Program-made: the position numbers and the translations under genes
The notes under the pieces: generated by a model
What the model saw: the letters and a program-made list of their open reading frames with translations, nothing else
Databases searched by the model: none
What the model was told of the DNA's origin: nothing
Shown: in pieces, positions 1 through 64,000 of the stretch
Layout of the letters: each line of letters starts with the position of its first letter
How positions within the stretch are numbered: position 1 is the first letter of the stretch
Virus record (IMG/VR): IMGVR_UViG_3300025425_000010
Span: 1 to 64,000 of that record
Direction: 5' to 3' (one strand)
DNA length: 64,000 nt
From: a virus

Positions 1-175
1 ATTTGTGTGTTTCAACGTTTCATAGACTTCTCCAACGAGAACGCCTCACCGCCTTTTTGTTTAAAGTCCGAAATTGGTCCCTCAACCCAGACATATTATA
101 TTACCATCCTCCCCTTTTTGTTTATTTCACTTACATCACACAAGCTAAAGACTTGTGTGTTTTACGTTCCGTCAT
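1..175 (-). mobile_element. IS200/IS605-derived MITE (copy A, runs off the window edge)
   Basis: Minus strand reads TTTAT|ATGACGGAACGTAAAACACACAAGTCTTTAGCTTGTGTGATGTAAGTGA, a left end with a subterminal hairpin. Near-identical to 11449-11623. Confidence 0.8.
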
Positions 176-189
176 ATAAATTTGTTCTA

Positions 190-197
190 CAAAGATA
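190..197 (-). promoter_or_regulatory. Bacteroidota-type TAnnTTTG promoter box
   Basis: TATCTTTG on the minus strand in an intergenic position. The same box recurs upstream of many genes in the window. Confidence 0.6.
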
Positions 198-313
198 TGT
201 ATTATATATGAACTGACAAGGGAAAAGTTTATTTTTTTCGAAAATTAATTGATTTGTTCTTAATAAAGTGTTCAAATTATAAAAATACACTTTTGTAAAA
301 CAATATATAGTTT

Positions 314-625
314 ATGAAATACTTAAAATTATTTGAAAAATTCGATGATGAAGACTTTGATGATGATGAAGACTTTGATGATGATGATATGGAAAATTTT
401 GATGGTTTTACACTTGATGGATTATATGAACTGGGATCTGAAGAAATCACAACAGGGGCTACTATATTATTTCCTGAAGGTGAGGGTTCTGAATGGGAAA
501 AAAATAGAGATAGTATGCCACAAGAAATGATTATTAAACTCAGAGAGAATGGATCAGAAGAAGCTATTGAGCAGGTTAAGTCTATAGAAGAAGTAGAGGA
601 AAGAATAGCTAAATTCCCCAATTGA
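314..625 (+). CDS. Acidic hypothetical protein with N-terminal MKYLKLFE tag (putative virion internal protein)
   Basis: ORF with AATATATAG just upstream and a duplicated DDEDFD unit. Confidence 0.7.
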   Translation: MKYLKLFEKFDDEDFDDDEDFDDDDMENFDGFTLDGLYELGSEEITTGATILFPEGEGSEWEKNRDSMPQEMIIKLRENGSEEAIEQVKSIEEVEERIAKFPN

Positions 626-639
626 TTTTAAGTTCAAGT

Positions 640-963
640 TTATTTTTTGAATATCGATATTTCATCATTCATATCCAGTAAGTATTCTAATTTCGGACCT
701 CTCATCAAGTTCATAAGGGTTCTTTCTGTTTCCACCACTGGTACCTGACTATCATATCTGAATTTAACTTCACACTGTTCATTGCCTATATGTCCCATAA
801 TAACTTCGACACTCATTACTACACAATTATTAAATATACGAAGTGTTCCACCAAGCCTACCACCCATATACACTAGTGTATCAATTTCATCACCAGTTTC
901 TAATTCTTTCGCCTGTGGTATTATACACTCACCTTTGTTCTGATTGCTCATACTCCTTACCAC
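640..963 (-). CDS. Hypothetical protein
   Basis: ORF in a coupled minus-strand run with 929-1135 and 1122-1544. The start may be the second Met. Confidence 0.6.
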   Translation of the reverse strand: MVRSMSNQNKGECIIPQAKELETGDEIDTLVYMGGRLGGTLRIFNNCVVMSVEVIMGHIGNEQCEVKFRYDSQVPVVETERTLMNLMRGPKLEYLLDMNDEISIFKK

Positions 964-1135
964 GATATCCTATTGAATATTTATTCATGTATTTATTGAT
1001 TTTAATCTCAACCATATCAAATAGTTTATCATCTATATCACTATCCGGATATGGCATCCATGCTGGTATTATATATCCCTTGTTTATTAATTTCCAAAGA
1101 ACTTCATATTTCTTCGATGTGTCAAATCCTTTCAC
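929..1135 (-). CDS. Hypothetical protein
   Basis: ORF overlapping its neighbours in operon fashion. Confidence 0.6.
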   Translation of the reverse strand: MKGFDTSKKYEVLWKLINKGYIIPAWMPYPDSDIDDKLFDMVEIKINKYMNKYSIGYRGKEYEQSEQR

Positions 1136-1544
1136 CTATTATTCCTTTAATTTTTTGTGATCTACTATAACCTTTATAAAAAGATTTAAATTCATCAATA
1201 GACATATCTTTATATGGATTAAATCCTTTTATGTTTTCACATCTAATCATATAATTCCATTCCAAATCGATATCCTCTTCTTGTACACATATACATAGAG
1301 TTAGTGATGATAATGGTACATGGTAATCCACACCCCAGGATAATACAATAGGTAAACTATCTCTAGCTATTTCCTTAAATTCTTTAAAATCTACGACATT
1401 GAATATATGTGGAGACATATTTAAAACATGTTGGGTATCCATGAACGAGTAACCTATATTAACTGCAACAATCATATCATTTATTATATCAAAAAAAATC
1501 CGAAAGTCCTTTTGTGTGAGAAAAGTTCTTTCGGATTTAAACAT
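1122..1544 (-). CDS. Hypothetical protein with C-terminal RxxKIxxII motif
   Basis: Ends RSQKIKGIIGERI. Confidence 0.65.
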   Translation of the reverse strand: MFKSERTFLTQKDFRIFFDIINDMIVAVNIGYSFMDTQHVLNMSPHIFNVVDFKEFKEIARDSLPIVLSWGVDYHVPLSSLTLCICVQEEDIDLEWNYMIRCENIKGFNPYKDMSIDEFKSFYKGYSRSQKIKGIIGERI

Positions 1545-1590
1545 GTTTGAGAATTCACAAATTCTATAACACTAACACTTTCTTGTTTAA

Positions 1591-1769
1591 TGTGTGTCAG
1601 ACATTACCTGCGGTGTCACAGGGTGGTTTTTTACCCAAACCACATCCCTAAATGTGGAACTCTGGTTTCCTTCACTCCCGTTAGGGATGGAAATGATTAT
1701 CCAGAGTATTATTTTTTATTTCAAGGTCATTAGGTAAGACGGCTTTCACAGCTTCCGTTTTGACATACA
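1591..1769 (-). ncRNA. Candidate structured non-coding RNA of unknown family
   Basis: GC-enriched, ORF-free island directly downstream of a TATATTTG box (1770-1777). It has a closing stem and at least 5 internal hairpins or stems, folded by eye. Confidence 0.6.
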
Positions 1770-1785
1770 CAAATATACGGATAAA

Positions 1786-3729
1786 TTATTTAAGTTTTAC
1801 AAACATTTCATGTTTTGTTTTACCACAGTCCCAAATCCTATAATATCCAAGACCCGACATATGTTCTCTCTCCGTTATCTTTTGGTTGTGTATACCCATA
1901 TTAGATTTCTTATAGTTTTGTTTGTTTCTTCTAACACCACCAACAACATATTTATAATCCGGATTTGATTTATTAATTGTTTCAAATCCTAGTTTTTTGT
2001 AAAGATTACCAACAGACCAATCATTATCAGAATAACTTATTATTCGAGTTACATTATTATCTTTTATGAAATTGGTTAGTAGTTTAGATGCTCCACCAAC
2101 AACAGATATATTTATTTTATTACAAAATCTAGATAAATTCCACTCACTACCCGGTAATTTCTTACGACCTTCTAATTTATTAAAGGTCATTATAGATACG
2201 ATTTCACCCAAATAGATTAGTCCTACCTTTATATTACTCCTATCCATACCCTGAATATGATTCGTATTCATAAATTCAGTACAATTATCAATATACACAA
2301 TTTCACACTTCCTAGCATATATTTTATTTTTGGTTTTCCCAACGATGTTGTTTATTTGACTCTCAATTATTATTCGATTATTTACCCAATTGTCTTCCCA
2401 AATGTGTATTATACGAATTCCTCTATCATCAAAATATTTGGTCTTATTTAAATGATAATTTTTATCCTTATATTTCTCGGAATGCCAATACAATCCATTA
2501 AATTCAAATCCAATATTTAATCCCGGTAAGTAAATATCTATTTCCAAACCATCACTATAAGATTGTATAATCTCACCATCATAAATCGATGAGATATATT
2601 CCAATAATTCATTCTCGCGTATTGAATAAATACCATTTATTGGATTACAAACCGTACACAACGAAAGGTCACTGGAAGACCTACTTATATAATTACTAGA
2701 TTTAATTGAAAATGTATGACCTTTACCACATAAATAAATAGACTCTTTTACACTCCGGTCATAATTTATATAATTATCCGTTTGACAATTGTTGAAATTT
2801 AATTTTCTTATATTTTCAGATTGTGATACGAATTCAACACCATACTTTTCAATTATTGTATCTTTGGAACTAATTTTAAAATCAGGTGTTTTCATATAAG
2901 AATCCACACCATATTTTTTCAAACATGTTTGTTTTATTTTATCTTTAATTTCTTCGGATTGTGATACGAATTCAACACCATATTTTTCAATTATTCTATC
3001 TTTGGATTGAATTTTAAATTCAATCGTCTTCATATAAGAATCTACACCATATTTTTTCAAACATGTTTGTTTTATTTTATCATGTATATGAGTATAACCA
3101 ACACCATACCTATCTATTTTGGTTTGTTTTGATTTCTCTTTAATATCAGTAAATTTCATGGGGTGATCCACACCATACCTATACATAAATATCTCTTTAA
3201 TTACTTTCTTAATACTATCAGACTGGAATACATTTTCAACACCATATTTTTCAATTATTGATTGTTTAAGATTCTCCTGTACTATATTTGATTTCATAGC
3301 GTGGGTAAAACCATATTTTTCAAGACATGTTTTTTTTGACTTCTCTCGGAATTCATCCGTTTTCATATAATAATCTACACCATATTTTTCGAAATTTGTT
3401 TTTTTGTTTTTTTGTTTTATAGAATCAAGTTTAGAAGGACTATCCACACCATGTTTAATTATTGATAATTCTTTTTTTTTCATAGACCCACACACATTTG
3501 AACAAGCAAATTTCCCATTATGACTCACATTCCGGAAATATTCACAATAGGCTATCACTTTATTTGAATCACAATAATCACAATCAACATCAATAAACAC
3601 CCTTGATGCCTTCGGTAAATCCTCAACAGAGACATCAAAAAAGCCATTATCTAAATCATATCCTAGATTCAAATAATGGCTTTTTGTTTTATTATTAATT
3701 TTAACTTTTACACTTTTAGTATTCAACAT
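1786..3729 (-). CDS. Homing-endonuclease-like protein (Zn finger + KYG repeats + PD-(D/E)xK/Vsr-like nuclease + Mom/GNAT-like C-terminus), copy 1
   Basis: Motifs CDYC, repeated EKYGV, LEIDIYLP..IGFEFNGLYWHS, IHIWED, WNLSRFC, IISYSD, RIWDCG. Confidence 0.8.
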   Translation of the reverse strand: MLNTKSVKVKINNKTKSHYLNLGYDLDNGFFDVSVEDLPKASRVFIDVDCDYCDSNKVIAYCEYFRNVSHNGKFACSNVCGSMKKKELSIIKHGVDSPSKLDSIKQKNKKTNFEKYGVDYYMKTDEFREKSKKTCLEKYGFTHAMKSNIVQENLKQSIIEKYGVENVFQSDSIKKVIKEIFMYRYGVDHPMKFTDIKEKSKQTKIDRYGVGYTHIHDKIKQTCLKKYGVDSYMKTIEFKIQSKDRIIEKYGVEFVSQSEEIKDKIKQTCLKKYGVDSYMKTPDFKISSKDTIIEKYGVEFVSQSENIRKLNFNNCQTDNYINYDRSVKESIYLCGKGHTFSIKSSNYISRSSSDLSLCTVCNPINGIYSIRENELLEYISSIYDGEIIQSYSDGLEIDIYLPGLNIGFEFNGLYWHSEKYKDKNYHLNKTKYFDDRGIRIIHIWEDNWVNNRIIIESQINNIVGKTKNKIYARKCEIVYIDNCTEFMNTNHIQGMDRSNIKVGLIYLGEIVSIMTFNKLEGRKKLPGSEWNLSRFCNKINISVVGGASKLLTNFIKDNNVTRIISYSDNDWSVGNLYKKLGFETINKSNPDYKYVVGGVRRNKQNYKKSNMGIHNQKITEREHMSGLGYYRIWDCGKTKHEMFVKLK

Positions 3730-3741
3730 ACTATATATATA

Positions 3742-4155
3742 TTAAAAACTAACCACCTCGATTTCAAATGTTAGTTTTTTACCAGCTAGTGGATGATTTG
3801 CATCTAATGTCGCACTATCTTCTGTTATACTTTTAATAACAACATTAACTGGCTGACCTTCTTGATTCTGACCTTGTAATTGTGATCCTACTTGTGCATC
3901 CTCCGGTACTTGATCCTTCGGTACAGTAACAATCATTTCTTCATTGATTGTACCATAACCTTCTTCTGGAGTCAGATTAATTGTTTTTGATTCCCCGGTA
4001 TTCATACCAAGAACGGCATTTTCGAATCCTGGGATAACTTGTCCTTTACCAACTTCAAATTCAATTGGTTCTCTTTTTTCTGATGTGTCGAATACATCAC
4101 CGTTTTCAAATTTTCCGGTGTAATGTACACGTACTTTACTTCCTTTTTCTATCAT
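3742..4155 (-). CDS. FKBP-type peptidyl-prolyl isomerase (SlyD/FkpB-like)
   Basis: VHYTG..FDTS..PIEFEVG.GQVIPGFE..DANHPLAGKKLTF. Confidence 0.93.
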   Translation of the reverse strand: MIEKGSKVRVHYTGKFENGDVFDTSEKREPIEFEVGKGQVIPGFENAVLGMNTGESKTINLTPEEGYGTINEEMIVTVPKDQVPEDAQVGSQLQGQNQEGQPVNVVIKSITEDSATLDANHPLAGKKLTFEIEVVSF

Positions 4156-4216
4156 TTTTAATCCTTTACTTTCATTTTATACATAAATAATGGTTAAAAG
4201 TTTTAATATATAAATA

Positions 4217-5143
4217 ATGGATTACTTAAAATCTTTTAAATTGTTCGAAACCGTATTCTTTAAGATGGATATTTTCACTGATAAAATAGAATCGATTTGT
4301 CACAACTTCGATTTTTATTATATCGAACAAAAAAAAATTACAAATAATATTCTATTAAGTATGTGTAAACATAACTACAATGGTATAATGTGTCTACATA
4401 TCGAGGAATTCTATCTAAATAATAATAATGATGAGCTCAAATTACAATTTTATATAAATGAGGAGTATTATCAAGAAAATGAAGTAGAGTTGTTAAAGAA
4501 CATAGATTGGATGGGTGAGATATCCAATTATGAATATCTATCATTCGATGATAAACATATGTTGACGAATGTTGAAAATCCAAATATACGAGGTAAAGGC
4601 GAAAATATAATACCGATATCTGTTAAAGAATATCCAAGTGGTGATACAAAATTCGAAGCGAGAATGATATCAGTAGATTTCAAATGTACGGTAATGGATA
4701 TGTTATTCGTTTTATTTTTCAAACCAGAAGTTTATACAACTGATAAAAAACACTTCAATGATATAGTGAGTAGAATACAGACTGATGAACTGGTTAAAGA
4801 TTTACTAAAATTACATGTAGATAATAGAGGTCTTAATATTAATTGGGAGCCAATTAAATCAATAAATGGGAAAGGTGTGGTATCACACCTAGACATAGAA
4901 CACTTTACTAGTTTATATGTTTCGGAACAAGATGTATATAATATGTTTCCTGGGTTCTTCGATGAATTGTATGAGAATAGTGGTATTGTTTGTAACATAG
5001 GTGTTGTTGATGAAGAGTGTCTAGACTTCTATAATGGATTATACACACCAAGAGAGGAAATGAGTAGAGTGCTCAGTAAACACAATATAGATATTGCTTT
5101 TGAGAATATAATGATTATGAACTACACATCAGCTAAAGACTGA
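4217..5143 (+). CDS. Hypothetical protein with N-terminal tag; last 8 codons supplied by MITE B
   Basis: Starts MDYLKSFKLFE with AATATATA upstream. Removing the MITE restores ...ENIMIIN*. Confidence 0.7.
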   Translation: MDYLKSFKLFETVFFKMDIFTDKIESICHNFDFYYIEQKKITNNILLSMCKHNYNGIMCLHIEEFYLNNNNDELKLQFYINEEYYQENEVELLKNIDWMGEISNYEYLSFDDKHMLTNVENPNIRGKGENIIPISVKEYPSGDTKFEARMISVDFKCTVMDMLFVLFFKPEVYTTDKKHFNDIVSRIQTDELVKDLLKLHVDNRGLNINWEPIKSINGKGVVSHLDIEHFTSLYVSEQDVYNMFPGFFDELYENSGIVCNIGVVDEECLDFYNGLYTPREEMSRVLSKHNIDIAFENIMIMNYTSAKD

Positions 5144-5363
5144 TGTGTTTCTACGTCACAAGCACGATGTAACCATCCACTTTGTGTGACGCTGGGTTTG
5201 TTCCTCAACCCAAAATTTCTTATATTTTTAGCAGCATTCTATATTTAAAGGATTTTAACATTTCTTCAAACCATATATTAAAAGCACCAAGCCTCTTTTT
5301 AAATGGTTATGGTGTCACTTACATCACACAAGCTAAAGACTTGTGTGTTTTACATTCCGTTAT
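5117..5363 (-). mobile_element. IS200/IS605 MITE (copy B): internally deleted tnpB element
   Basis: Left end follows TTTAT. The tnpB-like start MLKSFKYR is joined to the tnpB 3' end. 5117-5238 matches 32752-32873 with 2 mismatches in 122 bp. Right end GTGTAGTTCAT. Confidence 0.85.
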
Positions 5364-5382
5364 ATAAATTAATATATACGAA

Positions 5383-5679
5383 ATGAACAACATTAAATAT
5401 TTTAATAAATCCAATGAAGAATTGTTGGATAAATTCTTACCAAAGAAGAGTATAACCAAGTTGGATGTAGAGAAAACAGGTAATGTTAATGCAGAAACTA
5501 TGAAACATCACGACTATTCATCAACAATAAGATATGCTCTATCCAATATTAATAATGGCGTAATTAATAACCGTGACGAGGTTGTTGGTAAAGTTGTTAC
5601 GTGGATAAATAAAATCACCAATGATTTTAAAAATATAAATAACTCCACGATGTCAAATTCGTATATGGACACTTTTTAG
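5383..5679 (+). CDS. Hypothetical protein with N-terminal tag
   Basis: Starts MNNIKYFNKSNEE, with TAATATATAC upstream. Confidence 0.6.
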   Translation: MNNIKYFNKSNEELLDKFLPKKSITKLDVEKTGNVNAETMKHHDYSSTIRYALSNINNGVINNRDEVVGKVVTWINKITNDFKNINNSTMSNSYMDTF

Positions 5680-5780
5680 AACAGAGAACAACAAACTTCA
5701 TATATACAATACTAACTGTTCAATCAGCTTGTGTCGAGTAACCTTATGTTACTTTAAGGATTTTGAAAGGAATTTAAGAT

Positions 5781-6677
5781 ATGGGAATAAAAAAAAAGAA
5801 TAGTAATATGAAAGTTAAAACTAAAAAGAACGCAATACCGGGAGCGTGGATTGTAGATCCGAAAGACCGTGGACGAAGACCTATCAAAAAAGGTAATGTT
5901 TATCTAAAAAACGGGGAAGAATTTGAAATCGAAATATTCAACCCACTCAAAACAAATATATTGGCTGATATAAGAATCAATGGTGATTCAATATCTGAAG
6001 GTGGTTTAATAATTAAACCTGGTCAAAGAGAGTATTTGGATTGTTTTATAAATGATGGACGTAAATTCAAATTCGAAACTTATACAGTAGAGAATTCGGA
6101 AGAGGCTAAAGAAGCCATCTCAGAAAATGGAATGATGGAAATTTTCTTCTATAAAGAAGATGTTCTTAGATTTAGTAATTGGAGAAATAGAATAAACACT
6201 ATACAACCAATTATAATCAGAGATAGAAATTGGTACACATATCAATCAATACCATTAGTACCGAATATTTGGTGTGGTAACCACTATTCAAATACTGGCG
6301 GGTATAGTGGTACACTAACAACAACCTTTGTGTCACCACAATCGTATGTTGCTCCTACCAATGTAGATGCATCAGTCAGTAGTTATAGTGCTCAATTGAG
6401 TAATGATATCGAAACTGGTAGAGTTGAAATGGGTGAGAAATCAAAACAAACTTTTCATGAGGTTGATATGGATTTTGAAGAATTACAAATACACTCAATT
6501 ATTTACAACTTGTTACCAGAATCTCAACAACCAACAGAGGTTAAGAAAATTAAGAAGACCAACAATAATGACGGTGTTCTCACACTCTTGACCGAACTGG
6601 CTGATATGAATAAAAAAGGTATATTAACCGAGAAAGAATTCACAGATAAGAAGAAAGAACTTCTATCCCGAATTTAA
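5781..6677 (+). CDS. Hypothetical protein with C-terminal SHOCT-like helix pair (start may be 5808)
   Basis: C-terminus LTELADMNKKGILTEKEFTDKKKELL fits the SHOCT pattern. Confidence 0.7.
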   Translation: MGIKKKNSNMKVKTKKNAIPGAWIVDPKDRGRRPIKKGNVYLKNGEEFEIEIFNPLKTNILADIRINGDSISEGGLIIKPGQREYLDCFINDGRKFKFETYTVENSEEAKEAISENGMMEIFFYKEDVLRFSNWRNRINTIQPIIIRDRNWYTYQSIPLVPNIWCGNHYSNTGGYSGTLTTTFVSPQSYVAPTNVDASVSSYSAQLSNDIETGRVEMGEKSKQTFHEVDMDFEELQIHSIIYNLLPESQQPTEVKKIKKTNNNDGVLTLLTELADMNKKGILTEKEFTDKKKELLSRI

Positions 6678-6743
6678 TATTAAAAGATTGAATAGAAAAA
6701 AAAAGAGGAGCATTTAGATTTTCTTTTTTTTTATATATACCTT

Positions 6744-8075
6744 ATGTTGAAAAATTATTGGGATTTCATATCAGAGCGAATTGCTTTCATTGATGAGAGT
6801 AAGGTTATATCAGAAGATGATATTCTAACACACTTTGAACCATTAACAGATAATAGATATGATATTGAAATATACCAGTTTCTAAAATCCGATTTATTGG
6901 ATTATTTTAGAACTGGTGAGATATCTGAGCATGAGCTGTCCAGTGAAAGAGAGTATCATAATTGTTATAGTGTGATGATAAAACCCGTTAAAATAAATCC
7001 GTTAAAAGAAGACATAACATTGGACCTAAAATCATCAATTCAACTAGTTGAGTCTCTGGGTTTACACTTACTCGATAAGGATAATTCATTACCATATGTG
7101 TATGACCAAGATGATGTGGAATACCACCATAATATAGTAGATATAAAGAATGTTATATTAGACGAAGGGTATATAATAGAATGGTTAAGATTAGACAAAT
7201 ATGTTTCGGGTAGATATGATTTAGTTGGGGAAGAACATTCAAATAGAGGTTATACACTATTAGATGGATTGGATATATTATTTGTGGATTTAAATAAACA
7301 TAAATTTACTATAAAGGAAATAGCCAAAAAACTCGAATGGAGAGATTATGAAGTTGATGGTGAAAACATATATTTTGATATCGATATGGAAAATTTACGA
7401 GATCGTGTAATAAATAAAAACGATAATTATTATGATATGTTGGTTGATGGTATTGATTGGGACCATTATTATGATAATTCTTATCAGAATAATCCAACGA
7501 CCGAATCACTATTCCAATACCACCTCGATAATAGCAATGCTAGGATGTTAGTAACAAAAATTATCAAAAATTTTGGTGGTATTGATGTCATAAGACAAGA
7601 AATTGATGATGTCGAAATTTTACATGCTCTCGAAACCGATGTTAAAACTGATGAAAGTTTGGTAGATTTCTTCTTAGTCGGTGATAATTACTCAGAACTA
7701 GATGAAATAGGGGAAGAACTATTAGATGAAGTTAAGAATTTAATTGGTGATGCCTATACAGGAGATTTAGCTTCTGAAACATTAGAGGCTGTCATTAGTT
7801 CATTTGATAGTAAATTAACTGATGAAGGTATTAAATTTCATAGTAAACGTGAGGATGAGGATGGTAATTGGACTTACCGATTCTATTATAGTAATGATTG
7901 GTTGGATGATATATCTTTCGATTACGGGGAAACACGGGGATTGTCATTAGAAGGTATATTTATTGAGTTCGTTGATACTTTCGGATCATTTTACTTAAGT
8001 CCAAACATACCTGATTATGGTGATCCTGATAGTCATTCATATAATGCTGACATAAAACAACACCTGAGTAACTAA
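6744..8075 (+). CDS. Acidic hypothetical protein with N-terminal tag
   Basis: 443-aa ORF starting MLKNYWDFISE, with TTATATATAC upstream. Confidence 0.75.
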   Translation: MLKNYWDFISERIAFIDESKVISEDDILTHFEPLTDNRYDIEIYQFLKSDLLDYFRTGEISEHELSSEREYHNCYSVMIKPVKINPLKEDITLDLKSSIQLVESLGLHLLDKDNSLPYVYDQDDVEYHHNIVDIKNVILDEGYIIEWLRLDKYVSGRYDLVGEEHSNRGYTLLDGLDILFVDLNKHKFTIKEIAKKLEWRDYEVDGENIYFDIDMENLRDRVINKNDNYYDMLVDGIDWDHYYDNSYQNNPTTESLFQYHLDNSNARMLVTKIIKNFGGIDVIRQEIDDVEILHALETDVKTDESLVDFFLVGDNYSELDEIGEELLDEVKNLIGDAYTGDLASETLEAVISSFDSKLTDEGIKFHSKREDEDGNWTYRFYYSNDWLDDISFDYGETRGLSLEGIFIEFVDTFGSFYLSPNIPDYGDPDSHSYNADIKQHLSN

Positions 8076-8266
8076 AAGTTTGACCTGGCTGCTTCGTACT
8101 GGCGATCAGACAATATCTTATAAGTCTTCTCACCAACCTTAACCTTATCACACCACTTAGAATTAAGTGAAGTTTTTAATGATTTAACGAATGTGTTTTC
8201 ACCCTCATACTTACGTATCAATTTATTCAGTTCTAATTTCTCTTTTATTTCCATCACCAAAACCAT
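8072..8266 (-). CDS. Small hypothetical protein
   Basis: ORF with plausible composition. Confidence 0.55.
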   Translation of the reverse strand: MVLVMEIKEKLELNKLIRKYEGENTFVKSLKTSLNSKWCDKVKVGEKTYKILSDRQYEAARSNF

Positions 8267-8350
8267 TTTTTATTCTTCTTCTTCTTCTCTCTTTTCTCAG
8301 ATACTCGTTTATTAGCACTACACACATCATTTCCAAGGAAGAAATTTTGA

Positions 8351-8629
8351 TCAATCATCCTTATTATATTCATCTATTGTCTCAATAACGAACGGCTCAT
8401 TAGTAGAGATTAGATAGAATGATTTGAAAAATTTTCTATTACCATCCACATCAACCCAATCTTCTGATGTAGTCCATGGTCCGTAAATATCAGGATTATC
8501 CCAATTTTCTATCAATCCTACCCAAAATGGATTAGGTTTTCTTGTACTTCTAATTTTCTCAATTAATCTCTTAAACATTATTTTTATTTTTATTTTGTAA
8601 ATCCTTCTTCTTTTCCTAATTCTCCCCAT
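8351..8629 (-). CDS. Hypothetical protein (start probably MFKRL)
   Basis: ORF in the minus-strand run. Confidence 0.5.
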   Translation of the reverse strand: MGRIRKRRRIYKIKIKIMFKRLIEKIRSTRKPNPFWVGLIENWDNPDIYGPWTTSEDWVDVDGNRKFFKSFYLISTNEPFVIETIDEYNKDD

Positions 8630-8817
8630 ATATCCGATTCAAGTTCTTTTGAATTTGATATCAGATTACTGTTATCTTTCTCTGGGTACCCTCTATACAA
8701 ACGACCTCTGGTCTGACTACATAATCGATAATCAAAACAAAATGTTCCTCTATTGGTATCAACTAAAATTGAACCACCATCTAAATACATCTTATAACTA
8801 TTTATTTTAATCATCAA
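8590..8817 (-). CDS. Hypothetical protein
   Basis: ORF coupled to 8807-9139. Confidence 0.55.
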   Translation of the reverse strand: MMIKINSYKMYLDGGSILVDTNRGTFCFDYRLCSQTRGRLYRGYPEKDNSNLISNSKELESDIWGELGKEEGFTK

Positions 8818-9139
8818 AGTATTTTATCATATATTTATAAAATGATAACTTCTCTTCTTTTTTAACAAGAGGTCTACTAAAATTACCATATATCACAGGG
8901 GAAACAATTTGGTCTTTAATAGATTCTAGTTTTGTTAATATATCCACCCAAATATCATCAAATGTAACTAAGTTCATATCAGCATCTCCCTGTATATTGA
9001 ATGATACTGGAATATCATTTATATAAACAACCATATACCGCTCAGCGCCAATACGAACTCGATTAGATATTCGGATTTCATCATTTATGAATATCTTTGA
9101 TAGATTTTCCACAATCTTATTTAAGTTTATATTATCCAT
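8807..9139 (-). CDS. Hypothetical protein
   Basis: ORF overlapping the clpP stop. Confidence 0.6.
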   Translation of the reverse strand: MDNINLNKIVENLSKIFINDEIRISNRVRIGAERYMVVYINDIPVSFNIQGDADMNLVTFDDIWVDILTKLESIKDQIVSPVIYGNFSRPLVKKEEKLSFYKYMIKYFDD

Positions 9140-9878
9140 ACTTGGCTAATTCTTTTGTGTGATACTCATCGAATCCCTCCAATAGAGCTGAGATACTATT
9201 ATCTTTCTTCTTATTAAGTCCAACGATTTCATCAATCAAACCGAATTCAAGAGCTTCATCAGAATTATACCATCTGTCTCTATCTGAGAATTCAAGTACT
9301 TCTTGGAAAGTCTTACCACTGTTCTGAGCCAATAGTTTGAATAGAATGTAGTTATACTTCTCAGCTTCTAATTGAGTTATACGAGTATCTTGTACCGGTC
9401 CTTGTGATCCATGACTCACCTGGTGTGTCATAACCTTCGAATAAATCAAAGATGACCTCTTACCCTTAGCACCAGAAGATAAGATTATAGAACCCATGGA
9501 TGCACACATACCGAGGTTCATAGTCGATACATCTGATTTGATGTAGTCCATAACATCTACGATACCCAATCCACACAGAACTGATCCACCCGGTGAATTA
9601 AGGTAAAGGTTAATGTCTTTCTTATTATCTGCTTGGTCGAGATAAAGTAATTGTGCTTGTACAACGTCAGACATTTGTTGATTAACAGCTCCTGACACCC
9701 AGAGAATACGATCTCTCATCAACCGTGAGAATATATCCATCTGTGTTACTTGCATCTGTCTTTCTTCAAGAATATAAGGTGTCATTGACCCCTCAATCGA
9801 ATCTCCAATAGATTCTAGTGTAGTTGTTGGAATGCCTACACTGGTAGCATATTTTTTAAAATCTTTTCCGTAATCCAT
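9132..9878 (-). CDS. clpP: ATP-dependent Clp protease proteolytic subunit
   Basis: DIFSRLMRDRI, YLNSPGGSV, CASMG (catalytic Ser), MTHQ (His), DRDRW, EALEFGLID. Confidence 0.95.
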   Translation of the reverse strand: MDYGKDFKKYATSVGIPTTTLESIGDSIEGSMTPYILEERQMQVTQMDIFSRLMRDRILWVSGAVNQQMSDVVQAQLLYLDQADNKKDINLYLNSPGGSVLCGLGIVDVMDYIKSDVSTMNLGMCASMGSIILSSGAKGKRSSLIYSKVMTHQVSHGSQGPVQDTRITQLEAEKYNYILFKLLAQNSGKTFQEVLEFSDRDRWYNSDEALEFGLIDEIVGLNKKKDNSISALLEGFDEYHTKELAKYG

Positions 9879-9901
9879 TTAATTTATTTTTAATAGTTCT
9901 C

Positions 9902-10297
9902 TCAGTATATTCCGTTTTCATCAAATAGTTTATCTAATTGTTGCCAATCTACCATTTTAGAGTCAACATGAAACCCATCTCTCAATGGAATACCAGGTGA
10001 AATATCATCTATATACATGGAAATCATGTTTTTATGAGGAGTCTTCCACGGCAAAGGCATTATCTTAGAAGATTGTATAGAATCTAATTTTAAATCATAG
10101 TATGGATTTCTTTCAATGAAATATACTGATAATTCAAGAGTCCCATCATCACAATCGGCTCTATATGTATTCAATACAATAGTGTGTCCGGCATTTTTAA
10201 GTTTTTCGACTACATTAAATGATCTAGGGTTTATTTTACCGATTAATGGATAACAATGTTCTACCAACGTACCATCGAAGTCTAGGTATATTATCAT
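9902..10297 (-). CDS. HAD-superfamily hydrolase
   Basis: Motif I LDFDGTL and motif IV YIDD. Confidence 0.8.
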   Translation of the reverse strand: MIIYLDFDGTLVEHCYPLIGKINPRSFNVVEKLKNAGHTIVLNTYRADCDDGTLELSVYFIERNPYYDLKLDSIQSSKIMPLPWKTPHKNMISMYIDDISPGIPLRDGFHVDSKMVDWQQLDKLFDENGIY

Positions 10298-10329
10298 ATA
10301 ACATTATAGATAGTAACGCCCGATAAGTT

Positions 10330-10866
10330 TTAAATAAGATTATTAAATTTAGATTGAATGAATTTTAAATCACTATAGTGTTTACGATTACCAATATCAC
10401 CAATTATCTTCTTATTTTCCATTATTGATAATGGATTATCAATAACAAGGTCTTTATAGACAATTTTCTCAATTTCAGTTTCTTCAAATATATCTATATG
10501 GAAATTTTCAAAGAATTGATACCATTTTGGTATATACATAACAGAACCCAAATACCCACTGTCGTTTTCTATAAAATCATAACTATCTCTATGTGAGAAG
10601 TTGAATTTTTTAATATCAGAATTCATTATATCTAAATCACCAACCGTTCTATCTAAAAGACCGAATAAGTATAATGCCATCGAGCCAGTTATAGCTTTAC
10701 CATTATGTGTTTCCTTATAAACTTTATACTCTCTGGACTTTTTAAATTTCTCATATCTCTCATTTTCAACACCTATCACATATTCACCAAGTGCCAGTTT
10801 TATCTTGATATTACGCATGGTCATTTCATATCCACTATCATATTCATTATCAGTACTCATAATCAT
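10330..10866 (-). CDS. Putative nucleotidyltransferase-fold protein
   Basis: ITGSMAL...GDLDI, a GS..DxD signature. Confidence 0.6.
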   Translation of the reverse strand: MIMSTDNEYDSGYEMTMRNIKIKLALGEYVIGVENERYEKFKKSREYKVYKETHNGKAITGSMALYLFGLLDRTVGDLDIMNSDIKKFNFSHRDSYDFIENDSGYLGSVMYIPKWYQFFENFHIDIFEETEIEKIVYKDLVIDNPLSIMENKKIIGDIGNRKHYSDLKFIQSKFNNLI

Positions 10867-10910
10867 TTATATTGTTCAAGGTATTTATCAAATTCTCTTA
10901 TTATAAAATA

Positions 10911-11255
10911 TTAGTCGAGTATGTCCTTCAGTTGCATATCTCTAACTTTCTGTCTTATTACCTCATCACCCAAACCATCTTCTATTAATTTCAAAACTAT
11001 GTTAAGTTTGTCTTTAACTATTTTATAACGATCCGAATTAATAATTTGTGACTCAATAGAATTACCCCTCCAAAGAACTTCCATTCGAGTTTCCTGAGCA
11101 CCATCAACCGGAAAAATTATAGAATTAATATTCTTCATATAGGCATCCATAAATCCTTTTATTTTTTCCTCGGCTTTAAGACGACCAAGACCATTCACAT
11201 TTATGTATACGACAAATATTGGTTTTTCTAAATTTAACTCTGTTTCTTCATTCAT
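10911..11255 (-). CDS. Hypothetical protein with C-terminal RxxxLxxIL motif
   Basis: Ends VRDMQLKDILD. Confidence 0.7.
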   Translation of the reverse strand: MNEETELNLEKPIFVVYINVNGLGRLKAEEKIKGFMDAYMKNINSIIFPVDGAQETRMEVLWRGNSIESQIINSDRYKIVKDKLNIVLKLIEDGLGDEVIRQKVRDMQLKDILD

Positions 11256-11469
11256 TTAATATCTCAATTAATTTTTTATTCCTATCACATCTATCAAATA
11301 GTATTTTACCGAATAACGTTAGTGATGCATTTGCCTTACTACCAATTATTATACCCTTATCGTGTAGTTTATCAGCAATGTCAGGCCACTGTTCTTTCAT
11401 TTCCATGAAGTTCAAAGTACCATCTATAGATTTTCTAAAAATTTTTATATGACGGAACGTAAAACACAC
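11248..11469 (-). CDS. Small hypothetical protein with C-terminal motif; 5' end abuts MITE C
   Basis: Ends DRNKKLIEILNE. The listed start lies inside the MITE, so the true start is uncertain. Confidence 0.5.
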   Translation of the reverse strand: MCFTFRHIKIFRKSIDGTLNFMEMKEQWPDIADKLHDKGIIIGSKANASLTLFGKILFDRCDRNKKLIEILNE

Positions 11470-11623
11470 AAGTCTTTAGCTTGTGTGATGTAAGTGACAT
11501 AAAAAATAAACAAAAAGGGGAGGATGTTAATATAATATATAATATGTCTGGGTTGAGGGACCAATTTCGGACTTTAAACAAAAAGGCGTTCTCGTTCAAA
11601 TCTTTAGTTTGTGTGTAGTTCAT
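11449..11623 (+). mobile_element. IS200/IS605-derived MITE (copy C)
   Basis: TTTAT|ATGACGG...hairpin...GTGTAGTTCAT. Near-identical to 1-175. Confidence 0.85.
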
Positions 11624-11676
11624 ATATAGTGATATAATTTTAATTTGTAAAGGTTTATAAAAAAGTACTAAATAAT

Positions 11677-11946
11677 ATGGATATTAAGAAGTTTAAACAG
11701 TTTTTCGAAGACGGTGACGGTGGTGGCGGTGATGGGGGTGGTGTTGGTATGGCCAATGCTACAACTGCTGGTATGGGCCCTATTGTATCAGCACAGCCAG
11801 GTACACTTCCCGGAACAACTGGAACGGAAGGATCAGGTGATATAGGAGTAACATTTAAGAAAAAGAAGAGAAAAAAGGGTGATGTTGGTGAAGTTTCTGA
11901 TTTAAGAGATTTAAAGGATGAGGAAGGTATTGAGGAAGTAGATTAA
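11677..11946 (+). CDS. Gly-rich small protein with N-terminal tag
   Basis: Starts MDIKKFKQFFE; contains a basic KKKKRKK patch. Confidence 0.7.
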   Translation: MDIKKFKQFFEDGDGGGGDGGGVGMANATTAGMGPIVSAQPGTLPGTTGTEGSGDIGVTFKKKKRKKGDVGEVSDLRDLKDEEGIEEVD

Positions 11947-12050
11947 ACGAAAGAAATGAAACATTTAAAGAAATTTAACGAAACGAATATTGTTATGAGT
12001 GTGGATTATCTCCGATAATAGGTTATGTATTTGGATAAAGTTGGTTTATC

Positions 12051-12713
12051 TCAGAAACACTTGATTCCGGGAATTTTCAATTCTTCACCCAATATAAGTA
12101 ACATTCGGATAGAATATTGTACAATGCCAAGGTCGTGTGTGAATGGGAAGTGTCCATCACATCCATCATATACAGGTGAGTATGATGAGACCTCTTTATC
12201 ATTTATATCAGATATGAGTCTTTGTAATGTTGGTCTTTCACAAACAGTGTGTTTGCCAATTTTCTGTGGATGTTTGGTAACGTCAGTGAATGTATTAGTA
12301 ACCAATCCTGCTTTAGTTGCTATACTCTCACCATCTTTCAATCCCCATGATTTTGTTATACACTCAACATCAAGTTCTGAATAAGTTCTATATATTCTCA
12401 CACCAGGACGTACCTCATTACGATATTTATCAACATATTTCTTTTCATTGAAGAATATAACGAAGTCAGCGTTTTCGGCCTGTATGTATATTATTTTACC
12501 TCTTTTACATCCATCAACTACACCAGCAGTTGCATTATGTAATTCCAGTGTCGTTTTGTAATTTTCTTGACGGGTTTTGTTTGGATCAAAAACATATCCG
12601 GCTTTTTTTAAAATTGCATGAATATCTCCCAGAGAATCTGTTATCTCTTTTACTTGTTTTTTCAAACTGTTGTGAAATATTCGGATTGTTCTTTCTATGT
12701 CGTAATAGTCCAT
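12051..12713 (-). CDS. Hypothetical protein
   Basis: 220-aa ORF with a TACATTTG box at 12718-12725. Confidence 0.7.
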   Translation of the reverse strand: MDYYDIERTIRIFHNSLKKQVKEITDSLGDIHAILKKAGYVFDPNKTRQENYKTTLELHNATAGVVDGCKRGKIIYIQAENADFVIFFNEKKYVDKYRNEVRPGVRIYRTYSELDVECITKSWGLKDGESIATKAGLVTNTFTDVTKHPQKIGKHTVCERPTLQRLISDINDKEVSSYSPVYDGCDGHFPFTHDLGIVQYSIRMLLILGEELKIPGIKCF

Positions 12714-12733
12714 ATATCAAATGTACGAATAAT

Positions 12734-13657
12734 TTATGTAATATACCAACCAACTTTGGCATCTTGATTTATTCTGAAATAGTCGGCTAGTAACGGAATC
12801 TCCTCACTATCAATTTTATCATTAAATTTCTCACAATCACTACTTATTATAACAGCTTTACTCCCATCACCAAGTATAACCATCTTATCGAATGACCTAT
12901 CACTAACCATGTAAGAGTATAATATCTTAACTATTTCCTTTCTAAGTTTGTGAAAGTCTAAATAGGCAAAATCAAATAGGTGTTCTACATCGTGTCTATT
13001 ATCATCAAGAGCTCTTAAATAATCACCAATGAATAATTTTCGATCTTCCAATGAAAGTTTCATAAGTTCTTCTTGCCAGTGTTCTTGGTGTCGGGCCTTT
13101 TCTAACTCAACGGCTGGGATATTTACTTTATGTGCTATGTTTGGTTTGAGCCCATATTGTAAAACCAGTTTATTAGTTCGTCTTAGGAATTCGGTACCAG
13201 TTACTTTACCATTTATCCTGACCTCTTGGCCTTTTATCTCAACGTTTTCACCATCTATAAGTAAATCGCCTCGTGAGGCTTTATATATCAGTGGTGATAT
13301 GAAGATGAACATTAACTCACCCTCACCAGAAGCTGAGTTAGGTGTTCCTAATCCAACACTCCTCAATCTCCAAAGTGATTTAGTAAAATCTATCCACTTG
13401 GGTGTTATGTAATCATCTATATTCCCGCCTTCTTTGAAAAATGATATATCGAAAACTTTATTGTTTTCTACATCAGATATGAAGTTTTTTATTTGAAATA
13501 GTGTATCTTCTGATACTTCGCCATAAAACCTTACTATGGATCCAATTAAGGAATCTATTATACTATCTTTCTTCTTTTCATGTGAAACTTCTTTTAATAT
13601 CGACATATTGTAACAGTGTTCGAGAAGAGTATTTTCAAGTTCTTTTACTATATTCAT
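12734..13657 (-). CDS. Putative PD-(D/E)xK endonuclease
   Basis: SGEGE...RGDLLIDGENVEIKG, an E..D..ExK pattern. Confidence 0.55.
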   Translation of the reverse strand: MNIVKELENTLLEHCYNMSILKEVSHEKKKDSIIDSLIGSIVRFYGEVSEDTLFQIKNFISDVENNKVFDISFFKEGGNIDDYITPKWIDFTKSLWRLRSVGLGTPNSASGEGELMFIFISPLIYKASRGDLLIDGENVEIKGQEVRINGKVTGTEFLRRTNKLVLQYGLKPNIAHKVNIPAVELEKARHQEHWQEELMKLSLEDRKLFIGDYLRALDDNRHDVEHLFDFAYLDFHKLRKEIVKILYSYMVSDRSFDKMVILGDGSKAVIISSDCEKFNDKIDSEEIPLLADYFRINQDAKVGWYIT

Positions 13658-14003
13658 ATAAATCTCCGAGTGTAGGCTTAGTTTCTTTTTCTACTCCCAA
13701 CACTCTTTCTATCTGTTTTTTTCGAAAAGTTTGCTTATCGTATATAGAATCCATATCAATCTCTGATAACCTAGGGTGTCTTGGGTTCCGCAATCGTCTT
13801 CCTCCCCATTTATCATTTTCGTATGATGGACTAATATTTTTATCAACATATTTATATCTAATTTCACGACAAAGTGAATCGTTTTCATCATCTAAAGACC
13901 AAGCCGCATAATCATAAGGACCATCACGATAACCATCATATATATTACCGTATTCGTCTATTCCCTCGTCAATAATTTCACGGATTTTCACTTTATACTT
14001 CAT
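13635..14003 (-). CDS. Hypothetical protein with near-C-terminal RxxxIxxVL motif
   Basis: RKKQIERVLG; TATATTTG box at 14012-14019. Confidence 0.65.
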   Translation of the reverse strand: MKYKVKIREIIDEGIDEYGNIYDGYRDGPYDYAAWSLDDENDSLCREIRYKYVDKNISPSYENDKWGGRRLRNPRHPRLSEIDMDSIYDKQTFRKKQIERVLGVEKETKPTLGDLYEYSKRT

Positions 14004-14057
14004 AATAAATACAAATATAAATAAAACATTTGACTTATATATTTAAATATATAGTAT

Positions 14058-14961
14058 ATGTTGTATAATTACAAACAATTCATAAATGAGTCCAGACAAG
14101 ATATAGATTCTATATGTCAGAAGTATGGTATAAAGAACTACACGATTAATGAGGATGGATCAATTGATGTTGACGGAGATGTTAATATACCTAATTGGGA
14201 ATTGGTAGAATTACCCATCAAATTTGGAAATGTTAGTGGTGGTTTCAATTGTTCTAATAATAAATTGGTTTTGTTAGAGGGTGCTCCATCTAGTGTTGAT
14301 GGTGCTTTTTAGTTGTTATAATAATGAATTGACTTCGTTAGAGGGTTGTCCATCTAGTGTAGGTGGTGGTTTCTTTTGTTCTCGTAATAAATTGATTTTG
14401 TTAGAGGGAGCTCCATCTAGTGTTGATGGTGATTTCTATTGTTATAATAATGAATTAACTTCGTTAGAGGGAGGACCATCAACTGTAGGTGGTGATTTCC
14501 ATTGTTCTGATAATGAATTGACTTCGTTAGAGGGAGGACCATCAACTGTTGGTGGTAATTTCTATTGTTCTGGTAATAAATTAACTTCGTTAGAGGGAGC
14601 TCCATCTAGTGTTGATGGTCATTTCGGTTGTGCTTATAATAAATTGACTTCGTTAGAGGGAGGACCATCAACTGTTGGTGGTGATTTCCTTTGTTCTGAT
14701 AATAAATTAATCACATTAGAAGGATTCCCAACCTTGTTTAGACTAACAACAAAAATTAATATTTCTCATAACCCAGTTAGAGAGGTGTATGAATTGTTCA
14801 GTGATTTGAAGGCAATTGAATATATGAACGAGACTGGTTGTATAAATACTGACACAATGGAGGTATATTACATTGCTCTATTGGATGTTTGGGAATACAG
14901 CGGTATGGAAATAGTAAAACCAGAGAATATTAAACTTAGACATTATACATTGGTCTATTAA
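14058..14961 (+). pseudogene. LRR protein 1 (8 x 21-aa repeats), frameshifted by an extra T at ~14306-14310
   Basis: ORFs 14058-14312 and 14281-14961 join into a paralog of 15474-16565 if GCTTTTTAGT loses one T. Confidence 0.8.
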
Positions 14962-14971
14962 TATATAGTGT

Positions 14972-15463
14972 ATGTTATATAAGTATAGAGAATTCATAAA
15001 TGAGTCCAGACAGGATATAGATTCTATTTGTCAGAAGTATAATATAATAAACTATACAGTTAATGAGGATGGATCCATTGATGTTGATGGAAATGTTGAT
15101 TTATCTAATCGGGAATTGATAGAATTACCGCTTAGATTTAGAAATGTTGGTGGTAATTTCGATTGTTCTGATAATAAATTGACTTCGTTGGAGGGAGCTC
15201 CAACATCTGTTGATGGTAATTTCTATTGTTCTGATAATGAATTGACTTCGTTGGAGGGAGCTCCATCTAGTGTTGATGGTGCTTTCGATTGTTCTGATAA
15301 TGAATTGACTTCGTTAGAGGGAGGTCCATCTAGTGTTGGTGGTAATTTCAATTGTTATAATAATGGATTGACTTCGTTGGATGGTTGCCCATCTAGTGTT
15401 GATGGTGATTTCGATTGTTCTGGTAATAAATTGACTTCGTTGGAGGGAACATTGGTCTATTAA
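14972..15463 (+). CDS. LRR protein 2 (5 repeats, C-terminal cap deleted)
   Basis: Same N-terminal cap as its paralogs. The last repeat runs directly into the terminal TLVY* of paralog 1. Confidence 0.8.
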   Translation: MLYKYREFINESRQDIDSICQKYNIINYTVNEDGSIDVDGNVDLSNRELIELPLRFRNVGGNFDCSDNKLTSLEGAPTSVDGNFYCSDNELTSLEGAPSSVDGAFDCSDNELTSLEGGPSSVGGNFNCYNNGLTSLDGCPSSVDGDFDCSGNKLTSLEGTLVY

Positions 15464-15473
15464 TATATAGTGT

Positions 15474-16565
15474 ATGTTATATAAGTATAGAGAATTCATA
15501 AATGAGTCCAGACAGGATATAGATTCTATTTGTCAGAAGTATAATATAAAGAACTACATAATAAATGAAGATGGATCAATTGATGTTGACGGAGATGTTG
15601 ATTTATCTAATCGGGAATTGATAGAATTACCGCTTAAATTTAGAAATGTTAGTGGTTATTTCTATTGTCGAAATAATAAATTGACTTCGTTGGAGGGAGC
15701 TCCAACATCTGTTGATGGTAATTTCTATTGTTATAGGAATAAATTGACTTCGTTGGAAGGAGCTCCATCTAGTGTTGGTGGTGATTTCAATTGTTCTGGT
15801 AATGGATTGACTTCGTTGGAGGGTTGTCCATCTAGTGTTGATGGTAATTTCGATTGTTCTGATAATGAATTGACTTCGTTAGAGGGAGGTCCATCTAGTG
15901 TTGGTGGTAATTTCAATTGTTATAATAATGGATTGACTTCGTTGGATGGTTGCCCATCTAGTGTTGGTGGTGATTTCAATTGTTCTGGTAATGGATTGAC
16001 TTCGTTGGAGGGTTGTCCATCTAGTGTTAGTGGTGATTTTAGTTGTTTTTTCAATAAATTGACTTCGTTGGAGGGAGCTCCATCTACTGTTGATGGTAAT
16101 TTCTATTGTTATAATAATGGATTGACTTCGTTGGAGGGAGCTCCATCTAGTGTTGGTGGTGATTTCTATTGTCGAAATAATGAATTGACTTCGTTGGAGG
16201 GAGCTCCATCTAGTGTTGATGGTAATTTCAATTGTTCTGATAATGAATTGACTTCGTTAGAGGGAGGTCCATCTAGTGTTGGTGGTGATTTCTATTGTTC
16301 TGGTAATAAATTGACTTCGTTGGAGGGATTCCCAACCTTATTTAGACCAACAATGGTAATTGATATTTCTGATAGCCCAGTTAAGGAGGTGTATGATTTA
16401 TTTAGTGATTTGAAGGCAATTGAATATATAAACGAGACTGGTTGTATAAATAAAGATACGATGGAGGTATATTACATTGCTCTATTGGATGTTTGGGAAT
16501 ACAGCGGTATGGAAATAGTAAAACCAGAGAATATTAAACTAGAACATTACACACTGGTTGTGTAG
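15474..16565 (+). CDS. LRR protein 3 (11 x 21-aa repeats, intact)
   Basis: 63-bp unit encoding LTSLEG.PSSV.G.F.C..N., with N- and C-terminal caps. Confidence 0.9.
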   Translation: MLYKYREFINESRQDIDSICQKYNIKNYIINEDGSIDVDGDVDLSNRELIELPLKFRNVSGYFYCRNNKLTSLEGAPTSVDGNFYCYRNKLTSLEGAPSSVGGDFNCSGNGLTSLEGCPSSVDGNFDCSDNELTSLEGGPSSVGGNFNCYNNGLTSLDGCPSSVGGDFNCSGNGLTSLEGCPSSVSGDFSCFFNKLTSLEGAPSTVDGNFYCYNNGLTSLEGAPSSVGGDFYCRNNELTSLEGAPSSVDGNFNCSDNELTSLEGGPSSVGGDFYCSGNKLTSLEGFPTLFRPTMVIDISDSPVKEVYDLFSDLKAIEYINETGCINKDTMEVYYIALLDVWEYSGMEIVKPENIKLEHYTLVV

Positions 16566-16566
16566 A

Positions 16567-16821
16567 TTAGTGATCTAAGTATATCATATACTTCTCCTCA
16601 TCATTCAAATTTATCTGTAATGTTTCTTCCTTGTGTCCAGTAGTGAATCTAATAACTACGAGGTTCATGATACCAACATCTTTATCGGTTTCTCCTAGGA
16701 TATCATCCAATAGAACACTTCGTACATCTGTCTTACTCATTTTAGGACCCACTTCAATAGTTAATTCTATATCAATATTAATCCTCTTATCTACGAATGT
16801 GTGTATAAGGTTTGTGTACAT
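16567..16821 (-). CDS. Hypothetical protein
   Basis: Likely start MYTNLIH; internal VRSVLLDDIL motif. Confidence 0.55.
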   Translation of the reverse strand: MYTNLIHTFVDKRINIDIELTIEVGPKMSKTDVRSVLLDDILGETDKDVGIMNLVVIRFTTGHKEETLQINLNDEEKYMIYLDH

Positions 16822-16955
16822 AGACTCGTTACGTCTCTGTGTCTTATATAGAAATAGTGAGAATATAACTAATCGTTTAATGTAGTTATGTCTAATTAGT
16901 TGAAAATTTAAATTCATATTACATATATTAAATTAATGATCCGTACATTACCAAG

Positions 16956-17312
16956 ATGGGTATGTGTATAATAGATATAATTAATAAAGTAATATACACA
17001 CTCTTTGTGGCTGTGGGTGGTAATTTTTATTTGAATTGGCTGCTGGTAACTAACCCAACATCAAAAAATCCACTTATTAAGTGGTGTTGGGGTGTTATGT
17101 GTTGTAACAGCACATGGAATGTTAGAGATAGATATATTGATGCTTATGTTTATGGTGTAATACACATAATAGGATGTGTTTTTATGATTTATTCTGGTGG
17201 GTTTTGGACAATTTGTAATTTCGTTATAAATGTCTATCCAATACTAGTTCAGTTATATATAGGTTTCAGATGTTATCGAATAATGCAGTATAAGAAATTA
17301 CGATCTAAGTAA
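16956..17312 (+). CDS. Putative membrane protein
   Basis: Several hydrophobic segments. Confidence 0.55.
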   Translation: MGMCIIDIINKVIYTLFVAVGGNFYLNWLLVTNPTSKNPLIKWCWGVMCCNSTWNVRDRYIDAYVYGVIHIIGCVFMIYSGGFWTICNFVINVYPILVQLYIGFRCYRIMQYKKLRSK

Positions 17313-17543
17313 TTTCTTCAACCTGAGTTCACGTATCTCTTCCTTATTCATCAATTTCTTATAAGTTTCTGAACAAACAGGACATGTCGATTTCTTTCGG
17401 TGTCTATTGGATCGATTTCGATAAATGTCTGATACATCCCTAAGACATTCTGGACAGAACTTATTATCGGGATTCGTTAATATTGGTAGTGTTGTCCAAG
17501 TATAATTGATACCAAAGTGCCTTTCGAAAATTTTATAATCCAT
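17298..17543 (-). CDS. Zn-ribbon protein with C-terminal motif
   Basis: CPEC...CPVC; ends IRELRLKKLLRS. Confidence 0.7.
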   Translation of the reverse strand: MDYKIFERHFGINYTWTTLPILTNPDNKFCPECLRDVSDIYRNRSNRHRKKSTCPVCSETYKKLMNKEEIRELRLKKLLRS

Positions 17544-17545
17544 TT

Positions 17546-17743
17546 TTATTTCTTTAATATTGTTTTTAGTTTTAAATCTCTTACTTCGGATTTTATTAAT
17601 GTGTCTCCTTTGTTAAAATATTTCCGACAGTCCAGACACTGGTAATCCGAAACCATAGAGTATTGATTAAATGACACCACCAAACTATCACGGTAACAAT
17701 GAGGACAATATCTATCTTCTGTACTTAGTGTTTTTGTAATCAT
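17546..17743 (-). CDS. Zn-ribbon protein with C-terminal motif
   Basis: CPHC...CLDC; ends VRDLKLKTILKK. Confidence 0.7.
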   Translation of the reverse strand: MITKTLSTEDRYCPHCYRDSLVVSFNQYSMVSDYQCLDCRKYFNKGDTLIKSEVRDLKLKTILKK

Positions 17744-17955
17744 GTCAATAGTTCCTTTAACTTGAATTCTCTCACAGTAGCTTTAGTTAATGATTTATAT
17801 ATGGGAAAACTTATTGAGCAATCCATACACACATAAGCACTAAACAAAGTGAATCCACCATATTCACTAGTTAGGTTATTACTATAACACTCTGGACAAT
17901 ATCTAGATTTCCTTTTATCATCTAAATCACCTTCTGGATATATTCTTCCACTCAT
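17740..17955 (-). CDS. Zn-ribbon protein with C-terminal motif
   Basis: CPEC...CMDC; ends VREFKLKELLT. Confidence 0.7.
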   Translation of the reverse strand: MSGRIYPEGDLDDKRKSRYCPECYSNNLTSEYGGFTLFSAYVCMDCSISFPIYKSLTKATVREFKLKELLT

Positions 17956-17962
17956 AGGTTTA

Positions 17963-18151
17963 TTACATTCTGTCTAATATAGTAATGGCAATGAAGAAAA
18001 AACCAACAACTATTGTAAATATTGATGCTGATATAAAAGCCAATCGGAAGGTGGCGTATGCATATCCAAAAGGAAGACCTATAAGTGTGAATATAAGGAA
18101 AAATATCACATATATTGAGATAATTCGTAATGTATTTCTTAGTCGTTTCAT
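17963..18151 (-). CDS. Small 2-TM membrane protein
   Basis: Two hydrophobic helices; ATGA overlap with the upstream gene. Confidence 0.6.
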   Translation of the reverse strand: MKRLRNTLRIISIYVIFFLIFTLIGLPFGYAYATFRLAFISASIFTIVVGFFFIAITILDRM

Positions 18152-18669
18152 AGTTTTGTTTTTATTACTTTTAATATCGTATCTATATCATATGGGCTTG
18201 TCAAGACTGTGTGATCTATATTATTCTCTGATAATAAACTCTCATATATTTGATCCACTTTTTTAGCATTTTCTAAGGTTTGTGTTCGGCCATTCTGAAC
18301 ATACTCGAAGCTTCTCTCTAGATAGAAAGCCAAATTATTCATTTTATTATACTCACACAAGACAAGATCTGTGAAATATGGATTGTTTCCGTTGTAATAG
18401 ACAATAGAATTTAATAAAGGTGAGTCAGTTATTATGACATCGACTTTATCAATTAATCGATGTGTTCGTTGATGTTGTTTTCCGAAGATATATAGTTGGT
18501 TTTCAATCTTTTTAAAAGACTCCTCCCATACTACTTCTTTGACATACTCCGGTGCCATCTCAACATCGATTCCGTCCATTTTCATTCTAGCAAATAGATT
18601 TGCACATAGTGTTGATTTTCCAGTACCTGGACCACCGAATAAGCTGATAATAAGTGTTTTTTCATTCAT
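18148..18669 (-). CDS. P-loop kinase/ATPase (NadR/AAA_28-like)
   Basis: GGPGTGKST, EYVKE, ITDSPL, GRTQ. Confidence 0.85.
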   Translation of the reverse strand: MNEKTLIISLFGGPGTGKSTLCANLFARMKMDGIDVEMAPEYVKEVVWEESFKKIENQLYIFGKQHQRTHRLIDKVDVIITDSPLLNSIVYYNGNNPYFTDLVLCEYNKMNNLAFYLERSFEYVQNGRTQTLENAKKVDQIYESLLSENNIDHTVLTSPYDIDTILKVIKTKL

Positions 18670-18825
18670 ATACTATATATACGATAAATAATGGCATAAG
18701 ATTTTAAAAAACTGAAAAATTATATTTCCGGAAGGTGATTTCATTTAAATTATCAAGAAATATAGTAAAAATATACTAGAGACTGTGTGTTTACTTATAT
18801 ATACATGTAAATAAATGTACCTATT

Positions 18826-18990
18826 ATGAAGAATAAGTTATTAAATGTAAGAATACCTGAGAAGTTGTTAAATGACTATAAAGAGTTTTGTGAGGAGAAT
18901 ACTTTCACGATGTCTAAGAGAATTCGTAAATTGATGGAGAATGATATTAATAAGTGGAAGGAATATAGAGCGGCTAAACTACTTAAGTAA
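18826..18990 (+). CDS. Ribbon-helix-helix DNA-binding protein (below the ORF-track cutoff)
   Basis: MKNKLLNVRIPEKLLNDYKEFCEENTFTMSKRIRKLM, with TTATATATAC upstream. Confidence 0.7.
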   Translation: MKNKLLNVRIPEKLLNDYKEFCEENTFTMSKRIRKLMENDINKWKEYRAAKLLK

Positions 18991-19257
18991 TTTTTCCAAT
19001 TTTTTGTTACGAAATTCAGATTCACTCAACAGTTCGTCTTCATATACAAATTTTGAATTAGTTGATGTATTGTCTATGGGTATGATGTGATATTCACAAC
19101 ATTTATCACCGGGGTAACATTGAGCACTATGTATGGTATATTTAAAACCACGATAAAAAACCACGGACTTTATTCCGAATTTAACACTAACATACGATTT
19201 TTCATACTCTTCATCACTACCTCCCGTACCAATAAATTTCCTTTGTAACCAACTCAC
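18979..19257 (-). CDS. Hypothetical protein with C-terminal motif
   Basis: Ends FRNKKLEKLLK. Confidence 0.7.
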   Translation of the reverse strand: MSWLQRKFIGTGGSDEEYEKSYVSVKFGIKSVVFYRGFKYTIHSAQCYPGDKCCEYHIIPIDNTSTNSKFVYEDELLSESEFRNKKLEKLLK

Positions 19258-19874
19258 TTTTTGAGTATGCTATTTAATTTAACATCTCTCATAACTGCTT
19301 TCAACCAACCTTCTGATGGTTTTGGTTCTTCACCATCTACGTCCAATACCCACATATCACCTTCTTTAAAATGATCACACCCATTGGCGTTATATTTACC
19401 AGAAGTTAAACTAGTTTCATCAAATATATCAGCATAACATCCATAATCGGTGGATTCCACGGTGTAGTTGGAGTACCCTCGATCCTGTGAGTAATATCTT
19501 GAGCAATCTTCACAACTTTTTAACGGAGTATTGTTTAATAAATCGATATCGATTTTTATTTGCTCGATTGGATTTATGTTTGATAACTTATCTCTCAATT
19601 TTTTGATGAATAAGATTTTGACTTCTTCATCAACAATTATCGGGGTTTGTAATCTATCCACGGTGTGTATTTCGGTACATAGTGCTCCATTATATTCGGA
19701 AACAGATGCTATGGATTTATACTCATATCTACTCCACCCAGTACCTACACATAAATAACATGACCAAAGACCTTCTTCCAAAGTATCTAGTTCGAATTGA
19801 ACATTGACAGTAGGGTAACCATTTTTAGATGATAAACCCTTTCCCTTTACTCTCTTTGCCTTAATTACTTTCAT
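19254..19874 (-). CDS. Riboflavin-kinase-like domain fused to a Cys-rich domain, with C-terminal motif
   Basis: GKGLSSKNGYPTVNV resembles RFK G.G.G..LGFPTAN; also EIH, KLRD..IEQIKID. Ends MRDVKLNSILKK. Confidence 0.6.
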   Translation of the reverse strand: MKVIKAKRVKGKGLSSKNGYPTVNVQFELDTLEEGLWSCYLCVGTGWSRYEYKSIASVSEYNGALCTEIHTVDRLQTPIIVDEEVKILFIKKLRDKLSNINPIEQIKIDIDLLNNTPLKSCEDCSRYYSQDRGYSNYTVESTDYGCYADIFDETSLTSGKYNANGCDHFKEGDMWVLDVDGEEPKPSEGWLKAVMRDVKLNSILKK

Positions 19875-20091
19875 TTAATAATTCGTGTAGTCGTTTGTTA
19901 CGTACATTTTTAACCAATTCTACCTCAGATTCATATACAAATTTAATCCTAACCGTGTCACTGGACATCACAATCTTATACTCAATTATATCATTAACTA
20001 AGAGTACTTCATTTATACACCACTGGGTATTATTATGAAAGACAAAATCTTCCTTAGTATATAATGCTCTTATGTAGGGTATATCATTCAT
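19861..20091 (-). CDS. Hypothetical protein with C-terminal motif
   Basis: Ends VRNKRLHELL; shares KFVYE with 18979-19257. Confidence 0.7.
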   Translation of the reverse strand: MNDIPYIRALYTKEDFVFHNNTQWCINEVLLVNDIIEYKIVMSSDTVRIKFVYESEVELVKNVRNKRLHELLNESN

Positions 20092-20128
20092 AGTACTTAT
20101 TTAAGTATTCTCTATTGTCGTTGATTAC

Positions 20129-20869
20129 TCATCTTCTAAATACCTCCACTAATTTCATAGAACTTTTCCGAAGTTCAATATATTGAATAAACCTGTGACG
20201 GTGTTCTTCAAGAGCCTCTAAGTCAGAATCACCTATTGTACCTCTCAATAACATATTTTTGAGTTCTGGGTAGTTCTTGATGATACCGTTCTTAGTATAT
20301 GAATCACTTTCATATCCATCAATGAGTGAGAACACTTGTCCAAACTGAAAGCTAAGAACTTTATAGATATCTTCGATTTTATCTTTTTTACCAGGAAAAT
20401 CGGTCATTTTAGTATAGTCAATCTTCTTAATGACTTTCAATTTCATAAGAGCATCACCACGTAGAGCCTTCTTTATTTCGACCCTCATATCAGTTCTCGA
20501 ATAAAATGTTATAAGGAACCGACACACTCGAATTACCTTCTCGTTGATATCCCTCTCAACACTAGATTTTATAGGGTTGTCGAAGTATTGCCTATGGTTG
20601 TCGTAGGTGTAGAATAGAACATTACTCAACTCATCTTTCGTACCTTTAAAACAATCGATTAATTGATTACCATCCACACCACCAAATACACCAATGTTGC
20701 AGTTTAATGGTTTCCCCGTTAATAGCTTTTTAGACAACTTGTCATTCCAGTGTTTACAGATTTCGTGTGCATCATCTATGTTTCGTGGTATCTCATCAAC
20801 GGACACAAGAACATCATAGTCTTGTGAGTTTTCGGATCCAAATAAATAGAAAGGTGTTTTCGTATCCAT
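20129..20869 (-). CDS. Putative nucleotidyltransferase-fold protein
   Basis: YLFGS..SQDYDVLV (GS..DxD); TATATTTG box at 20874-20881. Confidence 0.6.
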   Translation of the reverse strand: MDTKTPFYLFGSENSQDYDVLVSVDEIPRNIDDAHEICKHWNDKLSKKLLTGKPLNCNIGVFGGVDGNQLIDCFKGTKDELSNVLFYTYDNHRQYFDNPIKSSVERDINEKVIRVCRFLITFYSRTDMRVEIKKALRGDALMKLKVIKKIDYTKMTDFPGKKDKIEDIYKVLSFQFGQVFSLIDGYESDSYTKNGIIKNYPELKNMLLRGTIGDSDLEALEEHRHRFIQYIELRKSSMKLVEVFRR

Positions 20870-20918
20870 TAAACAAATATACTAAATAATACATATAATA
20901 CATAAATTATTATTAACT

Positions 20919-21401
20919 ATGGAAAATTTGAATATTATTGAGATAAATGACACACATAGGGAAGAAGTAATTAACATATTCAAAAATACGTTTGGGGAAA
21001 GTCAATGGAATGGTTGGTTAGAACTTGAATTGAAAGAAGCTGTTTTTAATGGTAATAGCTACTATAAAATTGACCTGTATGGTATAGTCATAAATGGTAG
21101 TATAGTATCGGTGGCTGGAATTGCTGACGGTATGTTCCTGGATAGTATTAAAACACTTAGATTGGGAGCTACATTACCAGAATTTACTAAAAGAGGGTTT
21201 ATGGACACATTGGTTCAATATAGATTGAACTTATTGAAAGCTAAAGGATATGCAGGTGTTTTGGTTAGTACAATGTTTCCACATAGGTATACCAAGTATG
21301 GGTTTTCACTCATACAGAGTAGTGATTCTTACAAGGCGCTATACCTTGATATGGAAAATCTTAATATTTCCCATATATCAAATGTACGGAAAATTATTTA
21401 A
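20919..21401 (+). CDS. GNAT acetyltransferase
   Basis: ATLPEFTKRGFMDTLV (acetyl-CoA loop) and YTKYGF. Confidence 0.7.
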   Translation: MENLNIIEINDTHREEVINIFKNTFGESQWNGWLELELKEAVFNGNSYYKIDLYGIVINGSIVSVAGIADGMFLDSIKTLRLGATLPEFTKRGFMDTLVQYRLNLLKAKGYAGVLVSTMFPHRYTKYGFSLIQSSDSYKALYLDMENLNISHISNVRKII

Positions 21402-21430
21402 TCTCTCAGTATTTTTAAAGACATATTATT

Positions 21431-21751
21431 TCATACGTCTTCGATATTAAACCCCAAAGAATCGATTCGTTTTTCAGAACGTGATTTCAATTCATCATCT
21501 ATGAATTTCTTCTTCTCCTTAAATATACTAATTCTATTCTTTTCTGAATTTTTCAAATCATAATATATACCCTCATCTTCTTCTCTACTATCCCAAACAC
21601 CACCAAGTGATTCTTCACCGGTTTCATCATCAAGTACTACCTCTAAACCAAGTCCGAGTGGATGTAAAAACCTTCTGTTCAATTCTTGAAGATATCCCTT
21701 CTCACGGAATTCTTTAATATCTATGCGTTTAATATCTGTTGATTTTCTCAT
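21431..21751 (-). CDS. Hypothetical phage protein
   Basis: GYLQELNRRFLHPLGL..GVWD.R...EG pattern. Confidence 0.7.
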   Translation of the reverse strand: MRKSTDIKRIDIKEFREKGYLQELNRRFLHPLGLGLEVVLDDETGEESLGGVWDSREEDEGIYYDLKNSEKNRISIFKEKKKFIDDELKSRSEKRIDSLGFNIEDV

Positions 21752-21764
21752 CTTGTTCTATTTT

Positions 21765-22007
21765 TTAGTAATTAATTCTATTCGGCTTCAATTTACCAGA
21801 CATAACATCATCCATCATTTTTGGATGATAATCATCCAGTAATTTTTTTCGTGTAACATTCCATCCAACCGGTGGTATTGTATAATCTTCAAAATATGTG
21901 TATCTGATCATGCCACAAAGGCTTTCACCAGCACCCTTAATATCACCATTAAGTTCTACTTCAAACTCACCATCACCAATATGTTTTACTATGTAGTTAT
22001 CTTCCAT
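21765..22007 (-). CDS. Hypothetical protein
   Basis: ORF downstream of dam. Confidence 0.6.
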   Translation of the reverse strand: MEDNYIVKHIGDGEFEVELNGDIKGAGESLCGMIRYTYFEDYTIPPVGWNVTRKKLLDDYHPKMMDDVMSGKLKPNRINY

Positions 22008-22017
22008 TAGTAGTTCA

Positions 22018-22878
22018 TTAGTAGTTCATTATAAGTACTTCAGTCGATTTATTGACTGGCTTACCTTTTTTGGCTCCTGATATCTTATGAAATTCTTTCT
22101 CTACCCATCGATACTTATCCTTTGGGAAAAACTCTTCTAGTTCCGGGAAGTAATAGTATGATAATGACCAACGAGCTTCTAGTTTCTTCATACAGTCAGC
22201 AAGTCTCTCATGTGTGTGTAATCCGAACTCGTGGTTAGAGTAATAATTCTCTTTTGTGAAATATGGTGGGTCAAGGTAAAAATAAGCTCCTGGACCGTCA
22301 TATTGTAACATCAACTTCTCAAAGTCCATACATTCAACATGTGTGATTTTATCAAAGTGACGTTTCAGACTCTTACCGTGATTACTGAAATTCAGTTTTC
22401 TCGAAAAGGCTCCAAACTTACAGTTGTATTTACCCCTAAGATCAATGAACTTAGCCGTCTCAGGTTTTGACCCAGAGAACACTTGACCGAGTACATAAGC
22501 GTACTTCATGGCCGTTTGGAAATCAGGGTTCTCAACATCTAAGATAAGTTCTTTACCGAAAATCTCTTTCTGATACTCATAGAACCACTCAGGGTACTTG
22601 GGATCAGTAACATCTTCATGCCTCTCCTGATACTTCTGATTAGCCAAATGAGGATAAAATTTCTCATACTGCCTAACAGCAGCAAAGATGTTGGCATTTA
22701 ATGGATTGAAATCGTTATAAATAACATCCTTCAAATTTGTGTATTGTTCTAAGTCCATTTCATAATAGAGGTTGAACATGCCACCAAACGGCTCACAGTA
22801 AGTTTCAATATCCTTTGGGATAAACTCATCTATCCATTTGCCGATCTTACCGCGTTTACTACCTATGTATGAAATCAT
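22018..22878 (-). CDS. dam: DNA adenine methyltransferase (D12/Dam class)
   Basis: YIGSK, EPFGG, YNDFN, YLDPPY, LSY, EVLIMNY. Confidence 0.9.
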   Translation of the reverse strand: MISYIGSKRGKIGKWIDEFIPKDIETYCEPFGGMFNLYYEMDLEQYTNLKDVIYNDFNPLNANIFAAVRQYEKFYPHLANQKYQERHEDVTDPKYPEWFYEYQKEIFGKELILDVENPDFQTAMKYAYVLGQVFSGSKPETAKFIDLRGKYNCKFGAFSRKLNFSNHGKSLKRHFDKITHVECMDFEKLMLQYDGPGAYFYLDPPYFTKENYYSNHEFGLHTHERLADCMKKLEARWSLSYYYFPELEEFFPKDKYRWVEKEFHKISGAKKGKPVNKSTEVLIMNY

Positions 22879-23555
22879 TTCTTTCTGTATTTAGTTTTTG
22901 TTATACTTATGTTATATGCTTCTTCAAAGATAAGTTGCTTTCGTTTGAGAAAAAACTTGGAATCTTTATATAAATAATCGTATAGTGTTTCAATATCTTT
23001 ATATCCTGACCAGCCGATGTACTTATAGTTCTCAGGACCATAAGGTTTATTTAAATTTATACTAATTTCTCGATTTAAGTGTGTATTTAAGTCATTTATG
23101 AATGGAAAACTAGCTGATATTATCCGAACATCACCTCTTTTATGACCTTCACGACCCTTTCTATTTTCTTTCTTTATCCTAACACAACCATCTCCATCGA
23201 AATATCCTCGGATGAAATGACGATATAATGTTTTGTCTTTTAGTTTGGGAAATTGTAATGTGAATGTCTTATTAGAATGTACTCCTAAATTAATAAGATC
23301 GGATTTCATCTTCTTACTCGATATACCTATCTCACATATATCTTTCCGTTTGGAGCTATGCCATATATCACCCTCGAATTCCACACACTTTGAGAAGGAT
23401 TCCAATACTTCGATATCTTTGTTATTTATTTTAATTGTCAATTTGTTACGATTCTTAGCAACACTCCCATCAGCCATTAAGAACCCAAGGAAGTATGCCT
23501 TATGTTCTGAATCGATATTTTCGAAGTAATTTTGGTTAAATTCTATTCTCTTCAT
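22875..23555 (-). CDS. LAGLIDADG homing endonuclease
   Basis: AYFLGFLMADGS and FIRGYFDGDG. Confidence 0.9.
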   Translation of the reverse strand: MKRIEFNQNYFENIDSEHKAYFLGFLMADGSVAKNRNKLTIKINNKDIEVLESFSKCVEFEGDIWHSSKRKDICEIGISSKKMKSDLINLGVHSNKTFTLQFPKLKDKTLYRHFIRGYFDGDGCVRIKKENRKGREGHKRGDVRIISASFPFINDLNTHLNREISINLNKPYGPENYKYIGWSGYKDIETLYDYLYKDSKFFLKRKQLIFEEAYNISITKTKYRKK

Positions 23556-23630
23556 AAAGTAACCTTTGTTCTTTTTTTGTATATAACGTATATATAGAAA
23601 GAATCCCGGCCCCTTTAGGTGCCAATAATT

Positions 23631-23822
23631 ATGAGTAGAGAAAGGAAAATAACAGATACGCAGGCCACTCAGTATGCTGAGGGCCGAAAACAGTACAACA
23701 GTGATAAGTCGTTAGTTCAGATACGTAAGGAGACTCACGTTAGGTTGAAGGCTTATTGTAAGGAGAATGGTATATCGATTATCGATTATTTGGATGAGTT
23801 GATTGGTAAGGGAATCTCTTAG
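23631..23822 (+). CDS. Ribbon-helix-helix/CopG-like protein
   Basis: LVQIRKETHVRLKAYCKENGISIIDYLDELI. Confidence 0.65.
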   Translation: MSRERKITDTQATQYAEGRKQYNSDKSLVQIRKETHVRLKAYCKENGISIIDYLDELIGKGIS

Positions 23823-24142
23823 TCGTGGTACTGTTTACTCTTACGGTTGATTACGGCCAATATCATATTATATTCAATGAACATGACATCCCTGGTCCTT
23901 CTGAGGCATTATCGAGTCTGGAAGGTTTGTAAAAATCTCTAACCATTTGGATGGCTTCATCGAAGTTACCTTCTGTTAATAGAGGTTCAATTTGGTCGGC
24001 AATTATTTTGTTCAATTTCACACCAATTTCATCAATGTGATTATAGTACTCCAAACATTTTTTTCATTTCATCGACAATGTTTAAGTCTTCGATTGGTTC
24101 ATCTGATTCGTTGAATCTTTTTATATGTTTTCTCTCTGCCAT
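23819..24142 (-). pseudogene. Tagged hypothetical protein broken by two homopolymer frameshifts
   Basis: Starts MAERKHIKRFNE after TAATATATAG. One extra A at 24058-24064 and one missing G at 23890-23892; correcting both gives a 107-aa frame. Confidence 0.55.
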
Positions 24143-24187
24143 GTTCTATATATTAAAAGAATTTTACTTATTTTCTTTACGACTGGT

Positions 24188-24658
24188 TTAGGTCAATATT
24201 TTACTAATATGATTGAAGCATTCCTTAACCTCCGGTCTATTCATAATTTCAGACTTGTTATTTTCCCATAATTCGTCACATTGTCTTTTTACTTGTGGAA
24301 CACGGGTGTAGACTTCCATTATATAGTCGGTGTATTCGGATTCTTTCTTATGTAATGTGAATAAATGGTTTATATGGTAATTCAGATAGCTAGCTAATAT
24401 TTCCTGTTCGTAAAGTCGTTGTGAGAGTTTATCTATTGTGTATTCAGTACCAATTTCTGGGTATCCAAGGTTTGGTAGTTGTCTTTCTTCTTCAGTAGCA
24501 ACTAACCAATGGCATATCTCGTGTGTTAGTGATGTCCAATTACCAGCGTATATTTTATCATCGGTTTGTTTAAAACATATATCGCCAAGTCTGGTCCTTT
24601 TACCAGTAGTGTAATATACGAGAGGTATTAGTAGTTCGAGATATGTACCTACTAGTTT
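24188..24658 (-). CDS. Start-less open frame with an HExxH motif, resembling EF-P hydroxylase EpmC/YfcM
   Basis: 156 sense codons containing LTHEICHWLVATEEERQLPNLGY...EQE. In frame immediately after the stop of 24659-24856. Confidence 0.55.
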   Translation of the reverse strand, partial: KLVGTYLELLIPLVYYTTGKRTRLGDICFKQTDDKIYAGNWTSLTHEICHWLVATEEERQLPNLGYPEIGTEYTIDKLSQRLYEQEILASYLNYHINHLFTLHKKESEYTDYIMEVYTRVPQVKRQCDELWENNKSEIMNRPEVKECFNHISKILT

Positions 24659-24856
24659 TTAATTGAAATTGTTATCGGCCTTAATTAATGTGAGCTTATC
24701 TGATTCGACTTTCCACATCCCGGCACAAAAGTATTCTTCTAAATTTGATTCGTATAATTCTTCGGCTTTTTCTAAACTGAGGAATGTTAAGTCAATAATG
24801 TCGAGTAGGTCTATACCATACTCATTTCCGGGTAATACGAGGTATTTGTCTTCCAT
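24659..24856 (-). CDS. Small hypothetical protein
   Basis: ORF whose first 40 bp are duplicated at 25052-25091. Confidence 0.6.
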   Translation of the reverse strand: MEDKYLVLPGNEYGIDLLDIIDLTFLSLEKAEELYESNLEEYFCAGMWKVESDKLTLIKADNNFN

Positions 24857-24860
24857 GTCG

Positions 24861-25034
24861 TTATTTCAAAGACTTCGTATAATTCCCTCCTTTTATGTGG
24901 AAGTAACATGCGGGTATAGCAAGTAGTAGAACGACAAACGTGAAGAAAATTGTATATTGTGTAGTAAATTCCAATATTAAAAATATAATTTGTAATGTGT
25001 TGAAAAAGAATCCTATTTTTTTGTATTTATTCAT
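24861..25034 (-). CDS. Small 2-TM membrane protein between direct repeats
   Basis: MNKYKKIGFFFNTLQIIFLILEFTTQYTIFFTFVVLLLAIPACYFHIKGG. Confidence 0.5.
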   Translation of the reverse strand: MNKYKKIGFFFNTLQIIFLILEFTTQYTIFFTFVVLLLAIPACYFHIKGGNYTKSLK

Positions 25035-25099
25035 TTTATCATATTTAATTTTATACCATACTTATTTCCGGGTAATACGAGGTATTTGTCTCTCATTAT

Positions 25100-25678
25100 C
25101 TATTCACCTTCTTGAACTTCTTTAATCTTATCTCGGTACATAGCAGCAGTTACATAATCTTCGATAAGAAGTGCTTCATCCAACATTCGTTGCATGTCTT
25201 CTATTGAGAGTATATTACCTTTTTTTGTAGAACTGTTTGATGTTTGTTCTTCCGGAATAATATTACCATCAGTATCTATTTCCATACCAATTTGGTCGAG
25301 TACTTCTTCTTGTGCGTATAAAGGACACTCGAATGCTAGTGATAAGGCAATGCCGTCACCAGCGGTGCAATCTATAATTCTAGACTCGATGCCATTAGAG
25401 ACAACTATTCTAGCGTAAAAAATACCAGCTAGTAATTTATAAATTTCAACCTCTTGGCAATCCATATCGAATTCTACACAGACGGATTGTACGAGTTCGT
25501 GAGTGAAAGGTCTTGGTGATTCCATACCCTCTACTTTAAGAGCTATAAATTGAGCATCATTTGTTTTTATGATAATTGGTAATTTACGTGATCCATTTTG
25601 TTCAGCAAGAATACATATATATGATCCTATTTGACTCTGTGAGTATTGTAGTCCGAAAACTTTAACTTCTCTTTTCAT
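25100..25678 (-). CDS. Bifunctional nuclease family (DUF151) protein with C-terminal UVR motif
   Basis: RKLPIII..AQFIA..PRPFTHEL..IFYARI..D...GDGIAL, then EDYVTAAMYRDKI. Confidence 0.85.
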   Translation of the reverse strand: MKREVKVFGLQYSQSQIGSYICILAEQNGSRKLPIIIKTNDAQFIALKVEGMESPRPFTHELVQSVCVEFDMDCQEVEIYKLLAGIFYARIVVSNGIESRIIDCTAGDGIALSLAFECPLYAQEEVLDQIGMEIDTDGNIIPEEQTSNSSTKKGNILSIEDMQRMLDEALLIEDYVTAAMYRDKIKEVQEGE

Positions 25679-25746
25679 GTCTGTTCTATATTATATTAAT
25701 CTATTAGTTTTACAAATATACGAATTAATCTCGTACATACAATGTT

Positions 25747-26409
25747 TTAATCTTGTAAGAGTAAATCAGCAGCACTCGTGCTACAAAATCCCAGTGGCTT
25801 ACAAAACACTCGATAGTCAAGCCCTCTCAGCCATGGAGCATAAGCCTTGTATGTAGCATAAGATTTATTTACTTGTTTCTTACCTCTTTGGTTTATAGTA
25901 AATTCTTTGGGATTATAGTCCAAGTGTATATCAACTAGTTTGAATTCTTTCTCCTTTTCGAATGGTGTGAGAGCCATATTATCTATAAATTTCTCTACTT
26001 GATGTCCTTCAACCCAATCGTTTTCACCCTCACATTTCTGTAAATGGAACTTATATCTCTTTCTTTCGGTTTCATCTAAATCTTCTCGTATGTACTCACC
26101 GGTTAATTCTTCGTTCAAATATTCAGCAATTTCATAAGCATAAACTGATTCTTGATAGAGTCTTTCTTCATTATCTCGTATCTTATCTTTTCTTTCTCTG
26201 AAGAAAACAACATGAGCACCGTTACGGATATCTTTGTTGTGCATCATTATAGTACATGCATAGACTGTCTTTCTACGTTTCTGTATGGAATCACATCCAA
26301 CGGATATGGTTGTACCAGGCTCGTTCTTTAGGAAGTCTTTCAAGTACTCTACTATGTCAGTGATTTTATCTCCTCCAAATTTCTTAAAACTGTCTTTATA
26401 CCTACTCAT
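25747..26409 (-). CDS. RNase H-like YkuK (DUF458) family protein
   Basis: VGCDS, RLYQE..A..IA, IHLDYN, KP....STSAAD. Confidence 0.8.
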   Translation of the reverse strand: MSRYKDSFKKFGGDKITDIVEYLKDFLKNEPGTTISVGCDSIQKRRKTVYACTIMMHNKDIRNGAHVVFFRERKDKIRDNEERLYQESVYAYEIAEYLNEELTGEYIREDLDETERKRYKFHLQKCEGENDWVEGHQVEKFIDNMALTPFEKEKEFKLVDIHLDYNPKEFTINQRGKKQVNKSYATYKAYAPWLRGLDYRVFCKPLGFCSTSAADLLLQD

Positions 26410-26615
26410 TACATTACATCTATTTTTAATATAGAATTACTAATTACTTGTGGTGGTATTACAACATGACCACCATCTTCTGTTACCATCTCGAATCCAC
26501 TTTTATAGTAGTCTTTCGATGCTTCGGTGAGTCCATCAAGTTCGGGTTTTGTCATTTCAAGAACGTCACCTTTAAACTCACCGAGTTCAGAAATAATTCT
26601 AATTCTAACTTTCAT
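26409..26615 (-). CDS. Small hypothetical protein
   Basis: ORF coupled by a TAATG overlap. Confidence 0.65.
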   Translation of the reverse strand: MKVRIRIISELGEFKGDVLEMTKPELDGLTEASKDYYKSGFEMVTEDGGHVVIPPQVISNSILKIDVM

Positions 26616-26628
26616 TTAGAAGTATACT

Positions 26629-26663
26629 AAAAAAGGGGGTCTTTGTTTACAAAGACCCCCTTT
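26629..26663 (-). terminator. Rho-independent terminator
   Basis: GGGGGTCTTTGT-TT-ACAAAGACCCCC hairpin with an A/T tract, downstream of the MoxR gene. Confidence 0.85.
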
Positions 26664-26685
26664 AATTCGATATGTTACGAGTAGA

Positions 26686-27813
26686 TTACTTATTGTTAAT
26701 CTCGTGGATTGTTTTAAGAACTTCACGGAAATTCAAAAGGAATTTTCTCAACTTATTACCAGTTACATCGTAGTTGTTATCTACAAGGAACAAAAGGTAA
26801 CCAGTCAATTCATCTTCACCAACTGTATTCAAGAACTCAACACAATTTTCAAGTTGTTTGGGGGTGAGTTCATTGAGATCCAACTCTTTAAGTGAGTTAA
26901 GAAGTTCTGATTTCTTATCTCGGTTGTATCTCTCAATGTCTTTCTTAACCTTTTTGTAGTTGTTCAAAACATCTTGGATGCTGATGTTCAACATATCCTC
27001 ACAGTACTGGATGTATTTCATTGCGGAAACTCCAACATAAGAACCAGCGAGGTTTTTCAACATCGGAAGGAAAGTTCGTGCCGAAGCGTCTTTTCCATAG
27101 TTCTTAATGATAAACTCACTCATCATCGTCCAAGATCGTGGAGATGCGTAAGCTGTATAGGTTGAATCATCGGTCGGATCAACATACAACTTCTCAGGGT
27201 GAGCTTTCAAATAACTAACAATTGTACTATGTACATTGTTCTCAGCAAAATTCTCAATCCACTCAAGGATTCCCAGTGTGTGTTTAACGTGAATCAATCG
27301 GTTGTTAAGAGCTGAATCGAACTCTTCAACATCAGTACCATCTTCGTCACCAAGGTTACCTGATGCCATCATAAGAACGTTATTATTGAACGAGAAGTTC
27401 GTACCAATCTCACGTTCAAGTAAGATTTGAAGAGCTGCGTTACGAACGGCTTGTGTAGCTCTGTTCAACTCTTCAAAGTGTATGATAGTTGGTTGCTTGT
27501 TAGCATCATCAGCCCATCGTGGAACAACGTGGTCAAGAACCTTCTTACCATCGATTTCACTCACATTTGGAAACAGACCTACATCAGTCTCATCAACCAT
27601 TGACAATCTAATGTCCATGTATCGAAATCCCATTTTTTCAGCAATTGATCGAGCAATTGCTGATTTTGCTACACCAGGTTTTGCCGTGATGAAAAGTACA
27701 CCATACTTAGCCCACATTGTACGAAAATACAACTCTTCTTTTTGGGTTAGTGTTTTCAAGTGTTCAGCGAACGGTTGTTCTTCAATCATTGTTTTATCTT
27801 TTTCTTCACTCAT
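26686..27813 (-). CDS. MoxR-family AAA+ ATPase
   Basis: AKPGVAKS (Walker A), IHFEELNRA (Walker B), ASGN, DSALNNR, SPRSW. Confidence 0.88.
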   Translation of the reverse strand: MSEEKDKTMIEEQPFAEHLKTLTQKEELYFRTMWAKYGVLFITAKPGVAKSAIARSIAEKMGFRYMDIRLSMVDETDVGLFPNVSEIDGKKVLDHVVPRWADDANKQPTIIHFEELNRATQAVRNAALQILLEREIGTNFSFNNNVLMMASGNLGDEDGTDVEEFDSALNNRLIHVKHTLGILEWIENFAENNVHSTIVSYLKAHPEKLYVDPTDDSTYTAYASPRSWTMMSEFIIKNYGKDASARTFLPMLKNLAGSYVGVSAMKYIQYCEDMLNISIQDVLNNYKKVKKDIERYNRDKKSELLNSLKELDLNELTPKQLENCVEFLNTVGEDELTGYLLFLVDNNYDVTGNKLRKFLLNFREVLKTIHEINNK

Positions 27814-27934
27814 CTTTTTTTTGTTTAGTGATTGTTATTAATTATTACTTTACAAATATTACTTTATTATTAAACTACTTATTTTTGTTAGAATATTTCC
27901 ATTTTATTTTTTTGTGGGTTAGTATTTGTTTATT

Positions 27935-28132
27935 TTAATTATCTTGTGATATTATATCCTCATGAAGTTCTTTCACCAATTTCATATATGTCTTCATAAT
28001 ATCATAGACCTCTTTTGGTATATCGCTAACTGTATTGTGGTCGATGATTTCCAACAGAATGACTTTTCTTTCTTCGTCATTGGATGCTGTTTCTAATTTC
28101 TCAGTGTATTCTTTAACGTTTAATTTTTCCAT
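27935..28132 (-). CDS. Small hypothetical protein
   Basis: TATATTTG box at 28154-28161. Confidence 0.6.
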   Translation of the reverse strand: MEKLNVKEYTEKLETASNDEERKVILLEIIDHNTVSDIPKEVYDIMKTYMKLVKELHEDIISQDN

Positions 28133-28191
28133 ATTGTTTGAATTAATTCTTTACAAATATACGGATAACTTTTCGTTACGGCCAAACTTTT

Positions 28192-28569
28192 TTATAATTT
28201 ATTTTCCAGTATGTATATTTTGACATCATTTGTGTGTAAAATATCATATTTCACACCATCAACATCGGTTTCATTTAGTGTCCAATTGGGTTGTGTAGTT
28301 GGATTATATTTAATCTCTTGGTCTTTTTCGTCAGTTAATGACTCTTTATTGACCACATCTACGATATTACATTCAATCCAAGCACAAACTGTCTTGTGTG
28401 CTCCTTTGAAAATATTCTTAGCGGTTTTCTTATTATTATGTAGTTTACAATCAAACATAATAAGTGTTACTTCGGAAGGGTTGTGATATGTGGGTTTATT
28501 ATTATCATCTCGTATCTGCCATTTCTTATAATTGGCTCCTCGACCTAGATTAAATCTCACTTTATACAT
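28192..28569 (-). CDS. Hypothetical phage protein
   Basis: ORF with plausible conserved-looking motifs (RFNLGRG..WQI, KTVCAWI). Confidence 0.7.
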   Translation of the reverse strand: MYKVRFNLGRGANYKKWQIRDDNNKPTYHNPSEVTLIMFDCKLHNNKKTAKNIFKGAHKTVCAWIECNIVDVVNKESLTDEKDQEIKYNPTTQPNWTLNETDVDGVKYDILHTNDVKIYILENKL

Positions 28570-28910
28570 TGTGGTTTTGGTCCTTTACCGTGTTTTTTGA
28601 AGAAATCTAGAGCTTCTTCTCCATAAATTGTAATACCATCGCTCGCATGTTCTGAGAATGATGCATATGGTTCTGATGTTGGTTCATCGATGCCGTGTCC
28701 ACAACAAGCGTGAAATACTCCGGGAAGGTTATTGATGCATGGATCGTGTTTATCATCAGTCATTAAAAATTTACAAGATGGACAATATCGTTTATCATCT
28801 CTACTAATGGGTTCGTGTGTGTCTTGGTAACGCCATATACATTCCTCACAATCAGCATCAATGTATATTTTGTGGCCGAAATAGTGTGCTTTGGCTTTAT
28901 ATTCCATCAC
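28557..28910 (-). CDS. Cys-rich hypothetical protein
   Basis: CPSC..HDPCI.NLPGV..ACCGHG. Confidence 0.7.
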   Translation of the reverse strand: MMEYKAKAHYFGHKIYIDADCEECIWRYQDTHEPISRDDKRYCPSCKFLMTDDKHDPCINNLPGVFHACCGHGIDEPTSEPYASFSEHASDGITIYGEEALDFFKKHGKGPKPQCIK

Positions 28911-29095
28911 CTATTTTTTAGAATTTCTTTATATTCTGTCATTATCTTATCAAATAATGGTTCGTCTAAATCCTTAAGTGAATTTATTAATTTACCAATT
29001 CTTGATTTTTTAGGAGTTAATTTACCCTCACCGATACTTACCATTTTCTGACGTATTGTGGATTCGAGCTTAATTAGTTGTTTTTCGTTTGACAT
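28907..29095 (-). CDS. Small hypothetical protein
   Basis: ORF coupled to 28557-28910. Confidence 0.6.
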   Translation of the reverse strand: MSNEKQLIKLESTIRQKMVSIGEGKLTPKKSRIGKLINSLKDLDEPLFDKIMTEYKEILKNR

Positions 29096-29136
29096 ATTTC
29101 TTCTAAGTGAAAATGTCCTAAAAGTTTATTTATTAA

Positions 29137-29610
29137 TTACTTGATTAAATTCTGATCTATTTTGGATATTTCACTTAGAATTGGATTTCTCTGTAATGTT
29201 ATTTCAAATTCCCTAGGAAAATTAAGTCTACTATCTATTGTATGTTGCCATTGAACCATATCATAATTAGCATCTACTTCTACTAGGAATAACTCTTCAT
29301 AATCATTTAACTCTATACCAATTGATTCATACCAAGGCTTTTCGTATAATCTTTCTATATATGATGTGTCTAAATAGTGATTACCAAGTTTATCAACATC
29401 AATATCATCTATTGATTCTACTTGTAGGACACGATATAACTTGAAATCCCCAAAGAATTCGAAGAATTCGTGTTGGAAGAAATAATCTAACTCATCAACA
29501 GCATCTACATAATAATTATGACCAGCGTGATGGTCTTTAGCATGTTCATATGCCCAATCTTTCAATGCCTGTTGTTCTATATGGTTCTCAAAAAATTGAA
29601 GATGTTTCAT
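29137..29610 (-). CDS. Hypothetical protein with N-terminal tag
   Basis: Probable start MKHLQFFE. Confidence 0.65.
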   Translation of the reverse strand: MKHLQFFENHIEQQALKDWAYEHAKDHHAGHNYYVDAVDELDYFFQHEFFEFFGDFKLYRVLQVESIDDIDVDKLGNHYLDTSYIERLYEKPWYESIGIELNDYEELFLVEVDANYDMVQWQHTIDSRLNFPREFEITLQRNPILSEISKIDQNLIK

Positions 29611-29626
29611 ACGTGTGTATATAATT

Positions 29627-29872
29627 TTAGTAATCTGAGAAATAATCTCCCATATCATCATCATCTTCGAAGTCTGATGATGGTATTACGTTCTTTTCGT
29701 GGAAAAATTCGATTAGTAATCGTTCATCGTATTCTGATATGTCCGAAATACTCAGTTCGAAAGTGTATTGGTCCATCATACTCCACATAACTTCTAATTC
29801 ATCTAGGTATTCGATAACACCCTCTTCATCTAAACACTCATCAAGTGAATAATATCTGTATAATCTCTTCAT
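29627..29872 (-). CDS. Acidic hypothetical protein
   Basis: ORF. Confidence 0.6.
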   Translation of the reverse strand: MKRLYRYYSLDECLDEEGVIEYLDELEVMWSMMDQYTFELSISDISEYDERLLIEFFHEKNVIPSSDFEDDDDMGDYFSDY

Positions 29873-29884
29873 AACTCAATCTCC

Positions 29885-30634
29885 TCAATTTTTTTCACGT
29901 AGAAACTCGATAATATCAGTCATTGGTAGTCTTTTTCGGTTATCCTCATCGATGTATCGATTGGTAACTGTCATTTTAACACCGGATTGACCCTCAATAA
30001 GACCTACTCGTATTAGGTTATCATCTACCTTAATAAGTATGTGATCATCCTTCAATGAGATTGGTATTATATCTTTATCTGGATTCTCGTCCCAGTTATC
30101 TATTTCTTTTAAAAAGTGGAAATTTTCTTTTTCCATGAATTTTTGCTTAAACATGTCAATGAACTTGCTTCTTTTTTTCATAACCTTGTCTTTTGGTTGT
30201 CCGAAAACATCTTTGTGCTTGAATCCGATTGTTATGTGGAAATCGTGTTTTTTCAAAGCATATCGGTTTCTGATGGCAGTAAGTTTATCAGATTTACCCA
30301 CAACAAAGTAAGTAGTGTTAGTTCCGTTCGTTGCTGTACCGAGGCCCATAAGTTTAAGATCATCAATTTCATAGGTGAATAACTTACTTACTTGTTCGAC
30401 AAATTCGGACATACCAATCTCTTTACCAAGTGCTACATAGTCACCAGCATTGATTATGGTCATGTGGTGTCCATTTTCATCACGTTTTTGTTGGTTTCCA
30501 ACATATTCGTCATAATCATCACCGAGGTGTTCTTTTAATTCGCTCAAAAATGTTTGTATAAGACTTTTATCGAATTTAATTCCAATATAATTAAATCCTA
30601 TTACGTCTTTAACGTGTGTTAAGTAAGTTACCAT
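29885..30634 (-). CDS. 2H phosphoesterase (RNA-repair type)
   Basis: Two HxT motifs (HMT, HIT); adjacent to the CCA-adding enzyme. Confidence 0.75.
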   Translation of the reverse strand: MVTYLTHVKDVIGFNYIGIKFDKSLIQTFLSELKEHLGDDYDEYVGNQQKRDENGHHMTIINAGDYVALGKEIGMSEFVEQVSKLFTYEIDDLKLMGLGTATNGTNTTYFVVGKSDKLTAIRNRYALKKHDFHITIGFKHKDVFGQPKDKVMKKRSKFIDMFKQKFMEKENFHFLKEIDNWDENPDKDIIPISLKDDHILIKVDDNLIRVGLIEGQSGVKMTVTNRYIDEDNRKRLPMTDIIEFLREKN

Positions 30635-30638
30635 ATTA

Positions 30639-31244
30639 TTATTTATTAGAAATGAAAGTTCGAAAATCGGCAATATTACGTTTGGATATCTCTTGACCAA
30701 GTTCTCTACCCTGTTCCCACCCCTGATCGATGAGTTTTTTACCCCAATTTGTTGGTTGGTATTTTAAGAAATTCTTGTGTAAATCACCAAATCCTTCTAC
30801 TCTAATCCATTCGATTAAGTCAGATTCCTTGATATTCTCTACGTCCAAGTTCTTCTTATTTAGTTCATTTTTAAGTTTAACAGCGTTATCCTCTGTTAGA
30901 TTACTTAATTTTAACAGGAATTCAATCGTATCGGCCGTGTCACCATCAATCTTGTAATTCTTAGTCAGTTTCTTACTGAGACCATTAGTGTCCTCATTTT
31001 TGAATAGGTTAGTAAGACAAACATTAAAACTAGTTGTTTCGATGAGGTCGGTGTTTATGTTTGATCCTGGAAATACAAATTCAAACAATCCGAAATCGGT
31101 AAAATATTGTAAGTACTTGTTGTAATCGTTAGCTTGTACCCATGCCTTTTTCATCTCATCATAAATACGCTCACTGGATAATCCAGTTATCATGTAACCA
31201 TATTTCTTTATAGCTGTTTTGGTATCTCTGTTAATTTCTCCCAT
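30639..31244 (-). CDS. CCA-adding enzyme / poly(A) polymerase family, C-terminal fragment
   Basis: INRDTKTAI..LSSERIYDEMKK..GL...VFP..GKKLI..G..QGRELG continues the class II fold. Confidence 0.8.
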   Translation of the reverse strand: MGEINRDTKTAIKKYGYMITGLSSERIYDEMKKAWVQANDYNKYLQYFTDFGLFEFVFPGSNINTDLIETTSFNVCLTNLFKNEDTNGLSKKLTKNYKIDGDTADTIEFLLKLSNLTEDNAVKLKNELNKKNLDVENIKESDLIEWIRVEGFGDLHKNFLKYQPTNWGKKLIDQGWEQGRELGQEISKRNIADFRTFISNK

Positions 31245-32083
31245 ATTATCTTATCGAGTATTTTTTTATCCTTATGTATTTCATTTTCCCACAAAAATAG
31301 GAATTTTATTTCATTTTCGTTTAGATATGATATTTTTACTTTATCACGTTTTACATTTTTCAATTGCACTTCATTTAATTCATTAAAAAATTCTGTGTTC
31401 CCGTGCCAATAGTCTCCCTGACATTCAATTACAAAATTAAATTGGGGTATAAAGAAATCGAATACAAATTTTTTGAATCTTAATTGTTTTATATATTCAA
31501 TATTCATTTTTTTGAGTGTGTTTTCAACTATTATTTCAATTTTGGTATCTTTTTTAATTTTATTAGCAGCTAATGTCATCCTACCAATTACTTCGTCTTG
31601 TTCATCTTTTGTATATGAATTCCAAATTTTTTTTCGAGTTTTTGATTGATTTAGACTCATTTCATATATCTTTTTTGAGGAATATTTATCTAATCCTTTA
31701 TTCCAAGGGGTCTTACCATACATACCATTATTTTTACCCTTAGTGTCCAAATCTCCATTATTGTGGCGGTTTTTCATAATTTTAGATAATTTAATGGATG
31801 CTTTCTTAATACGTTCACTATTTTTCTTAGTAAGACCTATATTTGGTCCTTTTCTACCATACATACCATTCTTTGTTCCAGAATTTAACCGGCTTTTGAT
31901 AATGTATTTTTGTTCTGGTGAGTGCCTAAGTTTCAATTTATTGATTTTTAGTCGAATTGCTGATTTAGTTCTATGATGAAATTTTTCAACATACTTCCCA
32001 AATAGTTCAGATAATGATAACCCATTAAATTCATAGCACAATCTAAGATAATCTTCTTCCTCTTTGGTCCAATAAATTCTCAT
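31208..32083 (-). CDS. Free-standing homing endonuclease (NUMOD3-like repeats + DUF559/Vsr-like nuclease)
   Basis: NGMYG twice, PWNKGL, VFDFFIP..VIECQGDYWH, FLWE. Confidence 0.8.
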   Translation of the reverse strand: MRIYWTKEEEDYLRLCYEFNGLSLSELFGKYVEKFHHRTKSAIRLKINKLKLRHSPEQKYIIKSRLNSGTKNGMYGRKGPNIGLTKKNSERIKKASIKLSKIMKNRHNNGDLDTKGKNNGMYGKTPWNKGLDKYSSKKIYEMSLNQSKTRKKIWNSYTKDEQDEVIGRMTLAANKIKKDTKIEIIVENTLKKMNIEYIKQLRFKKFVFDFFIPQFNFVIECQGDYWHGNTEFFNELNEVQLKNVKRDKVKISYLNENEIKFLFLWENEIHKDKKILDKIIWEKLTEIPKQL

Positions 32084-32157
32084 ATTTATAAATCATTTCC
32101 TTATATATTAAAATAATATACCAGAAAACCCATTACATACACAATGCCTCTTAATTA

Positions 32158-32751
32158 CTATCTACAAGCAAATCGTAGAGTTCTTAATATTCGAAGGGGG
32201 TCTTCTTCTATTCTAAGTTTTGGATCACCAATCATTCGTATAACTCCATTTTTCAAATCAGTATATCCACCAACAAGGTCTATTATCTTTCGAGTTCTTA
32301 GATCAAAAAACATCCCATTTATGGTCAAATCTCTTCGAGTAACGTCTTCTTCGATAGTAACACCCAGTTTAACCTCAGGGTTTCTACCTTTTGATATATC
32401 TTGTCTGAATGTAGCTATCTCAACACCCTCTGGTTGATCATCTGTGAATACTACAACGACACCAAATGCCTCACCTTGTAGTTGTGTTCTATATCCTTTG
32501 AGAATCGCCATAACTTCATCTGGTAGAGCATCTGTTGCAACGTCAAAGTCTTTGGGGTCATGTCCTGTAATGAAATCTCGTACTGATCCACCTACGAGGT
32601 ATAGATTCTTACCAGCTTTGGTGAATAGTTTCGTAATCTCTTTTATGGAGTTTGGTACAATTTCATAAAGGCCATCAGCCTCGATTGGAATAAGAGCTAC
32701 ATTATTTTCCATAGATTCAACAAATATATGAAAATTATTTATCATCTTCAT
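32158..32751 (-). CDS. CCA-adding enzyme / poly(A) polymerase family, N-terminal catalytic fragment
   Basis: VGGSVRD..DFD, EIATFR, RRDLTIN, EDPLRILR..RF, then a stop codon. Confidence 0.9.
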   Translation of the reverse strand: MKMINNFHIFVESMENNVALIPIEADGLYEIVPNSIKEITKLFTKAGKNLYLVGGSVRDFITGHDPKDFDVATDALPDEVMAILKGYRTQLQGEAFGVVVVFTDDQPEGVEIATFRQDISKGRNPEVKLGVTIEEDVTRRDLTINGMFFDLRTRKIIDLVGGYTDLKNGVIRMIGDPKLRIEEDPLRILRTLRFACR

Positions 32752-32756
32752 ATTAA

Positions 32757-33194
32757 CTACACATCAGCTAAAGGCTGATGTGTTTCTACGTCACAAGCAC
32801 GATGTAACCATCCACTTTGTGTGACGCTGGGTTTGTTCCTCAACCCAAAATTTCTTATATTTTTAGCAGCATTTATATCTCTATCGTGATTGGTTCCACA
32901 TTTACAAGTCCATTCCCGGTCATTTAAAGATAATTCTTTATTGATAACTCCACAATTAGAACACGTTTTACTGGATGGGTCAAATCTACCAATAACGGAT
33001 AGATTTTTACCATACAATTTACATTTATATTCCAACATTGACCTGAAATCAAACCAACCCATATCTTTAGCTCCTTCTGTTTCTATTTTATCTGCTCTAC
33101 GACCATGTTTTATTTTACGAGCATATTCAGATGCTTTAACTAATTTCTCTGGTGATAACTCCTCATATGTCTTTATATATCTTAAATTGTCCAT
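32757..33194 (-). pseudogene. tnpB: Truncated TnpB (Zn finger + RuvC-III) fused to a phage tagged N-terminus; element right end at ~32752
   Basis: WFDFRSMLEYKC, PSSKTCSNCG..REWTC.CG..HDRDINAAKNI. The N-terminal ~40 aa are not TnpB-like. Confidence 0.85.
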
Positions 33195-33943
33195 TTTAAT
33201 TTGTTTATATTTAATTTATCTATTAGTTTGGAAACATCTTTTGGATCCATTCCATAATCAATAAGTATATCTAATTCACTGAATGCATTTTCTATGTGAG
33301 AAGTTTCGTCATTTTTATATGAGTTTATAGACAGATAATGTATTCTTCTACCGAAAATATTAGCTAGTGTTGATTTGAATTTCTTAGCTTCTTTTCGGCT
33401 GCTGAATTTAACAGAACCATATTCACCGTCAAAGATATCGATTCCACTTAGATTGAAATGGTCAATACCAACTTTAAAATCGATTGTAAATGTGTTTATG
33501 TTATGATATCCCAATTCTAAATCATCCATTAGAAATTCAGCATCATCACCTTTATAATCATCAAATAGGTGATTTATATATTTTTCGGTTGGAATAAGTA
33601 ATAGATGGAAATATAGATTGATATATTCTCTAAAATCATCTTCTGTATCATATTGTTCAACGGTCATATCCTTATCAAATATAATTATGAAATTAAAATT
33701 ACCGTTATCTTCGAAGTCATAATCTGCCAATCCGTCCGGGATGGTAACTCCTAATGTACCGAATTGTGCATATTTTTTCCTAAGTTTTTCTGATTCTACT
33801 AGTACTTTTTTCTTAATTTCTATGTATGAATGTGAAATCAATCTAGCGCCTCTTTCTTGATGTCCAAGTTCTCGAAGTTGCCTACCAGCTTTCCTATAAA
33901 TACCAGAACTAATTTCTTCGTTGAATTTTCTAAGGTGTTTCAT
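33182..33943 (-). CDS. Hypothetical protein with N-terminal tag
   Basis: Probable start MKHLRKFNEE. Confidence 0.7.
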   Translation of the reverse strand: MKHLRKFNEEISSGIYRKAGRQLRELGHQERGARLISHSYIEIKKKVLVESEKLRKKYAQFGTLGVTIPDGLADYDFEDNGNFNFIIIFDKDMTVEQYDTEDDFREYINLYFHLLLIPTEKYINHLFDDYKGDDAEFLMDDLELGYHNINTFTIDFKVGIDHFNLSGIDIFDGEYGSVKFSSRKEAKKFKSTLANIFGRRIHYLSINSYKNDETSHIENAFSELDILIDYGMDPKDVSKLIDKLNINKLKWTI

Positions 33944-33962
33944 GTTTTCAATATCTATTTTC

Positions 33963-33974
33963 AATATATATATT
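33963..33974. promoter_or_regulatory. Palindromic bidirectional late-promoter candidate AATATATATATT
   Basis: Lies between two divergent tagged genes starting at 33943 and 33978. Confidence 0.6.
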
Positions 33975-33977
33975 AAT

Positions 33978-34217
33978 ATGAGATTCTTAAAAACGTTTGA
34001 AGGCTTTAAAGTAAATAATATAGAACACAGTGATATCATAAAGGTTATTAAAAACAGAGGTCGTTTGTATGCAAGTTCGATAAAGGATTTATCAGATGCT
34101 GACCCGAAAGAGCCATTGGTACCTGTGAGTGTTGATAATGATGGACTTATAACTGTTTTATACGATAGTGGTGAGTATGAGGTTAGTCTTGATAATGTGG
34201 ATAGGATTGAATTTTAA
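33978..34217 (+). CDS. Small hypothetical protein with N-terminal tag
   Basis: Probable start MRFLKTFE. Confidence 0.7.
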   Translation: MRFLKTFEGFKVNNIEHSDIIKVIKNRGRLYASSIKDLSDADPKEPLVPVSVDNDGLITVLYDSGEYEVSLDNVDRIEF

Positions 34218-34228
34218 ATAATAATAAT

Positions 34229-34597
34229 ATGGAACACCTGAGAAAATTTAATGAAGATAATGGTATATCTGAAAGAAACTCGTTATTATTCTCCGATTGA
34301 GATGAATTGATTTCTGAGGATTTCGATAAGATACATAGTAGTGGTAGAAATGTATATATGGTCGATACTGATTATAAAATAAAAGTAGTTCCTGATTATA
34401 AAGCACTGAAAAATTTCACAGTTTTTGGTGGGAAAAATGTAGAACCAGCTGAACTATTTAAATATTTACTTTTTGTTGAGAGTAGTAAAATTGAGAATAT
34501 GCAGAAGATGATTGATAGTGTAATGGATATTAAGAAAGCTTATGATGATAAAATCAGAGAACAGCTTAATCACGTATTATACCTATCACAACAATAA
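34229..34597 (+). pseudogene. Tagged hypothetical protein with an in-frame TGA at 34298-34300
   Basis: MEHLRKFNE...LFSD*DELISED is in frame with ORF 34307-34597. Confidence 0.6.
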
Positions 34598-34665
34598 TAA
34601 TCTTAACATCAAACCTCTGAAGTAAAGGATATTTTTGTATAAAATATCTAACTGTTAAGATATGG

Positions 34666-36555
34666 TTAATTTGTTAATAATTCAAATTTCATTTTACCAC
34701 AATCATATATTCTTAGGTGTCCTGACTCTTTCATATATTGTGATTCCGTCATACTCACTTCTAATTTTAATTTGGATTTCCGGTATGAGGATTTGTGTTT
34801 TCTTTTCCCATTAATTATGTAGGAATAATCTGGTTTGGATTCAGATATTTTATCGAATCCCAGTTTTTTATATAGGTTACCGTTACTCCAGCTCATATCG
34901 GCATAACTTATAATACGTTCAGCTTTATTCATATCTATGAAATGTTTGAGTAGTTTTGATGCACCACCAACTATAGTATGTTCCGATTTATTACAGAAAC
35001 GTGAAAGATTCCACCCACTTTCTAACATTTTTTTGCGGCCTTCTGATTTATCGAATGTCATTATACTAACCAACTCACCATCACAAATTAACCCCAGTGA
35101 TTTCTTAATAGTCTTGTTATATCCCTGTATATGGTTGTTATTCAAGAATTCACGTATGATATTGTTATCGAATAATTCGATAATATCACATTTCCTGGCA
35201 AATATTCGGGTTGTTGTCTTGATTAACATATTGGATATCATTGACTTTTGTATAACATTCTTATATATCCACTCATCTTCCCATATATGTATTATGCGTA
35301 TGTCCCTATCTAGAAAATGTTTAGTCTTTTTTTGGTGATAGTTCCTGTCCTTATTCGCCTCTGAATGCCAGTATAATCCATTATACTCAAAACCTATTTT
35401 AAGTGCTGGTAGGTAAATATCTATCTCCAAACCATCACGATATGATTGTATGATTTCACCGTCATAAATTGATGATATAAATTCAAATAGTTCCTGTTCT
35501 CTGATGGATATAGTATTCTTAATAGGATGGCACACCGTACACATTGGTAAATTTTGTTTTTTTCTACTGAAATAGTTATCAGTGTGTATTTCAAAATTGT
35601 GTTCCTTATCACAACGAAAAAGAGAAATTCTACTTCCTATATAGGAAATATATACATCATCACTACCTATTATGGTATTTTCTTTACGGAAAATATCACT
35701 TGATGTGTTGTTTGTTGTGCCAAATTTTTCTACATTATTTACTTCTCGTATATTTTTAATATCGTTGTTCTGTATTGGATATTCAAATCCATACCTTTCT
35801 AGATTTGTTACACGTATCCGTTTCTTTATGATGTCTGACTTTAATGGGTTATCTACATTATAATTACTCAGTAGTGTTTCTTTGGATTTTTTCTGTATCT
35901 CATTGGATAATAGTGGTGATCTATATCCATACCTTTCTAAATTGGTTTCAATAATCTTTTGCTTGACCTCATCGGATTTTGATGGGGTTTCAAAACCATA
36001 CCTTTCTAGATTAGTTTTCTTAGATTTATCTCTAACTACATCAGATTGTAGTGACCACTCAACACCATATTTACCCAGGTTAGTTTTTTTCACTTTGTCT
36101 TTATATTCATCTGTTTTAGTGAAATTATCAACACCATACCTTTCTAGATTAGTTTCAATTATTTTATCCTTCACCATATCACTCTGAAACGAGTGACTAA
36201 CTCCATACCTTTCTACATTTGTATTTATTCGATTTTTTTTAACAGATTCTAATTGTGATATGTTGTTAGCACCAGTAGTTTCCCTGAGGATTTGTCTTCT
36301 TTTAACATCACCACATTTATGAGAACAACAGAACAAACCCCCTTTTAAAATGCTTCTATTGTATAATTTGTATGTGATGTCTACATCATTCTCACAAATA
36401 TCACACTTGGCTCTTATAATTGAATTTGATCCGTGTGTGAGTTCTTCGACTTTAACTTCGATAATATCACCAGAAACAACAATATATCCGATATTATTAA
36501 AATGTTTTTTGTTTTGTGGGAATATCTTAATGTGTATTGTTTTGGTTAATATCAT
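34666..36555 (-). CDS. KYG-repeat homing-endonuclease-like protein, copy 2
   Basis: Same architecture as 1786-3729. Confidence 0.8.
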   Translation of the reverse strand: MILTKTIHIKIFPQNKKHFNNIGYIVVSGDIIEVKVEELTHGSNSIIRAKCDICENDVDITYKLYNRSILKGGLFCCSHKCGDVKRRQILRETTGANNISQLESVKKNRINTNVERYGVSHSFQSDMVKDKIIETNLERYGVDNFTKTDEYKDKVKKTNLGKYGVEWSLQSDVVRDKSKKTNLERYGFETPSKSDEVKQKIIETNLERYGYRSPLLSNEIQKKSKETLLSNYNVDNPLKSDIIKKRIRVTNLERYGFEYPIQNNDIKNIREVNNVEKFGTTNNTSSDIFRKENTIIGSDDVYISYIGSRISLFRCDKEHNFEIHTDNYFSRKKQNLPMCTVCHPIKNTISIREQELFEFISSIYDGEIIQSYRDGLEIDIYLPALKIGFEYNGLYWHSEANKDRNYHQKKTKHFLDRDIRIIHIWEDEWIYKNVIQKSMISNMLIKTTTRIFARKCDIIELFDNNIIREFLNNNHIQGYNKTIKKSLGLICDGELVSIMTFDKSEGRKKMLESGWNLSRFCNKSEHTIVGGASKLLKHFIDMNKAERIISYADMSWSNGNLYKKLGFDKISESKPDYSYIINGKRKHKSSYRKSKLKLEVSMTESQYMKESGHLRIYDCGKMKFELLTN

Positions 36556-36666
36556 GGTATTTACGTGAGTGTTTTAACCTATATATATAAAAGTGGATGA
36601 TTAGTTTCCATTTATGTCCTAGGTGGAACGATAGTATCTAATATATAAAGAAAATGTATATGTATT

Positions 36667-38553
36667 ATGATATTAGATGAATATGTGAAAGTAGAGTTGG
36701 TGAATAGGAACTATAAAAAATTATCAAGTAAGTATGGTCTCAAAGATGTATCAGTTGGTGATATTGTTGAAATACCAATTAATAAATTATCTAAATCATC
36801 ACACTACATGGTTAATGTATCCTGTGATTATTGTGATATTAATTTAGAGGTTCCGTTTAAACGGTATAATAAGAGTACTGAGGTTATTGATAAATACTCA
36901 TGTTCGAATAAGGATTGCTCAAACCAAAAGATTAAAGATGTCTGTCAAGAAAAATATGGTGTCGATAATCCCTTCCAATCCAAAAATGTTAAAAAGAAGA
37001 TTAAAGAAACCATGTTGTATAAATATGGAGTTGAACACCCAATGTTTTTAGAAGAAACAAAAGGGAAAATAAAAGATACTTGTTTGGAAAGGTATGGTGT
37101 TGATAACTATACTAAAACCGATGAATATAAAGTAAAAACAAAGGAAACAAATTTGGAGAGATATGGTGTGGAGTGGGCTATGCAATCGGATGTTATCAAA
37201 GAACGATCCAAGAAGTCCAGTCTGAAGATATATGGAGTAGACCACCCACACAAATCGAAAGTGGTAAGGGATAAATTTATAGAAACCAACATGAATAATT
37301 GTGGGTTTCCTACAAATCTAATGTGTCCAGATAATATTGAACAAGTTAAACATACAAACTTGGATAGATATGGGGTTGAGTATCCACTACAGTCGGAAGA
37401 AATTAAAGATAAAATAAAAATTACTTGTTTAGAAAGATATGGGGTTGATAATCCATTAAAAAGTAAATTGGTTAGAGATAAAATGTATAATACAAATATT
37501 GAAAGATATGGTAATAAATATGTAAGTATGAGTCCTGTTGTACGTAGTAATTTTAAAATGTGTTGTGATGATAATTATATTAAATACCTCGGTAATAATT
37601 ATTCTTCATTTAAATGTTATAAAGGTCATAATTTCAAAATATCAACAAATAATTACTACGGTAGGATGAGTTATGGAACTGTACTTTGTACTGAATGTTA
37701 TCCAATCGGTGATACTGTTTCTATAAATGAGCAAGAAGTTTATAATTATATCAAAGAAATTTATGATGGTGAAATCATACAATCATATCGTGATGGTTTG
37801 GAGATAGATATTTACCTACCAGCACTTAAAATAGGTTTTGAGTATAATGGATTATACTGGCATTCGGATAAATACAAAGATAAAAACTACCATTCGGATA
37901 AAACCAAGTTTTTCAAAGAACGAGGAATACGTATAATACACATCTGGGAAGATGATTGTGTGTTGAAACGTAATATTATAAAGAGTCAAATATCCAATAT
38001 GGTAGGTTTAGTTGTTAATAAGGTATATGGTAGGACGTGTGTAATAAAGGAGTTAGTGGATATTAAGATGTGTAGGAAGTTTTTGGATGATAACCATATA
38101 CAAGGATTTGTACCATCCACACTGAAACTTGGACTATTTTATAGTGGTGAATTGGTTAGTATAATGACATTTGATAAGTTTGAAGGGCGGAAGAAAATGG
38201 AAGAAAATGGGTGGACATTATCCCGGTTTTGTTCTAAAATTGATTATAGTGTAATTGGTGGGTTTACAAAATTACTCAATAATTTTATAAAAATATATAA
38301 CCCAATTAGAATTGTGAGTTATTCTGATAATGATTGGAGTCTGGGTGGTATATATGAAACATCTGGTTTCTCAAAAGTGTCTGATGTACCCATAGACTAT
38401 AAATACATAATAGATGGTGTTCGTGTGAATAAGTCAAAATTTAGAAAATCTAACTTACCAGGGGATTTATCGGAATCTCAGTACATGTCTAGTAATGGTA
38501 TTCTACGAGTCTATAATTGTGGTAAAAGTAAATATGAGATGATATTATCTTAA
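36667..38553 (+). CDS. KYG-repeat homing-endonuclease-like protein, copy 3
   Basis: Same architecture; divergently oriented from copy 2. Confidence 0.8.
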   Translation: MILDEYVKVELVNRNYKKLSSKYGLKDVSVGDIVEIPINKLSKSSHYMVNVSCDYCDINLEVPFKRYNKSTEVIDKYSCSNKDCSNQKIKDVCQEKYGVDNPFQSKNVKKKIKETMLYKYGVEHPMFLEETKGKIKDTCLERYGVDNYTKTDEYKVKTKETNLERYGVEWAMQSDVIKERSKKSSLKIYGVDHPHKSKVVRDKFIETNMNNCGFPTNLMCPDNIEQVKHTNLDRYGVEYPLQSEEIKDKIKITCLERYGVDNPLKSKLVRDKMYNTNIERYGNKYVSMSPVVRSNFKMCCDDNYIKYLGNNYSSFKCYKGHNFKISTNNYYGRMSYGTVLCTECYPIGDTVSINEQEVYNYIKEIYDGEIIQSYRDGLEIDIYLPALKIGFEYNGLYWHSDKYKDKNYHSDKTKFFKERGIRIIHIWEDDCVLKRNIIKSQISNMVGLVVNKVYGRTCVIKELVDIKMCRKFLDDNHIQGFVPSTLKLGLFYSGELVSIMTFDKFEGRKKMEENGWTLSRFCSKIDYSVIGGFTKLLNNFIKIYNPIRIVSYSDNDWSLGGIYETSGFSKVSDVPIDYKYIIDGVRVNKSKFRKSNLPGDLSESQYMSSNGILRVYNCGKSKYEMILS

Positions 38554-38554
38554 T

Positions 38555-38589
38555 AAAAAGTGGATGGTCAGTTACCCGACCATCCACTT
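38555..38589. terminator. Rho-independent terminator
   Basis: AAGTGGATGGTC...GACCATCCACTT hairpin between convergent genes. Confidence 0.8.
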
Positions 38590-38612
38590 ACAAACAAACA
38601 CAAACCAAATTC

Positions 38613-40061
38613 TTAGTGAGTTTCTTCGAGTACGATTTGTTTAACACCCTTCTTGGAGTTATGTGAGATTGGCATCTCAACACCCACAGAGATCATAAGT
38701 ACTCGACCATTTACTTTGGAAAGGTCCAAAGTGTCAGTATATCCGTCACTCAAAACTACAGTGTTGAACTCGTTGTAGTGTTCAACTACGTAATCTATTG
38801 AAGGTTGAATTACAGTACCACCAAGACCTTTAATCTTCATAGTTTCAAGTTGTCTTTTCTTCTTGAACTTCTGTACCCATTTGACATCGGTATCACCTTG
38901 GATGAAGTTAATTTCGATATCGTTTTGGTACACATAATTCAATACTCGTTCAAAAGTACCTTGACCACCCATTGATCCTGATGTATCAAGTATAACGTTG
39001 ATAGTAGTCTTTACTTTACGGTTACCTTTAAGACCATTGATACCTCTTCTGTTAATTTTGGTAATAGTCTTATGTTTCTTGGTACCGAAGATTTGGTTAG
39101 AGATGGTACGTTTGATTTCTTTCAAGTAATCTTTACGTTTCTTCTGAAGTCTATTCAGAGTTGTTTCGATATTACCGGAAGCCAATCCACGAGCTGCTAA
39201 TCGATCCATTACATCACGTACCATTGTCTCTCTCATTTCTTCTGGAACTTCGTCAGTCATGTGTGAATCGAGGTATTGTCCTTCATTCTTCTCCATGTCT
39301 GAGAAGATTTGTTCTTTCGACCAAGTATCCATTGAACCATTACCTGATGGATTCTGACCATAAGGACCATATGATGGTTTTCCTTTGGAGTCTTTACCAC
39401 CCTCGTTACCAGTTCCGTTACAGTCTGGACATGGTGATCCACTACCTTCTCCTTGTCCTTCACCACCTTCTCCTTGTCCTTCACCTTTTTCGCCAGAATC
39501 AGATGGTTTCTCACCACTACCATCACAAGTTTCACACTTGGCTTGATCCTCATCTTTTTCGTTCTGTTCTTGTTCCCACTTGTCTTTTTCTTCTCTCAAC
39601 CAAGTGTAAAGTTCTTCAAAGATAAGTTTACCAGTATATTCTTTTGGTAGAAACAAAGCCATGTTCTTACCTGATTCATCTTTTGGAACTTCAACGAAGT
39701 TGTGTGAGATATCTTCCCAAATGATGTGATTGATAATCATATCCTGAGCGATGTTCGACAACTTGTGATCATACTGACCAGTAATCGTTCTTCGTGGGTG
39801 TCTAAACAATAAGTGGAAATCTTCGTGTAATGTTACGAAATTAACTTCTTTCTGTGACATGTTCTGTAAGAACTTCGGTGAGTAGTAGAAGTTCATACCT
39901 TTTGTAGTAACATTCACACCACATGTTGGTATGCTGTTAGTTTCGTGAAAATTGACATTCAAGTTAAACTCACCGTAGTAAGGTAGATTGACTTTCGTAT
40001 CAATTAACATTTCTTGAATCGATGTTAAAAGTTTTTCGTGGATGTTTTTGTTTATAATCAT
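38613..40061 (-). CDS. VWA-like / putative metallopeptidase (DUF2201-type), MoxR partner
   Basis: LHEDFH (HExxH), N.AQD..IN, CxxCxGxG insert, ILDTSGSMG (MIDAS), GGT, LSDG. TATCTTTG box at 40095-40102. Confidence 0.85.
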   Translation of the reverse strand: MIINKNIHEKLLTSIQEMLIDTKVNLPYYGEFNLNVNFHETNSIPTCGVNVTTKGMNFYYSPKFLQNMSQKEVNFVTLHEDFHLLFRHPRRTITGQYDHKLSNIAQDMIINHIIWEDISHNFVEVPKDESGKNMALFLPKEYTGKLIFEELYTWLREEKDKWEQEQNEKDEDQAKCETCDGSGEKPSDSGEKGEGQGEGGEGQGEGSGSPCPDCNGTGNEGGKDSKGKPSYGPYGQNPSGNGSMDTWSKEQIFSDMEKNEGQYLDSHMTDEVPEEMRETMVRDVMDRLAARGLASGNIETTLNRLQKKRKDYLKEIKRTISNQIFGTKKHKTITKINRRGINGLKGNRKVKTTINVILDTSGSMGGQGTFERVLNYVYQNDIEINFIQGDTDVKWVQKFKKKRQLETMKIKGLGGTVIQPSIDYVVEHYNEFNTVVLSDGYTDTLDLSKVNGRVLMISVGVEMPISHNSKKGVKQIVLEETH

Positions 40062-40187
40062 ATCTTTCTTATTATGTTTTATTGATTTGTTTAACAAAGA
40101 TAGTTAATATTACCAACTATCATAATTTATATACAACTATTACGGAGAATTTATATTTAATATATATTAAAAAGTAATTATGTTAAT

Positions 40188-41870
40188 ATGATATTTGATA
40201 ATAGTATTGAAATTAAAATAACTAAGCGTAATATTGAACACTTCTCTATGTACTACAGAGATATAAAATTAAGGGATATAATTGATGTTTCTCCGGAAAA
40301 TTTACAGAAAAATAGTAATATAAGAATAAATGTTTTATGTGATGTGTGTGGTATCTCTAATAACATTAAGAACCAGGCGTATACTAAGAATATAAATTCA
40401 TGTAAATCTAATCCAATTTATACATGTGATAAATGTTCACATATTAAAAATAAAGCCAGTTGTTTGGAGGTTTATGGTGAGGACCATTATTCTAAAACTG
40501 ATGAGTGGAAGGATCGGACAAGAAAGACTTGTTTGGAAAAATATGGTGAGGATCATTATTCTAAAACTGATGAGTGGTCTAAGAGATTTGAAGAGACTTG
40601 TTTGGAGAAGTATGGGGTTGAAAACCCATTTATGGATTCTAAAAAAATAAGAGAATCTTTCAATAGTAAGTATGGAGTTGACCACCCATCACAGGTTACT
40701 GAAATACATGAACGTATTAAGAGTAGTAATAAAACATCAACCGGGTATGAGAGTCCGTTATCCTCCCCAGAGATAAGGAGTCGTATTAATACTACAATGT
40801 TGCGTAAGTATGGTTCTATAATACCATATAAGTCGGAAGATATTAGGTCAAGGTTAGTGGTGTGTAAGAATAAAAATTATTTAAATTATATAAGTGATAA
40901 TATATCACTGTTTAAGTGTGATAATGGATGTGATCACAATTTTGAAATGGAATCTTATATGTATCATAATCGTTTACGTGGTGGTGTTCATTTATGTACA
41001 GTATGTAACCCAATTGGGGATTCGGTGTCAATAAAGGAGAAGGAGTTGTTTGAGTATATATCATCAATATATAGTGGTGAAATTATAAGATCATATCGAG
41101 ATGGTTTGGAGATTGATATCTATTTGCCGGAATTGAATATTGGATTTGAATTTAATGGATTGTACTGGCACTCTGAAAAATATAAAGATAAAAATTACCA
41201 CCTAGATAAAACTAACCATTTCAAGGAAAAGGGTATTCGTATAATACACATCTGGGAAGATGATTGGGTGAATAAGACAGATATACTTAAAAGCCAAATA
41301 TCTAATATGGTTGGTGAGACAAATACTAGGATATTTGCTAGAAAATGTGAAGTCCGTGTGGTAGGTAGTAAATTATCTAATATTTTTCTATATGATAACC
41401 ACATACAGGGTGGTGATAAGAGTGTTGTTAAATTGGGTTTGTTTTGTGATGGTGATATGGTATCTATTATGACATTTAATAAATTCGAGGGTAGAAACAA
41501 GATGGGTTTTGGTGAATGGAACCTGTCGAGGTTTTGTAATGTGAAAAATTATTCGGTTGTTGGTGGATCGTCTAAATTATTATCATATTTCATAAAGGAG
41601 AATGTAGTTTCCCGTATAATAAGTTATGCTGATGCTGATTGGTCAGTTGGTAATTTATATAAGGTAATGTGTTTTGAAAAATCTCATCATAGTAACCCAG
41701 ATTATAAATATGTTATTGATGGTGTTCGTAATCACAAACAGAATTATAAGAAGAAGAACCTTGGTATATCAGGTCAAGCCATAACCGAGTCAGTATATAT
41801 GAGAAGTAAAGGTTATTACCGAATATGGGATTGTGGGAAAATAAAATTTACAAAACATGTATCTACATAA
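40188..41870 (+). CDS. KYG-repeat homing-endonuclease-like protein, copy 4
   Basis: Same architecture. Confidence 0.8.
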   Translation: MIFDNSIEIKITKRNIEHFSMYYRDIKLRDIIDVSPENLQKNSNIRINVLCDVCGISNNIKNQAYTKNINSCKSNPIYTCDKCSHIKNKASCLEVYGEDHYSKTDEWKDRTRKTCLEKYGEDHYSKTDEWSKRFEETCLEKYGVENPFMDSKKIRESFNSKYGVDHPSQVTEIHERIKSSNKTSTGYESPLSSPEIRSRINTTMLRKYGSIIPYKSEDIRSRLVVCKNKNYLNYISDNISLFKCDNGCDHNFEMESYMYHNRLRGGVHLCTVCNPIGDSVSIKEKELFEYISSIYSGEIIRSYRDGLEIDIYLPELNIGFEFNGLYWHSEKYKDKNYHLDKTNHFKEKGIRIIHIWEDDWVNKTDILKSQISNMVGETNTRIFARKCEVRVVGSKLSNIFLYDNHIQGGDKSVVKLGLFCDGDMVSIMTFNKFEGRNKMGFGEWNLSRFCNVKNYSVVGGSSKLLSYFIKENVVSRIISYADADWSVGNLYKVMCFEKSHHSNPDYKYVIDGVRNHKQNYKKKNLGISGQAITESVYMRSKGYYRIWDCGKIKFTKHVST

Positions 41871-41934
41871 ACAATCCATGTTATTATTTGTGTAATTCGT
41901 ATGTAAGATATATAAAAATAAACAAAAACAAATT

Positions 41935-42450
41935 ATGGAACAAAGTAAAAAAGACAGGTTAAGTGAAATTGGTGAATTGTTGTTTAAAGAAGGAGCATTC
42001 TTCTCAAAAATGCCAGAAGATGAGCAGGATTTATTCGCTGAGGGTCTTGAATTATTCGCTAGGTTGGGAGCTGAGAGAGTTTGGTATGAGAAAAATTGTG
42101 AAGGTGGTTCTACTGAATCAGATAATGGTTCTACTGAATCAGATAATTTATCTGATGCTCTCAAAGAAGCTATTCAGTTTGTTAGAGGTGGATTTAACAT
42201 AAATGTTAATGTTACACCGAATTCTAATTATCCAGAAAATAATTCTGAATGTGGTGGTGATGTATATGATAAAGAAGAGATGATTAATGATGGTTCTTAC
42301 GACCCGATATATAAAACTGAAGAAGAGTTTATGTATGGTGATGTTGGTAAGATGTATAATATCAATGATGAATTTTTGAGCCCAGATGAGGAATTTGCTG
42401 ATAAAAAACCATTGGATGATAAGTCTATTGATGAGGTTAAGGGTGAATAA
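41935..42450 (+). CDS. Acidic hypothetical protein
   Basis: ORF with a 21-bp GSTESDN tandem duplication. Confidence 0.65.
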   Translation: MEQSKKDRLSEIGELLFKEGAFFSKMPEDEQDLFAEGLELFARLGAERVWYEKNCEGGSTESDNGSTESDNLSDALKEAIQFVRGGFNINVNVTPNSNYPENNSECGGDVYDKEEMINDGSYDPIYKTEEEFMYGDVGKMYNINDEFLSPDEEFADKKPLDDKSIDEVKGE

Positions 42451-42488
42451 CCATTGGATGATAAACTTTAATCTGTAGAAAAATTGTT

Positions 42489-42524
42489 AAAAAAAAGGGG
42501 ATTCTATTTTGAATCCCCTTTTTT
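42489..42524. terminator. Bidirectional rho-independent terminator
   Basis: A-tract, GGGGATTC-TATTTT-GAATCCCC hairpin, T-tract, between convergent genes. Confidence 0.85.
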
Positions 42525-42546
42525 GTTTTTATATAATTGAGAGTTT

Positions 42547-44637
42547 TTATGCCTTGTCTACTTCAAGGATATTATCCAGTTTGATATTTCTGATAGCTTG
42601 TAGTGGGTAACTGAAGTCTTCGTTCAGGCTAACGATGTTAGTACCTTCTGGGAAGTTAAGACCCACAGCCACATCTTGGTCACCAAACTTAACATTCTGA
42701 TGATTGATGAAATTAGTCTCATCGAAGTCAATGAAGTATTCTCCGGTATCTAATCCACGAGCCAGTACTTGAACATCACCAGTGAAGTTTGGAATGATTA
42801 CACCCGTTAAGAATCCCTCACAATCTACAAATTCATTTTTATGGGTAATAAGCATCTTATCGTACTCATCAAGTGATAGAATATTAATAAACCCGGATGT
42901 GTATATTTCTCTTAATGGAACACCACCAACATATAAATCACAACTGGTTTCATCATCATCAATCTCAATATCTGATGATCCAATTGGACCACAAGCATCA
43001 ATAATAACAATTGTTTCTTTTTCATAAGTACGAAATTTTCTAGCATCAAACCTAGGATTTTTAACTTCACTGGGAACTTCTAAATATTCAACAGTGTCTT
43101 CGGTTGGTGTTTCATCAACTGGATCAGGACCACTTGTTTCACTGTTGTAAGAAGGAGAACCACATAGTTCATCATACTCAGGACTCTGTTTGAACCCAAG
43201 TTTAATCATTTTATCAACTAGTAAGTGCCATTCCATTTCACCCTGATAAGTGAATTCGTTTTTTTCACTCAATTGAATTTGACCATTGCCACTGTTATCG
43301 ATTCCCATTACGAGTCTGATTATATCATCAGCAACCATTGATGTGTTTTCGTATACATCTTCGTAGTCGATTTTTATTGTATAAGAACCTTGTTTAAGTG
43401 CTTCAATCACACCCGGTAGATTCAATTTTAGAATCGGTGCCAGTTTGGTAAGAACTTCAATGGTCTTATCATCCATATCAATATCTGTTTTACTCTGTGT
43501 TGATACGTAGAATACACATCCATTTTCTTCCAATGGTGGTTCGAGTGAGTCAAGTCTAGCGTTGAGTATCGATAAATCCTCATCACCTTTATCTAATTGA
43601 CTCTGTGCTGTTTTTATTGTGAAGTTGTGTTTCTGCTTGTCTTTTAGTAACTTATCAACTCTGTTCTTCAGTTCAAGTAGTTTGTTGTCTTTGTTTTCTT
43701 GAAACGACTCATCGATCATTTCTTGATAGACAGTTTTTGGTTTTTCTTCAACAACTGTTTCTTCAACAACTGTTTCTTCATCAGCTACTGTTTCTTCATC
43801 AGCTACTGTTTCTTTCACTTCTTCGGTATCGGTTGATTCATCATCAAATAAATCCAACAAGTTAGATAAATTACTCTTAGCTTTTGTTGATACTACTGGC
43901 TCTTCTTCATTGAATAGTGCTTGAAGTGCATCGTATGGTTTTTCTTCTGTGGTAACTTCCAAATACACAAACTGATTCTTGTGTTCTTCACCAGCAGTGA
44001 ATTTCAATGATGGGATAACCGTTTTATCAGTATATAGTGTAGTTTTTCTTTCAACAATATCGATTAGAAGTCTTCCCAACATTGCCTCATCACATAAGTT
44101 TGTACCTTCAACTTCTTCGAAATCAACAGTACTATTATCACGAATTGTCAATTTGAGTACTACATCTTCTAACATACCGCTCAACTCTTTACCTTCGATA
44201 TAGGCAATTTTTGTGTGAAGTCTTCGGTTACCTTGTTTTGCTACGATAAAGTTGATCAACTCTTTATTTGTTGTGAATTGACCAATAACTGGTTCTTTTA
44301 CTTCTTCAACCTCATCATTTGTGATTAGTTCTCGTGAATGACCTTCTGACGTTTCTCCTCTCATTTCAAACAACTGACACATTTCGTCAGTTCCGGGAAC
44401 TTTGAAGTTTTCCTCAGATTCAGCAACACTGAGAGCATCTTTGAGGTATTTAACTGTATCGAATTTCTCGAAGTGTTCTTTATCCTTATCAGATATTTCA
44501 ACTTTCAACGTCCTATCCTTCTGTATAGTAACGTTAAATGTTTTACCTTTAAGGTTTTTCTTTCTAACAAGAGCCCCATCCATTTCGGCTGTCATTAGTG
44601 TTTGACCTTTTTGTGTTTGAAAATTTTTGTATTCCAT
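42547..44637 (-). CDS. Large acidic coiled-coil hypothetical protein with C-terminal motif
   Basis: 696 aa; ETVADE/ETVVE repeats; ends IRNIKLDNILEVDKA. Confidence 0.8.
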   Translation of the reverse strand: MEYKNFQTQKGQTLMTAEMDGALVRKKNLKGKTFNVTIQKDRTLKVEISDKDKEHFEKFDTVKYLKDALSVAESEENFKVPGTDEMCQLFEMRGETSEGHSRELITNDEVEEVKEPVIGQFTTNKELINFIVAKQGNRRLHTKIAYIEGKELSGMLEDVVLKLTIRDNSTVDFEEVEGTNLCDEAMLGRLLIDIVERKTTLYTDKTVIPSLKFTAGEEHKNQFVYLEVTTEEKPYDALQALFNEEEPVVSTKAKSNLSNLLDLFDDESTDTEEVKETVADEETVADEETVVEETVVEEKPKTVYQEMIDESFQENKDNKLLELKNRVDKLLKDKQKHNFTIKTAQSQLDKGDEDLSILNARLDSLEPPLEENGCVFYVSTQSKTDIDMDDKTIEVLTKLAPILKLNLPGVIEALKQGSYTIKIDYEDVYENTSMVADDIIRLVMGIDNSGNGQIQLSEKNEFTYQGEMEWHLLVDKMIKLGFKQSPEYDELCGSPSYNSETSGPDPVDETPTEDTVEYLEVPSEVKNPRFDARKFRTYEKETIVIIDACGPIGSSDIEIDDDETSCDLYVGGVPLREIYTSGFINILSLDEYDKMLITHKNEFVDCEGFLTGVIIPNFTGDVQVLARGLDTGEYFIDFDETNFINHQNVKFGDQDVAVGLNFPEGTNIVSLNEDFSYPLQAIRNIKLDNILEVDKA

Positions 44638-44678
44638 GTATTTTTTTAGTTTTCTTGTTTAGACTACGAATGTATGGA

Positions 44679-45023
44679 TTATTTCTCGGTATTCAATACT
44701 TTACTTAGTTTTATTTGCCTTATTTCTTGTAGTGTGTATATTTTGGGTATTCTTTCATCTGATTGTGATTCTCTAGAAAGTTCATTATATATTTCCTCAT
44801 TTTCACTACTGGCATTCATTTCGTCTATGTAATGAGAAAGGTTCCTGAAGTTCTTTTCAACAGCATAATTCCATTCTCCATCATATTTAGATATACAGAT
44901 TACTAATAATGTTTTTATTTCTGTGTCGGTTAATTCTAACTTAATATCCTTTATTTCTTCGATTGACCAGTTCTTATATAAGTGTAGGTAATTTTCAACT
45001 ATATTCTCGTATTCAGTATTCAT
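44679..45023 (-). CDS. Hypothetical protein with C-terminal motif
   Basis: Ends IRQIKLSKVL. Confidence 0.7.
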   Translation of the reverse strand: MNTEYENIVENYLHLYKNWSIEEIKDIKLELTDTEIKTLLVICISKYDGEWNYAVEKNFRNLSHYIDEMNASSENEEIYNELSRESQSDERIPKIYTLQEIRQIKLSKVLNTEK

Positions 45024-45317
45024 CTATTTTACTTTTTTTGTGTATCTAAATCGGAAATCATGCATGTATAATTTACTACCATCTATACCCTCACCAAAGA
45101 AGAAACTTCTTTCTGAGTTGAATTTAACAATTACGGAAGGTTCGTGTACTCTTTTTTCGATTACCGTCAAATCTGTTGATATTTTGTGTTTATGAAAGAA
45201 TTTAACATAATCACCATCAAACCAACAATGTGTCAGTATATCTCCAACATTTATTTCTTCTCCATTAAAATCTTTCGGTTTAACTATACCATCACCGCCT
45301 TTAAAACGCATTTTCAT
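45024..45317 (-). CDS. Hypothetical protein (YopX-like fragment possible)
   Basis: KDFNGEEINVGDIL pattern. Confidence 0.55.
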   Translation of the reverse strand: MKMRFKGGDGIVKPKDFNGEEINVGDILTHCWFDGDYVKFFHKHKISTDLTVIEKRVHEPSVIVKFNSERSFFFGEGIDGSKLYMHDFRFRYTKKVK

Positions 45318-45360
45318 TTTTAAAATTTTTAAGTAAATTCATGTAACATCATGATAACTT

Positions 45361-45825
45361 TTATAACTCTAATAATATAAGAAGTTTTATTTTCCTTTGC
45401 ATTTCTTCATTGGATAACATTTTTTCGATGTATTTATTAATTACTGGATGTACTACACACTTAATATCTTTCAATTCGACCATTGGACAAATAATATTCT
45501 CAAATTCTTTTTTGAAATTATCAAAACTATTACTCTGTAAAATTATCTTCCAATTATACATCCAATAGATAACATTCCAACCCAAGGATTCAATTTCTGC
45601 TTCTTCTATCAACCATAAATTAATCCATTTCTGTATTTTTTCATTCTCAAGACATTTTAACTTATATTTCTTCGATAAATCTTTATTGTAGACTCCGATT
45701 ATGTAGTCGAATTTTTCAACTATGTAATGTAAGGAATGTGTATTTTCACAATCCTCAAATACTAGACCGAACCTAAATACATTATTTAATTGTTCTCTTG
45801 TCAAAACCAGTAATCTCGTTTCCAT
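45361..45825 (-). CDS. Hypothetical protein with C-terminal motif
   Basis: Ends QRKIKLLILLEL. Confidence 0.7.
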   Translation of the reverse strand: METRLLVLTREQLNNVFRFGLVFEDCENTHSLHYIVEKFDYIIGVYNKDLSKKYKLKCLENEKIQKWINLWLIEEAEIESLGWNVIYWMYNWKIILQSNSFDNFKKEFENIICPMVELKDIKCVVHPVINKYIEKMLSNEEMQRKIKLLILLEL

Positions 45826-46388
45826 CGTTTAGCATTGAATCCGTATAATTTTATGAATAAACATAATCCGAGAAATGCTCCTGATAAGTGTGCAATGTGT
45901 CCGATACCATCAAATCCTTGAAATGTGTGAAATATTTCTAATACAACAATTATATAGAATATTAGTTTAAATGGTATTCCAAAGAAGAATTTCATTGTTG
46001 GTTGTAGTAACACAGCCATTGTCAAAATTCCAAATAATGCTCCTGATGCTCCAATAAGACCTATACCAGTAGAGTTGAATAGTAACTGAACTATTCCTGA
46101 TAATGCACCGAATATTAAATAAGTAATTAAGAATTTTCTTGATCCAAGAGCCTGTTCGACAACGGGAGCAAAAAATAGTAATGTTAGCATATTACCAAAA
46201 AGATGCATCCATCCACCATGTAAGAAAACATGACCAACCCATTGTATTGGATTCAGTAATTGTGAAAGTGTAAATGTTCCGTATAGTAAGGCTCCGAGTG
46301 TAGTGAAGTGTGATAGTAAAAAGAGTATAATATTCAAATAGAATAACCTCTTGACATAATAAGTTCCTGTAAAGTAACCTGTTCTCAT
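45801..46388 (-). CDS. Rhomboid intramembrane serine protease
   Basis: FLHGGWMHLFGNM, GASG, AHLSG; multiple transmembrane helices. Confidence 0.92.
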   Translation of the reverse strand: MRTGYFTGTYYVKRLFYLNIILFLLSHFTTLGALLYGTFTLSQLLNPIQWVGHVFLHGGWMHLFGNMLTLLFFAPVVEQALGSRKFLITYLIFGALSGIVQLLFNSTGIGLIGASGALFGILTMAVLLQPTMKFFFGIPFKLIFYIIVVLEIFHTFQGFDGIGHIAHLSGAFLGLCLFIKLYGFNAKRWKRDYWF

Positions 46389-46450
46389 ATTTTTGTTTGT
46401 TAATAATTAGTTAGGGACACATTAAAACGATGTGCTAACACGTAATATAA

Positions 46451-46663
46451 TTAATGCTTAGTTATGTACGCACCAAATAGTTTTAAGCCAATAGCCCAAT
46501 AACCCCATCTGAAACCAATTGCATAAGCAAAACCCAAGTTGTTCATTTGTTCTTTGTCAGCCTGTCCAAATACTAAACTTGGTGTTATTCCAAAATCTAA
46601 GTCTTTAGGTTTTTGCTTTAATCCGTTTAGGTAAAATGGGCTTATTTTGTATTTCGTTTTCAT
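46451..46663 (-). CDS. Small hypothetical protein inside an inverted-repeat-flanked cassette
   Basis: Probable start MKTKYKISPF. Confidence 0.55.
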   Translation of the reverse strand: MKTKYKISPFYLNGLKQKPKDLDFGITPSLVFGQADKEQMNNLGFAYAIGFRWGYWAIGLKLFGAYITKH

Positions 46664-46690
46664 GAACTTGTGTGTTTTACGTTCCGTCAT
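46662..46690 (-). mobile_element. Minimal 29-bp IS200/IS605 MITE relic (copy D)
   Basis: TTTAT|ATGACGGAACGTAAAACACACAAGTTCAT|GAAA: left end fused directly to right end. Confidence 0.7.
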
Positions 46691-46860
46691 ATAAAGTTTT
46701 GTATTTTTAATCCGCACTAATCATATTACTATTCGTATTAGACATAAGGCATTGTGCATTTATTGACCGTCAATGTATCATCTGTTTTGATATGTTCTTC
46801 TATTTTTCTGTATCATACTCACAAATATAGTCGATTATATCTTAATTACCAAAACCTAAA

Positions 46861-48630
46861 TCACCATTTCTTAATAAAATCAGACAATTCTTCAATATAG
46901 ATGTCTTTGGGTTTCTTCTTTTTCATTTCTACCAGTTCAATCTTCTTCAGTTTGATATTTTCCTTTATCTTATCATAGTTCTCTTTGGTTAAGTTATGTA
47001 TAGGAATTCGTAAAAGATAGTCATATGATCCATCTATTTTATCTAACTTGTTTTTTGATATCATCTTCTCAATATCTACCTTCTTTCGGTTGTTAACAAT
47101 TATATCACCTTTGATTATCAATGAAATGAATTTAGACCTATTATCCATAACCCTCAACTCACTAGTTAATTCACTAACGATGTTTTTCTTACGAACATCA
47201 TACCATTTTAATCGAAAATCTACGAAATATGTGATAATATCTTTAACATTCTCGAATATAAGTAATTTACCATGTTCATCTAGTGTATTGTATAATTCGT
47301 GAAAACTTTCTTCTAATTTGAAAACTTTAATCAATTTTATATCAGATAATTCGGCCAAATCTTTACGGCTCATCTTTATAACATAGTTGATATTATCCTT
47401 ACAATTATCTTCATAAGATAGTATAATTCCATCAGATATAAGCTTTTCTAAGATATTTTCATATTTTTCATAAGTCATAGAGGGTGGTAACTCTGTTATA
47501 TTCAATGTGGTCGTGTTAACTTTTTGATATGTACCTCTAACAATCCATGATTTATGTTTCTCTGGATCATTTTCATATGTACCTTTAAACCCATTAATAC
47601 TTGGAGGTATATTCTTAACCTTACCTTTTTTCAAGTAGTTTAAGCAAGCCTTAGACACATCAATTATATCACGATTTAGTATCATTGATTTAAAACCAAC
47701 GGCTATACCACCCCCACCATTAACGAGAATCATTGGTATTATAGGTAGTAAGTATTTTGGCTCAATTTTCTCACCTTCTTCTATCTGATTATCTAATAGA
47801 TTATTATCTCTGTATATTTTTCGATAATTACCATTGAGCTTAGTACCGATATATCTCGGTGCTCCAGCATCAGGTGATCTCAATGAACCAAATTGTCCAT
47901 CTTCGTCCAGTAAGGGAGCATTGTTTTTAAAACTCTGAGCCATGCTGGTGATGGCACTAGATAGTGATGAATTATGAGTTATTATCATTGATTTTTTACC
48001 AATGATGAAATTGTGATGTTCATCAACTGTTATATCATAAAATTTTTCTGGTTTATTTAATTTTATTCTGTTAATTTTATTTATTCGGCATAGGTTTTCT
48101 TTCTTGAAATTTTCAATATTATCAGTTTCTATCAGATTTTTGGCCTCCACCCATCCTCTATCCGTTAGAAATGGGTGATTTGATGTACATGATATTATTT
48201 CACCGGATTCTAATTCAATTTCATATTTATCATTGGTTATATTCCCTACCCTTGGGGAGTGTCCCCTACCTTCACAAAATATTTTCCTCACCTCATCATA
48301 GCAAGTTACATTAAATGATTGGTTTGGGTAATTCTCAAACCAATCACCAATAGTTATATATGTACCATCAGTTAATAATATCTCAGTTGAAAAATCTAAA
48401 CAATCACCATGATGGTACATACAATCACTGGCTACTTTACCAGCCAACTGAAATATCTTGAGTGGTTTCTCCAACCCTGATTTCCACACTTTTGATGAGA
48501 TGTATATTATCTTTCTCTGTACAGGCTTTAATCCATCGACCATTGATGCAATGGCTCTTGATTCGAGAGAATACATTGCAAATTCTTTATATTCCTCACT
48601 TAAGAAGTTTTCTATTTTCTTATTTTTCAT
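46861..48630 (-). CDS. Type IIA topoisomerase subunit A (T4 gp52/GyrA-like) containing a mini-intein
   Basis: DGLKPVQRK, YHHGD, GQFGS, APRY (catalytic Tyr), LVNG..GIAVGF, ITELP. Confidence 0.93.
   Translation of the reverse strand: MKNKKIENFLSEEYKEFAMYSLESRAIASMVDGLKPVQRKIIYISSKVWKSGLEKPLKIFQLAGKVASDCMYHHGDCLDFSTEILLTDGTYITIGDWFENYPNQSFNVTCYDEVRKIFCEGRGHSPRVGNITNDKYEIELESGEIISCTSNHPFLTDRGWVEAKNLIETDNIENFKKENLCRINKINRIKLNKPEKFYDITVDEHHNFIIGKKSMIITHNSSLSSAITSMAQSFKNNAPLLDEDGQFGSLRSPDAGAPRYIGTKLNGNYRKIYRDNNLLDNQIEEGEKIEPKYLLPIIPMILVNGGGGIAVGFKSMILNRDIIDVSKACLNYLKKGKVKNIPPSINGFKGTYENDPEKHKSWIVRGTYQKVNTTTLNITELPPSMTYEKYENILEKLISDGIILSYEDNCKDNINYVIKMSRKDLAELSDIKLIKVFKLEESFHELYNTLDEHGKLLIFENVKDIITYFVDFRLKWYDVRKKNIVSELTSELRVMDNRSKFISLIIKGDIIVNNRKKVDIEKMISKNKLDKIDGSYDYLLRIPIHNLTKENYDKIKENIKLKKIELVEMKKKKPKDIYIEELSDFIKKW
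47971..48402 (-). mobile_element. Mini-intein (144 aa, no endonuclease domain)
   Basis: Starts CL after HHGD; TSNHPF (block B), FYDITV (block F); ends THN followed by Ser. Confidence 0.92.
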
Positions 48631-48685
48631 ATTTAGGTATCACATCCATTATAGACATATTGTTTATTTATATATATAATATAGT

Positions 48686-50512
48686 ATGTTACTTAATTTA
48701 AAAATGAAAATCATTGTAAATCCGAATTCAAGGATATATTATAATTCTATTGGTTATGAGTGTGTTAATTATGAGGAGATTGAAATCAATATCATTGAAT
48801 TACCGAAAGGGTCTAATATTGAAATTGATGTATGTTGTGATATATGTAATTTTGGTAAAAAATTAAAATATAATAGTTATTATAAAAATACTAATGGAAA
48901 TACTACTATTTATACTTGTAAGAAATGTTCACATATAAAATCGAAAAAAACCTGTTTAGAACGATATGGTGATGAAAATTATACAAATAAGGAACAATCG
49001 AAAAAAACCTGTTTAGAACGATATGGTGATGAAAATTATACAAATAGGAAACAATCGAAAAAAACCTGTTTAGAACGATATGGTGTGGATAATGTCTCTA
49101 AATTGGATAATGTGAAAAAAAAGAAGATAGAATCGAATCTCATTAATTGGGGTGTTGAGAATGTTTTCCAATCAAATATCATAAAACTTAAAATATACAA
49201 TACTATACAAGACAAATATGGAACAGATACATATATAAAATCATTGGATTTTAAACAGAAATATATGAAATTCTGTGATAAACATGGAGTTGATCATTAT
49301 TCACAAACAGATGAATTCAAACGGAAGTTCGAAAAAACATGTTTATATAGATGGGGGTATAAGACTAATTTAATGAATGATGATATTAAAAAAAGAATTG
49401 CTTTGACAAATACAATGAAATATGGATTTGAAAATCACATGATGAATACAACTCAATCATTTAAGGTAGCACAGACCATGATAAATAAGAGGAAAACTTA
49501 TTATGAATCGTTGGGGTATGAAATGATTGATTATAATTTCGAAAGTAGAAATTATACATTAATAAAAAAAGATTGTGGTCATGAGTTTAATATAACACAT
49601 GATTTATTTAGGAGTCGTATAAAATATGGAAATAATTCTTGTTTACAATGTTATCCAAAAAATGATATGTCTTCTATTAAAGAGAAAAAATTGGGGGAAT
49701 TTATCAGTACTATTTCAGATAACGTAATTTATAATTCGAGGAAAATATTAAATGGTAAAGAATTGGATGCTTATTTACCAAATAATGGATTGGCTATTGA
49801 GTTTAATGGACTTTATTGGCATTCTGATGTTTTTAAGGGAAAATCATATCATTATGATAAAACTATATCATGTAATGATATAGGGGTTGATCTCATGCAT
49901 ATTTGGGAAGATGATTGGGATAATAGAACTGAAATCGTTAAATCAATAATAAGATATAGAACTGGTAATATTCATAATAAGATATATGCGAGGAAATGTG
50001 AAATTATTGAAATATCAAATAAAGAGAGTAACGTTTTTTTAAATAAAAATCATATACAGGGTGGTGTGAATGCTGGTAAATGTATATCTCTTAAATATAA
50101 GGGTGATATTGTATCTGTCATGACTTTTGGAAAAAGGAATATAAATTCAAAGCCAAACACTGAATTATTGAGATTTTGTAATAGGATAAATTGTAATGTT
50201 GTTGGATCATCTTCTAAAATGTTTAAACATTTTATAAAGAATAATGATTTTTCGAAAATAATTTCGTACTCGGATATTTCACTATTTAATGGGGGTGTAT
50301 ATGAGAAATTGGGATTTGAAAATTGTGGAAAGACTTCCTTGAATTATTATTGGACAGATTTATATAAAAGGTATCATAGGTTCAATTTTAATAAGAAAAA
50401 ATTAATAAAAAGGGGATATGATAAAAACAAAACGGAAAATGAAATAATGTCTTCATTGGGATATTATAAAATATGGTCTTGTGGTCAAATAAGATGGGAA
50501 TATAGTAAATGA
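48686..50512 (+). CDS. KYG-repeat homing-endonuclease-like protein, copy 5
   Basis: Same architecture; near-exact 57-bp internal tandem repeat. Confidence 0.8.
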   Translation: MLLNLKMKIIVNPNSRIYYNSIGYECVNYEEIEINIIELPKGSNIEIDVCCDICNFGKKLKYNSYYKNTNGNTTIYTCKKCSHIKSKKTCLERYGDENYTNKEQSKKTCLERYGDENYTNRKQSKKTCLERYGVDNVSKLDNVKKKKIESNLINWGVENVFQSNIIKLKIYNTIQDKYGTDTYIKSLDFKQKYMKFCDKHGVDHYSQTDEFKRKFEKTCLYRWGYKTNLMNDDIKKRIALTNTMKYGFENHMMNTTQSFKVAQTMINKRKTYYESLGYEMIDYNFESRNYTLIKKDCGHEFNITHDLFRSRIKYGNNSCLQCYPKNDMSSIKEKKLGEFISTISDNVIYNSRKILNGKELDAYLPNNGLAIEFNGLYWHSDVFKGKSYHYDKTISCNDIGVDLMHIWEDDWDNRTEIVKSIIRYRTGNIHNKIYARKCEIIEISNKESNVFLNKNHIQGGVNAGKCISLKYKGDIVSVMTFGKRNINSKPNTELLRFCNRINCNVVGSSSKMFKHFIKNNDFSKIISYSDISLFNGGVYEKLGFENCGKTSLNYYWTDLYKRYHRFNFNKKKLIKRGYDKNKTENEIMSSLGYYKIWSCGQIRWEYSK

Positions 50513-50724
50513 ACTACAGTATTGTGTATAATGGACTACAACATTATGAATCGTGTGACTTTTTCGGAGGTGATACTGGATTTAAAAAAAGGAAAATTCT
50601 AGATAATATAAAAAGAGAATATTGTAATAATAATAATATACGATTGGAGGTAATATCATATTATTATAATAGCATTAAAAGAATTAAAGAAAAATTAATT
50701 AAGATATTTAATGAAAAAAATTGA
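50509..50724 (+). pseudogene. Remnant C-terminus of a DUF559/Vsr-like endonuclease
   Basis: YNGLQHY...FFGG...DNIKREYC..NNIRL.VISY. Confidence 0.6.
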
Positions 50725-52555
50725 AGACAGATATAAAAAATTAGATGAAATATCACATCTACTATTAAGACCATCCATGTATATTGGATCAATTAAAACA
50801 CAAACTTTAAAGAAATATGTTTTGGATGATGGTAAAATGATTCAAAAAGAAATTACCTATAGTCCTGGATTTTTAAAATTATTTGATGAAATTATAATGA
50901 ACTCAATCGATGAGAGTAAGAGAATTCGAACCAAACTGAATATTATAAAAATAAATATAGATTTGGATACTAATAATATATCTATATATGATAATGGTGG
51001 AATGCCTGTCGTAAAACACAAGGAATATAAGGAATGGATACCTGAACTTGTATTTTCTTCATTTAGGGCTGGATCCAACTTTAATGAAGATGAATCAAGA
51101 ACTTGGGCAGGAACTAACGGTGTTGGATCAGTTATTACTAATGTATTTTCCAAAAAATTCAAAATAACAACATGTGATGGTAAGAATAAATTCTCACAAA
51201 CATTCTCAGATAACATGGGAAAGAGGTCAAAACCATCAGTATCCAAGTCCAAAAAGGGACACACTGAAATATCATATATTACAGATTTTGAAAAATTCGG
51301 AATGAAGAAGATTGACCAATATCATTTACTTATTATACAAAAAAGGATAATTGATATTGCTGGATGTAATCCCAAACTCAAAATATATTTCAATGGTGAT
51401 CTATTTCCAATAAAAACCTTTGAGGATTATATAAAGTTATATAATAGTGATGTGTTATTTGAGGAGAATAAACAGAAAACATGGTCTATCGGGTTGTGTG
51501 TATCGGGAGAAGGATTTCAACAAATATCATTCGTCAATTCCATTGAAACGTATGATGGTGGGTCACATGTGGATTATGTATTGAACCAGATATTATCAAA
51601 GGTTCGAGAACATTTCAAGAAAAAATACAAAGTCGATGTAAAGCCATCTGAAATAAAAAATCATCTAATGTTTTTTCTTGATGCGGAGGTTATTAATCCA
51701 AGTTTTAATTCACAAACAAAAGAGAAATTAATTACAGAGTCTAAAGATTTTGGAACAGAATATATAGTTAGTGATAAGTTAATTAAATCAATACTTGATT
51801 CAGAGATAGTTGAATCAATACTAGACTGGATATCACGTAAGAAAATAGCTGATGAAAATAAATTAGCTAGGAATTTGAATAAGAGTCTTCTTAAGAAGAA
51901 AGTAGATAAACTCATCGATGCTAAGGGTAAAACTCGTTGGAAATGTAGTCTTGGAATTTTTGAGGGGGATTCAGCCACCTCGGCATTTCGTAAATATAGA
52001 ACACCCGAAACGATGGGTGCTTTCGCCTTGAAGGGTAAGTTTATGAATGTTACTGACATATCGAGTGATAAATTCGTTAATAATGCCGAGGTAGTCAATT
52101 TGATGGGTGCTATTGGGTTGAAATTGGGTAAAGAGCCAGAACTTAAAAATCTTAGGTATGGTAGAATATTGATATATTCTGATGCTGATGTTGATGGTAG
52201 TTCGATTACAGCACTACTTATTAACTTTTTTTACCGTTACTGGCCCAAACTATTTGACATGAATATGATATATAAAGTAGAAACTCCCATAGTAGTTGCT
52301 AGTAAGAAAGGTAGTAAAACGAAATCTTTATTCTACACACAAGATGAATACAAATCTTGGTTGAAGAAGGTTAATATTTCGAACTGGGAGGTTAAGTATA
52401 AGAAGGGTCTGGCTGCATTGGTTGATGATGAGTATAATGAAATTATAAACAAACCTCGATTAGTCAGAATAGATTCAACTAAGAAGTCAGAGGATTATTT
52501 GGACATTTGGTTCGGTAAAGACTCTGACCTTAGAAAAAAAGAAATGTTGAAATAA
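50711..52555 (+). CDS. Type IIA topoisomerase subunit B (T4 gp39+60/GyrB-like)
   Basis: RPSMYIGS, EIIMNSIDE, DNGG, GTNGVG, EGDSA, LKGK, DADVDG, YKKGL. Confidence 0.95.
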   Translation: MKKIEDRYKKLDEISHLLLRPSMYIGSIKTQTLKKYVLDDGKMIQKEITYSPGFLKLFDEIIMNSIDESKRIRTKLNIIKINIDLDTNNISIYDNGGMPVVKHKEYKEWIPELVFSSFRAGSNFNEDESRTWAGTNGVGSVITNVFSKKFKITTCDGKNKFSQTFSDNMGKRSKPSVSKSKKGHTEISYITDFEKFGMKKIDQYHLLIIQKRIIDIAGCNPKLKIYFNGDLFPIKTFEDYIKLYNSDVLFEENKQKTWSIGLCVSGEGFQQISFVNSIETYDGGSHVDYVLNQILSKVREHFKKKYKVDVKPSEIKNHLMFFLDAEVINPSFNSQTKEKLITESKDFGTEYIVSDKLIKSILDSEIVESILDWISRKKIADENKLARNLNKSLLKKKVDKLIDAKGKTRWKCSLGIFEGDSATSAFRKYRTPETMGAFALKGKFMNVTDISSDKFVNNAEVVNLMGAIGLKLGKEPELKNLRYGRILIYSDADVDGSSITALLINFFYRYWPKLFDMNMIYKVETPIVVASKKGSKTKSLFYTQDEYKSWLKKVNISNWEVKYKKGLAALVDDEYNEIINKPRLVRIDSTKKSEDYLDIWFGKDSDLRKKEMLK

Positions 52556-53004
52556 TGTCATTACTACACCATGGCGGTTCATTTTTTTCTCCGCTAGTAC
52601 ATAATAATCAATATGAGTTTGACCTTATCGATACGGATAATGATATTTTTATATCTAGTATGTGGCCGAATAAGATAAAGTATGTGTCTAGAAAAAAAAG
52701 AGACCGAATAAAACTATCATACCTCATAAAAGAGAAAGATTTACAAAAATCACCAATATCAACTCTATTTAAGAATATATTTTCTGGATTATTAAGCATA
52801 TGTGATGATAAAGGATTAGTAATTCATCATGAATTATTATACATGGAGTTCCATAGTTCCGAAGTGAATATGTTTGGTGATCATATTGGTATTCTGACCT
52901 TTGATGTAATCTTCGAAATAACGAAAACTGAATTAATTGATTTAGATTATAAACTTAATCGTGAAAAACTCATAAGAAAGTATAAATTAGATAAGTTAAT
53001 TTGA
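52555..53004 (+). CDS. Hypothetical protein with C-terminal motif
   Basis: Ends IRKYKLDKLI. Confidence 0.7.
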   Translation: MSLLHHGGSFFSPLVHNNQYEFDLIDTDNDIFISSMWPNKIKYVSRKKRDRIKLSYLIKEKDLQKSPISTLFKNIFSGLLSICDDKGLVIHHELLYMEFHSSEVNMFGDHIGILTFDVIFEITKTELIDLDYKLNREKLIRKYKLDKLI

Positions 53005-53014
53005 TTATCACTAA

Positions 53015-53335
53015 ATGATCAGAGACCGACAGTGGAGAAGACATATTAAAGAGATGTCACAAAGGCGTAATTATACGGTATATAGACGCTTTTATAACTA
53101 TTATGATATTAATGGTGTTAGGCGAGAACACCCTCATTGGTTTGAGTGTATAGGTGATAAATCCTTTCATGGTAGTCCACACAGTAGGTATAATGTTAAA
53201 TATTCACCAAATACACTTGGGAAATATAGAGATTATAAAAAAAAGAATGGTGGGTTTTCTACTGGGTTGAGGGAGAAAGATAAAATTATGTATAAGAATA
53301 TTATAGAAGACATACTTTATGAAATGGGAAGATAG
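53015..53335 (+). CDS. Basic hypothetical protein
   Basis: ORF. Confidence 0.65.
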   Translation: MIRDRQWRRHIKEMSQRRNYTVYRRFYNYYDINGVRREHPHWFECIGDKSFHGSPHSRYNVKYSPNTLGKYRDYKKKNGGFSTGLREKDKIMYKNIIEDILYEMGR

Positions 53336-53864
53336 ATATGTAGATGGACCTGATTACACCATTAAAGACGATGTTGTTTTTGTTCTTAAGAATTTCGTAC
53401 AGATAACCTTGTTCCGTAAAATTGATGATAAACGTGTTCAGGTTTCTTTTGATAGAAGAGTAGTAAATTTTATTAAGAGAGAGATTTTACACCTTATTAA
53501 ACACGATGTAGAATTTGAATTTATATCACCTATGATGTTTGATCCTAAGTTTATGAGAAGAGATTATGATATTATATACAGGGAAAATTTGAGAAATATG
53601 TTAGAGAACTATCGATTCAAAACATTCTTTCTATTTTTCAAAAAGCATAATATTAATTTTATGTCAAAATTAGTAATTTATGTAAATGAAACAGACACTC
53701 ATCAAATATTTGATGAGGAATTTGATAAGGTCAACAAGTCAGTACAAAAAGCCCATCAGGATTGGTTTTATAATGGTCCTGTTACCTATTTGGATTCGGA
53801 AGAAATCCGTGATTTTTTTTCATCGTTTAAACGGAATATGAAATTAACACAGATACTTTTATGA
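53319..53864 (+). CDS. Hypothetical protein with C-terminal motif
   Basis: Ends KRNMKLTQILL. Confidence 0.7.
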   Translation: MKWEDRYVDGPDYTIKDDVVFVLKNFVQITLFRKIDDKRVQVSFDRRVVNFIKREILHLIKHDVEFEFISPMMFDPKFMRRDYDIIYRENLRNMLENYRFKTFFLFFKKHNINFMSKLVIYVNETDTHQIFDEEFDKVNKSVQKAHQDWFYNGPVTYLDSEEIRDFFSSFKRNMKLTQILL

Positions 53865-54793
53865 AATGGAATACGAATTTAGTTGAGTTATGGAATGATG
53901 ATATTCGGTTGCGAAGAGATGGAAAACTTCGTGATTTACTCGATAAGGGTAGTCTTGAATTACCCAAGGGTAGTCCATACATCGACCAAACCACTTTAAG
54001 ATCAACAGATAATTTCGAATATAATGAGTTGGAAGTTGATGAGATGCTTAAAGTATTTAGTAATTTCGATAGATTGATTGAGAACCATATAACCATAGAA
54101 AATTCTAAAATTAAACTAAGGGGATATCAGAAGGATATGCTTGATAAATTACACTTATCTTCGTTTGAAATTGTATGTCATTCTCGACAACTTGGTATGT
54201 CTATGATGTTGAGGTTATATATATTACGTTGTGTGTGTGTGGGAAAAGATGTTGTGGTTATATGTAATAATAATTTTGTGAGAGTTGATGATATAAAGAA
54301 ATTTAAAGAATTATTAGAAAGCCTACCATATTACATGCAACCGGCTTTGAAATCTCGTAGTAAGAATAATTTCATATTTTATAAATCGAAGGTTGTTTTT
54401 ACGAACAGTACCCTTGGGCATGAGGAAACGACTGTTATGATATTTTCAGATGCTGCTTTCAATACTAAATTTCAACTACAATTTGAGAAAACCGTGACAA
54501 TTAGAAGGGTTTCTATTAAAAAAGATTTACAAACAATGGTATTTTCCGGATCGAACATAGGTTCGTATTTCAATAAGTTTTTCCTTTTTGAAAAAAATAA
54601 TCCGTGGAATACTAGCTATTCAAATTTCAATAGAACAATTTTAACACATAACGTAGTTACTCGTAAAGAAAATTGGGAAGATAATCTACGTGGAATCATT
54701 GGTGATAAACAGTTTCTCATTCAATATTCTTGTTGTATGGATGAAAAAATATTAAATAGATACGATGTGCTTAGAAATATCTTAAACAAATGA
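53861..54793 (+). CDS. Degenerate terminase-large-subunit ATPase-like protein
   Basis: LRGYQKDML and SRQLGMS resemble the T4 gp17 adenine-binding and Walker A motifs. SDAAF sits at Walker B. No nuclease domain. Confidence 0.65.
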   Translation: MKWNTNLVELWNDDIRLRRDGKLRDLLDKGSLELPKGSPYIDQTTLRSTDNFEYNELEVDEMLKVFSNFDRLIENHITIENSKIKLRGYQKDMLDKLHLSSFEIVCHSRQLGMSMMLRLYILRCVCVGKDVVVICNNNFVRVDDIKKFKELLESLPYYMQPALKSRSKNNFIFYKSKVVFTNSTLGHEETTVMIFSDAAFNTKFQLQFEKTVTIRRVSIKKDLQTMVFSGSNIGSYFNKFFLFEKNNPWNTSYSNFNRTILTHNVVTRKENWEDNLRGIIGDKQFLIQYSCCMDEKILNRYDVLRNILNK

Positions 54794-54806
54794 CTTAAAA
54801 TACCTT

Positions 54807-54928
54807 ATGAACTACACCAGTATATACTTCTCCCTTTTAAACTTTTTTCAAAAACTAATATATAATTAATCAATTGTGTCTTTTATCACACACACACTTC
54901 GTGATGAGTGTGTTTTACGACACGTTAT
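54807..54928 (-). mobile_element. Diverged IS200/IS605 MITE (copy E)
   Basis: TTTAT|ATAACGTGTCGTAAAACACAC hairpin ... GGTGTAGTTCAT. Confidence 0.65.
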
Positions 54929-54950
54929 ATAAAAAGAAAACATAATTGAT

Positions 54951-55928
54951 ATGTTACTTAATTTAATATTAGATGGAAACTACATTTTATCAAAACTAGT
55001 GTTCACATTACACAAAAATAACCTATTATATGGAGCTCTTGACCAAGCGTTGGAGAATTCATTTAAAAACTACCGTAAATGGTATCCATTTCATCAAATC
55101 TACTTGGTTAGTGATTCAAAAGAGAAGTCATGGAGAAAACAACTTAATAACAAATATAAAGATACTCGTAAGAAAGATTCCGCCATCGATTGGGGGTTTG
55201 TATATGATACATATAATGCCTTTAAAGAAAGGCGTAATTTGATAAAAGTACTTGAATATCCTAGAGTTGAGGGTGATGATTGGATTGCTTTGATTTGTGA
55301 AAAAACTAACCTAAGAGGAGAATCAAATCTTATTGTAACAAATGACCATGATATAAAACAATTATTAAGATTTAATTTGAATGAGGGTTGGATGAATTTT
55401 ATGTCAAATGAAATGTATAATAATAAGAATATTTTCATGCCTAAGAACTACAAGATGTTGTTATCACAAGTCCGTGATAAGCCAAATGAAGATATATTCA
55501 ATATGAATGATGATTCTACATTTTTAAAATTATGTGAAGATTTATCAAAGAAATACAAAACAAACGAAGTTGATTGGACTCAATCACTAGTCACTAAGAT
55601 AATTTCTGGTGATGTATCTGATAATATAAAATCGGTGTATGTTTCTAAAACCTCCACTGGGAAGGTGAGAGGTATCGGTGCAACTGGTGCTCAGACTATA
55701 TTTGGTCAGTATATTAGAGAGTTTGGTGAAATAGATATGGAAGACCCAGACTTGGCTGAGAACATAGGTGACATAATCTGTGAGAAGAAGAAGATATCAA
55801 AAACTGAGATTGTTAATATATCAAAAAGAGTTGAAGAGAACAGGAAAATGGTTCAGTTGAGAACTGAATTCTTCCCAGTTGATATTAGAGATGTGTTAGA
55901 AGAAAAATGGACCAATGTAGATGCTTAA
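54951..55928 (+). CDS. 5'-3' exonuclease / T4 RNase H-like
   Basis: LILDGN, VSDSK..SWRK..YK..R, VEGDD, NDHD..QL, GDVSDNI. Confidence 0.85.
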   Translation: MLLNLILDGNYILSKLVFTLHKNNLLYGALDQALENSFKNYRKWYPFHQIYLVSDSKEKSWRKQLNNKYKDTRKKDSAIDWGFVYDTYNAFKERRNLIKVLEYPRVEGDDWIALICEKTNLRGESNLIVTNDHDIKQLLRFNLNEGWMNFMSNEMYNNKNIFMPKNYKMLLSQVRDKPNEDIFNMNDDSTFLKLCEDLSKKYKTNEVDWTQSLVTKIISGDVSDNIKSVYVSKTSTGKVRGIGATGAQTIFGQYIREFGEIDMEDPDLAENIGDIICEKKKISKTEIVNISKRVEENRKMVQLRTEFFPVDIRDVLEEKWTNVDA

Positions 55929-56247
55929 CATTGATAGCTGGGAACAATTTGTCACACAATTGTATGGACTCACCAATACTAAATTGATTAAATTTACAGC
56001 ATATTATATAAGTTCATCAAGTGGTTTTACTAAAGGTAATATGATTCTACTACATAGTAAATTTGATATGATTAGAAAGACTCCTATACCACTAGATGGT
56101 GAGGTGTTGGAGAGTTCTGAGTTGTTAGAATGGGATTCTTTTATAACATATGACCAACTTTTTGATATTTTTCCAATAGAATTCCTTGAAAAGTATGATA
56201 TGATGATGGTACGTAACTGGAAGATTAAAAAACTTATTGATGAGTAA
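55921..56247 (+). CDS. Hypothetical protein with C-terminal motif
   Basis: Ends VRNWKIKKLIDE. Confidence 0.7.
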   Translation: MLNIDSWEQFVTQLYGLTNTKLIKFTAYYISSSSGFTKGNMILLHSKFDMIRKTPIPLDGEVLESSELLEWDSFITYDQLFDIFPIEFLEKYDMMMVRNWKIKKLIDE

Positions 56248-56632
56248 TTTACTAGAAATAACAAATTCTATATTCAAATATAGATCAAATTGGTCTAAAA
56301 TAACCGATGAGGATAAAGAAAAGAACGCTTTCATAATTAATAGGTTTCTGTCGAAGACATACCCTAGACGAGCTATGATGCTCAATCTCAAAACACAAAA
56401 TCTAGTAAGTACTATGAATATATGGTACTACTTCATGGCTGATGAACGATATCCAAAAGATTTTTGGTCTAAATCACCTAAAATAAAGGATAATATTGTT
56501 GGGAAAGATAAACAGTTATTGATTGAAAAATTACAACTGGATAAGAAAGAAGACCTTGAATACTTAATCGAACATCATCCAGACCTAATTAAAGAAGAAC
56601 TTAAATGGTTAAAGAAAAATAAAAGAAATTAA
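56237..56632 (+). CDS. Hypothetical protein, possibly clamp-loader small subunit (gp62)-like
   Basis: FIINRFLS motif, size and replication-gene context. Confidence 0.4.
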   Translation: MMSNLLEITNSIFKYRSNWSKITDEDKEKNAFIINRFLSKTYPRRAMMLNLKTQNLVSTMNIWYYFMADERYPKDFWSKSPKIKDNIVGKDKQLLIEKLQLDKKEDLEYLIEHHPDLIKEELKWLKKNKRN

Positions 56633-56661
56633 ACTAAAATTATAAACTGAATAGAAGAAAT

Positions 56662-57204
56662 ATGGATAATACAAGAAATATGCAATGGTACGCCATTAAG
56701 ACACAAAATAGTAAAGAAGTATTTGTACTCGAAAGAATCAAATCCGAACTTGATGGAGATGGATTGGCTTATGTGCTGGGTGAATCAATAATACCTATGG
56801 AGAAAAACCTATCTATTAAAGGTGGTAAAAAGGTTATTAAAGATAAAATCGTGATGCCAGGATACATTTTCTTAGAGACTACGGCAACCGGAGAAGTTAA
56901 TAGGGTTATGAGAAACATCACTGGTGCTGGTGGATTTTTAAAGGGTAGAGATGGTCGAATTGAAAGGATGAGACAGATAGAGGTTGATAAACTTTTCAAA
57001 GACCACAAAGAAGAACAAGAATTAGACATCTCTAGTCTTTACATCGTTGATGAGAAAGTGAAAGTAACAGACGGAGCTTTTTCAACATTCATAGGTAAAG
57101 TAACCGATGTTGATTCTAATCAACAGAAATTGAAACTACAAATTGAGATTTTTGGTAGAGTAACTGATATTGAGTTAAATTTTGAACAAGTAGAGAAAAC
57201 ATAA
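56662..57204 (+). CDS. nusG: Transcription termination/antitermination factor NusG
   Basis: NGN domain (WYAI..KE, PGYIFLE, GAGGF) and KOW domain (VKVTDGAFSTFIGKV, IFGR.T.IEL.FEQVEK). Confidence 0.93.
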   Translation: MDNTRNMQWYAIKTQNSKEVFVLERIKSELDGDGLAYVLGESIIPMEKNLSIKGGKKVIKDKIVMPGYIFLETTATGEVNRVMRNITGAGGFLKGRDGRIERMRQIEVDKLFKDHKEEQELDISSLYIVDEKVKVTDGAFSTFIGKVTDVDSNQQKLKLQIEIFGRVTDIELNFEQVEKT

Positions 57205-57248
57205 ATGTGTCTAAAATTTAATATGTAAACATAAATAGAAATTGTGTT

Positions 57249-57590
57249 ATGTTGATTATTAAAAAGAAGCAAGATTTGAGAGGTCGTAGATTTGGTAGAC
57301 TTGAGGTTATTGAATTAATTGAGTTTGATGAAAGTCATAAACGTAACCATAAATGGCTTACTAATTGTGATTCCAAACCGTCATGTGTTAAAAAAACAAG
57401 AACTAAGAATACTCAGGAAATTATCTATAATGGTATTGATAGGGTAGATAATGAAATTGGTTATGAAATTGGGAATGTCGTGCCTTGTTGTAAAATGTGT
57501 AATATATCGAAACATGCGTATCATGTTGATGAATTTTATGAATGGGTAGTTAGTGTATATAATAATTTGAAGAGTAAAGAAATAATATGA
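57249..57590 (+). CDS. HNH endonuclease, probably internally deleted
   Basis: RFGRL.VI..W.TNCD, then GIDRVDN..GY...NVVPCC..CN..K. Confidence 0.7.
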   Translation: MLIIKKKQDLRGRRFGRLEVIELIEFDESHKRNHKWLTNCDSKPSCVKKTRTKNTQEIIYNGIDRVDNEIGYEIGNVVPCCKMCNISKHAYHVDEFYEWVVSVYNNLKSKEII

Positions 57591-58348
57591 TGTTGGTATC
57601 TATTAATAAAGTATATGGTAATTGTAAGGTATTATCACCTGATGGTGAACTTATGTTTCTGTGTCGTGAGAAAAAGGTTAATTGGTATTTGAAAAGGGAA
57701 TTGGCTTATACGGTTGATGATAATCCTATCACAATACAATTGAATTTTGAGCCGAATGGTAAAGGTTACCATGGTAGTGATTGGGGTTTGTCCGAAATGC
57801 ATAACAGATGTGTTAATTGTGGTGAAGGTGATAAAATTAATAGACATCATGTGGTGCCTTATTGCTATCGTAAATTCTTCACAACTAAATTAAAGTCACA
57901 TAATTCACATGATGTATTACTGATGTGCCCGGATTGCCATGATGCGTATGAGAGAAAGGCTGATGTTCTAAAATTGAAGTTATCTAAGATATATGATTCT
58001 CCTTTATCGGGATCGAATATTTTTGATAGAGAGAGTTCAAAGATGAAAAGATTGGTTAGTTGTATCGTAAATCACTCTAATGATATTCCTGATGAAAAAC
58101 TAAAAGAGATAAAACAAAATATACTAAATAACTACGGTTGGAAACGACTTACAAATAAGAGAATTGATTGGATTAATTCAATAAAGACTCATCGGAATTT
58201 AAAGACTCATGGTGAGATGGTGTGTGAGAAGATAGATGATTATCAAGTATTTATAAAAATGTGGAGAACTCATTTTGTGAATAATAATACTTGTGAGTAT
58301 TTGCCAGAGAATTGGTCAATAGATTATGAACATATTGTACAGAAATGA
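57587..58348 (+). CDS. HNH-like protein resembling the C-terminal domain of eukaryotic EXD2
   Basis: YGNC..LSPDG...C..KK..WYL, CV.CG...RHHVVP..YRK.F....KSHNSHDVLLMC..CH, WR.HF....LP..WS.D. Confidence 0.75.
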   Translation: MMLVSINKVYGNCKVLSPDGELMFLCREKKVNWYLKRELAYTVDDNPITIQLNFEPNGKGYHGSDWGLSEMHNRCVNCGEGDKINRHHVVPYCYRKFFTTKLKSHNSHDVLLMCPDCHDAYERKADVLKLKLSKIYDSPLSGSNIFDRESSKMKRLVSCIVNHSNDIPDEKLKEIKQNILNNYGWKRLTNKRIDWINSIKTHRNLKTHGEMVCEKIDDYQVFIKMWRTHFVNNNTCEYLPENWSIDYEHIVQK

Positions 58349-58881
58349 AAAAAAAAGAAAAAAAAGAAAAATTGTTAGTATCGTCTCTCGATAGTTATAG
58401 AGAGAAACGAATACATAGAGTTGATAGAAATTGTTTAAGTTCGTTGAAGATACTGTTTTATAATTCGAAACTTGATAGTAATACATCGATTGCTTGTCTT
58501 CACCCAAAGTACTGGTGGGATAGTATAATCGATGTTTTTTATGATAACGTTACTTATGTCCAGTGTGACTTCGATGTGGCTATGGAAAAATTAGTACCAG
58601 ATACTAAATCATCTGAAGTATATTATCGACAGGTTACTACTAATTATGTCTGTGAAAATATTGATTTCGATACAATCGATGAGATGTGTCTATGGTTCAA
58701 AAAGAACAAATTTAACAACATATCTTTATATCGGATGGTTAAAAAAGTTGATATGCAGATATTGAAAGAATGGTATAGTGTAACGTATACATTCATAGTA
58801 GATAAACAAGAATCTAGAAATAATAAGATAGAACACATTATGGATAATGGTGAAGCTGATTATGAAAATTTACCATTTTAA
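58345..58881 (+). CDS. Hypothetical protein with near-C-terminal motif
   Basis: SRNNKIEHIM; ends in LPF. Confidence 0.7.
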   Translation: MKKKEKKEKLLVSSLDSYREKRIHRVDRNCLSSLKILFYNSKLDSNTSIACLHPKYWWDSIIDVFYDNVTYVQCDFDVAMEKLVPDTKSSEVYYRQVTTNYVCENIDFDTIDEMCLWFKKNKFNNISLYRMVKKVDMQILKEWYSVTYTFIVDKQESRNNKIEHIMDNGEADYENLPF

Positions 58882-59187
58882 TAAAATAAAAATAAAATGG
58901 AATTAAATCAAAATTATCCTTACATTTACAAAAACTAAAACAATAAATATGAAAAATTTATTAATAGTACTAGCATTAACATCATTCACGTTCATAGGGT
59001 GTGAGGAAAGAGAGATGGGAACACCTAATCAGAATCAACAAAATTATAGTATCACCCGGTGTTGATATCAATATCTAACATATATGAGTTCGTTCTTATA
59101 TGCTCGTTCATCGAATAATTATAAGGGTAATAGTACGAACGCTAGTAGATTGAGAGCTATTGTGAATGATATTAAGATAATAGACGT

Positions 59188-59703
59188 TTAAATAATCTTG
59201 TCAAGTTTATTGTTTCTGCTTGATTTAAGGTCTATACATCCATCCCACTCATTAACATTTTCTATTTTACTCATTAATATTTGTTTATCATTAACATAGT
59301 CTTTTATTTTCTCACTTATTAGTTTTTGGAAATCCGTATCGTCTGTATATTTTGATGAGTTGCTAATAACTTTAGACGTAAATAATCCTATTTTAATGAT
59401 ACTAAACGTATATTTTGTGTAGACCATCCATAAATCATCACACGAATCGCCTTTTATTTTCTTAAATCTATTTTTGAGAATTATGGCTTGTAAAAACAGG
59501 AAAGGTGTTCCGTAACCTTTGGGTCCAGCAGGTAAGATGGCAATACCAGTTAATATGAGAAATATTACAAGATATGATATAATACCTACAATTAACTGAG
59601 ATGCTAATGGTATTTCTAGTTGAGCCATTAGATAACTAATCCATATTATGTGTGTTAAATAGTATAGTAGGGATGTGAGCATATGTATGTTTAAATCTTT
59701 CAT
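59188..59703 (-). CDS. Membrane protein with C-terminal motif
   Basis: N-terminal transmembrane helices; ends SRNNKLDKII. Confidence 0.7.
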   Translation of the reverse strand: MKDLNIHMLTSLLYYLTHIIWISYLMAQLEIPLASQLIVGIISYLVIFLILTGIAILPAGPKGYGTPFLFLQAIILKNRFKKIKGDSCDDLWMVYTKYTFSIIKIGLFTSKVISNSSKYTDDTDFQKLISEKIKDYVNDKQILMSKIENVNEWDGCIDLKSSRNNKLDKII

Positions 59704-59760
59704 CTTGTAAATATAGTGGAAAATTTCAAAATATAGTAATTTATTTTCAATATATAGTAT

Positions 59761-60345
59761 ATGGATATTTTAAAATATAGTGAATTTATTACTGAGAATT
59801 ACCAAGACTCACCAGAAGAGTATATAAAAAATGCTCTTGTTAAAATCCAGAAACGGGTCGAAGGTCTTTTTGCCGAGCAAGAGGATGATGGTACCGAAGA
59901 TGGTGATGAAGAGAATGATGAGGAAGTAATGACTATTGGTCAGGCAATGAAAAAAGGTGAGGAGAAAGAAAAAAAGAATTCCAAAATGTCATTAACTGAT
60001 ATGGGTCTTCGGTTAGAGTCTTCGGAATCTAGTAATTATTCTGCTATTTTAGATAATGTTAGTATGAAATTCTCTGATGAGGATGGATGGTATAGTCTGT
60101 TCATAGGTATCTCACTCGAAGAAGCAAAGCCAGAAGATAGTGAGAAAGATTTCTCTGATGAAGATATAAAGGAATGTTCGGTTAAATTTAAGAAGTATAA
60201 TCTCGATGATAATCTTGTTGGTGTAATTGGACCAAGAACTGTTAAATGTGATGATGTGAATGAGGAAATGCTTGTAAATCTAAAAATTGAATTGGATGAA
60301 GATTCTGGTGGTGAGAATGAAGGCATAGGAATAGAGACTGAGTAA
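59761..60345 (+). CDS. Acidic protein with N-terminal tag
   Basis: Starts MDILKYSEFITE, with AATATATAG upstream. Confidence 0.75.
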   Translation: MDILKYSEFITENYQDSPEEYIKNALVKIQKRVEGLFAEQEDDGTEDGDEENDEEVMTIGQAMKKGEEKEKKNSKMSLTDMGLRLESSESSNYSAILDNVSMKFSDEDGWYSLFIGISLEEAKPEDSEKDFSDEDIKECSVKFKKYNLDDNLVGVIGPRTVKCDDVNEEMLVNLKIELDEDSGGENEGIGIETE

Positions 60346-60362
60346 CGATACATATATATTAC

Positions 60363-60854
60363 ATGAGTTATAATGTAGTGACAAATACTAAGGTAATGAG
60401 AGACTTCAAAAAGAGTCCAAATTTCAGAACCAATCTTGGTCTTGTAAATACTGTTGAGAAAAATGGTGATCGGGTTTATAATGAACGAGATAAATTCTCT
60501 TATTTCTACAATACTAGATATTCGACAACTACATTCGGTCAGGGTAATGTTGGTGATATAATGTTTTATGTTGACCATTATATCAAAAAGGATCAAATCG
60601 CCATTTATAAAAACTCAGAAGAATTCATATTTGATTACAATCCTGTGATTGTTATGGAAAAGGGTATTAATTTTTATTTAGGACATCTATTGAAAGAGAT
60701 AGAAACTAAATTAGATAAGAAATCAATTAAGGATGAGGAAGAAAGGTTGGAAAAACTTAAAGATAAAACTGACGCTGGTAAATTGACTATGAATCCGGGC
60801 CAAGTCAAGTATGCTGACTTAGAAGCATATATAAAAGAGAAAAGAAATTTATAA
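60363..60854 (+). CDS. Hypothetical protein
   Basis: ORF with ATATATAT upstream. Confidence 0.7.
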   Translation: MSYNVVTNTKVMRDFKKSPNFRTNLGLVNTVEKNGDRVYNERDKFSYFYNTRYSTTTFGQGNVGDIMFYVDHYIKKDQIAIYKNSEEFIFDYNPVIVMEKGINFYLGHLLKEIETKLDKKSIKDEEERLEKLKDKTDAGKLTMNPGQVKYADLEAYIKEKRNL

Positions 60855-60890
60855 GTAGTATTCTACTCGGTTACCTTAAAAGGTTCCATT

Positions 60891-61142
60891 TCATATAACT
60901 AACATTCTTAGTAGGTGGTTGTGTAATTCTTCTTTAACATCGTCTTCCAGGGAATCTAAATCATACTCTATATTTAGAGTTCTTTCGAAGGTATGTAAGT
61001 ATACCTCATCAACATCTCTATCCCACTCAATTGAATCAAATCTATATTCTCCTATTTGTACCTCAATGACAACTTCATCGAAAGTTATTCCTAACATAAG
61101 GACGAGAGCTTTTATTTTGGTTTTTAAGTTAGTTTTTTCCAT
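60891..61142 (-). CDS. Small hypothetical protein
   Basis: ORF. Confidence 0.6.
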   Translation of the reverse strand: MEKTNLKTKIKALVLMLGITFDEVVIEVQIGEYRFDSIEWDRDVDEVYLHTFERTLNIEYDLDSLEDDVKEELHNHLLRMLVI

Positions 61143-61260
61143 AATTAAGATAAAGTCCTTATATTTGTATATATTATATAAATGAAGTCAAATTTAAACA
61201 TATCTAATCATACGTATAACTTTTACTTTATAGAAATTGTATGTACTAAATAACCAATAA

Positions 61261-62184
61261 TTAAACGGCACCAATACCACCACATTTCATTCTATTCAAT
61301 TTGTCCCATCCATTTGAGATGTAAGATTCAAGTATTTTACCTTCTAGTATAGAGGCATCATGAACATCTATATAATTTGTTAGTTTTTTGAAGGTGGGTA
61401 ATTTACCAATTTTCTCAATATGTTTATAGACAGCACTTTTTTTAATATTTTTTGAGTGAGTGTGTTCTTTTATACGCATTTCATAATTATATGTTAATCC
61501 GATATAAACATAATTATCATCAAATTCCGCGGAATATATACACCTTAGATGTCTATTACCTCTTTTTATCATATGTGAGCATATATCATCTATCCAATTA
61601 TTTTTAACACTACACCTAAATATACTACCAGAATTATCTCTAAACTCAGTTCGGTTTTTGTATCTCAAAGCTTCTTCTACACATACTTCCTTTGTGTAAT
61701 TATAATATCTACTTGGTAAGTAATTCAGAAAATCCCAATTATTTTTGATACTCACCGCATATGCTGTTGGAGAACTATTTTTAAAATCTATCCTTTTCAC
61801 ATACTTCTCAGCTTCCTCTTTACATTTTTCATATGTCCAATATCCAAGATGTTTCGTATGTCGTCTATTCATATGAGATGTTAATTCAGTATACCAACCA
61901 TGTTTTTTAGAAGCATTATGTGCTGAAATGGAATCATTTCTGAAACTTACTAAATTCGAATATTTAGAAGCCTCCTCTTTACATTTTTCATATGTCCAGT
62001 ACCCATAACTTTTAATATTATTGGAATTAATTATCATATGTGAGCAGATTTCGGAGAACCAATTATTATTCCGAGAACTATTGTATGCTCCTTTACCTAG
62101 TTTCTGAAACTCTGTTTTACTTTTATATTTCAAAGCTTCTTCTTTACATTTTTCATGTGTCCAGTACCCTTTACATTTCCTCAT
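61261..62184 (-). CDS. GIY-YIG homing endonuclease with N-terminal YWTxEKCxEEA repeats
   Basis: Four ~50-aa repeats, then CIY...VYIGLT....R..EH...E...LN. Start MRKCKG follows AATATATA. Confidence 0.85.
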   Translation of the reverse strand: MRKCKGYWTHEKCKEEALKYKSKTEFQKLGKGAYNSSRNNNWFSEICSHMIINSNNIKSYGYWTYEKCKEEASKYSNLVSFRNDSISAHNASKKHGWYTELTSHMNRRHTKHLGYWTYEKCKEEAEKYVKRIDFKNSSPTAYAVSIKNNWDFLNYLPSRYYNYTKEVCVEEALRYKNRTEFRDNSGSIFRCSVKNNWIDDICSHMIKRGNRHLRCIYSAEFDDNYVYIGLTYNYEMRIKEHTHSKNIKKSAVYKHIEKIGKLPTFKKLTNYIDVHDASILEGKILESYISNGWDKLNRMKCGGIGAV

Positions 62185-62283
62185 ATGATATATATTGAAT
62201 TTCAAATACATATTTTTGATAAGTGTTATTAATAACCCATCTTCTTTATATTTTAAAAAATTTGGTATTGTGTGTGAAATACA

Positions 62284-62291
62284 TATCTTTG
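62284..62291 (+). promoter_or_regulatory. Bacteroidota-type promoter (TTTG...TATCTTTG) giving a near-leaderless transcript
   Basis: Box ends 4 nt before the RNA ligase ATG; upstream TTTG at 62261. Confidence 0.7.
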
Positions 62292-62295
62292 TAGT

Positions 62296-63444
62296 ATGTT
62301 TAGATTGAGAATTCCTACATATGATGATGCTAAAAATATAGTCAGTGAAAAGGGTAATACTATTTTTTACGAAATTAAACACAAGATAAATGGTGTTAAT
62401 TTATCAGTATTTAATTATAGATATCCATCATACACTGATTTTTTAGATAATGATGTGGATTTCCGAGAAATGAGGGGGCTTACCTTTGTTTTTAATGATG
62501 ATGGGTCGTATAAAAGGTACGTATTGTTGAAAAAGTTCTGGAACATAAATCAAGTCCCGGAGTCAATGTATGATATGGTTAAGGATTATAAACTACTATC
62601 ATCATATAATAAAGAGGATGGTTCTGTTATATCTTTTATAAAAATAAATGAGGAGATTATACCAAAGTCAAAAATGGGATTTGATAATGATCAAGTAATA
62701 AAATCAGGTATTGTGTATAATTCGAATAGAAATATCAAACAATTTGTGGAATATTGCTTCGATAATGATATTGTATCTATCTGGGAATATGTTTCGTTTA
62801 AAAATAAAATAGTACTTGATTATGATAAAGATAACTTGATATTATTGAGATTGAGGGATAATAAAACCGGTGATTATATAGATATAGAGGAATATCGAAA
62901 TATGGGGTTTGATGTCGCTGAACAAGACAATATCACTATTGAAGATGCTATGTTAACATTTCCAAACATTGTTGATAAAGAGGGTACAGTTTTTACTTTA
63001 CAATCTCCTAATGGTGAAAAGGTAATGGTGAAGAAGAAAACTGATTGGTATTTACTAAGGCATAATTTATTAACAAATGATATTAACAAAGAGAACTATG
63101 TTATACACTCTATTTTAGACAACACCATTGATGATATAATATCTCAGTTAGAAACAACCGATATTACTAAAAGAGAATTTATAGAAGATATACAAAATAT
63201 TGTTAATTTCAAAATATCTATGACGGTGCGTGAAGTGAAAGAATTTCTCAAAAAATACGAGGGTGATAAGAAGTCGTTTTCCTTAGAATATGGAAAGCAT
63301 CCATTATTTCACTTTGCTATTGGTTATGTTAATGGTATCGACCTTTTTGAGATGGTAACACTTTTCTTTTCTAAGAAGACAAGTAAATTACACAATGCTC
63401 AGAAATGGTTAGAAAAATCAAGAGATGAATATGAGAAAAGCTAA
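62296..63444 (+). CDS. RNA ligase 1 (T4 RnlA-like)
   Basis: FNY, EMRGLTF, KFWNIN, KEDGS (motif I), WEY, EG.V, KKK..WY. Confidence 0.88.
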   Translation: MFRLRIPTYDDAKNIVSEKGNTIFYEIKHKINGVNLSVFNYRYPSYTDFLDNDVDFREMRGLTFVFNDDGSYKRYVLLKKFWNINQVPESMYDMVKDYKLLSSYNKEDGSVISFIKINEEIIPKSKMGFDNDQVIKSGIVYNSNRNIKQFVEYCFDNDIVSIWEYVSFKNKIVLDYDKDNLILLRLRDNKTGDYIDIEEYRNMGFDVAEQDNITIEDAMLTFPNIVDKEGTVFTLQSPNGEKVMVKKKTDWYLLRHNLLTNDINKENYVIHSILDNTIDDIISQLETTDITKREFIEDIQNIVNFKISMTVREVKEFLKKYEGDKKSFSLEYGKHPLFHFAIGYVNGIDLFEMVTLFFSKKTSKLHNAQKWLEKSRDEYEKS

Positions 63445-63778
63445 TTTCAATTTGATAACTTCCGAAACCTGTAAAGATTGTAGGAATTTCATTTGGTATA
63501 AATCCAATCGGGATTTCAATGTACCATATAATCATTTTGAGGAAGGTAGAATTAACAGTGGGATAGTTGAAATAGTTTGTGGTGATGTGTTTGGTATGGC
63601 TCAAATGGATTTCCAAATATACTCATCTGTTGTGGAATGTTCAGAAGTGATGTTATTCAATGATAAGTTATCACCTGTATTTTTATCGAGGGATCTTCTT
63701 GAATTAAATAGTAGTCATTTTACAGATATTACTAAAGTGTATCTACGTAACCATAAGTTAGACCAGTTGTTGAGGTAA
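63425..63778 (+). CDS. Hypothetical protein with C-terminal motif
   Basis: Ends LRNHKLDQLLR. Confidence 0.7.
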   Translation: MNMRKANFNLITSETCKDCRNFIWYKSNRDFNVPYNHFEEGRINSGIVEIVCGDVFGMAQMDFQIYSSVVECSEVMLFNDKLSPVFLSRDLLELNSSHFTDITKVYLRNHKLDQLLR

Positions 63779-63806
63779 TCCGTAGTGTCCTATTAATATA
63801 TAGGAT

Positions 63807-64000
63807 ATGTACTTAGTTAAATATGATGAATTTTTATTAGAAACCTATCAGAATGAATTTAATATGATAAATGAATCTAAAATTGACTTACGTAGTAAAT
63901 TTATTAAGCTATTGAAATTATCTTTGTCTAAGAGTTATAAATATCGTAGGAAAATACTTGTGTATGGTGTTGCCTCTCTCATTGCTGTTTCCGGTGTTTC
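63807..64000 (+). CDS. Partial ORF with N-terminal tag (runs off the window)
   Basis: MYLVKYDEFLLE after TAATATATAG; open to the window end. Confidence 0.65.
   Translation, partial: MYLVKYDEFLLETYQNEFNMINESKIDLRSKFIKLLKLSLSKSYKYRRKILVYGVASLIAVSGV

Follow-up and report, generated by a model that had tools for sequence, protein, structure and literature searches.

Short terminal peptides through which unrelated proteins reach a common partner have been described in several systems. C-terminal degrons and adaptor tails are well established, among them ssrA, the C-terminus of MuA and the ClpX-binding XB peptide of SspB, in which a short portable peptide at the protein end is read by one machine, and CbbQO acts on the Rubisco large subunit via the C-terminus of the latter. 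In phage T4 the capsid targeting sequence (CTS) of the internal proteins IPI-III and Alt, also a short terminal peptide, brings unrelated phage proteins to one destination; it is N-terminal, found on a few late proteins and cut off by the prohead protease. Encapsulin cargo-loading peptides, C-terminal and about 10 residues long, link unrelated cargo to a single reader, the HK97-fold shell. The huge-phage DNA considered here encodes a C-terminal peptide that resembles each of these in some respect, and for which no descriptive paper was found in the literature.

The window, that is the whole stretch of 64,000 nucleotides analysed, belongs to a 73.7 kb fragment of an uncultured huge phage with 30% G+C and proteins rich in K, I and L. 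About one sixth of the proteins of the fragment carry the C-terminal motif R-[D/E/N]-x-K-[I/L]-x-x-[I/L]-[L/I]. When the whole 73.7-kb contig is taken, including the carriers outside the window, the strict motif (R..K[LI]..[LIVM][LIVM]) is found at most 6 residues from the C-terminus in 17 of 139 ORFs and a loose version in 22 of 139, a set that does not contain ORF 11248–11469, missed by that ORF call. Composition-preserving shuffles of whole proteins predict 0.035 (strict) or 0.075 (loose) matches, and shuffles of the last 20 residues only yield 0.12 or 0.22, with a maximum of 3. The claim of terminal enrichment thus survived the comparison with shuffles set for it in advance, the excess over composition-matched sequences being more than 100-fold. 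In the 139-ORF set no match was obtained with the reversed motif or with the motif in N-terminal position, and the loosest pattern matched 4 of 207 shadow ORFs, a false-positive rate of about 2%. Synonymous codons vary at each conserved residue of the tag (AGA, AGG, CGT, CGA and CGG for Arg; TTA, TTG, CTA, CTG, CTT and CTC for Leu) and, since they do so freely, selection acts on the peptide and not on the DNA, as the initial annotation had maintained.

That annotation had listed 19 C-terminal instances in unrelated proteins, all of which were found in the sequence, 17 of them at 0–5 residues from the stop. On the minus strand these are the ORFs at 1122–1544 (140 aa, RSQKIKGII, 4 residues before the stop), 10911–11255 (114 aa, RDMQLKDIL, 1 residue before the stop, with a homologue in the phage LR745206 that is tagged too) and 11248–11469 (73 aa, RNKKLIEIL, 2 residues before the stop), three Zn-ribbon paralogues at 17298–17543 (81 aa, RELRLKKLL), 17546–17743 (65 aa, RDLKLKTIL) and 17740–17955 (71 aa, REFKLKELL), and the ORFs at 18979–19257 (92 aa, RNKKLEKLL), 19254–19874 (206 aa, RDVKLNSIL), 19861–20091 (76 aa, RNKRLHELL), 42547–44637 (696 aa, the largest carrier, RNIKLDNIL), 44679–45023 (114 aa, RQIKLSKVL), 45361–45825 (154 aa, RKIKLLILL) and 59188–59703 (171 aa, RNNKLDKII, directly at the stop). 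On the plus strand they are found at 52555–53004 (149 aa, RKYKLDKLI, directly at the stop), 53319–53864 (181 aa, RNMKLTQIL, the LR745206 homologue being tagged too), 55921–56247 (108 aa, RNWKIKKLI) and 63425–63778 (117 aa, RNHKLDQLL). The other two listed instances are subterminal and doubtful members, namely RKKQIERVL, 20 residues from the end of 13635–14003 (minus strand), and RNNKIEHIM, 12 residues from the end of 58345–58881 (plus strand); the same applies to RGPKLEYLL, 11 residues from the end of 640–963 (minus strand). The two copies reported away from the C-terminus are also present, one at residue 19 of 53861–54793 and one internal to 16567–16917 (R-S-V-L-L-D-D-I-L). Seven further carriers lie on the same contig outside the window, and the distance between tag and C-terminus ranges overall from 0 to 8 residues.

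The carriers are small, fast-evolving proteins, as a rule devoid of known domains, whose genes lie in tightly packed operons and are not under the late promoter. Once their tails are trimmed, 140 carriers fall into 139 BLAST clusters, their bodies being mutually unrelated, and a Pfam match is found in 1 of 76 carriers vs about 20 of 76 length-matched non-carriers. For the 696-aa carrier neither Pfam nor PHROG gives a match, and the 154-aa protein of 45361–45825, previously described as a membrane protein, has no obvious transmembrane segment. The supposedly kinase-like carrier, 19254–19874, is in fact built of a riboflavin-kinase-like beta-barrel (Pfam E 5e-7) followed by a Cys-rich region and the tag. 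The late motif TAATATATA, found upstream of the genes for the portal and the major capsid protein, is rarer before carriers (6 of 115) than before the remaining ORFs (214 of 811; p = 3e-8). A separate N-terminal virion-type tag marks a set of proteins almost without overlap with the C-terminal one (0 of 24 carriers on this contig, 1 of 115 in LR745206), essentially as first proposed. Many carriers overlap the start of the next gene, and TGA stops are used by 33% of them vs 16% of other ORFs.

The tag is also present, in lineage-specific forms, in related huge phages. In the nearest complete relative, LR745206 (635 kb), about 125–140 of 926 ORFs are tagged, with endings -IL, -LGI and -IF. For 21 of the 24 carriers of this contig no homologue was found in LR745206, while the three that have one keep the tag, and it also ends 9 of 9 orthologues of ORF 19254–19874 (50–63% identity), among which -IL and -GI endings interchange; the expected conservation among orthologues in related phages is therefore borne out. 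In LR745206 the 731-aa orthologue of the 696-aa carrier, likewise tagged, is encoded immediately upstream of the peptidase-vWA gene. Other relatives use dialects of their own: R-K-x-[KR]-I-x-x-L in LR756504 and G002 (86 of 596 ORFs), K-R-T-x-L-I-D-x-x-L in LR756501 and G005, and K-M-G-L-[L/Y] in G003, where 56 of 540 ORFs have it at their very end vs 3 internal copies. In G004 (246 kb, 92% complete, MoxR/vWA-bearing) no portable tag was found, so that the system is not universal among kin; this genome has, for contrast, a true paralogue family with at least 25 conserved residues.

The best reading of these data is the one already put forward in the initial annotation, in which a helical label for docking or sorting is recognised by a single hub. 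To the proposal of a portable short linear docking tag that leads many proteins to one common reader we assign a probability of roughly 0.6. In full, the tag reads (K-x-x)-hydrophobic-R-[D/E/N]-x-K-[I/L]-x-x-[I/L]-[L/I/F], with -L-G-I as an alternative ending, and 0–6 polar residues separate it from the stop. From this anatomy we infer the helix form, the docking and a single reader for all copies: the peptide would fold into a three-turn amphipathic helix with R0, K3, I/L4, I/L7 and L8 on one face, this face would plug into a groove of the reader, and one machine might thereby receive or handle many different bodies. An AlphaFold2 model of the 19254–19874 product places a tail helix at residues 188–205 with low confidence (pLDDT 43–49). 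The variable distance from the C-terminus fits a helix docking in a groove, but gives no reason for the terminal position. Since the dialects of related huge phages differ but are used in like manner, the reader is most likely phage-encoded and co-evolving with the tag, rather than a conserved host hub.

Two pieces of phage machinery, the first of them encoded in the window, can be considered for this role. A tentative possibility, and on balance an improbable one, is that the reader is a pair composed of a MoxR-class AAA+ ATPase (375 aa, 26686–27813, minus strand) and a protein with an HExxH metallopeptidase, two DnaJ-type CxxCxGxG zinc fingers and a vWA domain (38613–40097, minus strand; 482 aa on record, from the second Met), which would capture tagged proteins and then remodel them or process them by proteolysis, much as NorQ-NorD or CbbQ-CbbO treat their clients. 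The core of the ATPase folds like NorQ and CbbQ (TM 0.6–0.66 over target) and is followed by an additional helical domain of 110 residues at the C-terminus, present only in viral relatives, while the partner retains HExxH, both zinc fingers and an intact DxSxS MIDAS motif. Matches to the host-type promoter TAnnTTTG are found upstream of the peptidase-vWA gene here and of both genes in LR745206, where the MoxR orthologue is preceded by TATATTTG, and the MoxR gene of this contig is preceded by an imperfect host-type promoter-like motif, ATATTTG; lacking the late motif, the two genes belong to the same non-late class as the carriers. In LR745206 a run of ten genes, at least 8 of them tagged, ends immediately upstream of the vWA gene; of five phages selected for the similarity of their topoisomerases, a vWA homologue is found in the three that are tagged and is absent from the two that are not (42-kb samples), and G003 and G005 have both the pair and a dialect of their own. 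However, G004 has both genes and no portable tag, the co-occurrence is confounded by shared ancestry and, for G001–G005, by their having been chosen by MoxR similarity in the first place, and the adjacency between the large carrier and the vWA gene is not conserved in LR756504 and LR756501. Moreover, Asp or Glu stands beside the invariant Arg in no more than about 60% of tags, a poor fit to MIDAS coordination by the residue at this position. To our knowledge, the phage pair has no described client. The sole published proposal for the pair, described in group 2.2 jumbo phages, is a role in virion assembly (Iyer et al., 2021; PMC7824862). Rather less probable is that the tag is a degron, read directly or via an adaptor, through which a phage Clp machinery (a ClpC-like unfoldase without N-domain plus ClpP) clears early and middle accessory proteins on schedule. 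The tag is C-terminal on short-lived-looking, non-late orphan proteins and missing from recognisable enzymes, a ClpP-family protease (248 aa, 9132–9878, minus strand) is encoded in the window, and LR745206 has, besides two paralogues of ClpP, a ClpC-like double-ring ATPase of 701 aa that contains a UVR motif and lacks the Clp_N domain. The occurrences of ClpP and tag are nonetheless mismatched across genomes, the complete LR756501 having a dialect and no ClpP match and Lak-A2 two ClpP genes and no tag in its 42-kb sample, and the phyletic pattern thus lends no support to the ClpP link suggested initially. In addition, the PHROGs hits of the ClpP-like genes are families of phage head-maturation proteases, and these genes may have their role in the capsid. 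Degrons read by an unfoldase pore also look different from the tag, with its helical periodicity, invariant Arg and variable distance to the carboxylate.

Self-association, in which tags would contact one another or a tagged scaffold (the 696-aa carrier, for instance) and so unite the class in one assembly or oligomerise its members, as suggested for SHOCT and similar short C-terminal domains, is unlikely. An amphipathic helix with mixed charges and a very large, conserved tagged protein would suit it, and the C-terminus of ORF 5781–6677 weakly resembles SHOCT (E 0.004, short of the Pfam cut-off), but 9–13 residues are short for a stable contact, carrier C-termini match neither SHOCT nor any other Pfam family, and the SHOCT consensus presumably has its hydrophobic-to-Leu-Leu spacing one residue off that of the tag. 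Very improbable is a virion or capsid targeting signal comparable to the T4 CTS or to encapsulin peptides; internal proteins are numerous in huge capsids and the encapsulin precedent counts in its favour, yet the carriers avoid the late promoter of the portal and capsid genes, the virion-type tag marks other proteins, and a cargo list of 12–15% of all genes would be implausibly long. As for a motif without function, due to chance in AT-biased, K/L/I-rich proteins, to a DNA element at gene ends or to one diverged paralogue family, the base composition, the frequent overlaps with the next start and the TGA excess could be cited for it; it is already contradicted, to the point of being negligible, by shuffles giving 0.035–0.22 matches vs 17–22 observed, by codon variation at all conserved positions, by bodies without detectable similarity and by a tag kept while these diverge past recognition.

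Returning to the docking tag, its likeness to the AAA+ protease tails of ssrA, MuA and SspB extends to the presence, in this phage clade, of ClpP and a ClpC-like unfoldase, but there is no sequence resemblance. NorQ-NorD and CbbQ-CbbO have their counterpart in the MoxR/vWA pair, with the difference that tag binding by the phage pair is putative and that one relative has the pair without the tag. Unlike the T4 CTS, the phage tag is C-terminal, is carried by 12–17% of ORFs and avoids late genes, the late set being marked here by the separate N-terminal tag. Encapsulin peptides differ in their reader, a capsid-like shell protein; the carriers not being late genes, the capsid is an unlikely reader of the tag. 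Clamp-binding tails (the PIP box, Q-x-x-[LIM]-x-x-[FY]-[FY], and the gp45-binding C-termini of T4/RB69) are likewise C-terminal, with a polar residue and hydrophobics at +3, +6 and +7, and serve one hub common to many different clients, but the phage tag has no aromatic pair and has invariant Arg and Lys instead of Gln, and its clients, more than 100 and without known function, would far outnumber those of any known clamp. The poxvirus ankyrin proteins rely on a PRANC/F-box-like domain of about 40 residues acting on host Skp1 in eukaryotic cells, whereas the phage tag, a putative helix of 9–13 residues in a bacterial virus, has no homology to it; by analogy of logic they may nevertheless be regarded as the closest known case, in which a common C-terminal module connects many variable target-binding bodies to one machine.

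A simple ORF call on the source contig, a single sequence of 73,747 bp with about 30% G+C whose first 64 kb form the window, gave 139 ORFs, 17 of which carry R-x-x-K-[LI]-x-x-[LIVM]-[LIVM] no more than 6 residues from the C-terminus (22 of 139 with a slightly looser pattern). The numbers expected from shuffling whole proteins are 0.035 (strict) and 0.075 (loose), and those from shuffling the last 20 residues, a procedure that keeps the local richness in K, I and L, are 0.12 and 0.22, no shuffle giving more than 3. Neither the reversed motif nor the motif at an N-terminal position has a match among the ORFs of the contig. The tag reported in the initial annotation is thus real, all 19 instances named there having been found in the sequence; 17 of them are truly terminal, and the other two stop 12 and 20 residues short of the C-terminus. 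The tag codons vary synonymously at every conserved residue, with five Arg and six Leu codons in use, so that the pattern cannot be due to a DNA element.

The anatomy of the tag was derived from an alignment of 139 tails from the contig and from LR745206, the nearest complete relative, a 635-kb uncultured huge phage. Arg at position 0 was demanded by the search pattern, and its invariance is therefore not a measurement. Asp, Glu or Asn follows the Arg in 80% of the tails (position 1), and 78% have Lys at position 3; Ile, Leu or Val occupies positions 4 and 7, and Leu, Ile or Phe position 8. Upstream of the Arg, the residue at –1 is mostly hydrophobic, and 37% of the tails have Lys at –4. In most tails one residue separates the tag from the stop. 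On a helical wheel calculated at 100 degrees per residue, R0, K3, I4, I7 and L8 fall on one face, a layout that looks like that of a groove-docking helix, and a terminal helix is placed at residues 188–205 of a 206-aa carrier, as the tagged proteins are called here, in a low-confidence AlphaFold2 model. Tag-like peptides also occur away from the C-terminus, namely RDGKLRDLL (residues 19–27 of 53861–54793, plus strand), RDIKLRDII (residues 24–32 of 40188–41870, plus strand) and, internally, RSVLLDDIL (residues about 66–74 of 16567–16917, minus strand); these three may be functional or may be due to chance.

The genes of the window include those for a ClpP-family protease, a Dam methylase, a MoxR-class AAA+ ATPase, a metallopeptidase-vWA protein, an RNase H-like nuclease, an RNA ligase and both type II topoisomerase subunits, of which the A subunit (46861–48630, minus strand) contains an intein at residues about 132–220 (Pfam Intein_splicing and PT-HINT). 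The topoisomerase is 63–65% identical to those of LR745206 (635 kb) and LR756502 (642 kb), 45% to that of LR756504 and 38% to that of LR756501, all huge phages, which identifies the contig as part of the genome of a huge phage from this group. A Bacteroidota host would be consistent with the matches to TAnnTTTG, the Bacteroidota-type promoter motif, 5′ of some genes. Five DUF7487 paralogues of 560–647 aa (1786–3729 and 34666–36555, minus strand; 36667–38553, 40188–41870 and 48686–50512, plus strand) have a common G-Y-Y-R-I-W-D-C-G-K-like C-terminus; the copy at 40188–41870, which sits between the peptidase-vWA gene and a 696-aa carrier, looks like an inserted mobile gene, since its two flanking genes adjoin in LR745206. 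In the latter genome, ARAGORN also detects three tRNA arrays at about 342–421 kb (loci L007–L009), with more than 50 genes in all; two of these are odd, with a 4-base or a 2-base anticodon call.

When LR745206 was searched in full (926 ORFs), the strict motif was found in 78 ORFs, with a sharp peak at 0–2 residues from the end, and a looser pattern in 115. When the C-termini still left over were searched without bias, a second ending emerged, R-D-x-K-L-x-x-L-G-I, for which 25 ORFs fit the pattern applied in the final count, and a minor third ending, –I-F, occurs on very small ORFs. The final total is 140 of 926 ORFs, of which about 125–140 should be real, given a rate of about 2% false positives for the loosest pattern in shadow ORFs. 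The carriers are otherwise unrelated, fast-evolving orphans: once their last 16 residues are trimmed, the 140 fall into 139 BLAST clusters (E < 1e-3). Just one of the 76 carriers of at least 100 aa has a Pfam match (E ≤ 0.001), as against 32 Pfam families, on an estimated 20 or so proteins, matched by 76 random length-matched non-carriers, among them DHFR, RNase H, peptide deformylase and NusG. A homologue in LR745206 (E < 1e-5) is absent for 21 of the 24 contig carriers and present for 47 of the 115 other ORFs (p = 0.009); in the three cases in which a carrier does have one, the homologue is tagged too. A database search with the riboflavin-kinase-like carrier (19254–19874) returned nine proteins, the query's own record and eight orthologues of 50–63% identity, all nine of which end in the tag, with the –IL and –GI endings swapping among them. 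Unrelated bodies, retention of the tag in homologues and interchange of the two endings together show that the tag is portable and outlives the bodies to which it is attached, and that its variants are equivalent. Charge, pI and hydropathy do not set the carrier bodies apart from other small ORFs.

The carriers also form a class in time. In LR745206, the portal and major capsid genes have the motif TAATATATA 26–37 nt 5′ of them, a position that marks it as the late promoter. Of 115 carriers, 6 are preceded by this motif, vs 214 of the 811 other ORFs (p = 3e-8); among ORFs with an upstream spacer of their own, the figures are 1 of 32 carriers vs 99 of 315 others. The N-terminal virion-type tag, K-x-[FY]-x-E, is present on one of the 115 carriers. 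By the rarity of the late motif and the near absence of the virion-type tag, the carriers are a non-late class. Their operons are tightly packed, the gap between genes being –1 nt in the median; genome-wide in LR745206, TGA is the stop of 33% of tagged vs 16% of other ORFs, an excess that probably reflects ATGA stop-start overlaps in such operons.

C-terminal tagging of a tenth or more of the proteome is a habit of several huge-phage lineages, each with its own wording of the tag. In LR756504 it reads R-K-x-[KR]-I-x-x-L, and the same type is found on 86 of 596 ORFs of the IMG/VR contig G002, at least four tagged ORFs being common to the two. LR756501 and G005, a relative fetched by MoxR similarity, use K-R-T-x-L-I-D-x-x-L in the same register. 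In G003, an IMG/VR contig of 348 kb (loci L125–L143), the dialect is a very different one, E-[A/G/S]-x-K-M-G-L-[L/Y/I]: it terminates 56 of 540 ORFs, always exactly one residue ahead of the stop, and has only three internal copies; the tagged ORFs form long runs of small genes (e.g., 214797–281822). The 42-kb samples of Lak-A2 and Chryseobacterium phage MA9V-1 contained no such tag, and in G004 (92% complete) no portable tag was found. What G004 does have (loci L112–L124) is fifteen paralogues of 150–300 aa (e.g., at 89200–95961 and 141500–152520) that share about 25 conserved residues at the C-terminus, ..K-K-F-T-E-E-E-V-R-x-V-I-D-V-K-G-x-V-Y-V, and are an ordinary multigene family, in contrast to a portable tag. 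In the LR756501 lineage, several mutually unrelated ORFs, including ORFs of LR756501 and G005, end in another tag, which is acidic and reads (E/L)-D-P-Y-G-E-E-x-W-(D/E) (LR756501 locus L015, 2903–3475, 19404–19919 and 30829–31626; locus L106 of the same lineage, 11198–11593, 18605–18949 and 20822–21127); since it stands beside the K-R-T-x-L-I-D-x-x-L tag, one phage may run two address labels. Scoring the tag from the 20 kb around MoxR, as done for 80 IMG/VR loci, is misleading: G002 and G003 seemed tag-free there despite their 86 and 56 tags genome-wide, and for this reason the tree of the 80 MoxR loci gives no conclusion on the tag.

Because the wording differs between lineages, we infer that the reader of the tag is phage-encoded and co-evolves with it, rather than being a conserved host protein. 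The leading candidate for this putative reader is a pair of proteins, a MoxR-class AAA+ ATPase (26686–27813) and a metallopeptidase-vWA protein (38613–40097, minus strand). The ATPase has Pfam matches below the family cut-offs, but its AlphaFold2 model (pLDDT 93.7) finds NorQ (E 9e-9, TM 0.63–0.66 over the target) and CbbQ2 as best Foldseek matches and its motifs G-x-x-x-x-G-K-S and h-h-h-F-E-E provide the Walker A and Walker B of a NorQ/CbbQ/RavA-type core; at its C-terminus (residues 262–375) it has in addition a helical domain of 110 residues, shared with viral relatives only. Its putative partner combines a zincin metallopeptidase with an HExxH motif (PF13203, E 9e-15; H-E-D-F-H invariant in 52 homologues) and a vWA domain with an intact MIDAS (PF09967, E 1.6e-6; D-T-S-G-S invariant in the same 52), between which, at residues about 176–218, two DnaJ-type CxxCxGxG zinc fingers, both likewise invariant, flank a Gly/Gln-rich linker. 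TAnnTTTG precedes the vWA gene in the window and both genes of the pair in LR745206, the match 5′ of the window MoxR gene being imperfect, and the late motif is absent 5′ of the pair genes in both. The published proposal for the pair is virion-assembly help only (PMC7824862). Among five phages found via topoisomerase similarity, a vWA homologue is present in the three tagged and absent in the two that are untagged in their 42-kb samples, and the tagged G003 has both genes; the phyletic evidence is nevertheless mixed, G004 having both genes but no portable tag. Adjacency of the large carrier to the vWA gene was rejected as a sign of linkage, as it holds in LR745206 and roughly here and is absent from LR756504 and LR756501. 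Prediction of a three-chain complex of the peptidase-vWA protein (52-row alignment), the ATPase (67 rows) and a 65-aa tagged Zn-ribbon partner (3 rows) scored 0.62, 0.49 and 0.41 in three runs and 0.00 in both partner-swap controls, and replacement of the vWA protein scored 0.44, missing the mark for specificity, so that these values are usable neither for nor against binding.

The initial annotation had proposed a helix that recruits accessory proteins to one hub, such as the phage ClpP system. The docking or sorting helix with one putative hub is the best reading available, whereas its link to ClpP is weakened by the phyletic pattern. The window encodes a Clp-family protease (9132–9878; PF00574, E 5e-55), which matches phage head-maturation protease PHROGs too, and LR745206 has two ClpP paralogues together with a 701-aa ClpC-like double-ring AAA+ unfoldase (locus L018, 256–2361, i.e., LR745206 423224–425329) with a UVR (M-domain) motif and no N-terminal Clp_N domain; one of the paralogues (123556–124221) is directly followed by a 210-aa tagged ORF. 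The –L-G-I ending is reminiscent of the I-G-F/I-G-L loops by which ClpX and ClpA dock on ClpP, a likeness not to be pressed, as –IL and –GI swap among orthologues and a helix cap would explain the ending equally well. As a universal reader, ClpP is at odds with the phyletic pattern: the complete LR756501 has tags and no ClpP match, and ClpP is present in Lak-A2, whose 42-kb sample is free of the tag. A broader proposal, to which we give a probability of about one in five, is that huge phages have their own code for addressing proteins. Between a tenth and a sixth of the proteome of each lineage, namely the accessory proteins that evolve fast and are not late, would bear a C-terminal helix specific to that lineage (RDxKIxxIL here; KRTxLIDxxL and KMGL-L in others). 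The helix would be read by one co-evolving phage machine, most likely the MoxR ATPase with the metallopeptidase-vWA protein, by which the class as a whole would then be recruited, processed or retired.

If one reader does handle at least 100 unrelated orphan proteins, the largest part of huge-phage genomic dark matter would become accessible to experiment through this one tag. The tag peptide could then be used to fish out the reader, the tag would predict which genes of unknown function share one functional programme, and, given the lineage-specific dialects, co-variation could be used to pair tag with reader. The tag could also serve as a small portable label for sending cargo to the reader machine, and the code would be a new principle for phage biology.

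No published description of the tag was found by literature search. An ssrA-type degron is fixed at the free carboxylate and ends in a nonpolar tripeptide such as LAA, whereas the present tag is followed by 0–8 mostly polar residues with no LAA-like ending, and ARAGORN found no tmRNA, and hence no tag peptide for comparison, in the window or in LR745206. A C-terminal SHOCT domain (PF09851) was found in none of 10 window carriers (E ≤ 1) and none of 76 LR745206 carriers (E ≤ 0.001), the only match, below threshold, being in a non-carrier (5781–6677). The hydrophobic spacing is compatible with that of the PIP box, Q-x-x-[LIM]-x-x-[FY]-[FY]; the tag is without the Gln and the aromatic pair. In phages, a shared address peptide has so far been known for a few head proteins; the T4-type capsid targeting sequence is N-terminal and marks late, head-packaged proteins, whereas the tag described here is C-terminal and its carriers avoid the late motif.

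Follow-up and report, generated by a model that had tools for sequence, protein, structure and literature searches.

The analysis presented here indicates that positions 1765-1491 (minus strand) of a phage genome probably constitute a stand-alone gene of about 275 nt for a non-coding RNA, which would belong, as a diverged representative, to a conserved family of RNAs and would act in trans. The DNA analyzed, hereafter referred to as the window, corresponds to the initial 64 kb of an IMG/VR virus record of 73.7 kb and has a GC content of about 29%, and matching DNA is also present in salt-lake metagenome runs. A first-pass annotation of the window had flagged the stretch 1591-1769 as a promoter-driven, novel structured phage RNA, and this proposal is now supported by a promoter and a terminator that recur across 74 homologs, by strong covariation, and by the lack of a matching Rfam family. 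The flagged span does hold structured RNA, but it was drawn too short, because the RNA is predicted to continue for about 100 nt more, up to an intrinsic terminator.

The record contains T4-like replication genes, including those for a split topoisomerase II, an Rnl1-type RNA ligase and a 5'-3' exonuclease. The large subunit of the topoisomerase shares 63-65% identity with its counterparts on LR745206.1 and LR756502.1, which are uncultured phages of 634,780 and 642,428 bp, respectively. The largest genomes described by Al-Shayeb et al. 2020 (PMC7162821) were assigned in that study to the Mahaphage clade, with Bacteroidetes as their predicted hosts. The topoisomerase A-like subunit of the record (46861-48630, minus strand) has an intein inside, with Intein_splicing and HINT domains.

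The RNA is predicted to have its own promoter and terminator

The flagged stretch is located, on the minus strand, 3' of the stop codon of a gene for a 647-aa endonuclease and 5' of ORF 1544-1122 (Table 1). The -7 consensus of Bacteroidetes promoters is TAnnTTTG, and a putative promoter of this type precedes the RNA. Only five full motifs of this kind are present within the 64 kb, and the 16-mer TTATCCGTATATTTGT, which spans the -7 box, has a second occurrence at about 28165(-), roughly 30 nt 5' of a gene start. A second TATATTTGTG promoter-like site is found at 46829(-), at the head of a 470-nt intergenic gap (46389-46860, minus strand); the sequence behind this site shows no fold (z = +1.7). 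At the other end of the unit lies a predicted intrinsic terminator, which was missed by a simple terminator scan because of its long loop. Thus, based on the positions of the promoter and the terminator, the unit would measure about 275 nt and extend from roughly 1765 to 1491.

The same layout is found in the 74 members of the RNA family described below. Firstly, the TAnnTTTG box is present in all of them, 114-121 nt 5' of a conserved 18-mer. Secondly, 56 of the 74 have TTTG at a spacing of 19-20 nt, and thirdly, the T-run of the terminator is present in 65. The window RNA follows this arrangement, with the promoter box at the set distance and a terminator about 270 nt downstream.

Table 1. 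Predicted elements of the RNA locus in the window
Feature	Position	Strand	Remarks
Endonuclease gene (DUF7487)	3729-1786	-	Upstream neighbor of the RNA
-33 element TTTG	1803-1800	-	Bacteroidetes-type promoter; within the final codons of the endonuclease gene
-7 box TATATTTG	1777-1770	-	Fits TAnnTTTG; spacer to the -33 TTTG 22 nt
Putative ncRNA gene, about 275 nt	1765-1491	-	Both ends predicted from promoter and terminator positions
P1, 5' hairpin (ACG..CGU and GCU/AGC)	1758-1739	-	Positional counterpart of family P1 (GGUAU/AUACC)
A-rich linker AAAUAAAAAAUAAU	1721-1708	-	Near-identical to the family linker AAAUAACAAAUAU
P2	1707-1701 with 1665-1659	-	Encloses P3; family P2 covaries
P3	1693-1689 with 1670-1666	-	Loop has CCCUAA (1686-1681); family P3 covaries
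P4 hairpin CCACAU/AUGUGG	1657-1640	-	6-nt loop UUAGGG (1651-1646)
Kissing contact 1	1651-1646 with 1686-1681	-	P4 loop UUAGGG with P3 loop CCCUAA
P5 GGGU/ACCC	1636-1633 with 1624-1621	-	Span 1636-1608 including CUGUG/CGCAG
CUGUG/CGCAG in the P5 region	1621-1617 with 1612-1608	-	Has the conserved CCGCAG
P6 hairpin AAUGU/ACAUU	1605-1601 with 1593-1589	-	Loop CUGACAC (1600-1594)
Pseudoknot 2	1600-1594 with 1578-1572	-	P6 loop CUGACAC with GUGUUAG
P7 (GUU/AAC and GAA/UUC)	1570-1545	-	Loop UGUGA (1559-1555)
Kissing contact 3	1559-1555 with 1519-1515	-	P7 loop UGUGA with P8 terminator loop UCACA
P8, intrinsic terminator	1538-1491	-	11 + 5 bp hairpin (1538-1496) and U8 run (1498-1491); z = -3.5
Downstream gene, probable 117-aa form	1475-1122	-	Start ATG 1475; cluster member P0002 is the 117-aa form

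With respect to coding content, no ORF of at least 40 aa is present on the minus strand of the flagged stretch, and the plus strand has two 47-aa frames. The possibility of a small-protein gene was considered and rejected: the RNA strand offers only a 29-codon GTG frame, starting at the promoter box, and frames of 4-6 codons. When ORF 1544-1122 is read from ATG 1544, it encodes 140 aa and overlaps the terminator of the RNA, the hairpin being located within its first 23 codons. Its true start is probably ATG 1475, in which case the protein has 117 aa. The sole variant residue in the cluster of this protein, S4F, results from a C-to-U change by which a G-U pair in the terminator stem is retained. 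ORF 1544-1122 has no relatives in viral contigs, and a search among 5.8 billion proteins returned only its own cluster; no relatives were found for ORF 6744-8075 either.

Other intergenic elements were observed in the window. A repeated intergenic cassette, present at 127-182, 5315-5370, 11440-11510 (minus strand), 46642-46697 and 54908-54933, consists of the hairpin ACACAAG-CTAAAGA-CTTGTGT followed by TTTTACGTTCCGTCATATAAA and a gene start close by; it looks like a terminator combined with a phage-specific promoter. In addition, a 123-nt intergenic repeat is present at 5116-5238 and 32751-32873 (98% identity), and a related element, the second repeat type, is located at 1-100 and at about 11530-11600 (minus strand). 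Both repeat types have TCCTCAACCCA ahead of an AT-rich run.

Relatives are found in huge phages and in metagenome contigs

A blastn search of the GenBank phages with the window RNA gave no match. Relatives were obtained with R1, a covariance model of 1585-1775 based on no sequence other than that of the window. Its top matches in LR756502.1 (24.7 bits, E 0.003) and LR745206.1 (21.9 bits, E 0.014) are both full-length and are homologous to each other, with 81% identity. The matches in these huge phages have the layout of the window RNA: the TAnnTTTG box is followed by a 5' hairpin and a linker rich in A, next come a stem with a hairpin inside it and another hairpin whose loop is complementary to that of the former, and then a GGG..CCC helix and CCGCAG, the terminator being located about 270 nt downstream. 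Three IMG/VR contigs were retrieved when a conserved block of these matches was used as query, and 97 metagenome stretches with the 18-mer CTGTTGGTCCCGCAGTAG. After GC-rich chance matches had been removed, 74 distinct members were left. As 71 of these 74 relatives had been gathered via one exact 18-mer, the 18-mer block and P5 cannot vary in this set, and the sample is biased to one subfamily. Four of the five matches to the 18-mer in genome contigs were due to chance. The exact pattern CCCTAACGGGAGTGAAGG did not occur in viral contigs, and the pattern GTGAATTCTSAAAC..TCACAC gave only one new locus there.

Four phage records, with lengths of 155, 436, 635 and 642 kb, each have a single copy of the RNA, and no copy was detected on LR756504.1. 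In the case of LR756502.1, blastn with its own RNA gives a second, partial site; the covariance model R2, a 5'-domain model built from relatives only, gives one copy only. Among 50,697 GenBank phage records, the family was found only in the two huge phages LR745206.1 and LR756502.1, and of the 151 host-phylum genomes sampled a single one has it, a Bacteroidetes metagenome-assembled genome (MAG), on a contig of 4.8 kb. A host-encoded homolog was looked for in the 150 other Bacteroidota genomes sampled and not found; a host-derived RNA is unlikely. The RNA region shows zero differences between contigs from four salt-lake DNA runs, which therefore provide no strain variation.

The window RNA is a divergent member of the family

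Whether the window RNA itself belongs to this family was addressed with models built from the relatives only. The 3'-domain covariance model (R3), when run against the whole window, matched 1611-1466(-) with 34.6 bits (E 1.2e-5), the next best match reaching 13.9 bits. Likewise, an nhmmer profile gave 1587-1485(-) as the sole significant match in the window (E 4.4e-4). These 3' matches correspond to the part of the unit outside the R1 coverage and, like the R1 matches to the 5' domain, they are collinear with the unit. With R2, the flagged 5' domain scored 13.7 bits when the filters were switched off (E 0.085 in 8 kb); under default filters it gave no match. A score of just 13.7 bits implies that the flagged part is strongly diverged in sequence, and its membership accordingly rests on the R1 matches, on the collinearity of the 3' part and on a helix-by-helix correspondence. 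In this regard, the window sequence accommodates each of the family helices, numerous positions differing in a compensatory manner, and the P7 block of the window, GUGAAUUCUCAAAC, is one position off the family consensus GUGAAUUCUGAAAC. The invariant block CUGUUGGUCCCGCAGUAG, and with it the 18-mer, is not found in the window; at this place the window has CCCUGUGACACCGCAGGUAAUG, the common part being only CUGU..CCGCAG..UA. It should be noted that 71 of the 74 members were retrieved by means of this very block, whose invariance is thus partly an artefact; L123, a member found with a different key, is one base off the block. Judged from these sequence comparisons, the window RNA belongs, in diverged form, to a conserved RNA family that is present as a single copy in Mahaphage-like huge phages and also occurs in many metagenome contigs.

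A fold of eight helices and three tertiary contacts is supported by covariation

In the family alignments, covariation is in favor of a fold with eight helices (P1-P8) and three tertiary contacts. The 5' domain was tested on 44 relatives at <93% identity. In this domain, 95.3% of cells are paired, versus 27-47% when the partners are slid, and changes on both sides occur in 21 of 31 pairs, which was matched by none of 500 shuffles. For the 3' domain the corresponding values are 91.9% paired versus 26-40% slid, with both-side changes in 28 of 34 pairs. These counts were taken from MAFFT alignments with some register errors, which lower the paired fractions rather than raise them. Within the 5' domain, four of the five pairs of P1 and all five pairs of P4 covary; P5 of the family (GGGAU with GUCCC) lies inside the invariant block CUGUUGGUCCCGCAGUAG. 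Helix cells with G-U outnumber those with A-C by 221 to 47, which indicates that the folded strand is the one with the promoter and the terminator.

Contact 1 joins the loop of P3 to the whole 6-nt loop of P4. Pairing is retained in 44 of 44 relatives, and three of the six pairs have changed on both sides, the double changes in the family being CG-to-UA and GC-to-AU. The contact is mostly CGGCAA:UUGCCG, with CGGUAA:UUACCG and CAGCAA:UUGCUG as variants; with CCCUAA:UUAGGG, the window combines three compensatory changes at once. Contact 2, between the P6 loop and a strand 10-16 nt downstream, is 98.7% paired, with compensatory changes in six of its seven pairs. Contact 3, between the loops of P7 and P8, takes the form GUGA:UCAC in 35 cases (including the window), GCGA:UCGC in eight and GUGG:CCAC in one, and there is one mismatch.

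All the pairings that had been listed for the flagged stretch are found in the minus-strand sequence, and comparison with the relatives now separates those that appear to be conserved from those that do not. The 5' hairpin, ACUCUGG/CCAGAGU, UUUCC/GGAAA, CCACAU/AUGUGG and GGGU/ACCC all have counterparts in homologs. The 9-nt complementarity between CAUCCCUAA and UUAGGGAUG is exact, and the loop-loop contact that had been predicted from it corresponds, in its 6-nt core, to contact 1, with its compensatory changes. The inner UCCC/GGGA hairpin of the long arm is present in the sequence, but competes with this conserved contact. The closing stem (1769-1761 with 1599-1591) forms eight of its nine pairs, with one A-C mismatch, but it has no counterpart in the family, it clashes with the conserved P6 hairpin and pseudoknot 2, and its 5' strand is located at the probable start of transcription or ahead of it. 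Similarly, the long-range pairing UUACCU/AGGUAA exists, but overlaps P6 and pseudoknot 2 and is without a family counterpart, 5' ends varying freely among the relatives. Moreover, it shares one A with the UGUG/CGCA hairpin, so that full formation of both is impossible.

The energetics of folding are less distinctive. The folding energy of the flagged region has a z of -2.77 against shuffles, and after correction for GC content it ranks 83-96 among 2128 windows of the genome; the plus strand folds as well. The description of the region as a GC-rich island is right for most of its surroundings (0.40-0.42 versus about 0.25-0.30), but some nearby coding stretches reach 0.36-0.40. Folding energy by itself is modest evidence for an RNA, and the real support is carried by the homologs. 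The unexceptional GC-corrected energy and the folding of the plus strand would be expected of a functionless chance fold in an intergenic spacer; against this stand the 74 homologs, in which the promoter and the terminator are conserved and the helices covary, and the independent model matches on the window, so that we consider the probability of a chance fold to be negligible.

Probably a stand-alone RNA rather than part of a neighboring gene

In the first-pass annotation, a cis-regulatory leader of the 1544-640 operon had been given as one possible role. As a riboswitch or attenuator, the domain would sense a signal and the terminator 1538-1491 would gate the genes at 1475-640. Several features are in line with such a role: a promoter, a large conserved fold and a terminator form a riboswitch-like layout, the terminator of the window RNA ends 16 nt before ATG 1475, and in 22 of 63 loci a co-directional ORF lies within about 4-40 nt of the RNA end. 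However, the next ORF is convergent in the other 41 of the 63 loci, which makes a stand-alone RNA more likely than a leader. The neighboring proteins are not conserved either, being unrelated between the window and the relatives. Furthermore, the terminator appears to be an integral and conserved part of the RNA: its loop takes part in the conserved, covarying contact with P7, and hence the hairpin looks constitutive. Finally, no convincing antiterminator pairing was found, the best duplex having -9 kcal/mol, and there was no match to an Rfam riboswitch family. Based on this, we regard a leader function as improbable.

The RNA directly follows the stop codon of the endonuclease gene, the -33 element is located in the last codons of that gene, and the genome contains several paralogous endonuclease genes. 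These observations led us to consider whether the RNA is an element of the homing endonuclease, that is, a 3' UTR, a group I intron remnant or DNA carried along with gene 3729-1786. However, no copy of the RNA was found beside the paralogs in the genome or at seven related endonuclease loci, and the relatives have the RNA without an adjacent endonuclease. Nor was there a match to group I or group II introns (none for Intron_gpI at E up to 10). A group I intron with an endonuclease ORF was also rejected on account of the spacing: just 12 nt separate the FKBP gene, which is intact and complete, from the start of the endonuclease gene, and this is too little to accommodate the 5' half of an intron. 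The loci of endonuclease and FKBP relatives (L002-L010) show neither an RNA copy nor synteny, and no contig bridging an endonuclease-free form of the locus was seen among those of the salt-lake DNA runs. On these sequence comparisons a link of the RNA to the adjacent endonuclease is largely refuted, and we consider this explanation extremely improbable. As to the endonucleases themselves, the window contains five or more endonuclease-like genes of the DUF7487 type (1786-3729, 34666-36555, 36667-38553, 40188-41870 and 48686-50512), which are paralogs and have KYGV-type repeats, and metagenome contigs accumulate over their conserved cores.

Possible function of the RNA

We therefore return to the stand-alone gene as the preferred reading. 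According to this model, the host RNA polymerase would transcribe the RNA from the Bacteroidetes-type promoter (TTTG, 22 nt, TATATTTG), presumably early in infection, and transcription would stop at the intrinsic terminator of the RNA. The transcript is proposed to form a single compact body that has the terminator hairpin itself among its structural parts, the fold being locked by three tertiary pairings, namely those between the P3 and P4 loops, between the P6 loop and the strand downstream, and between the P7 loop and the terminator loop. Such an RNA would act in trans during infection, most likely through binding of a protein or a small ligand, as a scaffold, a decoy or a ribonucleoprotein (RNP) subunit. 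The long invariant unpaired stretches and the three tertiary pairings together point to a defined three-dimensional shape, to which a protein or ligand would bind. The decoy or sponge RNA raised in the first-pass annotation is a speculative role.

Base-pairing with a target, or control of the gene behind, is probably not the mode of action. When four phage genomes were searched for sites with which the conserved 18-mer could pair, the sole match was the RNA gene. An antisense role of the 18-mer was rejected, the matches in five host-phylum genomes being equal to those of a reversed-pattern control.

Our best guess is thus a compact trans-acting RNA that is a protein or ligand binder, a ribozyme or a self-assembling RNA, the latter two being less likely, and more novel, than a binder. 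As a ribozyme or self-assembling RNA, its three loop contacts would build a catalytic core or multimers, as in phi29 pRNA and cage-forming RNAs. The long, highly conserved unpaired stretches and the three tertiary pairings in only about 275 nt fit this idea, as does the survival of loop complementarity through wholesale sequence change (CGGCAA:UUGCCG versus CCCUAA:UUAGGG), the pattern of the phi29 pRNA loops. On the other hand, no known ribozyme or pRNA model matches, no cleavage-site signature was recognized, and intra- and intermolecular contacts fit the present data alike. Taken as an explanation of this locus, it seems to us very improbable. The broader speculation that the family represents a new class of compact, tertiary-structured phage RNA, which would be specific to huge Bacteroidetes phages, be made early by the host polymerase and be either a ribozyme or self-assembling through its covarying loop-loop contacts, is unlikely in our view.

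Comparison with known RNA families

None of the 4227 models of Rfam 15, which include riboswitches, ribozymes, pRNA, 6S, SRP, RNase P, tmRNA, GOLLD, ROOL and HEARO, matched at gathering thresholds. When the 331-nt region 1470-1800 was searched alone with E up to 10, the best scores were 8-18 bits, versus thresholds of 40-100, and two typical relatives likewise gave no match to Rfam 15. ARAGORN detected no tRNA or tmRNA in the window or in the remainder of the record, in agreement with the initial impression that tRNA, tmRNA, SRP and RNase P signatures are lacking. In this remainder (64001-73747), Rfam likewise gave no match at E up to 0.1. The collection of homologs that had been put forward as a check at the outset yielded the 74 members and the covarying helices. 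A full-text search with the signature strings of the family found them in no paper of the collection searched. In the absence of both an Rfam 15 model and a literature match, the RNA is treated here as a new family. Over ten thousand candidates have been reported in a screen of viral and phage structured RNAs (PMC10690425); these anonymous candidates are the same type of object and come from a similar data source, and the family may already be listed, unnamed, in a large screen such as this one.

The phi29-family pRNA (RF00044) resembles the window RNA in that it is structured, is encoded by phages, has a promoter of its own and contains two loops that are complementary via compensatory changes. 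The loops of phi29 pRNA stay complementary across relatives despite wholesale change of their sequence. However, pRNA is shorter (about 120-174 nt), is found in small podoviruses with protein-primed replication and forms its loop pairing from one molecule to another, whereas the family described here occurs in phages of 155-642 kb, has three contacts and is not matched by the RF00044 model. GOLLD and ROOL, which are large structured RNAs linked to phages and prophages, and raiA and OLE as further examples share with it a conserved, intricate fold, pseudoknots and long conserved unpaired stretches, and the family RNA is phage-borne and has no ORF. In contrast to the RNA of about 275 nt described here, GOLLD, ROOL and OLE have roughly 500-800 nt and come from another host phylum, and neither the window RNA nor the two relatives showed a sequence or structure match to the Rfam 15 models of these four. 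Lysine and cobalamin riboswitches likewise combine a promoter, a large conserved fold with a loop-loop contact and an intrinsic terminator. They differ from the RNA family in that, in the latter, the downstream gene is mostly convergent and the terminator loop is part of a tertiary contact, and no model of these riboswitches matched.

Implications

Most of what is known about huge phages comes from metagenomes, and the non-coding genes of these phages have hardly been explored. What appears to be new here is a single-copy RNA gene that is kept across phages of 155-642 kb and dozens of environmental contigs. A host-type promoter, an integral terminator and three covarying contacts, all within about 275 nt, would represent a structural investment of the degree usually seen in ribozymes, riboswitch aptamers and RNP cores. 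The family offers a target that can be synthesized for structure work and for searches for partners or ligands, and the RNA may serve as a marker of this phage clade.

Follow-up and report, generated by a model that had tools for sequence, protein, structure and literature searches.

The window, by which we mean the whole 64,000-nt stretch of salt-lake phage DNA that was analysed (positions 1 to 64,000 of the IMG/VR record IMGVR_UViG_3300025425_000010), contains a gene for a CCA-adding enzyme (cca) that is distributed over two open reading frames (ORFs), with a homing endonuclease gene (HEG) between them. The features of the locus, in the order in which they are read, are the following:

32158..32751, minus strand: N-half of the CCA-adding enzyme (197 aa), with the head and the first neck helices and motifs A-E
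32084..32157, minus strand: spacer of 74 nt between the N-half and the HEG
31208..32083, minus strand: Vsr-like HEG (291 aa, 876 nt)
31208..31244, minus strand: overlap of 37 nt between the HEG and the C-half
30639..31244, minus strand: C-half of the CCA-adding enzyme (201 aa), with the remaining neck, the body, and the tail
29885..30634, minus strand: 2H phosphoesterase (2H-SAK; PF22547, E 3.6e-18)

The 2H-SAK gene begins 4 nt past the stop codon of the C-half and is a conserved neighbour that lies outside the split; the order cca, 2H-SAK, small acidic ORF is common to L002, L005, L006, L020, and L110. The N-half ends with ...LRTLRFACR, followed by TAG TAA, immediately after the RxxRF motif, as the original prediction had described. 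The enzyme is encoded on two ORFs, with stop codons and a foreign 876-nt ORF between them, and not as a single polypeptide. Four more salt-lake runs (2017-2020) gave contigs that span both junctions and show 0 differences there; the arrangement is thus no assembly artefact. Among the public runs listed with this sequence, none is an RNA run. None of the contigs in the four runs skipped the HEG, an observation that, with contigs, cannot prove a HEG-less allele absent. No tRNA gene was found in the 73.7-kb record. Because the contig covers only about 45% of the genome, a second, intact cca may be present elsewhere in it.

The N-half matched PF01743 (113 bits, cut-off 23) and positions 3-147 of phrog_2244, and the C-half matched PF12627 (32.6 bits, cut-off 22) and positions 152-385 of the same PHROG. 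These consecutive matches indicate that the two ORFs are successive parts of one enzyme. When compared with PDB sequences, the N-half matched class II CCA-adding enzymes (E 1e-31), and E. coli poly(A) polymerase matched it as well as CCA-adding enzymes did. The C-half had no match among PDB sequences with phmmer, and used alone as a query against viral contigs it found nothing; its identity is based on Pfam, PHROGs, and the alignment to unsplit relatives. In our alignment (A2), the residues of motif A (GGxVRD...DxD; G54, G55, R58, D59, D68, and D70) and of motif B (RRD; R139, R140, and D141) were invariant. Motifs D (EDxxR) and E (RxxRF) are represented by EDPLR and RTLRF near the C-terminus of the N-half, and their residues E183, D184, R187, R190, and R193 were likewise invariant. 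The C-half contains the remaining helical neck, the body, and the tail of class II CCA-adding enzymes, as assessed by PF12627, the alignment, and a model of the unsplit L006 enzyme. In such enzymes, the catalytic core is formed by head and neck, and tRNA binding is the task of body and tail (PMC8563995).

Alignment to uninterrupted homologues, which had been suggested as a check on the prediction, gave the expected result. The two halves aligned end to end with the unsplit enzymes of L006 (406 aa) and L002 (391 aa), phages of the same gene order, and were collinear with both across the break. The N-half is 68% identical to the L006 enzyme; the C-half, compared with the corresponding region of each unsplit protein, is 62% identical to that of L006 and 36% to that of L002. 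At the break, about four residues (YNFS/YNHI) are swapped for MGE, the residues added amounting to 0 in the N-half and 3 in the C-half, and DNA homology with L006 ends exactly at position 32159. Across 29 unsplit homologues, 67 columns are shared by 27 or more of them, and 64 of these are kept in the window's halves. The L006 enzyme was modelled by AlphaFold2 with a pLDDT of 89.9, and over 384-440 alignment columns the model matches full-length CCA-adding enzymes of the PDB; in it, the break falls just past helix 184-195 and before helix 202-210. The break corresponds to the turn that directly follows the motif E helix and coincides with the PF01743/PF12627 boundary. The boundary between the catalytic core and the tRNA-binding region of CCA-adding enzymes has been probed by enzymologists with the help of chimeras.

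With all motifs A-E in the N-half, a catalytic core confined to head and neck, and a break that brings no added clasp peptides, one could suppose that the N-half acts alone, as a minimal nucleotidyltransferase of perhaps changed specificity, and that the C-half is a separate tRNA-binding factor, dispensable or loosely bound. We consider this quite unlikely. According to the model, the break would cut the neck helical region rather than pass between free-standing domains, so that a lone N-half would be expected to expose a helix normally packed on the C-half. Furthermore, in every split allele seen, the C-half is intact and under purifying selection beside its N-half.

We searched for an intron or an intein that could restore a single chain. 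No match to a group I or group II intron was found with Rfam at positions 29500-34500 with E values up to 10, nor in three related loci (L020, L060, and L089) with E values up to 5. Outside the ORFs there are only the 74 nt that lie 5' of the HEG, and no sequence is left 3' of it, where the HEG enters the C-half by 37 nt. No Int-N or Int-C residues or blocks were detected: the N-half ends at an aligned residue and the C-half has 3 additional residues only, so that the alignment with unsplit proteins leaves nothing over for intein blocks. The ORFs, the Rfam scan, and the alignments agree with the original prediction that cca is split by a free-standing HEG without intron or intein. Vsr-like HEGs do occur within recA group I introns (PMC2677866), and an intron core overlapping the HEG ORF, or ligation at the protein level, could be imagined to rejoin the halves. 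This is hardly credible given these negative searches and the small amount of spare sequence, which is equally small when unrelated ORFs (the Vsr-like HEG and, in L020, an ORF of 349 aa) occupy the same site.

The 74-nt spacer corresponds to the stretch of about 75 nt with a motif that had been announced ahead of the HEG. It carries AATATATA at 32102-32109, together with AAGGAAA, which is Shine-Dalgarno-like. AATATATA is enriched in the window (35 occurrences versus 18.9 expected) and mostly lies 4 nt ahead of start codons; the copy in the spacer lies 18 nt ahead of the HEG ATG. At this place, it is tentatively read as a promoter-like motif. A predicted hairpin (at about 32080-32144) pairs the Shine-Dalgarno-like stretch and extends to the HEG AUG; its z-score was -2.34, with an equally good fold in 1 of 200 shuffles, and the HEG starts of L060 and L129 lie under similar predicted hairpins. 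We also considered the T4 late-promoter word TATAAATA, which adjoins the HEG ATG, and dropped it as a promoter, as it was not enriched in the window (19 versus 18 expected).

At the other end, the 37-nt overlap that had been predicted between the HEG and the C-half, with its new ATG, was found at 31208-31244. The sequence that encodes the HEG tail, ...IIWEKLTEIPKQL*, is also read in a second frame, in which it gives the C-half start MGEINRDTKTAI; the ATG of the C-half is contained in the Ile-Trp codons (ATA-TGG) of the HEG. Other phages show the same design, with the ATG in the tail, and the stretch ATATGGGA(G/A)A(A/G)ATTA is common to the window, L060, L121, and L128. By contrast, the tails of intergenic HEG copies (IILNKL and similar) are devoid of a C-half start codon.

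As to the endonuclease itself, its PHROG matches are named homing or HNH endonuclease. Its Pfam match to Vsr (18.1 bits) was under the cut-off of 27, as was, for its own cut-off, a match to PvuRts1I_N; Vsr in the PDB was matched with an E value of 0.005. When aligned with E. coli Vsr (1cw0), D209, Y225/W226, H227, and D247 of the HEG correspond to D51, F67/W68, H69, and D97 of Vsr, and E220 (in FVIECQGDYWH) corresponds to F62, the position of the invariant Glu of the family. A conserved Glu at the Phe62 position of Vsr has been described for the Vsr-like HEG family (PMC2677866). Judged by this alignment, the C-terminal part of the HEG is a Vsr-type nuclease, derived from PD-(D/E)XK, and the N-terminal part, with a Myb/SANT-like segment and two NGMYGK repeats, appears to be DNA-binding.

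The HEG is 47-57% identical to HEGs found within or beside cca genes elsewhere, and 19 of its 23 closest full-length relatives (L112-L134) have a cca-type nucleotidyltransferase gene around or next to them. At least four other phage lineages have cca split at the identical site by HEGs of this family, each time with the C-half ATG within the ATA-TGG codons. The HEGs so placed in L060/L088, L121, and L128 are 37-47% identical to the window's HEG, and the corresponding C-halves begin with MG(E/K)I, derived from the HEG tail IWE(K/R)L; in L129, a matching N-half end and a HEG are followed by the end of the contig. Between L060 and L088, identity is 100% over the HEG, about 360 nt upstream of it, and about 55 nt downstream of it, compared with 75-93% over the remaining cca; the genes next to cca do not align. 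Read at the sequence level, this identical tract is a homing signature, and it speaks for the mobility of relatives of the window's HEG rather than of the window's own copy.

Such a split is less unusual than the original prediction had implied: among the best 120 clusters of short N-halves, about 70 stop at the post-motif-E site with motifs intact, and cca genes of metagenomic phages are commonly split there. Furthermore, a second, unrelated nuclease-like ORF is present at the same cca site in many other phages. In L020, it encodes 349 aa, for which neither Pfam nor PHROGs gave a nuclease family, and it shows an H-N-H-like motif, recognized by eye only.

Evidence for selection was obtained from the split alleles, in which dN/dS amounted to 0.13-0.26 for the N-halves and 0.10-0.24 for the C-halves, values that relate to these alleles and not to the window's own split state. 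When L060 and L088 are compared, the halves show an older divergence than the HEG, and the low dN/dS may therefore partly predate the split. In one clade of split alleles, both halves are intact while N-half protein identity goes down to 60-76%; HEG divergence follows host-gene divergence, and HEG clade A and one cca clade consist of the same members.

No split allele is closely related to that of the window. Unsplit L006 has the sequence most similar to its N-half, and the HEGs most similar to its own are intergenic ones located upstream of intact cca genes, so that the invasion of this cca may be recent, as far as such relationships tell. This leads to another explanation, namely that the cassette inactivated cca and that the locus is a young pseudogene, whose halves are still open for lack of time to decay. 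In its clade, the window's HEG is joined only by copies located outside intact cca genes, which, together with the closeness of the window's cca to L006, fits a recent and independent insertion. The sequences from the four runs (2017-2020) are identical and hence uninformative on selection. To our knowledge, cca is not universal in phages, and its loss may therefore be tolerated. Nevertheless, we regard inactivation as unlikely. Every intragenic copy has the start codon of the C-half as part of its HEG tail, and intergenic tails lack it, which would be hard to explain if the C-half were dispensable. The clade of split alleles with intact halves and low dN/dS, the conserved positions kept in the window's halves, and the many short N-half clusters that end at this site with intact motifs also argue against it.

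The reading that we favour, and consider probable, is that an HEG cassette split cca and that the two unspliced polypeptides reassemble non-covalently into a working CCA-adding enzyme. In this reading, a mobile Vsr-like HEG cassette has entered the gene of a class II CCA-adding enzyme just past the motif E helix. Its 5' end brings the stop codons TAG TAA for the upstream half and a short leader with the promoter-like motif and the hairpin over the HEG start, and its 3' end the ATG of the C-half, within the Ile-Trp codons of the HEG tail. Sequence comparison shows the gene arrangement, the lack of an intron or intein, a cassette that recurs and moves, and purifying selection on the halves. With neither RNA nor protein splicing, the products would be a catalytic piece of 197 aa, with motifs A-E, and a tRNA-binding piece of 201 aa, which would rejoin through the neck helical bundle. 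As the break adds only 0 and 3 residues and no interaction peptides, the native interface would have to hold them together by itself. That the heterodimer is active, as the original prediction proposed, we infer from purifying selection and the intact motifs; each piece would then be transcribed and translated, and their complex would add CCA. More tentatively, and with somewhat less than even confidence, we propose that this Vsr-like HEG lineage could be a dedicated parasite of phage cca, switching between a harmless upstream position and the intragenic position after motif E. The latter would give catalytic and tRNA-binding subunits without a clasp, the second of which would be expressed from the cassette's own signals.

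"Genes in pieces" fractured by HEGs are already known, and a CCA-adding enzyme as the host is new within the searched literature, in which we found no report of an HEG splitting the gene of such an enzyme. In Aeromonas phage Aeh1, the arrangement nrdA-a/mobE/nrdA-b was reportedly described by Friedrich et al. in 2007. The original prediction had quoted this precedent, which is real: as here, an enzyme gene is interrupted by a free-standing HEG, with neither intron nor intein, and the two-polypeptide enzyme has been proven by experiment (Crona et al. 2011, PMC3045599). However, the Aeh1 HEG is of the HNH type (mobE) and its host is ribonucleotide reductase, while the window combines a Vsr-like HEG with a CCA-adding enzyme; assembly of NrdA needs peptides from the inserted element, of which there are none here, and function is proven in Aeh1 and inferred in the window.

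A closer precedent is the intein-less SbcD-like split (PMC2677866), in which an endonuclease of the same family is free-standing between the halves of a phage enzyme gene. At its break, 25 + 9 residues are inserted, compared with 0 + 3 here. Dassa et al. (2009, PMC2677866) have described how the invading Vsr-like HEG supplies a stop codon upstream and a Met downstream, with an overlap of 6-69 bp between HEG and downstream half and a hairpin upstream of the HEG. The supply of stop and Met in the window fits this model exactly, and so do the overlap of 37 nt and the hairpin ahead of the HEG start. In contrast, the hosts in that study are enzymes of DNA synthesis and repair, not a tRNA CCA-adding enzyme, and most of its loci have split inteins, which the window's locus lacks; the word "nucleotidyltransferase" had no match in the searched text of that paper. 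The same host enzyme, phage group, and gene order are found in L110, in which a GIY-YIG cassette, also a free-standing HEG, lies between cca ORFs. There, however, the split is between ATFRxD and GRNP in the catalytic head, and not after motif E, and both pieces carry extension peptides of 24-34 residues, whereas the window's halves have no extensions and its HEG is Vsr-like.

With this locus, a tRNA-maturation enzyme joins the short list of phage enzymes that are kept in pieces after invasion by a homing endonuclease. The natural break after motif E separates a complete catalytic core from the tRNA-binding region, and the locus offers a clean comparative case of an invader that brings along stop and start codons, and probably regulatory signals, by which the host gene is kept usable. 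It also bears on annotation, since many metagenome ORFs of about 190 aa named "poly(A) polymerase" probably represent the N-half of a split cca. Should the two-subunit form be active, class II CCA-adding enzymes would have, after motif E, a natural split point that is portable.

The gene of the class II CCA-adding enzyme (cca) was found in the window as two open reading frames, with a homing endonuclease gene (HEG) between them. All coordinates and sequence details of the original prediction proved correct when checked on the window sequence:

32158-32751, minus strand: N-half of cca, 197 aa, PolyA_pol head domain (PF01743, 113 bits), phrog_2244 positions 3-147
After the N-half in minus-strand order: spacer between N-half and HEG, 74 nt
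31208-32083, minus strand: HEG, 291 aa, PHROGs matches to HNH or homing endonucleases
30639-31244, minus strand: C-half of cca, 201 aa, PF12627, phrog_2244 positions 152-385

The family phrog_2244 is the phage tRNA nucleotidyltransferase family of PHROGs. The C-half and HEG frames share 37 nt. The window belongs to a 73.7-kb IMG/VR virus record (estimated completeness 45%), and its sequence is present in many salt-lake metagenome runs, with no RNA run among those listed as containing it. Since contigs of four other runs (2017-2020) bridged both junctions with 0 differences, the arrangement is not a mis-assembly.

Uninterrupted cca genes occurred in phage contigs with the window's gene order, including the loci L006 (406 aa), L002 (391 aa), L005 and many more. 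The common order is a paralogue family of about 250-285 aa, cca, a 2H phosphoesterase and a small acidic ORF. Alignment with these homologues, which had been proposed as a check, showed that the two window ORFs match the uninterrupted proteins end to end. The N-half ends with ...RFACR, where unsplit relatives have ...RF(S/A)(C/S)R-YN(F/H)x, and the C-half starts with three new residues (M-G-E), after which the match picks up at I-(D/N)-x-x-T. Nucleotide similarity to L006 stops exactly at 32159 and restarts at 31172. The claims that neither an intein nor an intron is involved were both upheld. Compared with the unsplit proteins, both halves lack extra residues able to be intein parts, and Rfam scans found no group I/II intron in 29500-34500 (E up to 10) or in three related loci (E up to 5). 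Furthermore, an intron core would not fit, since non-coding sequence amounts to 74 nt on the 5' side of the foreign ORF and 0 nt on its 3' side.

An AlphaFold2 model of unsplit L006 (pLDDT 89.9) gave PDB matches to full-length class II CCA-adding enzymes and placed the break in a turn between helix 184-195 (motif E) and helix 202-210. In CCA enzymes, the head and neck hold the catalytic core (motifs A-E), and the body and tail bind tRNA (PMC8563995). Together with these domain roles, the position of the break in the model indicates that it would divide the enzyme into a complete catalytic piece and a tRNA-binding piece. We infer that the two halves associate via the neck helices.

Several observations were in favour of the split enzyme still being used, as far as sequences can indicate this. 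N-halves of split alleles had dN/dS values of 0.13-0.26, and C-halves had values of 0.10-0.24. Of 67 alignment columns that 27 or more of 29 unsplit homologues conserve, the window halves retained 64 (the departures being L to V, V to I and E to N), catalytic motifs A-E were all intact, and the built-in start codon of the C-half was conserved. The low dN/dS may partly date from before the insertion, and the split allele of the window itself may be young.

The C-terminal 110 residues of the endonuclease aligned with E. coli Vsr (1cw0), with equivalents of D51, W68/H69 and D97 kept and with Glu in place of Vsr F62. Pfam matches to Vsr and PvuRts1I were both under the cut-off. The N-terminal half looks like a putative DNA-binding region, with a Myb/SANT-like segment and two NGMYGK repeats (sub-threshold match or by eye). 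The window also holds many large (494-647 aa) homing/HNH endonuclease-like genes, one of which (48686-50512) is flanked by topoisomerase II genes in divergent orientation (46861-48630 and 50711-52555):

1786-3729, 34666-36555, 38613-40097, 40188-41870 and 48686-50512: large endonuclease-like genes (phrog_3339, phrog_559, phrog_1314; E down to 1e-126)
36667-38553: large ORF grouped with them, the PHROG matches covering the other five genes

When the HEG was used as query against IMG/VR and JGI metagenomes, 23 full-length relatives were found on metagenome contigs, 19 of them inside or beside a cca-type gene. In L060/L088/L122, L121 and L128, the HEG lies between two cca halves at a site identical to the window's. 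There the N-half ends with RF(F/S)SRF(N/S), the HEG with (T/K)IWE(K/R)LQxK, and the C-half begins MG(E/K)IT, its ATG lying within ATA-TGG codons of the HEG tail. L129 has the same N-half end and HEG, the contig end cutting off the remainder. At other loci (L089 and L113-L117, among others), the HEG is directly upstream of an intact cca, overlapping its start by 4-11 nt, and its tail (IILNKL or similar) has no internal ATG. Thus, a C-half start exists exactly where a C-half must be made. Most relatives in IMG/VR were unsplit: of the 80 loci retrieved by the N-half alignment, 5 are split at the window's site. In L060, whose phage comes nearest in split-cca design, a tmRNA gene and at least five clustered tRNA genes are found no more than 3 kb from the split cca (740-1097, 2957-3028, 7051-7843); no tRNA gene was found in the window's own 73.7-kb record (about 45% of the genome).

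L060 and L088 have neighbouring genes that cannot be aligned and cca halves with 75-93% nucleotide identity; the HEG, together with about 360 nt of upstream and about 55 nt of downstream sequence, is 100% identical between them, which is a textbook sign of recent homing in which the flanks were co-converted. In trees, membership of HEG clade A (L128, L124, L121, L129, L060/L088) equals that of a well-supported cca clade, and HEG pairwise divergence follows N-half divergence, so that the three-gene unit of this clade has been inherited jointly over a long time. The window HEG falls in clade B with upstream-type copies (best identity 57%, with L115), and the window N-half clusters with unsplit L006 (68% identity), so that the window split is most simply explained as an independent entry into the same cca site. 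Residues 73-144 of the window cca protein, and those from 253 onward, clearly resemble L006; near the break (residues ~140-250), L006 is no nearer than other lineages. This is suggestive, though not decisive, of an imported tract.

Other fractures of cca were also observed. Of the 120 best clusters of short N-half relatives (108-345 aa), about 70 end within three residues of motif E, most with ...RAIRMACR(L/I/V). In L020/L021, another ORF, of 349 aa, interrupts a cca of this type; neither Pfam nor PHROGs recognised it, and its H-N-H-like motif was identified by eye only. The C-half there begins MAIIETK, out of the final 14 nt of that ORF. N-pieces of 228-234 aa (proteins P0018, P0020, P0039, P0052, P0056 and P0083) end ...ERIWEEIKKSFSYTNI, about 40 residues beyond motif E, and the short-relative class ending there shares ...EEIKKSFSYTNI, which suggests a third recurrent break point. 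In L110 (IMGVR_UViG_3300033069_001351, 3492-5512), a GIY-YIG/NUMOD endonuclease interrupts the head domain at a point between ATFRxD (ATFRSD) and GRNP. In this type (also proteins P0002 and P0003), the N-piece is extended by 34 residues and the C-piece by 24 (MKDWKEIANELFPEEFEEFIKKFS); these extensions may be interaction peptides.

The spacer contains AATATATA 18 nt before the HEG ATG, and a hairpin that pairs an AAGGAAA stretch and extends to the HEG AUG (z -2.34; 1 of 200 shuffles folded equally well). Comparable hairpins cover the HEG start in L060 and L129, and L128 has one upstream; none was seen at the HEG start of L121 in this fold comparison. The hairpin resembles translational hairpins described for mobE and fractured genes (PMC2677866), a weak indication that it or the motif might regulate the HEG. 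The motif AATATATA is enriched in the window (35 observed, 18.9 expected) and elsewhere ends exactly 4 nt before an ORF ATG in at least 10 cases (e.g. 302, 4205, 5371, 14046, 14960, 15462, 59749 and 63795 on the plus strand, 62196 on the minus strand), suggesting a phage promoter that would yield nearly leaderless mRNAs.

Adjoining the cca start is a 145-aa ORF (32757-33194, minus strand), in which a TnpB/Cas12f TNB domain (PF07282, E 8e-24) makes up the C-terminal two thirds and the N-terminus resembles the phage's own MxxLxYIKTYEE-type leader. Unsplit L006 has nothing at this position. A perfect hairpin, CACATCAGC-TAAAG-GCTGATGTG, lies at 32761-32783. In other salt-lake runs, 32680-33080 showed a depth 10-20 times that of the flanks, and loose ends were numerous, a pattern like that of a multi-copy IS200/IS605-type end. 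On the other side, cca is followed by a 2H phosphoesterase (PF22547, 2H-SAK; 29885-30634) and then the small acidic ORF, likewise in L002, L005, L006, L020 and L110. The conserved pair suggests a possible tRNA 3'-end repair module.

The precedent put forward originally, Aeh1 nrdA/mobE, is indeed a known example of the same kind of gene splitting (PMC3045599), as is a Vsr-like HEG family with an intein-less SbcD-like split (PMC2677866). In the published model, the invading element is the source of the stop and the Met as well as of the overlap (PMC2677866). Full-text searches combining homing endonuclease with tRNA nucleotidyltransferase or CCA-adding enzyme returned no paper describing a split cca gene. 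The kind of splitting is thus already known, its occurrence in cca being without a paper in these searches. In L119, L126 and L133, Vsr-like HEG relatives lie directly downstream of a shorter nucleotidyltransferase of another type (242-254 aa, FKxYEVGGKVRDE...), and this HEG lineage may therefore target a wider range of nucleotidyltransferase genes.
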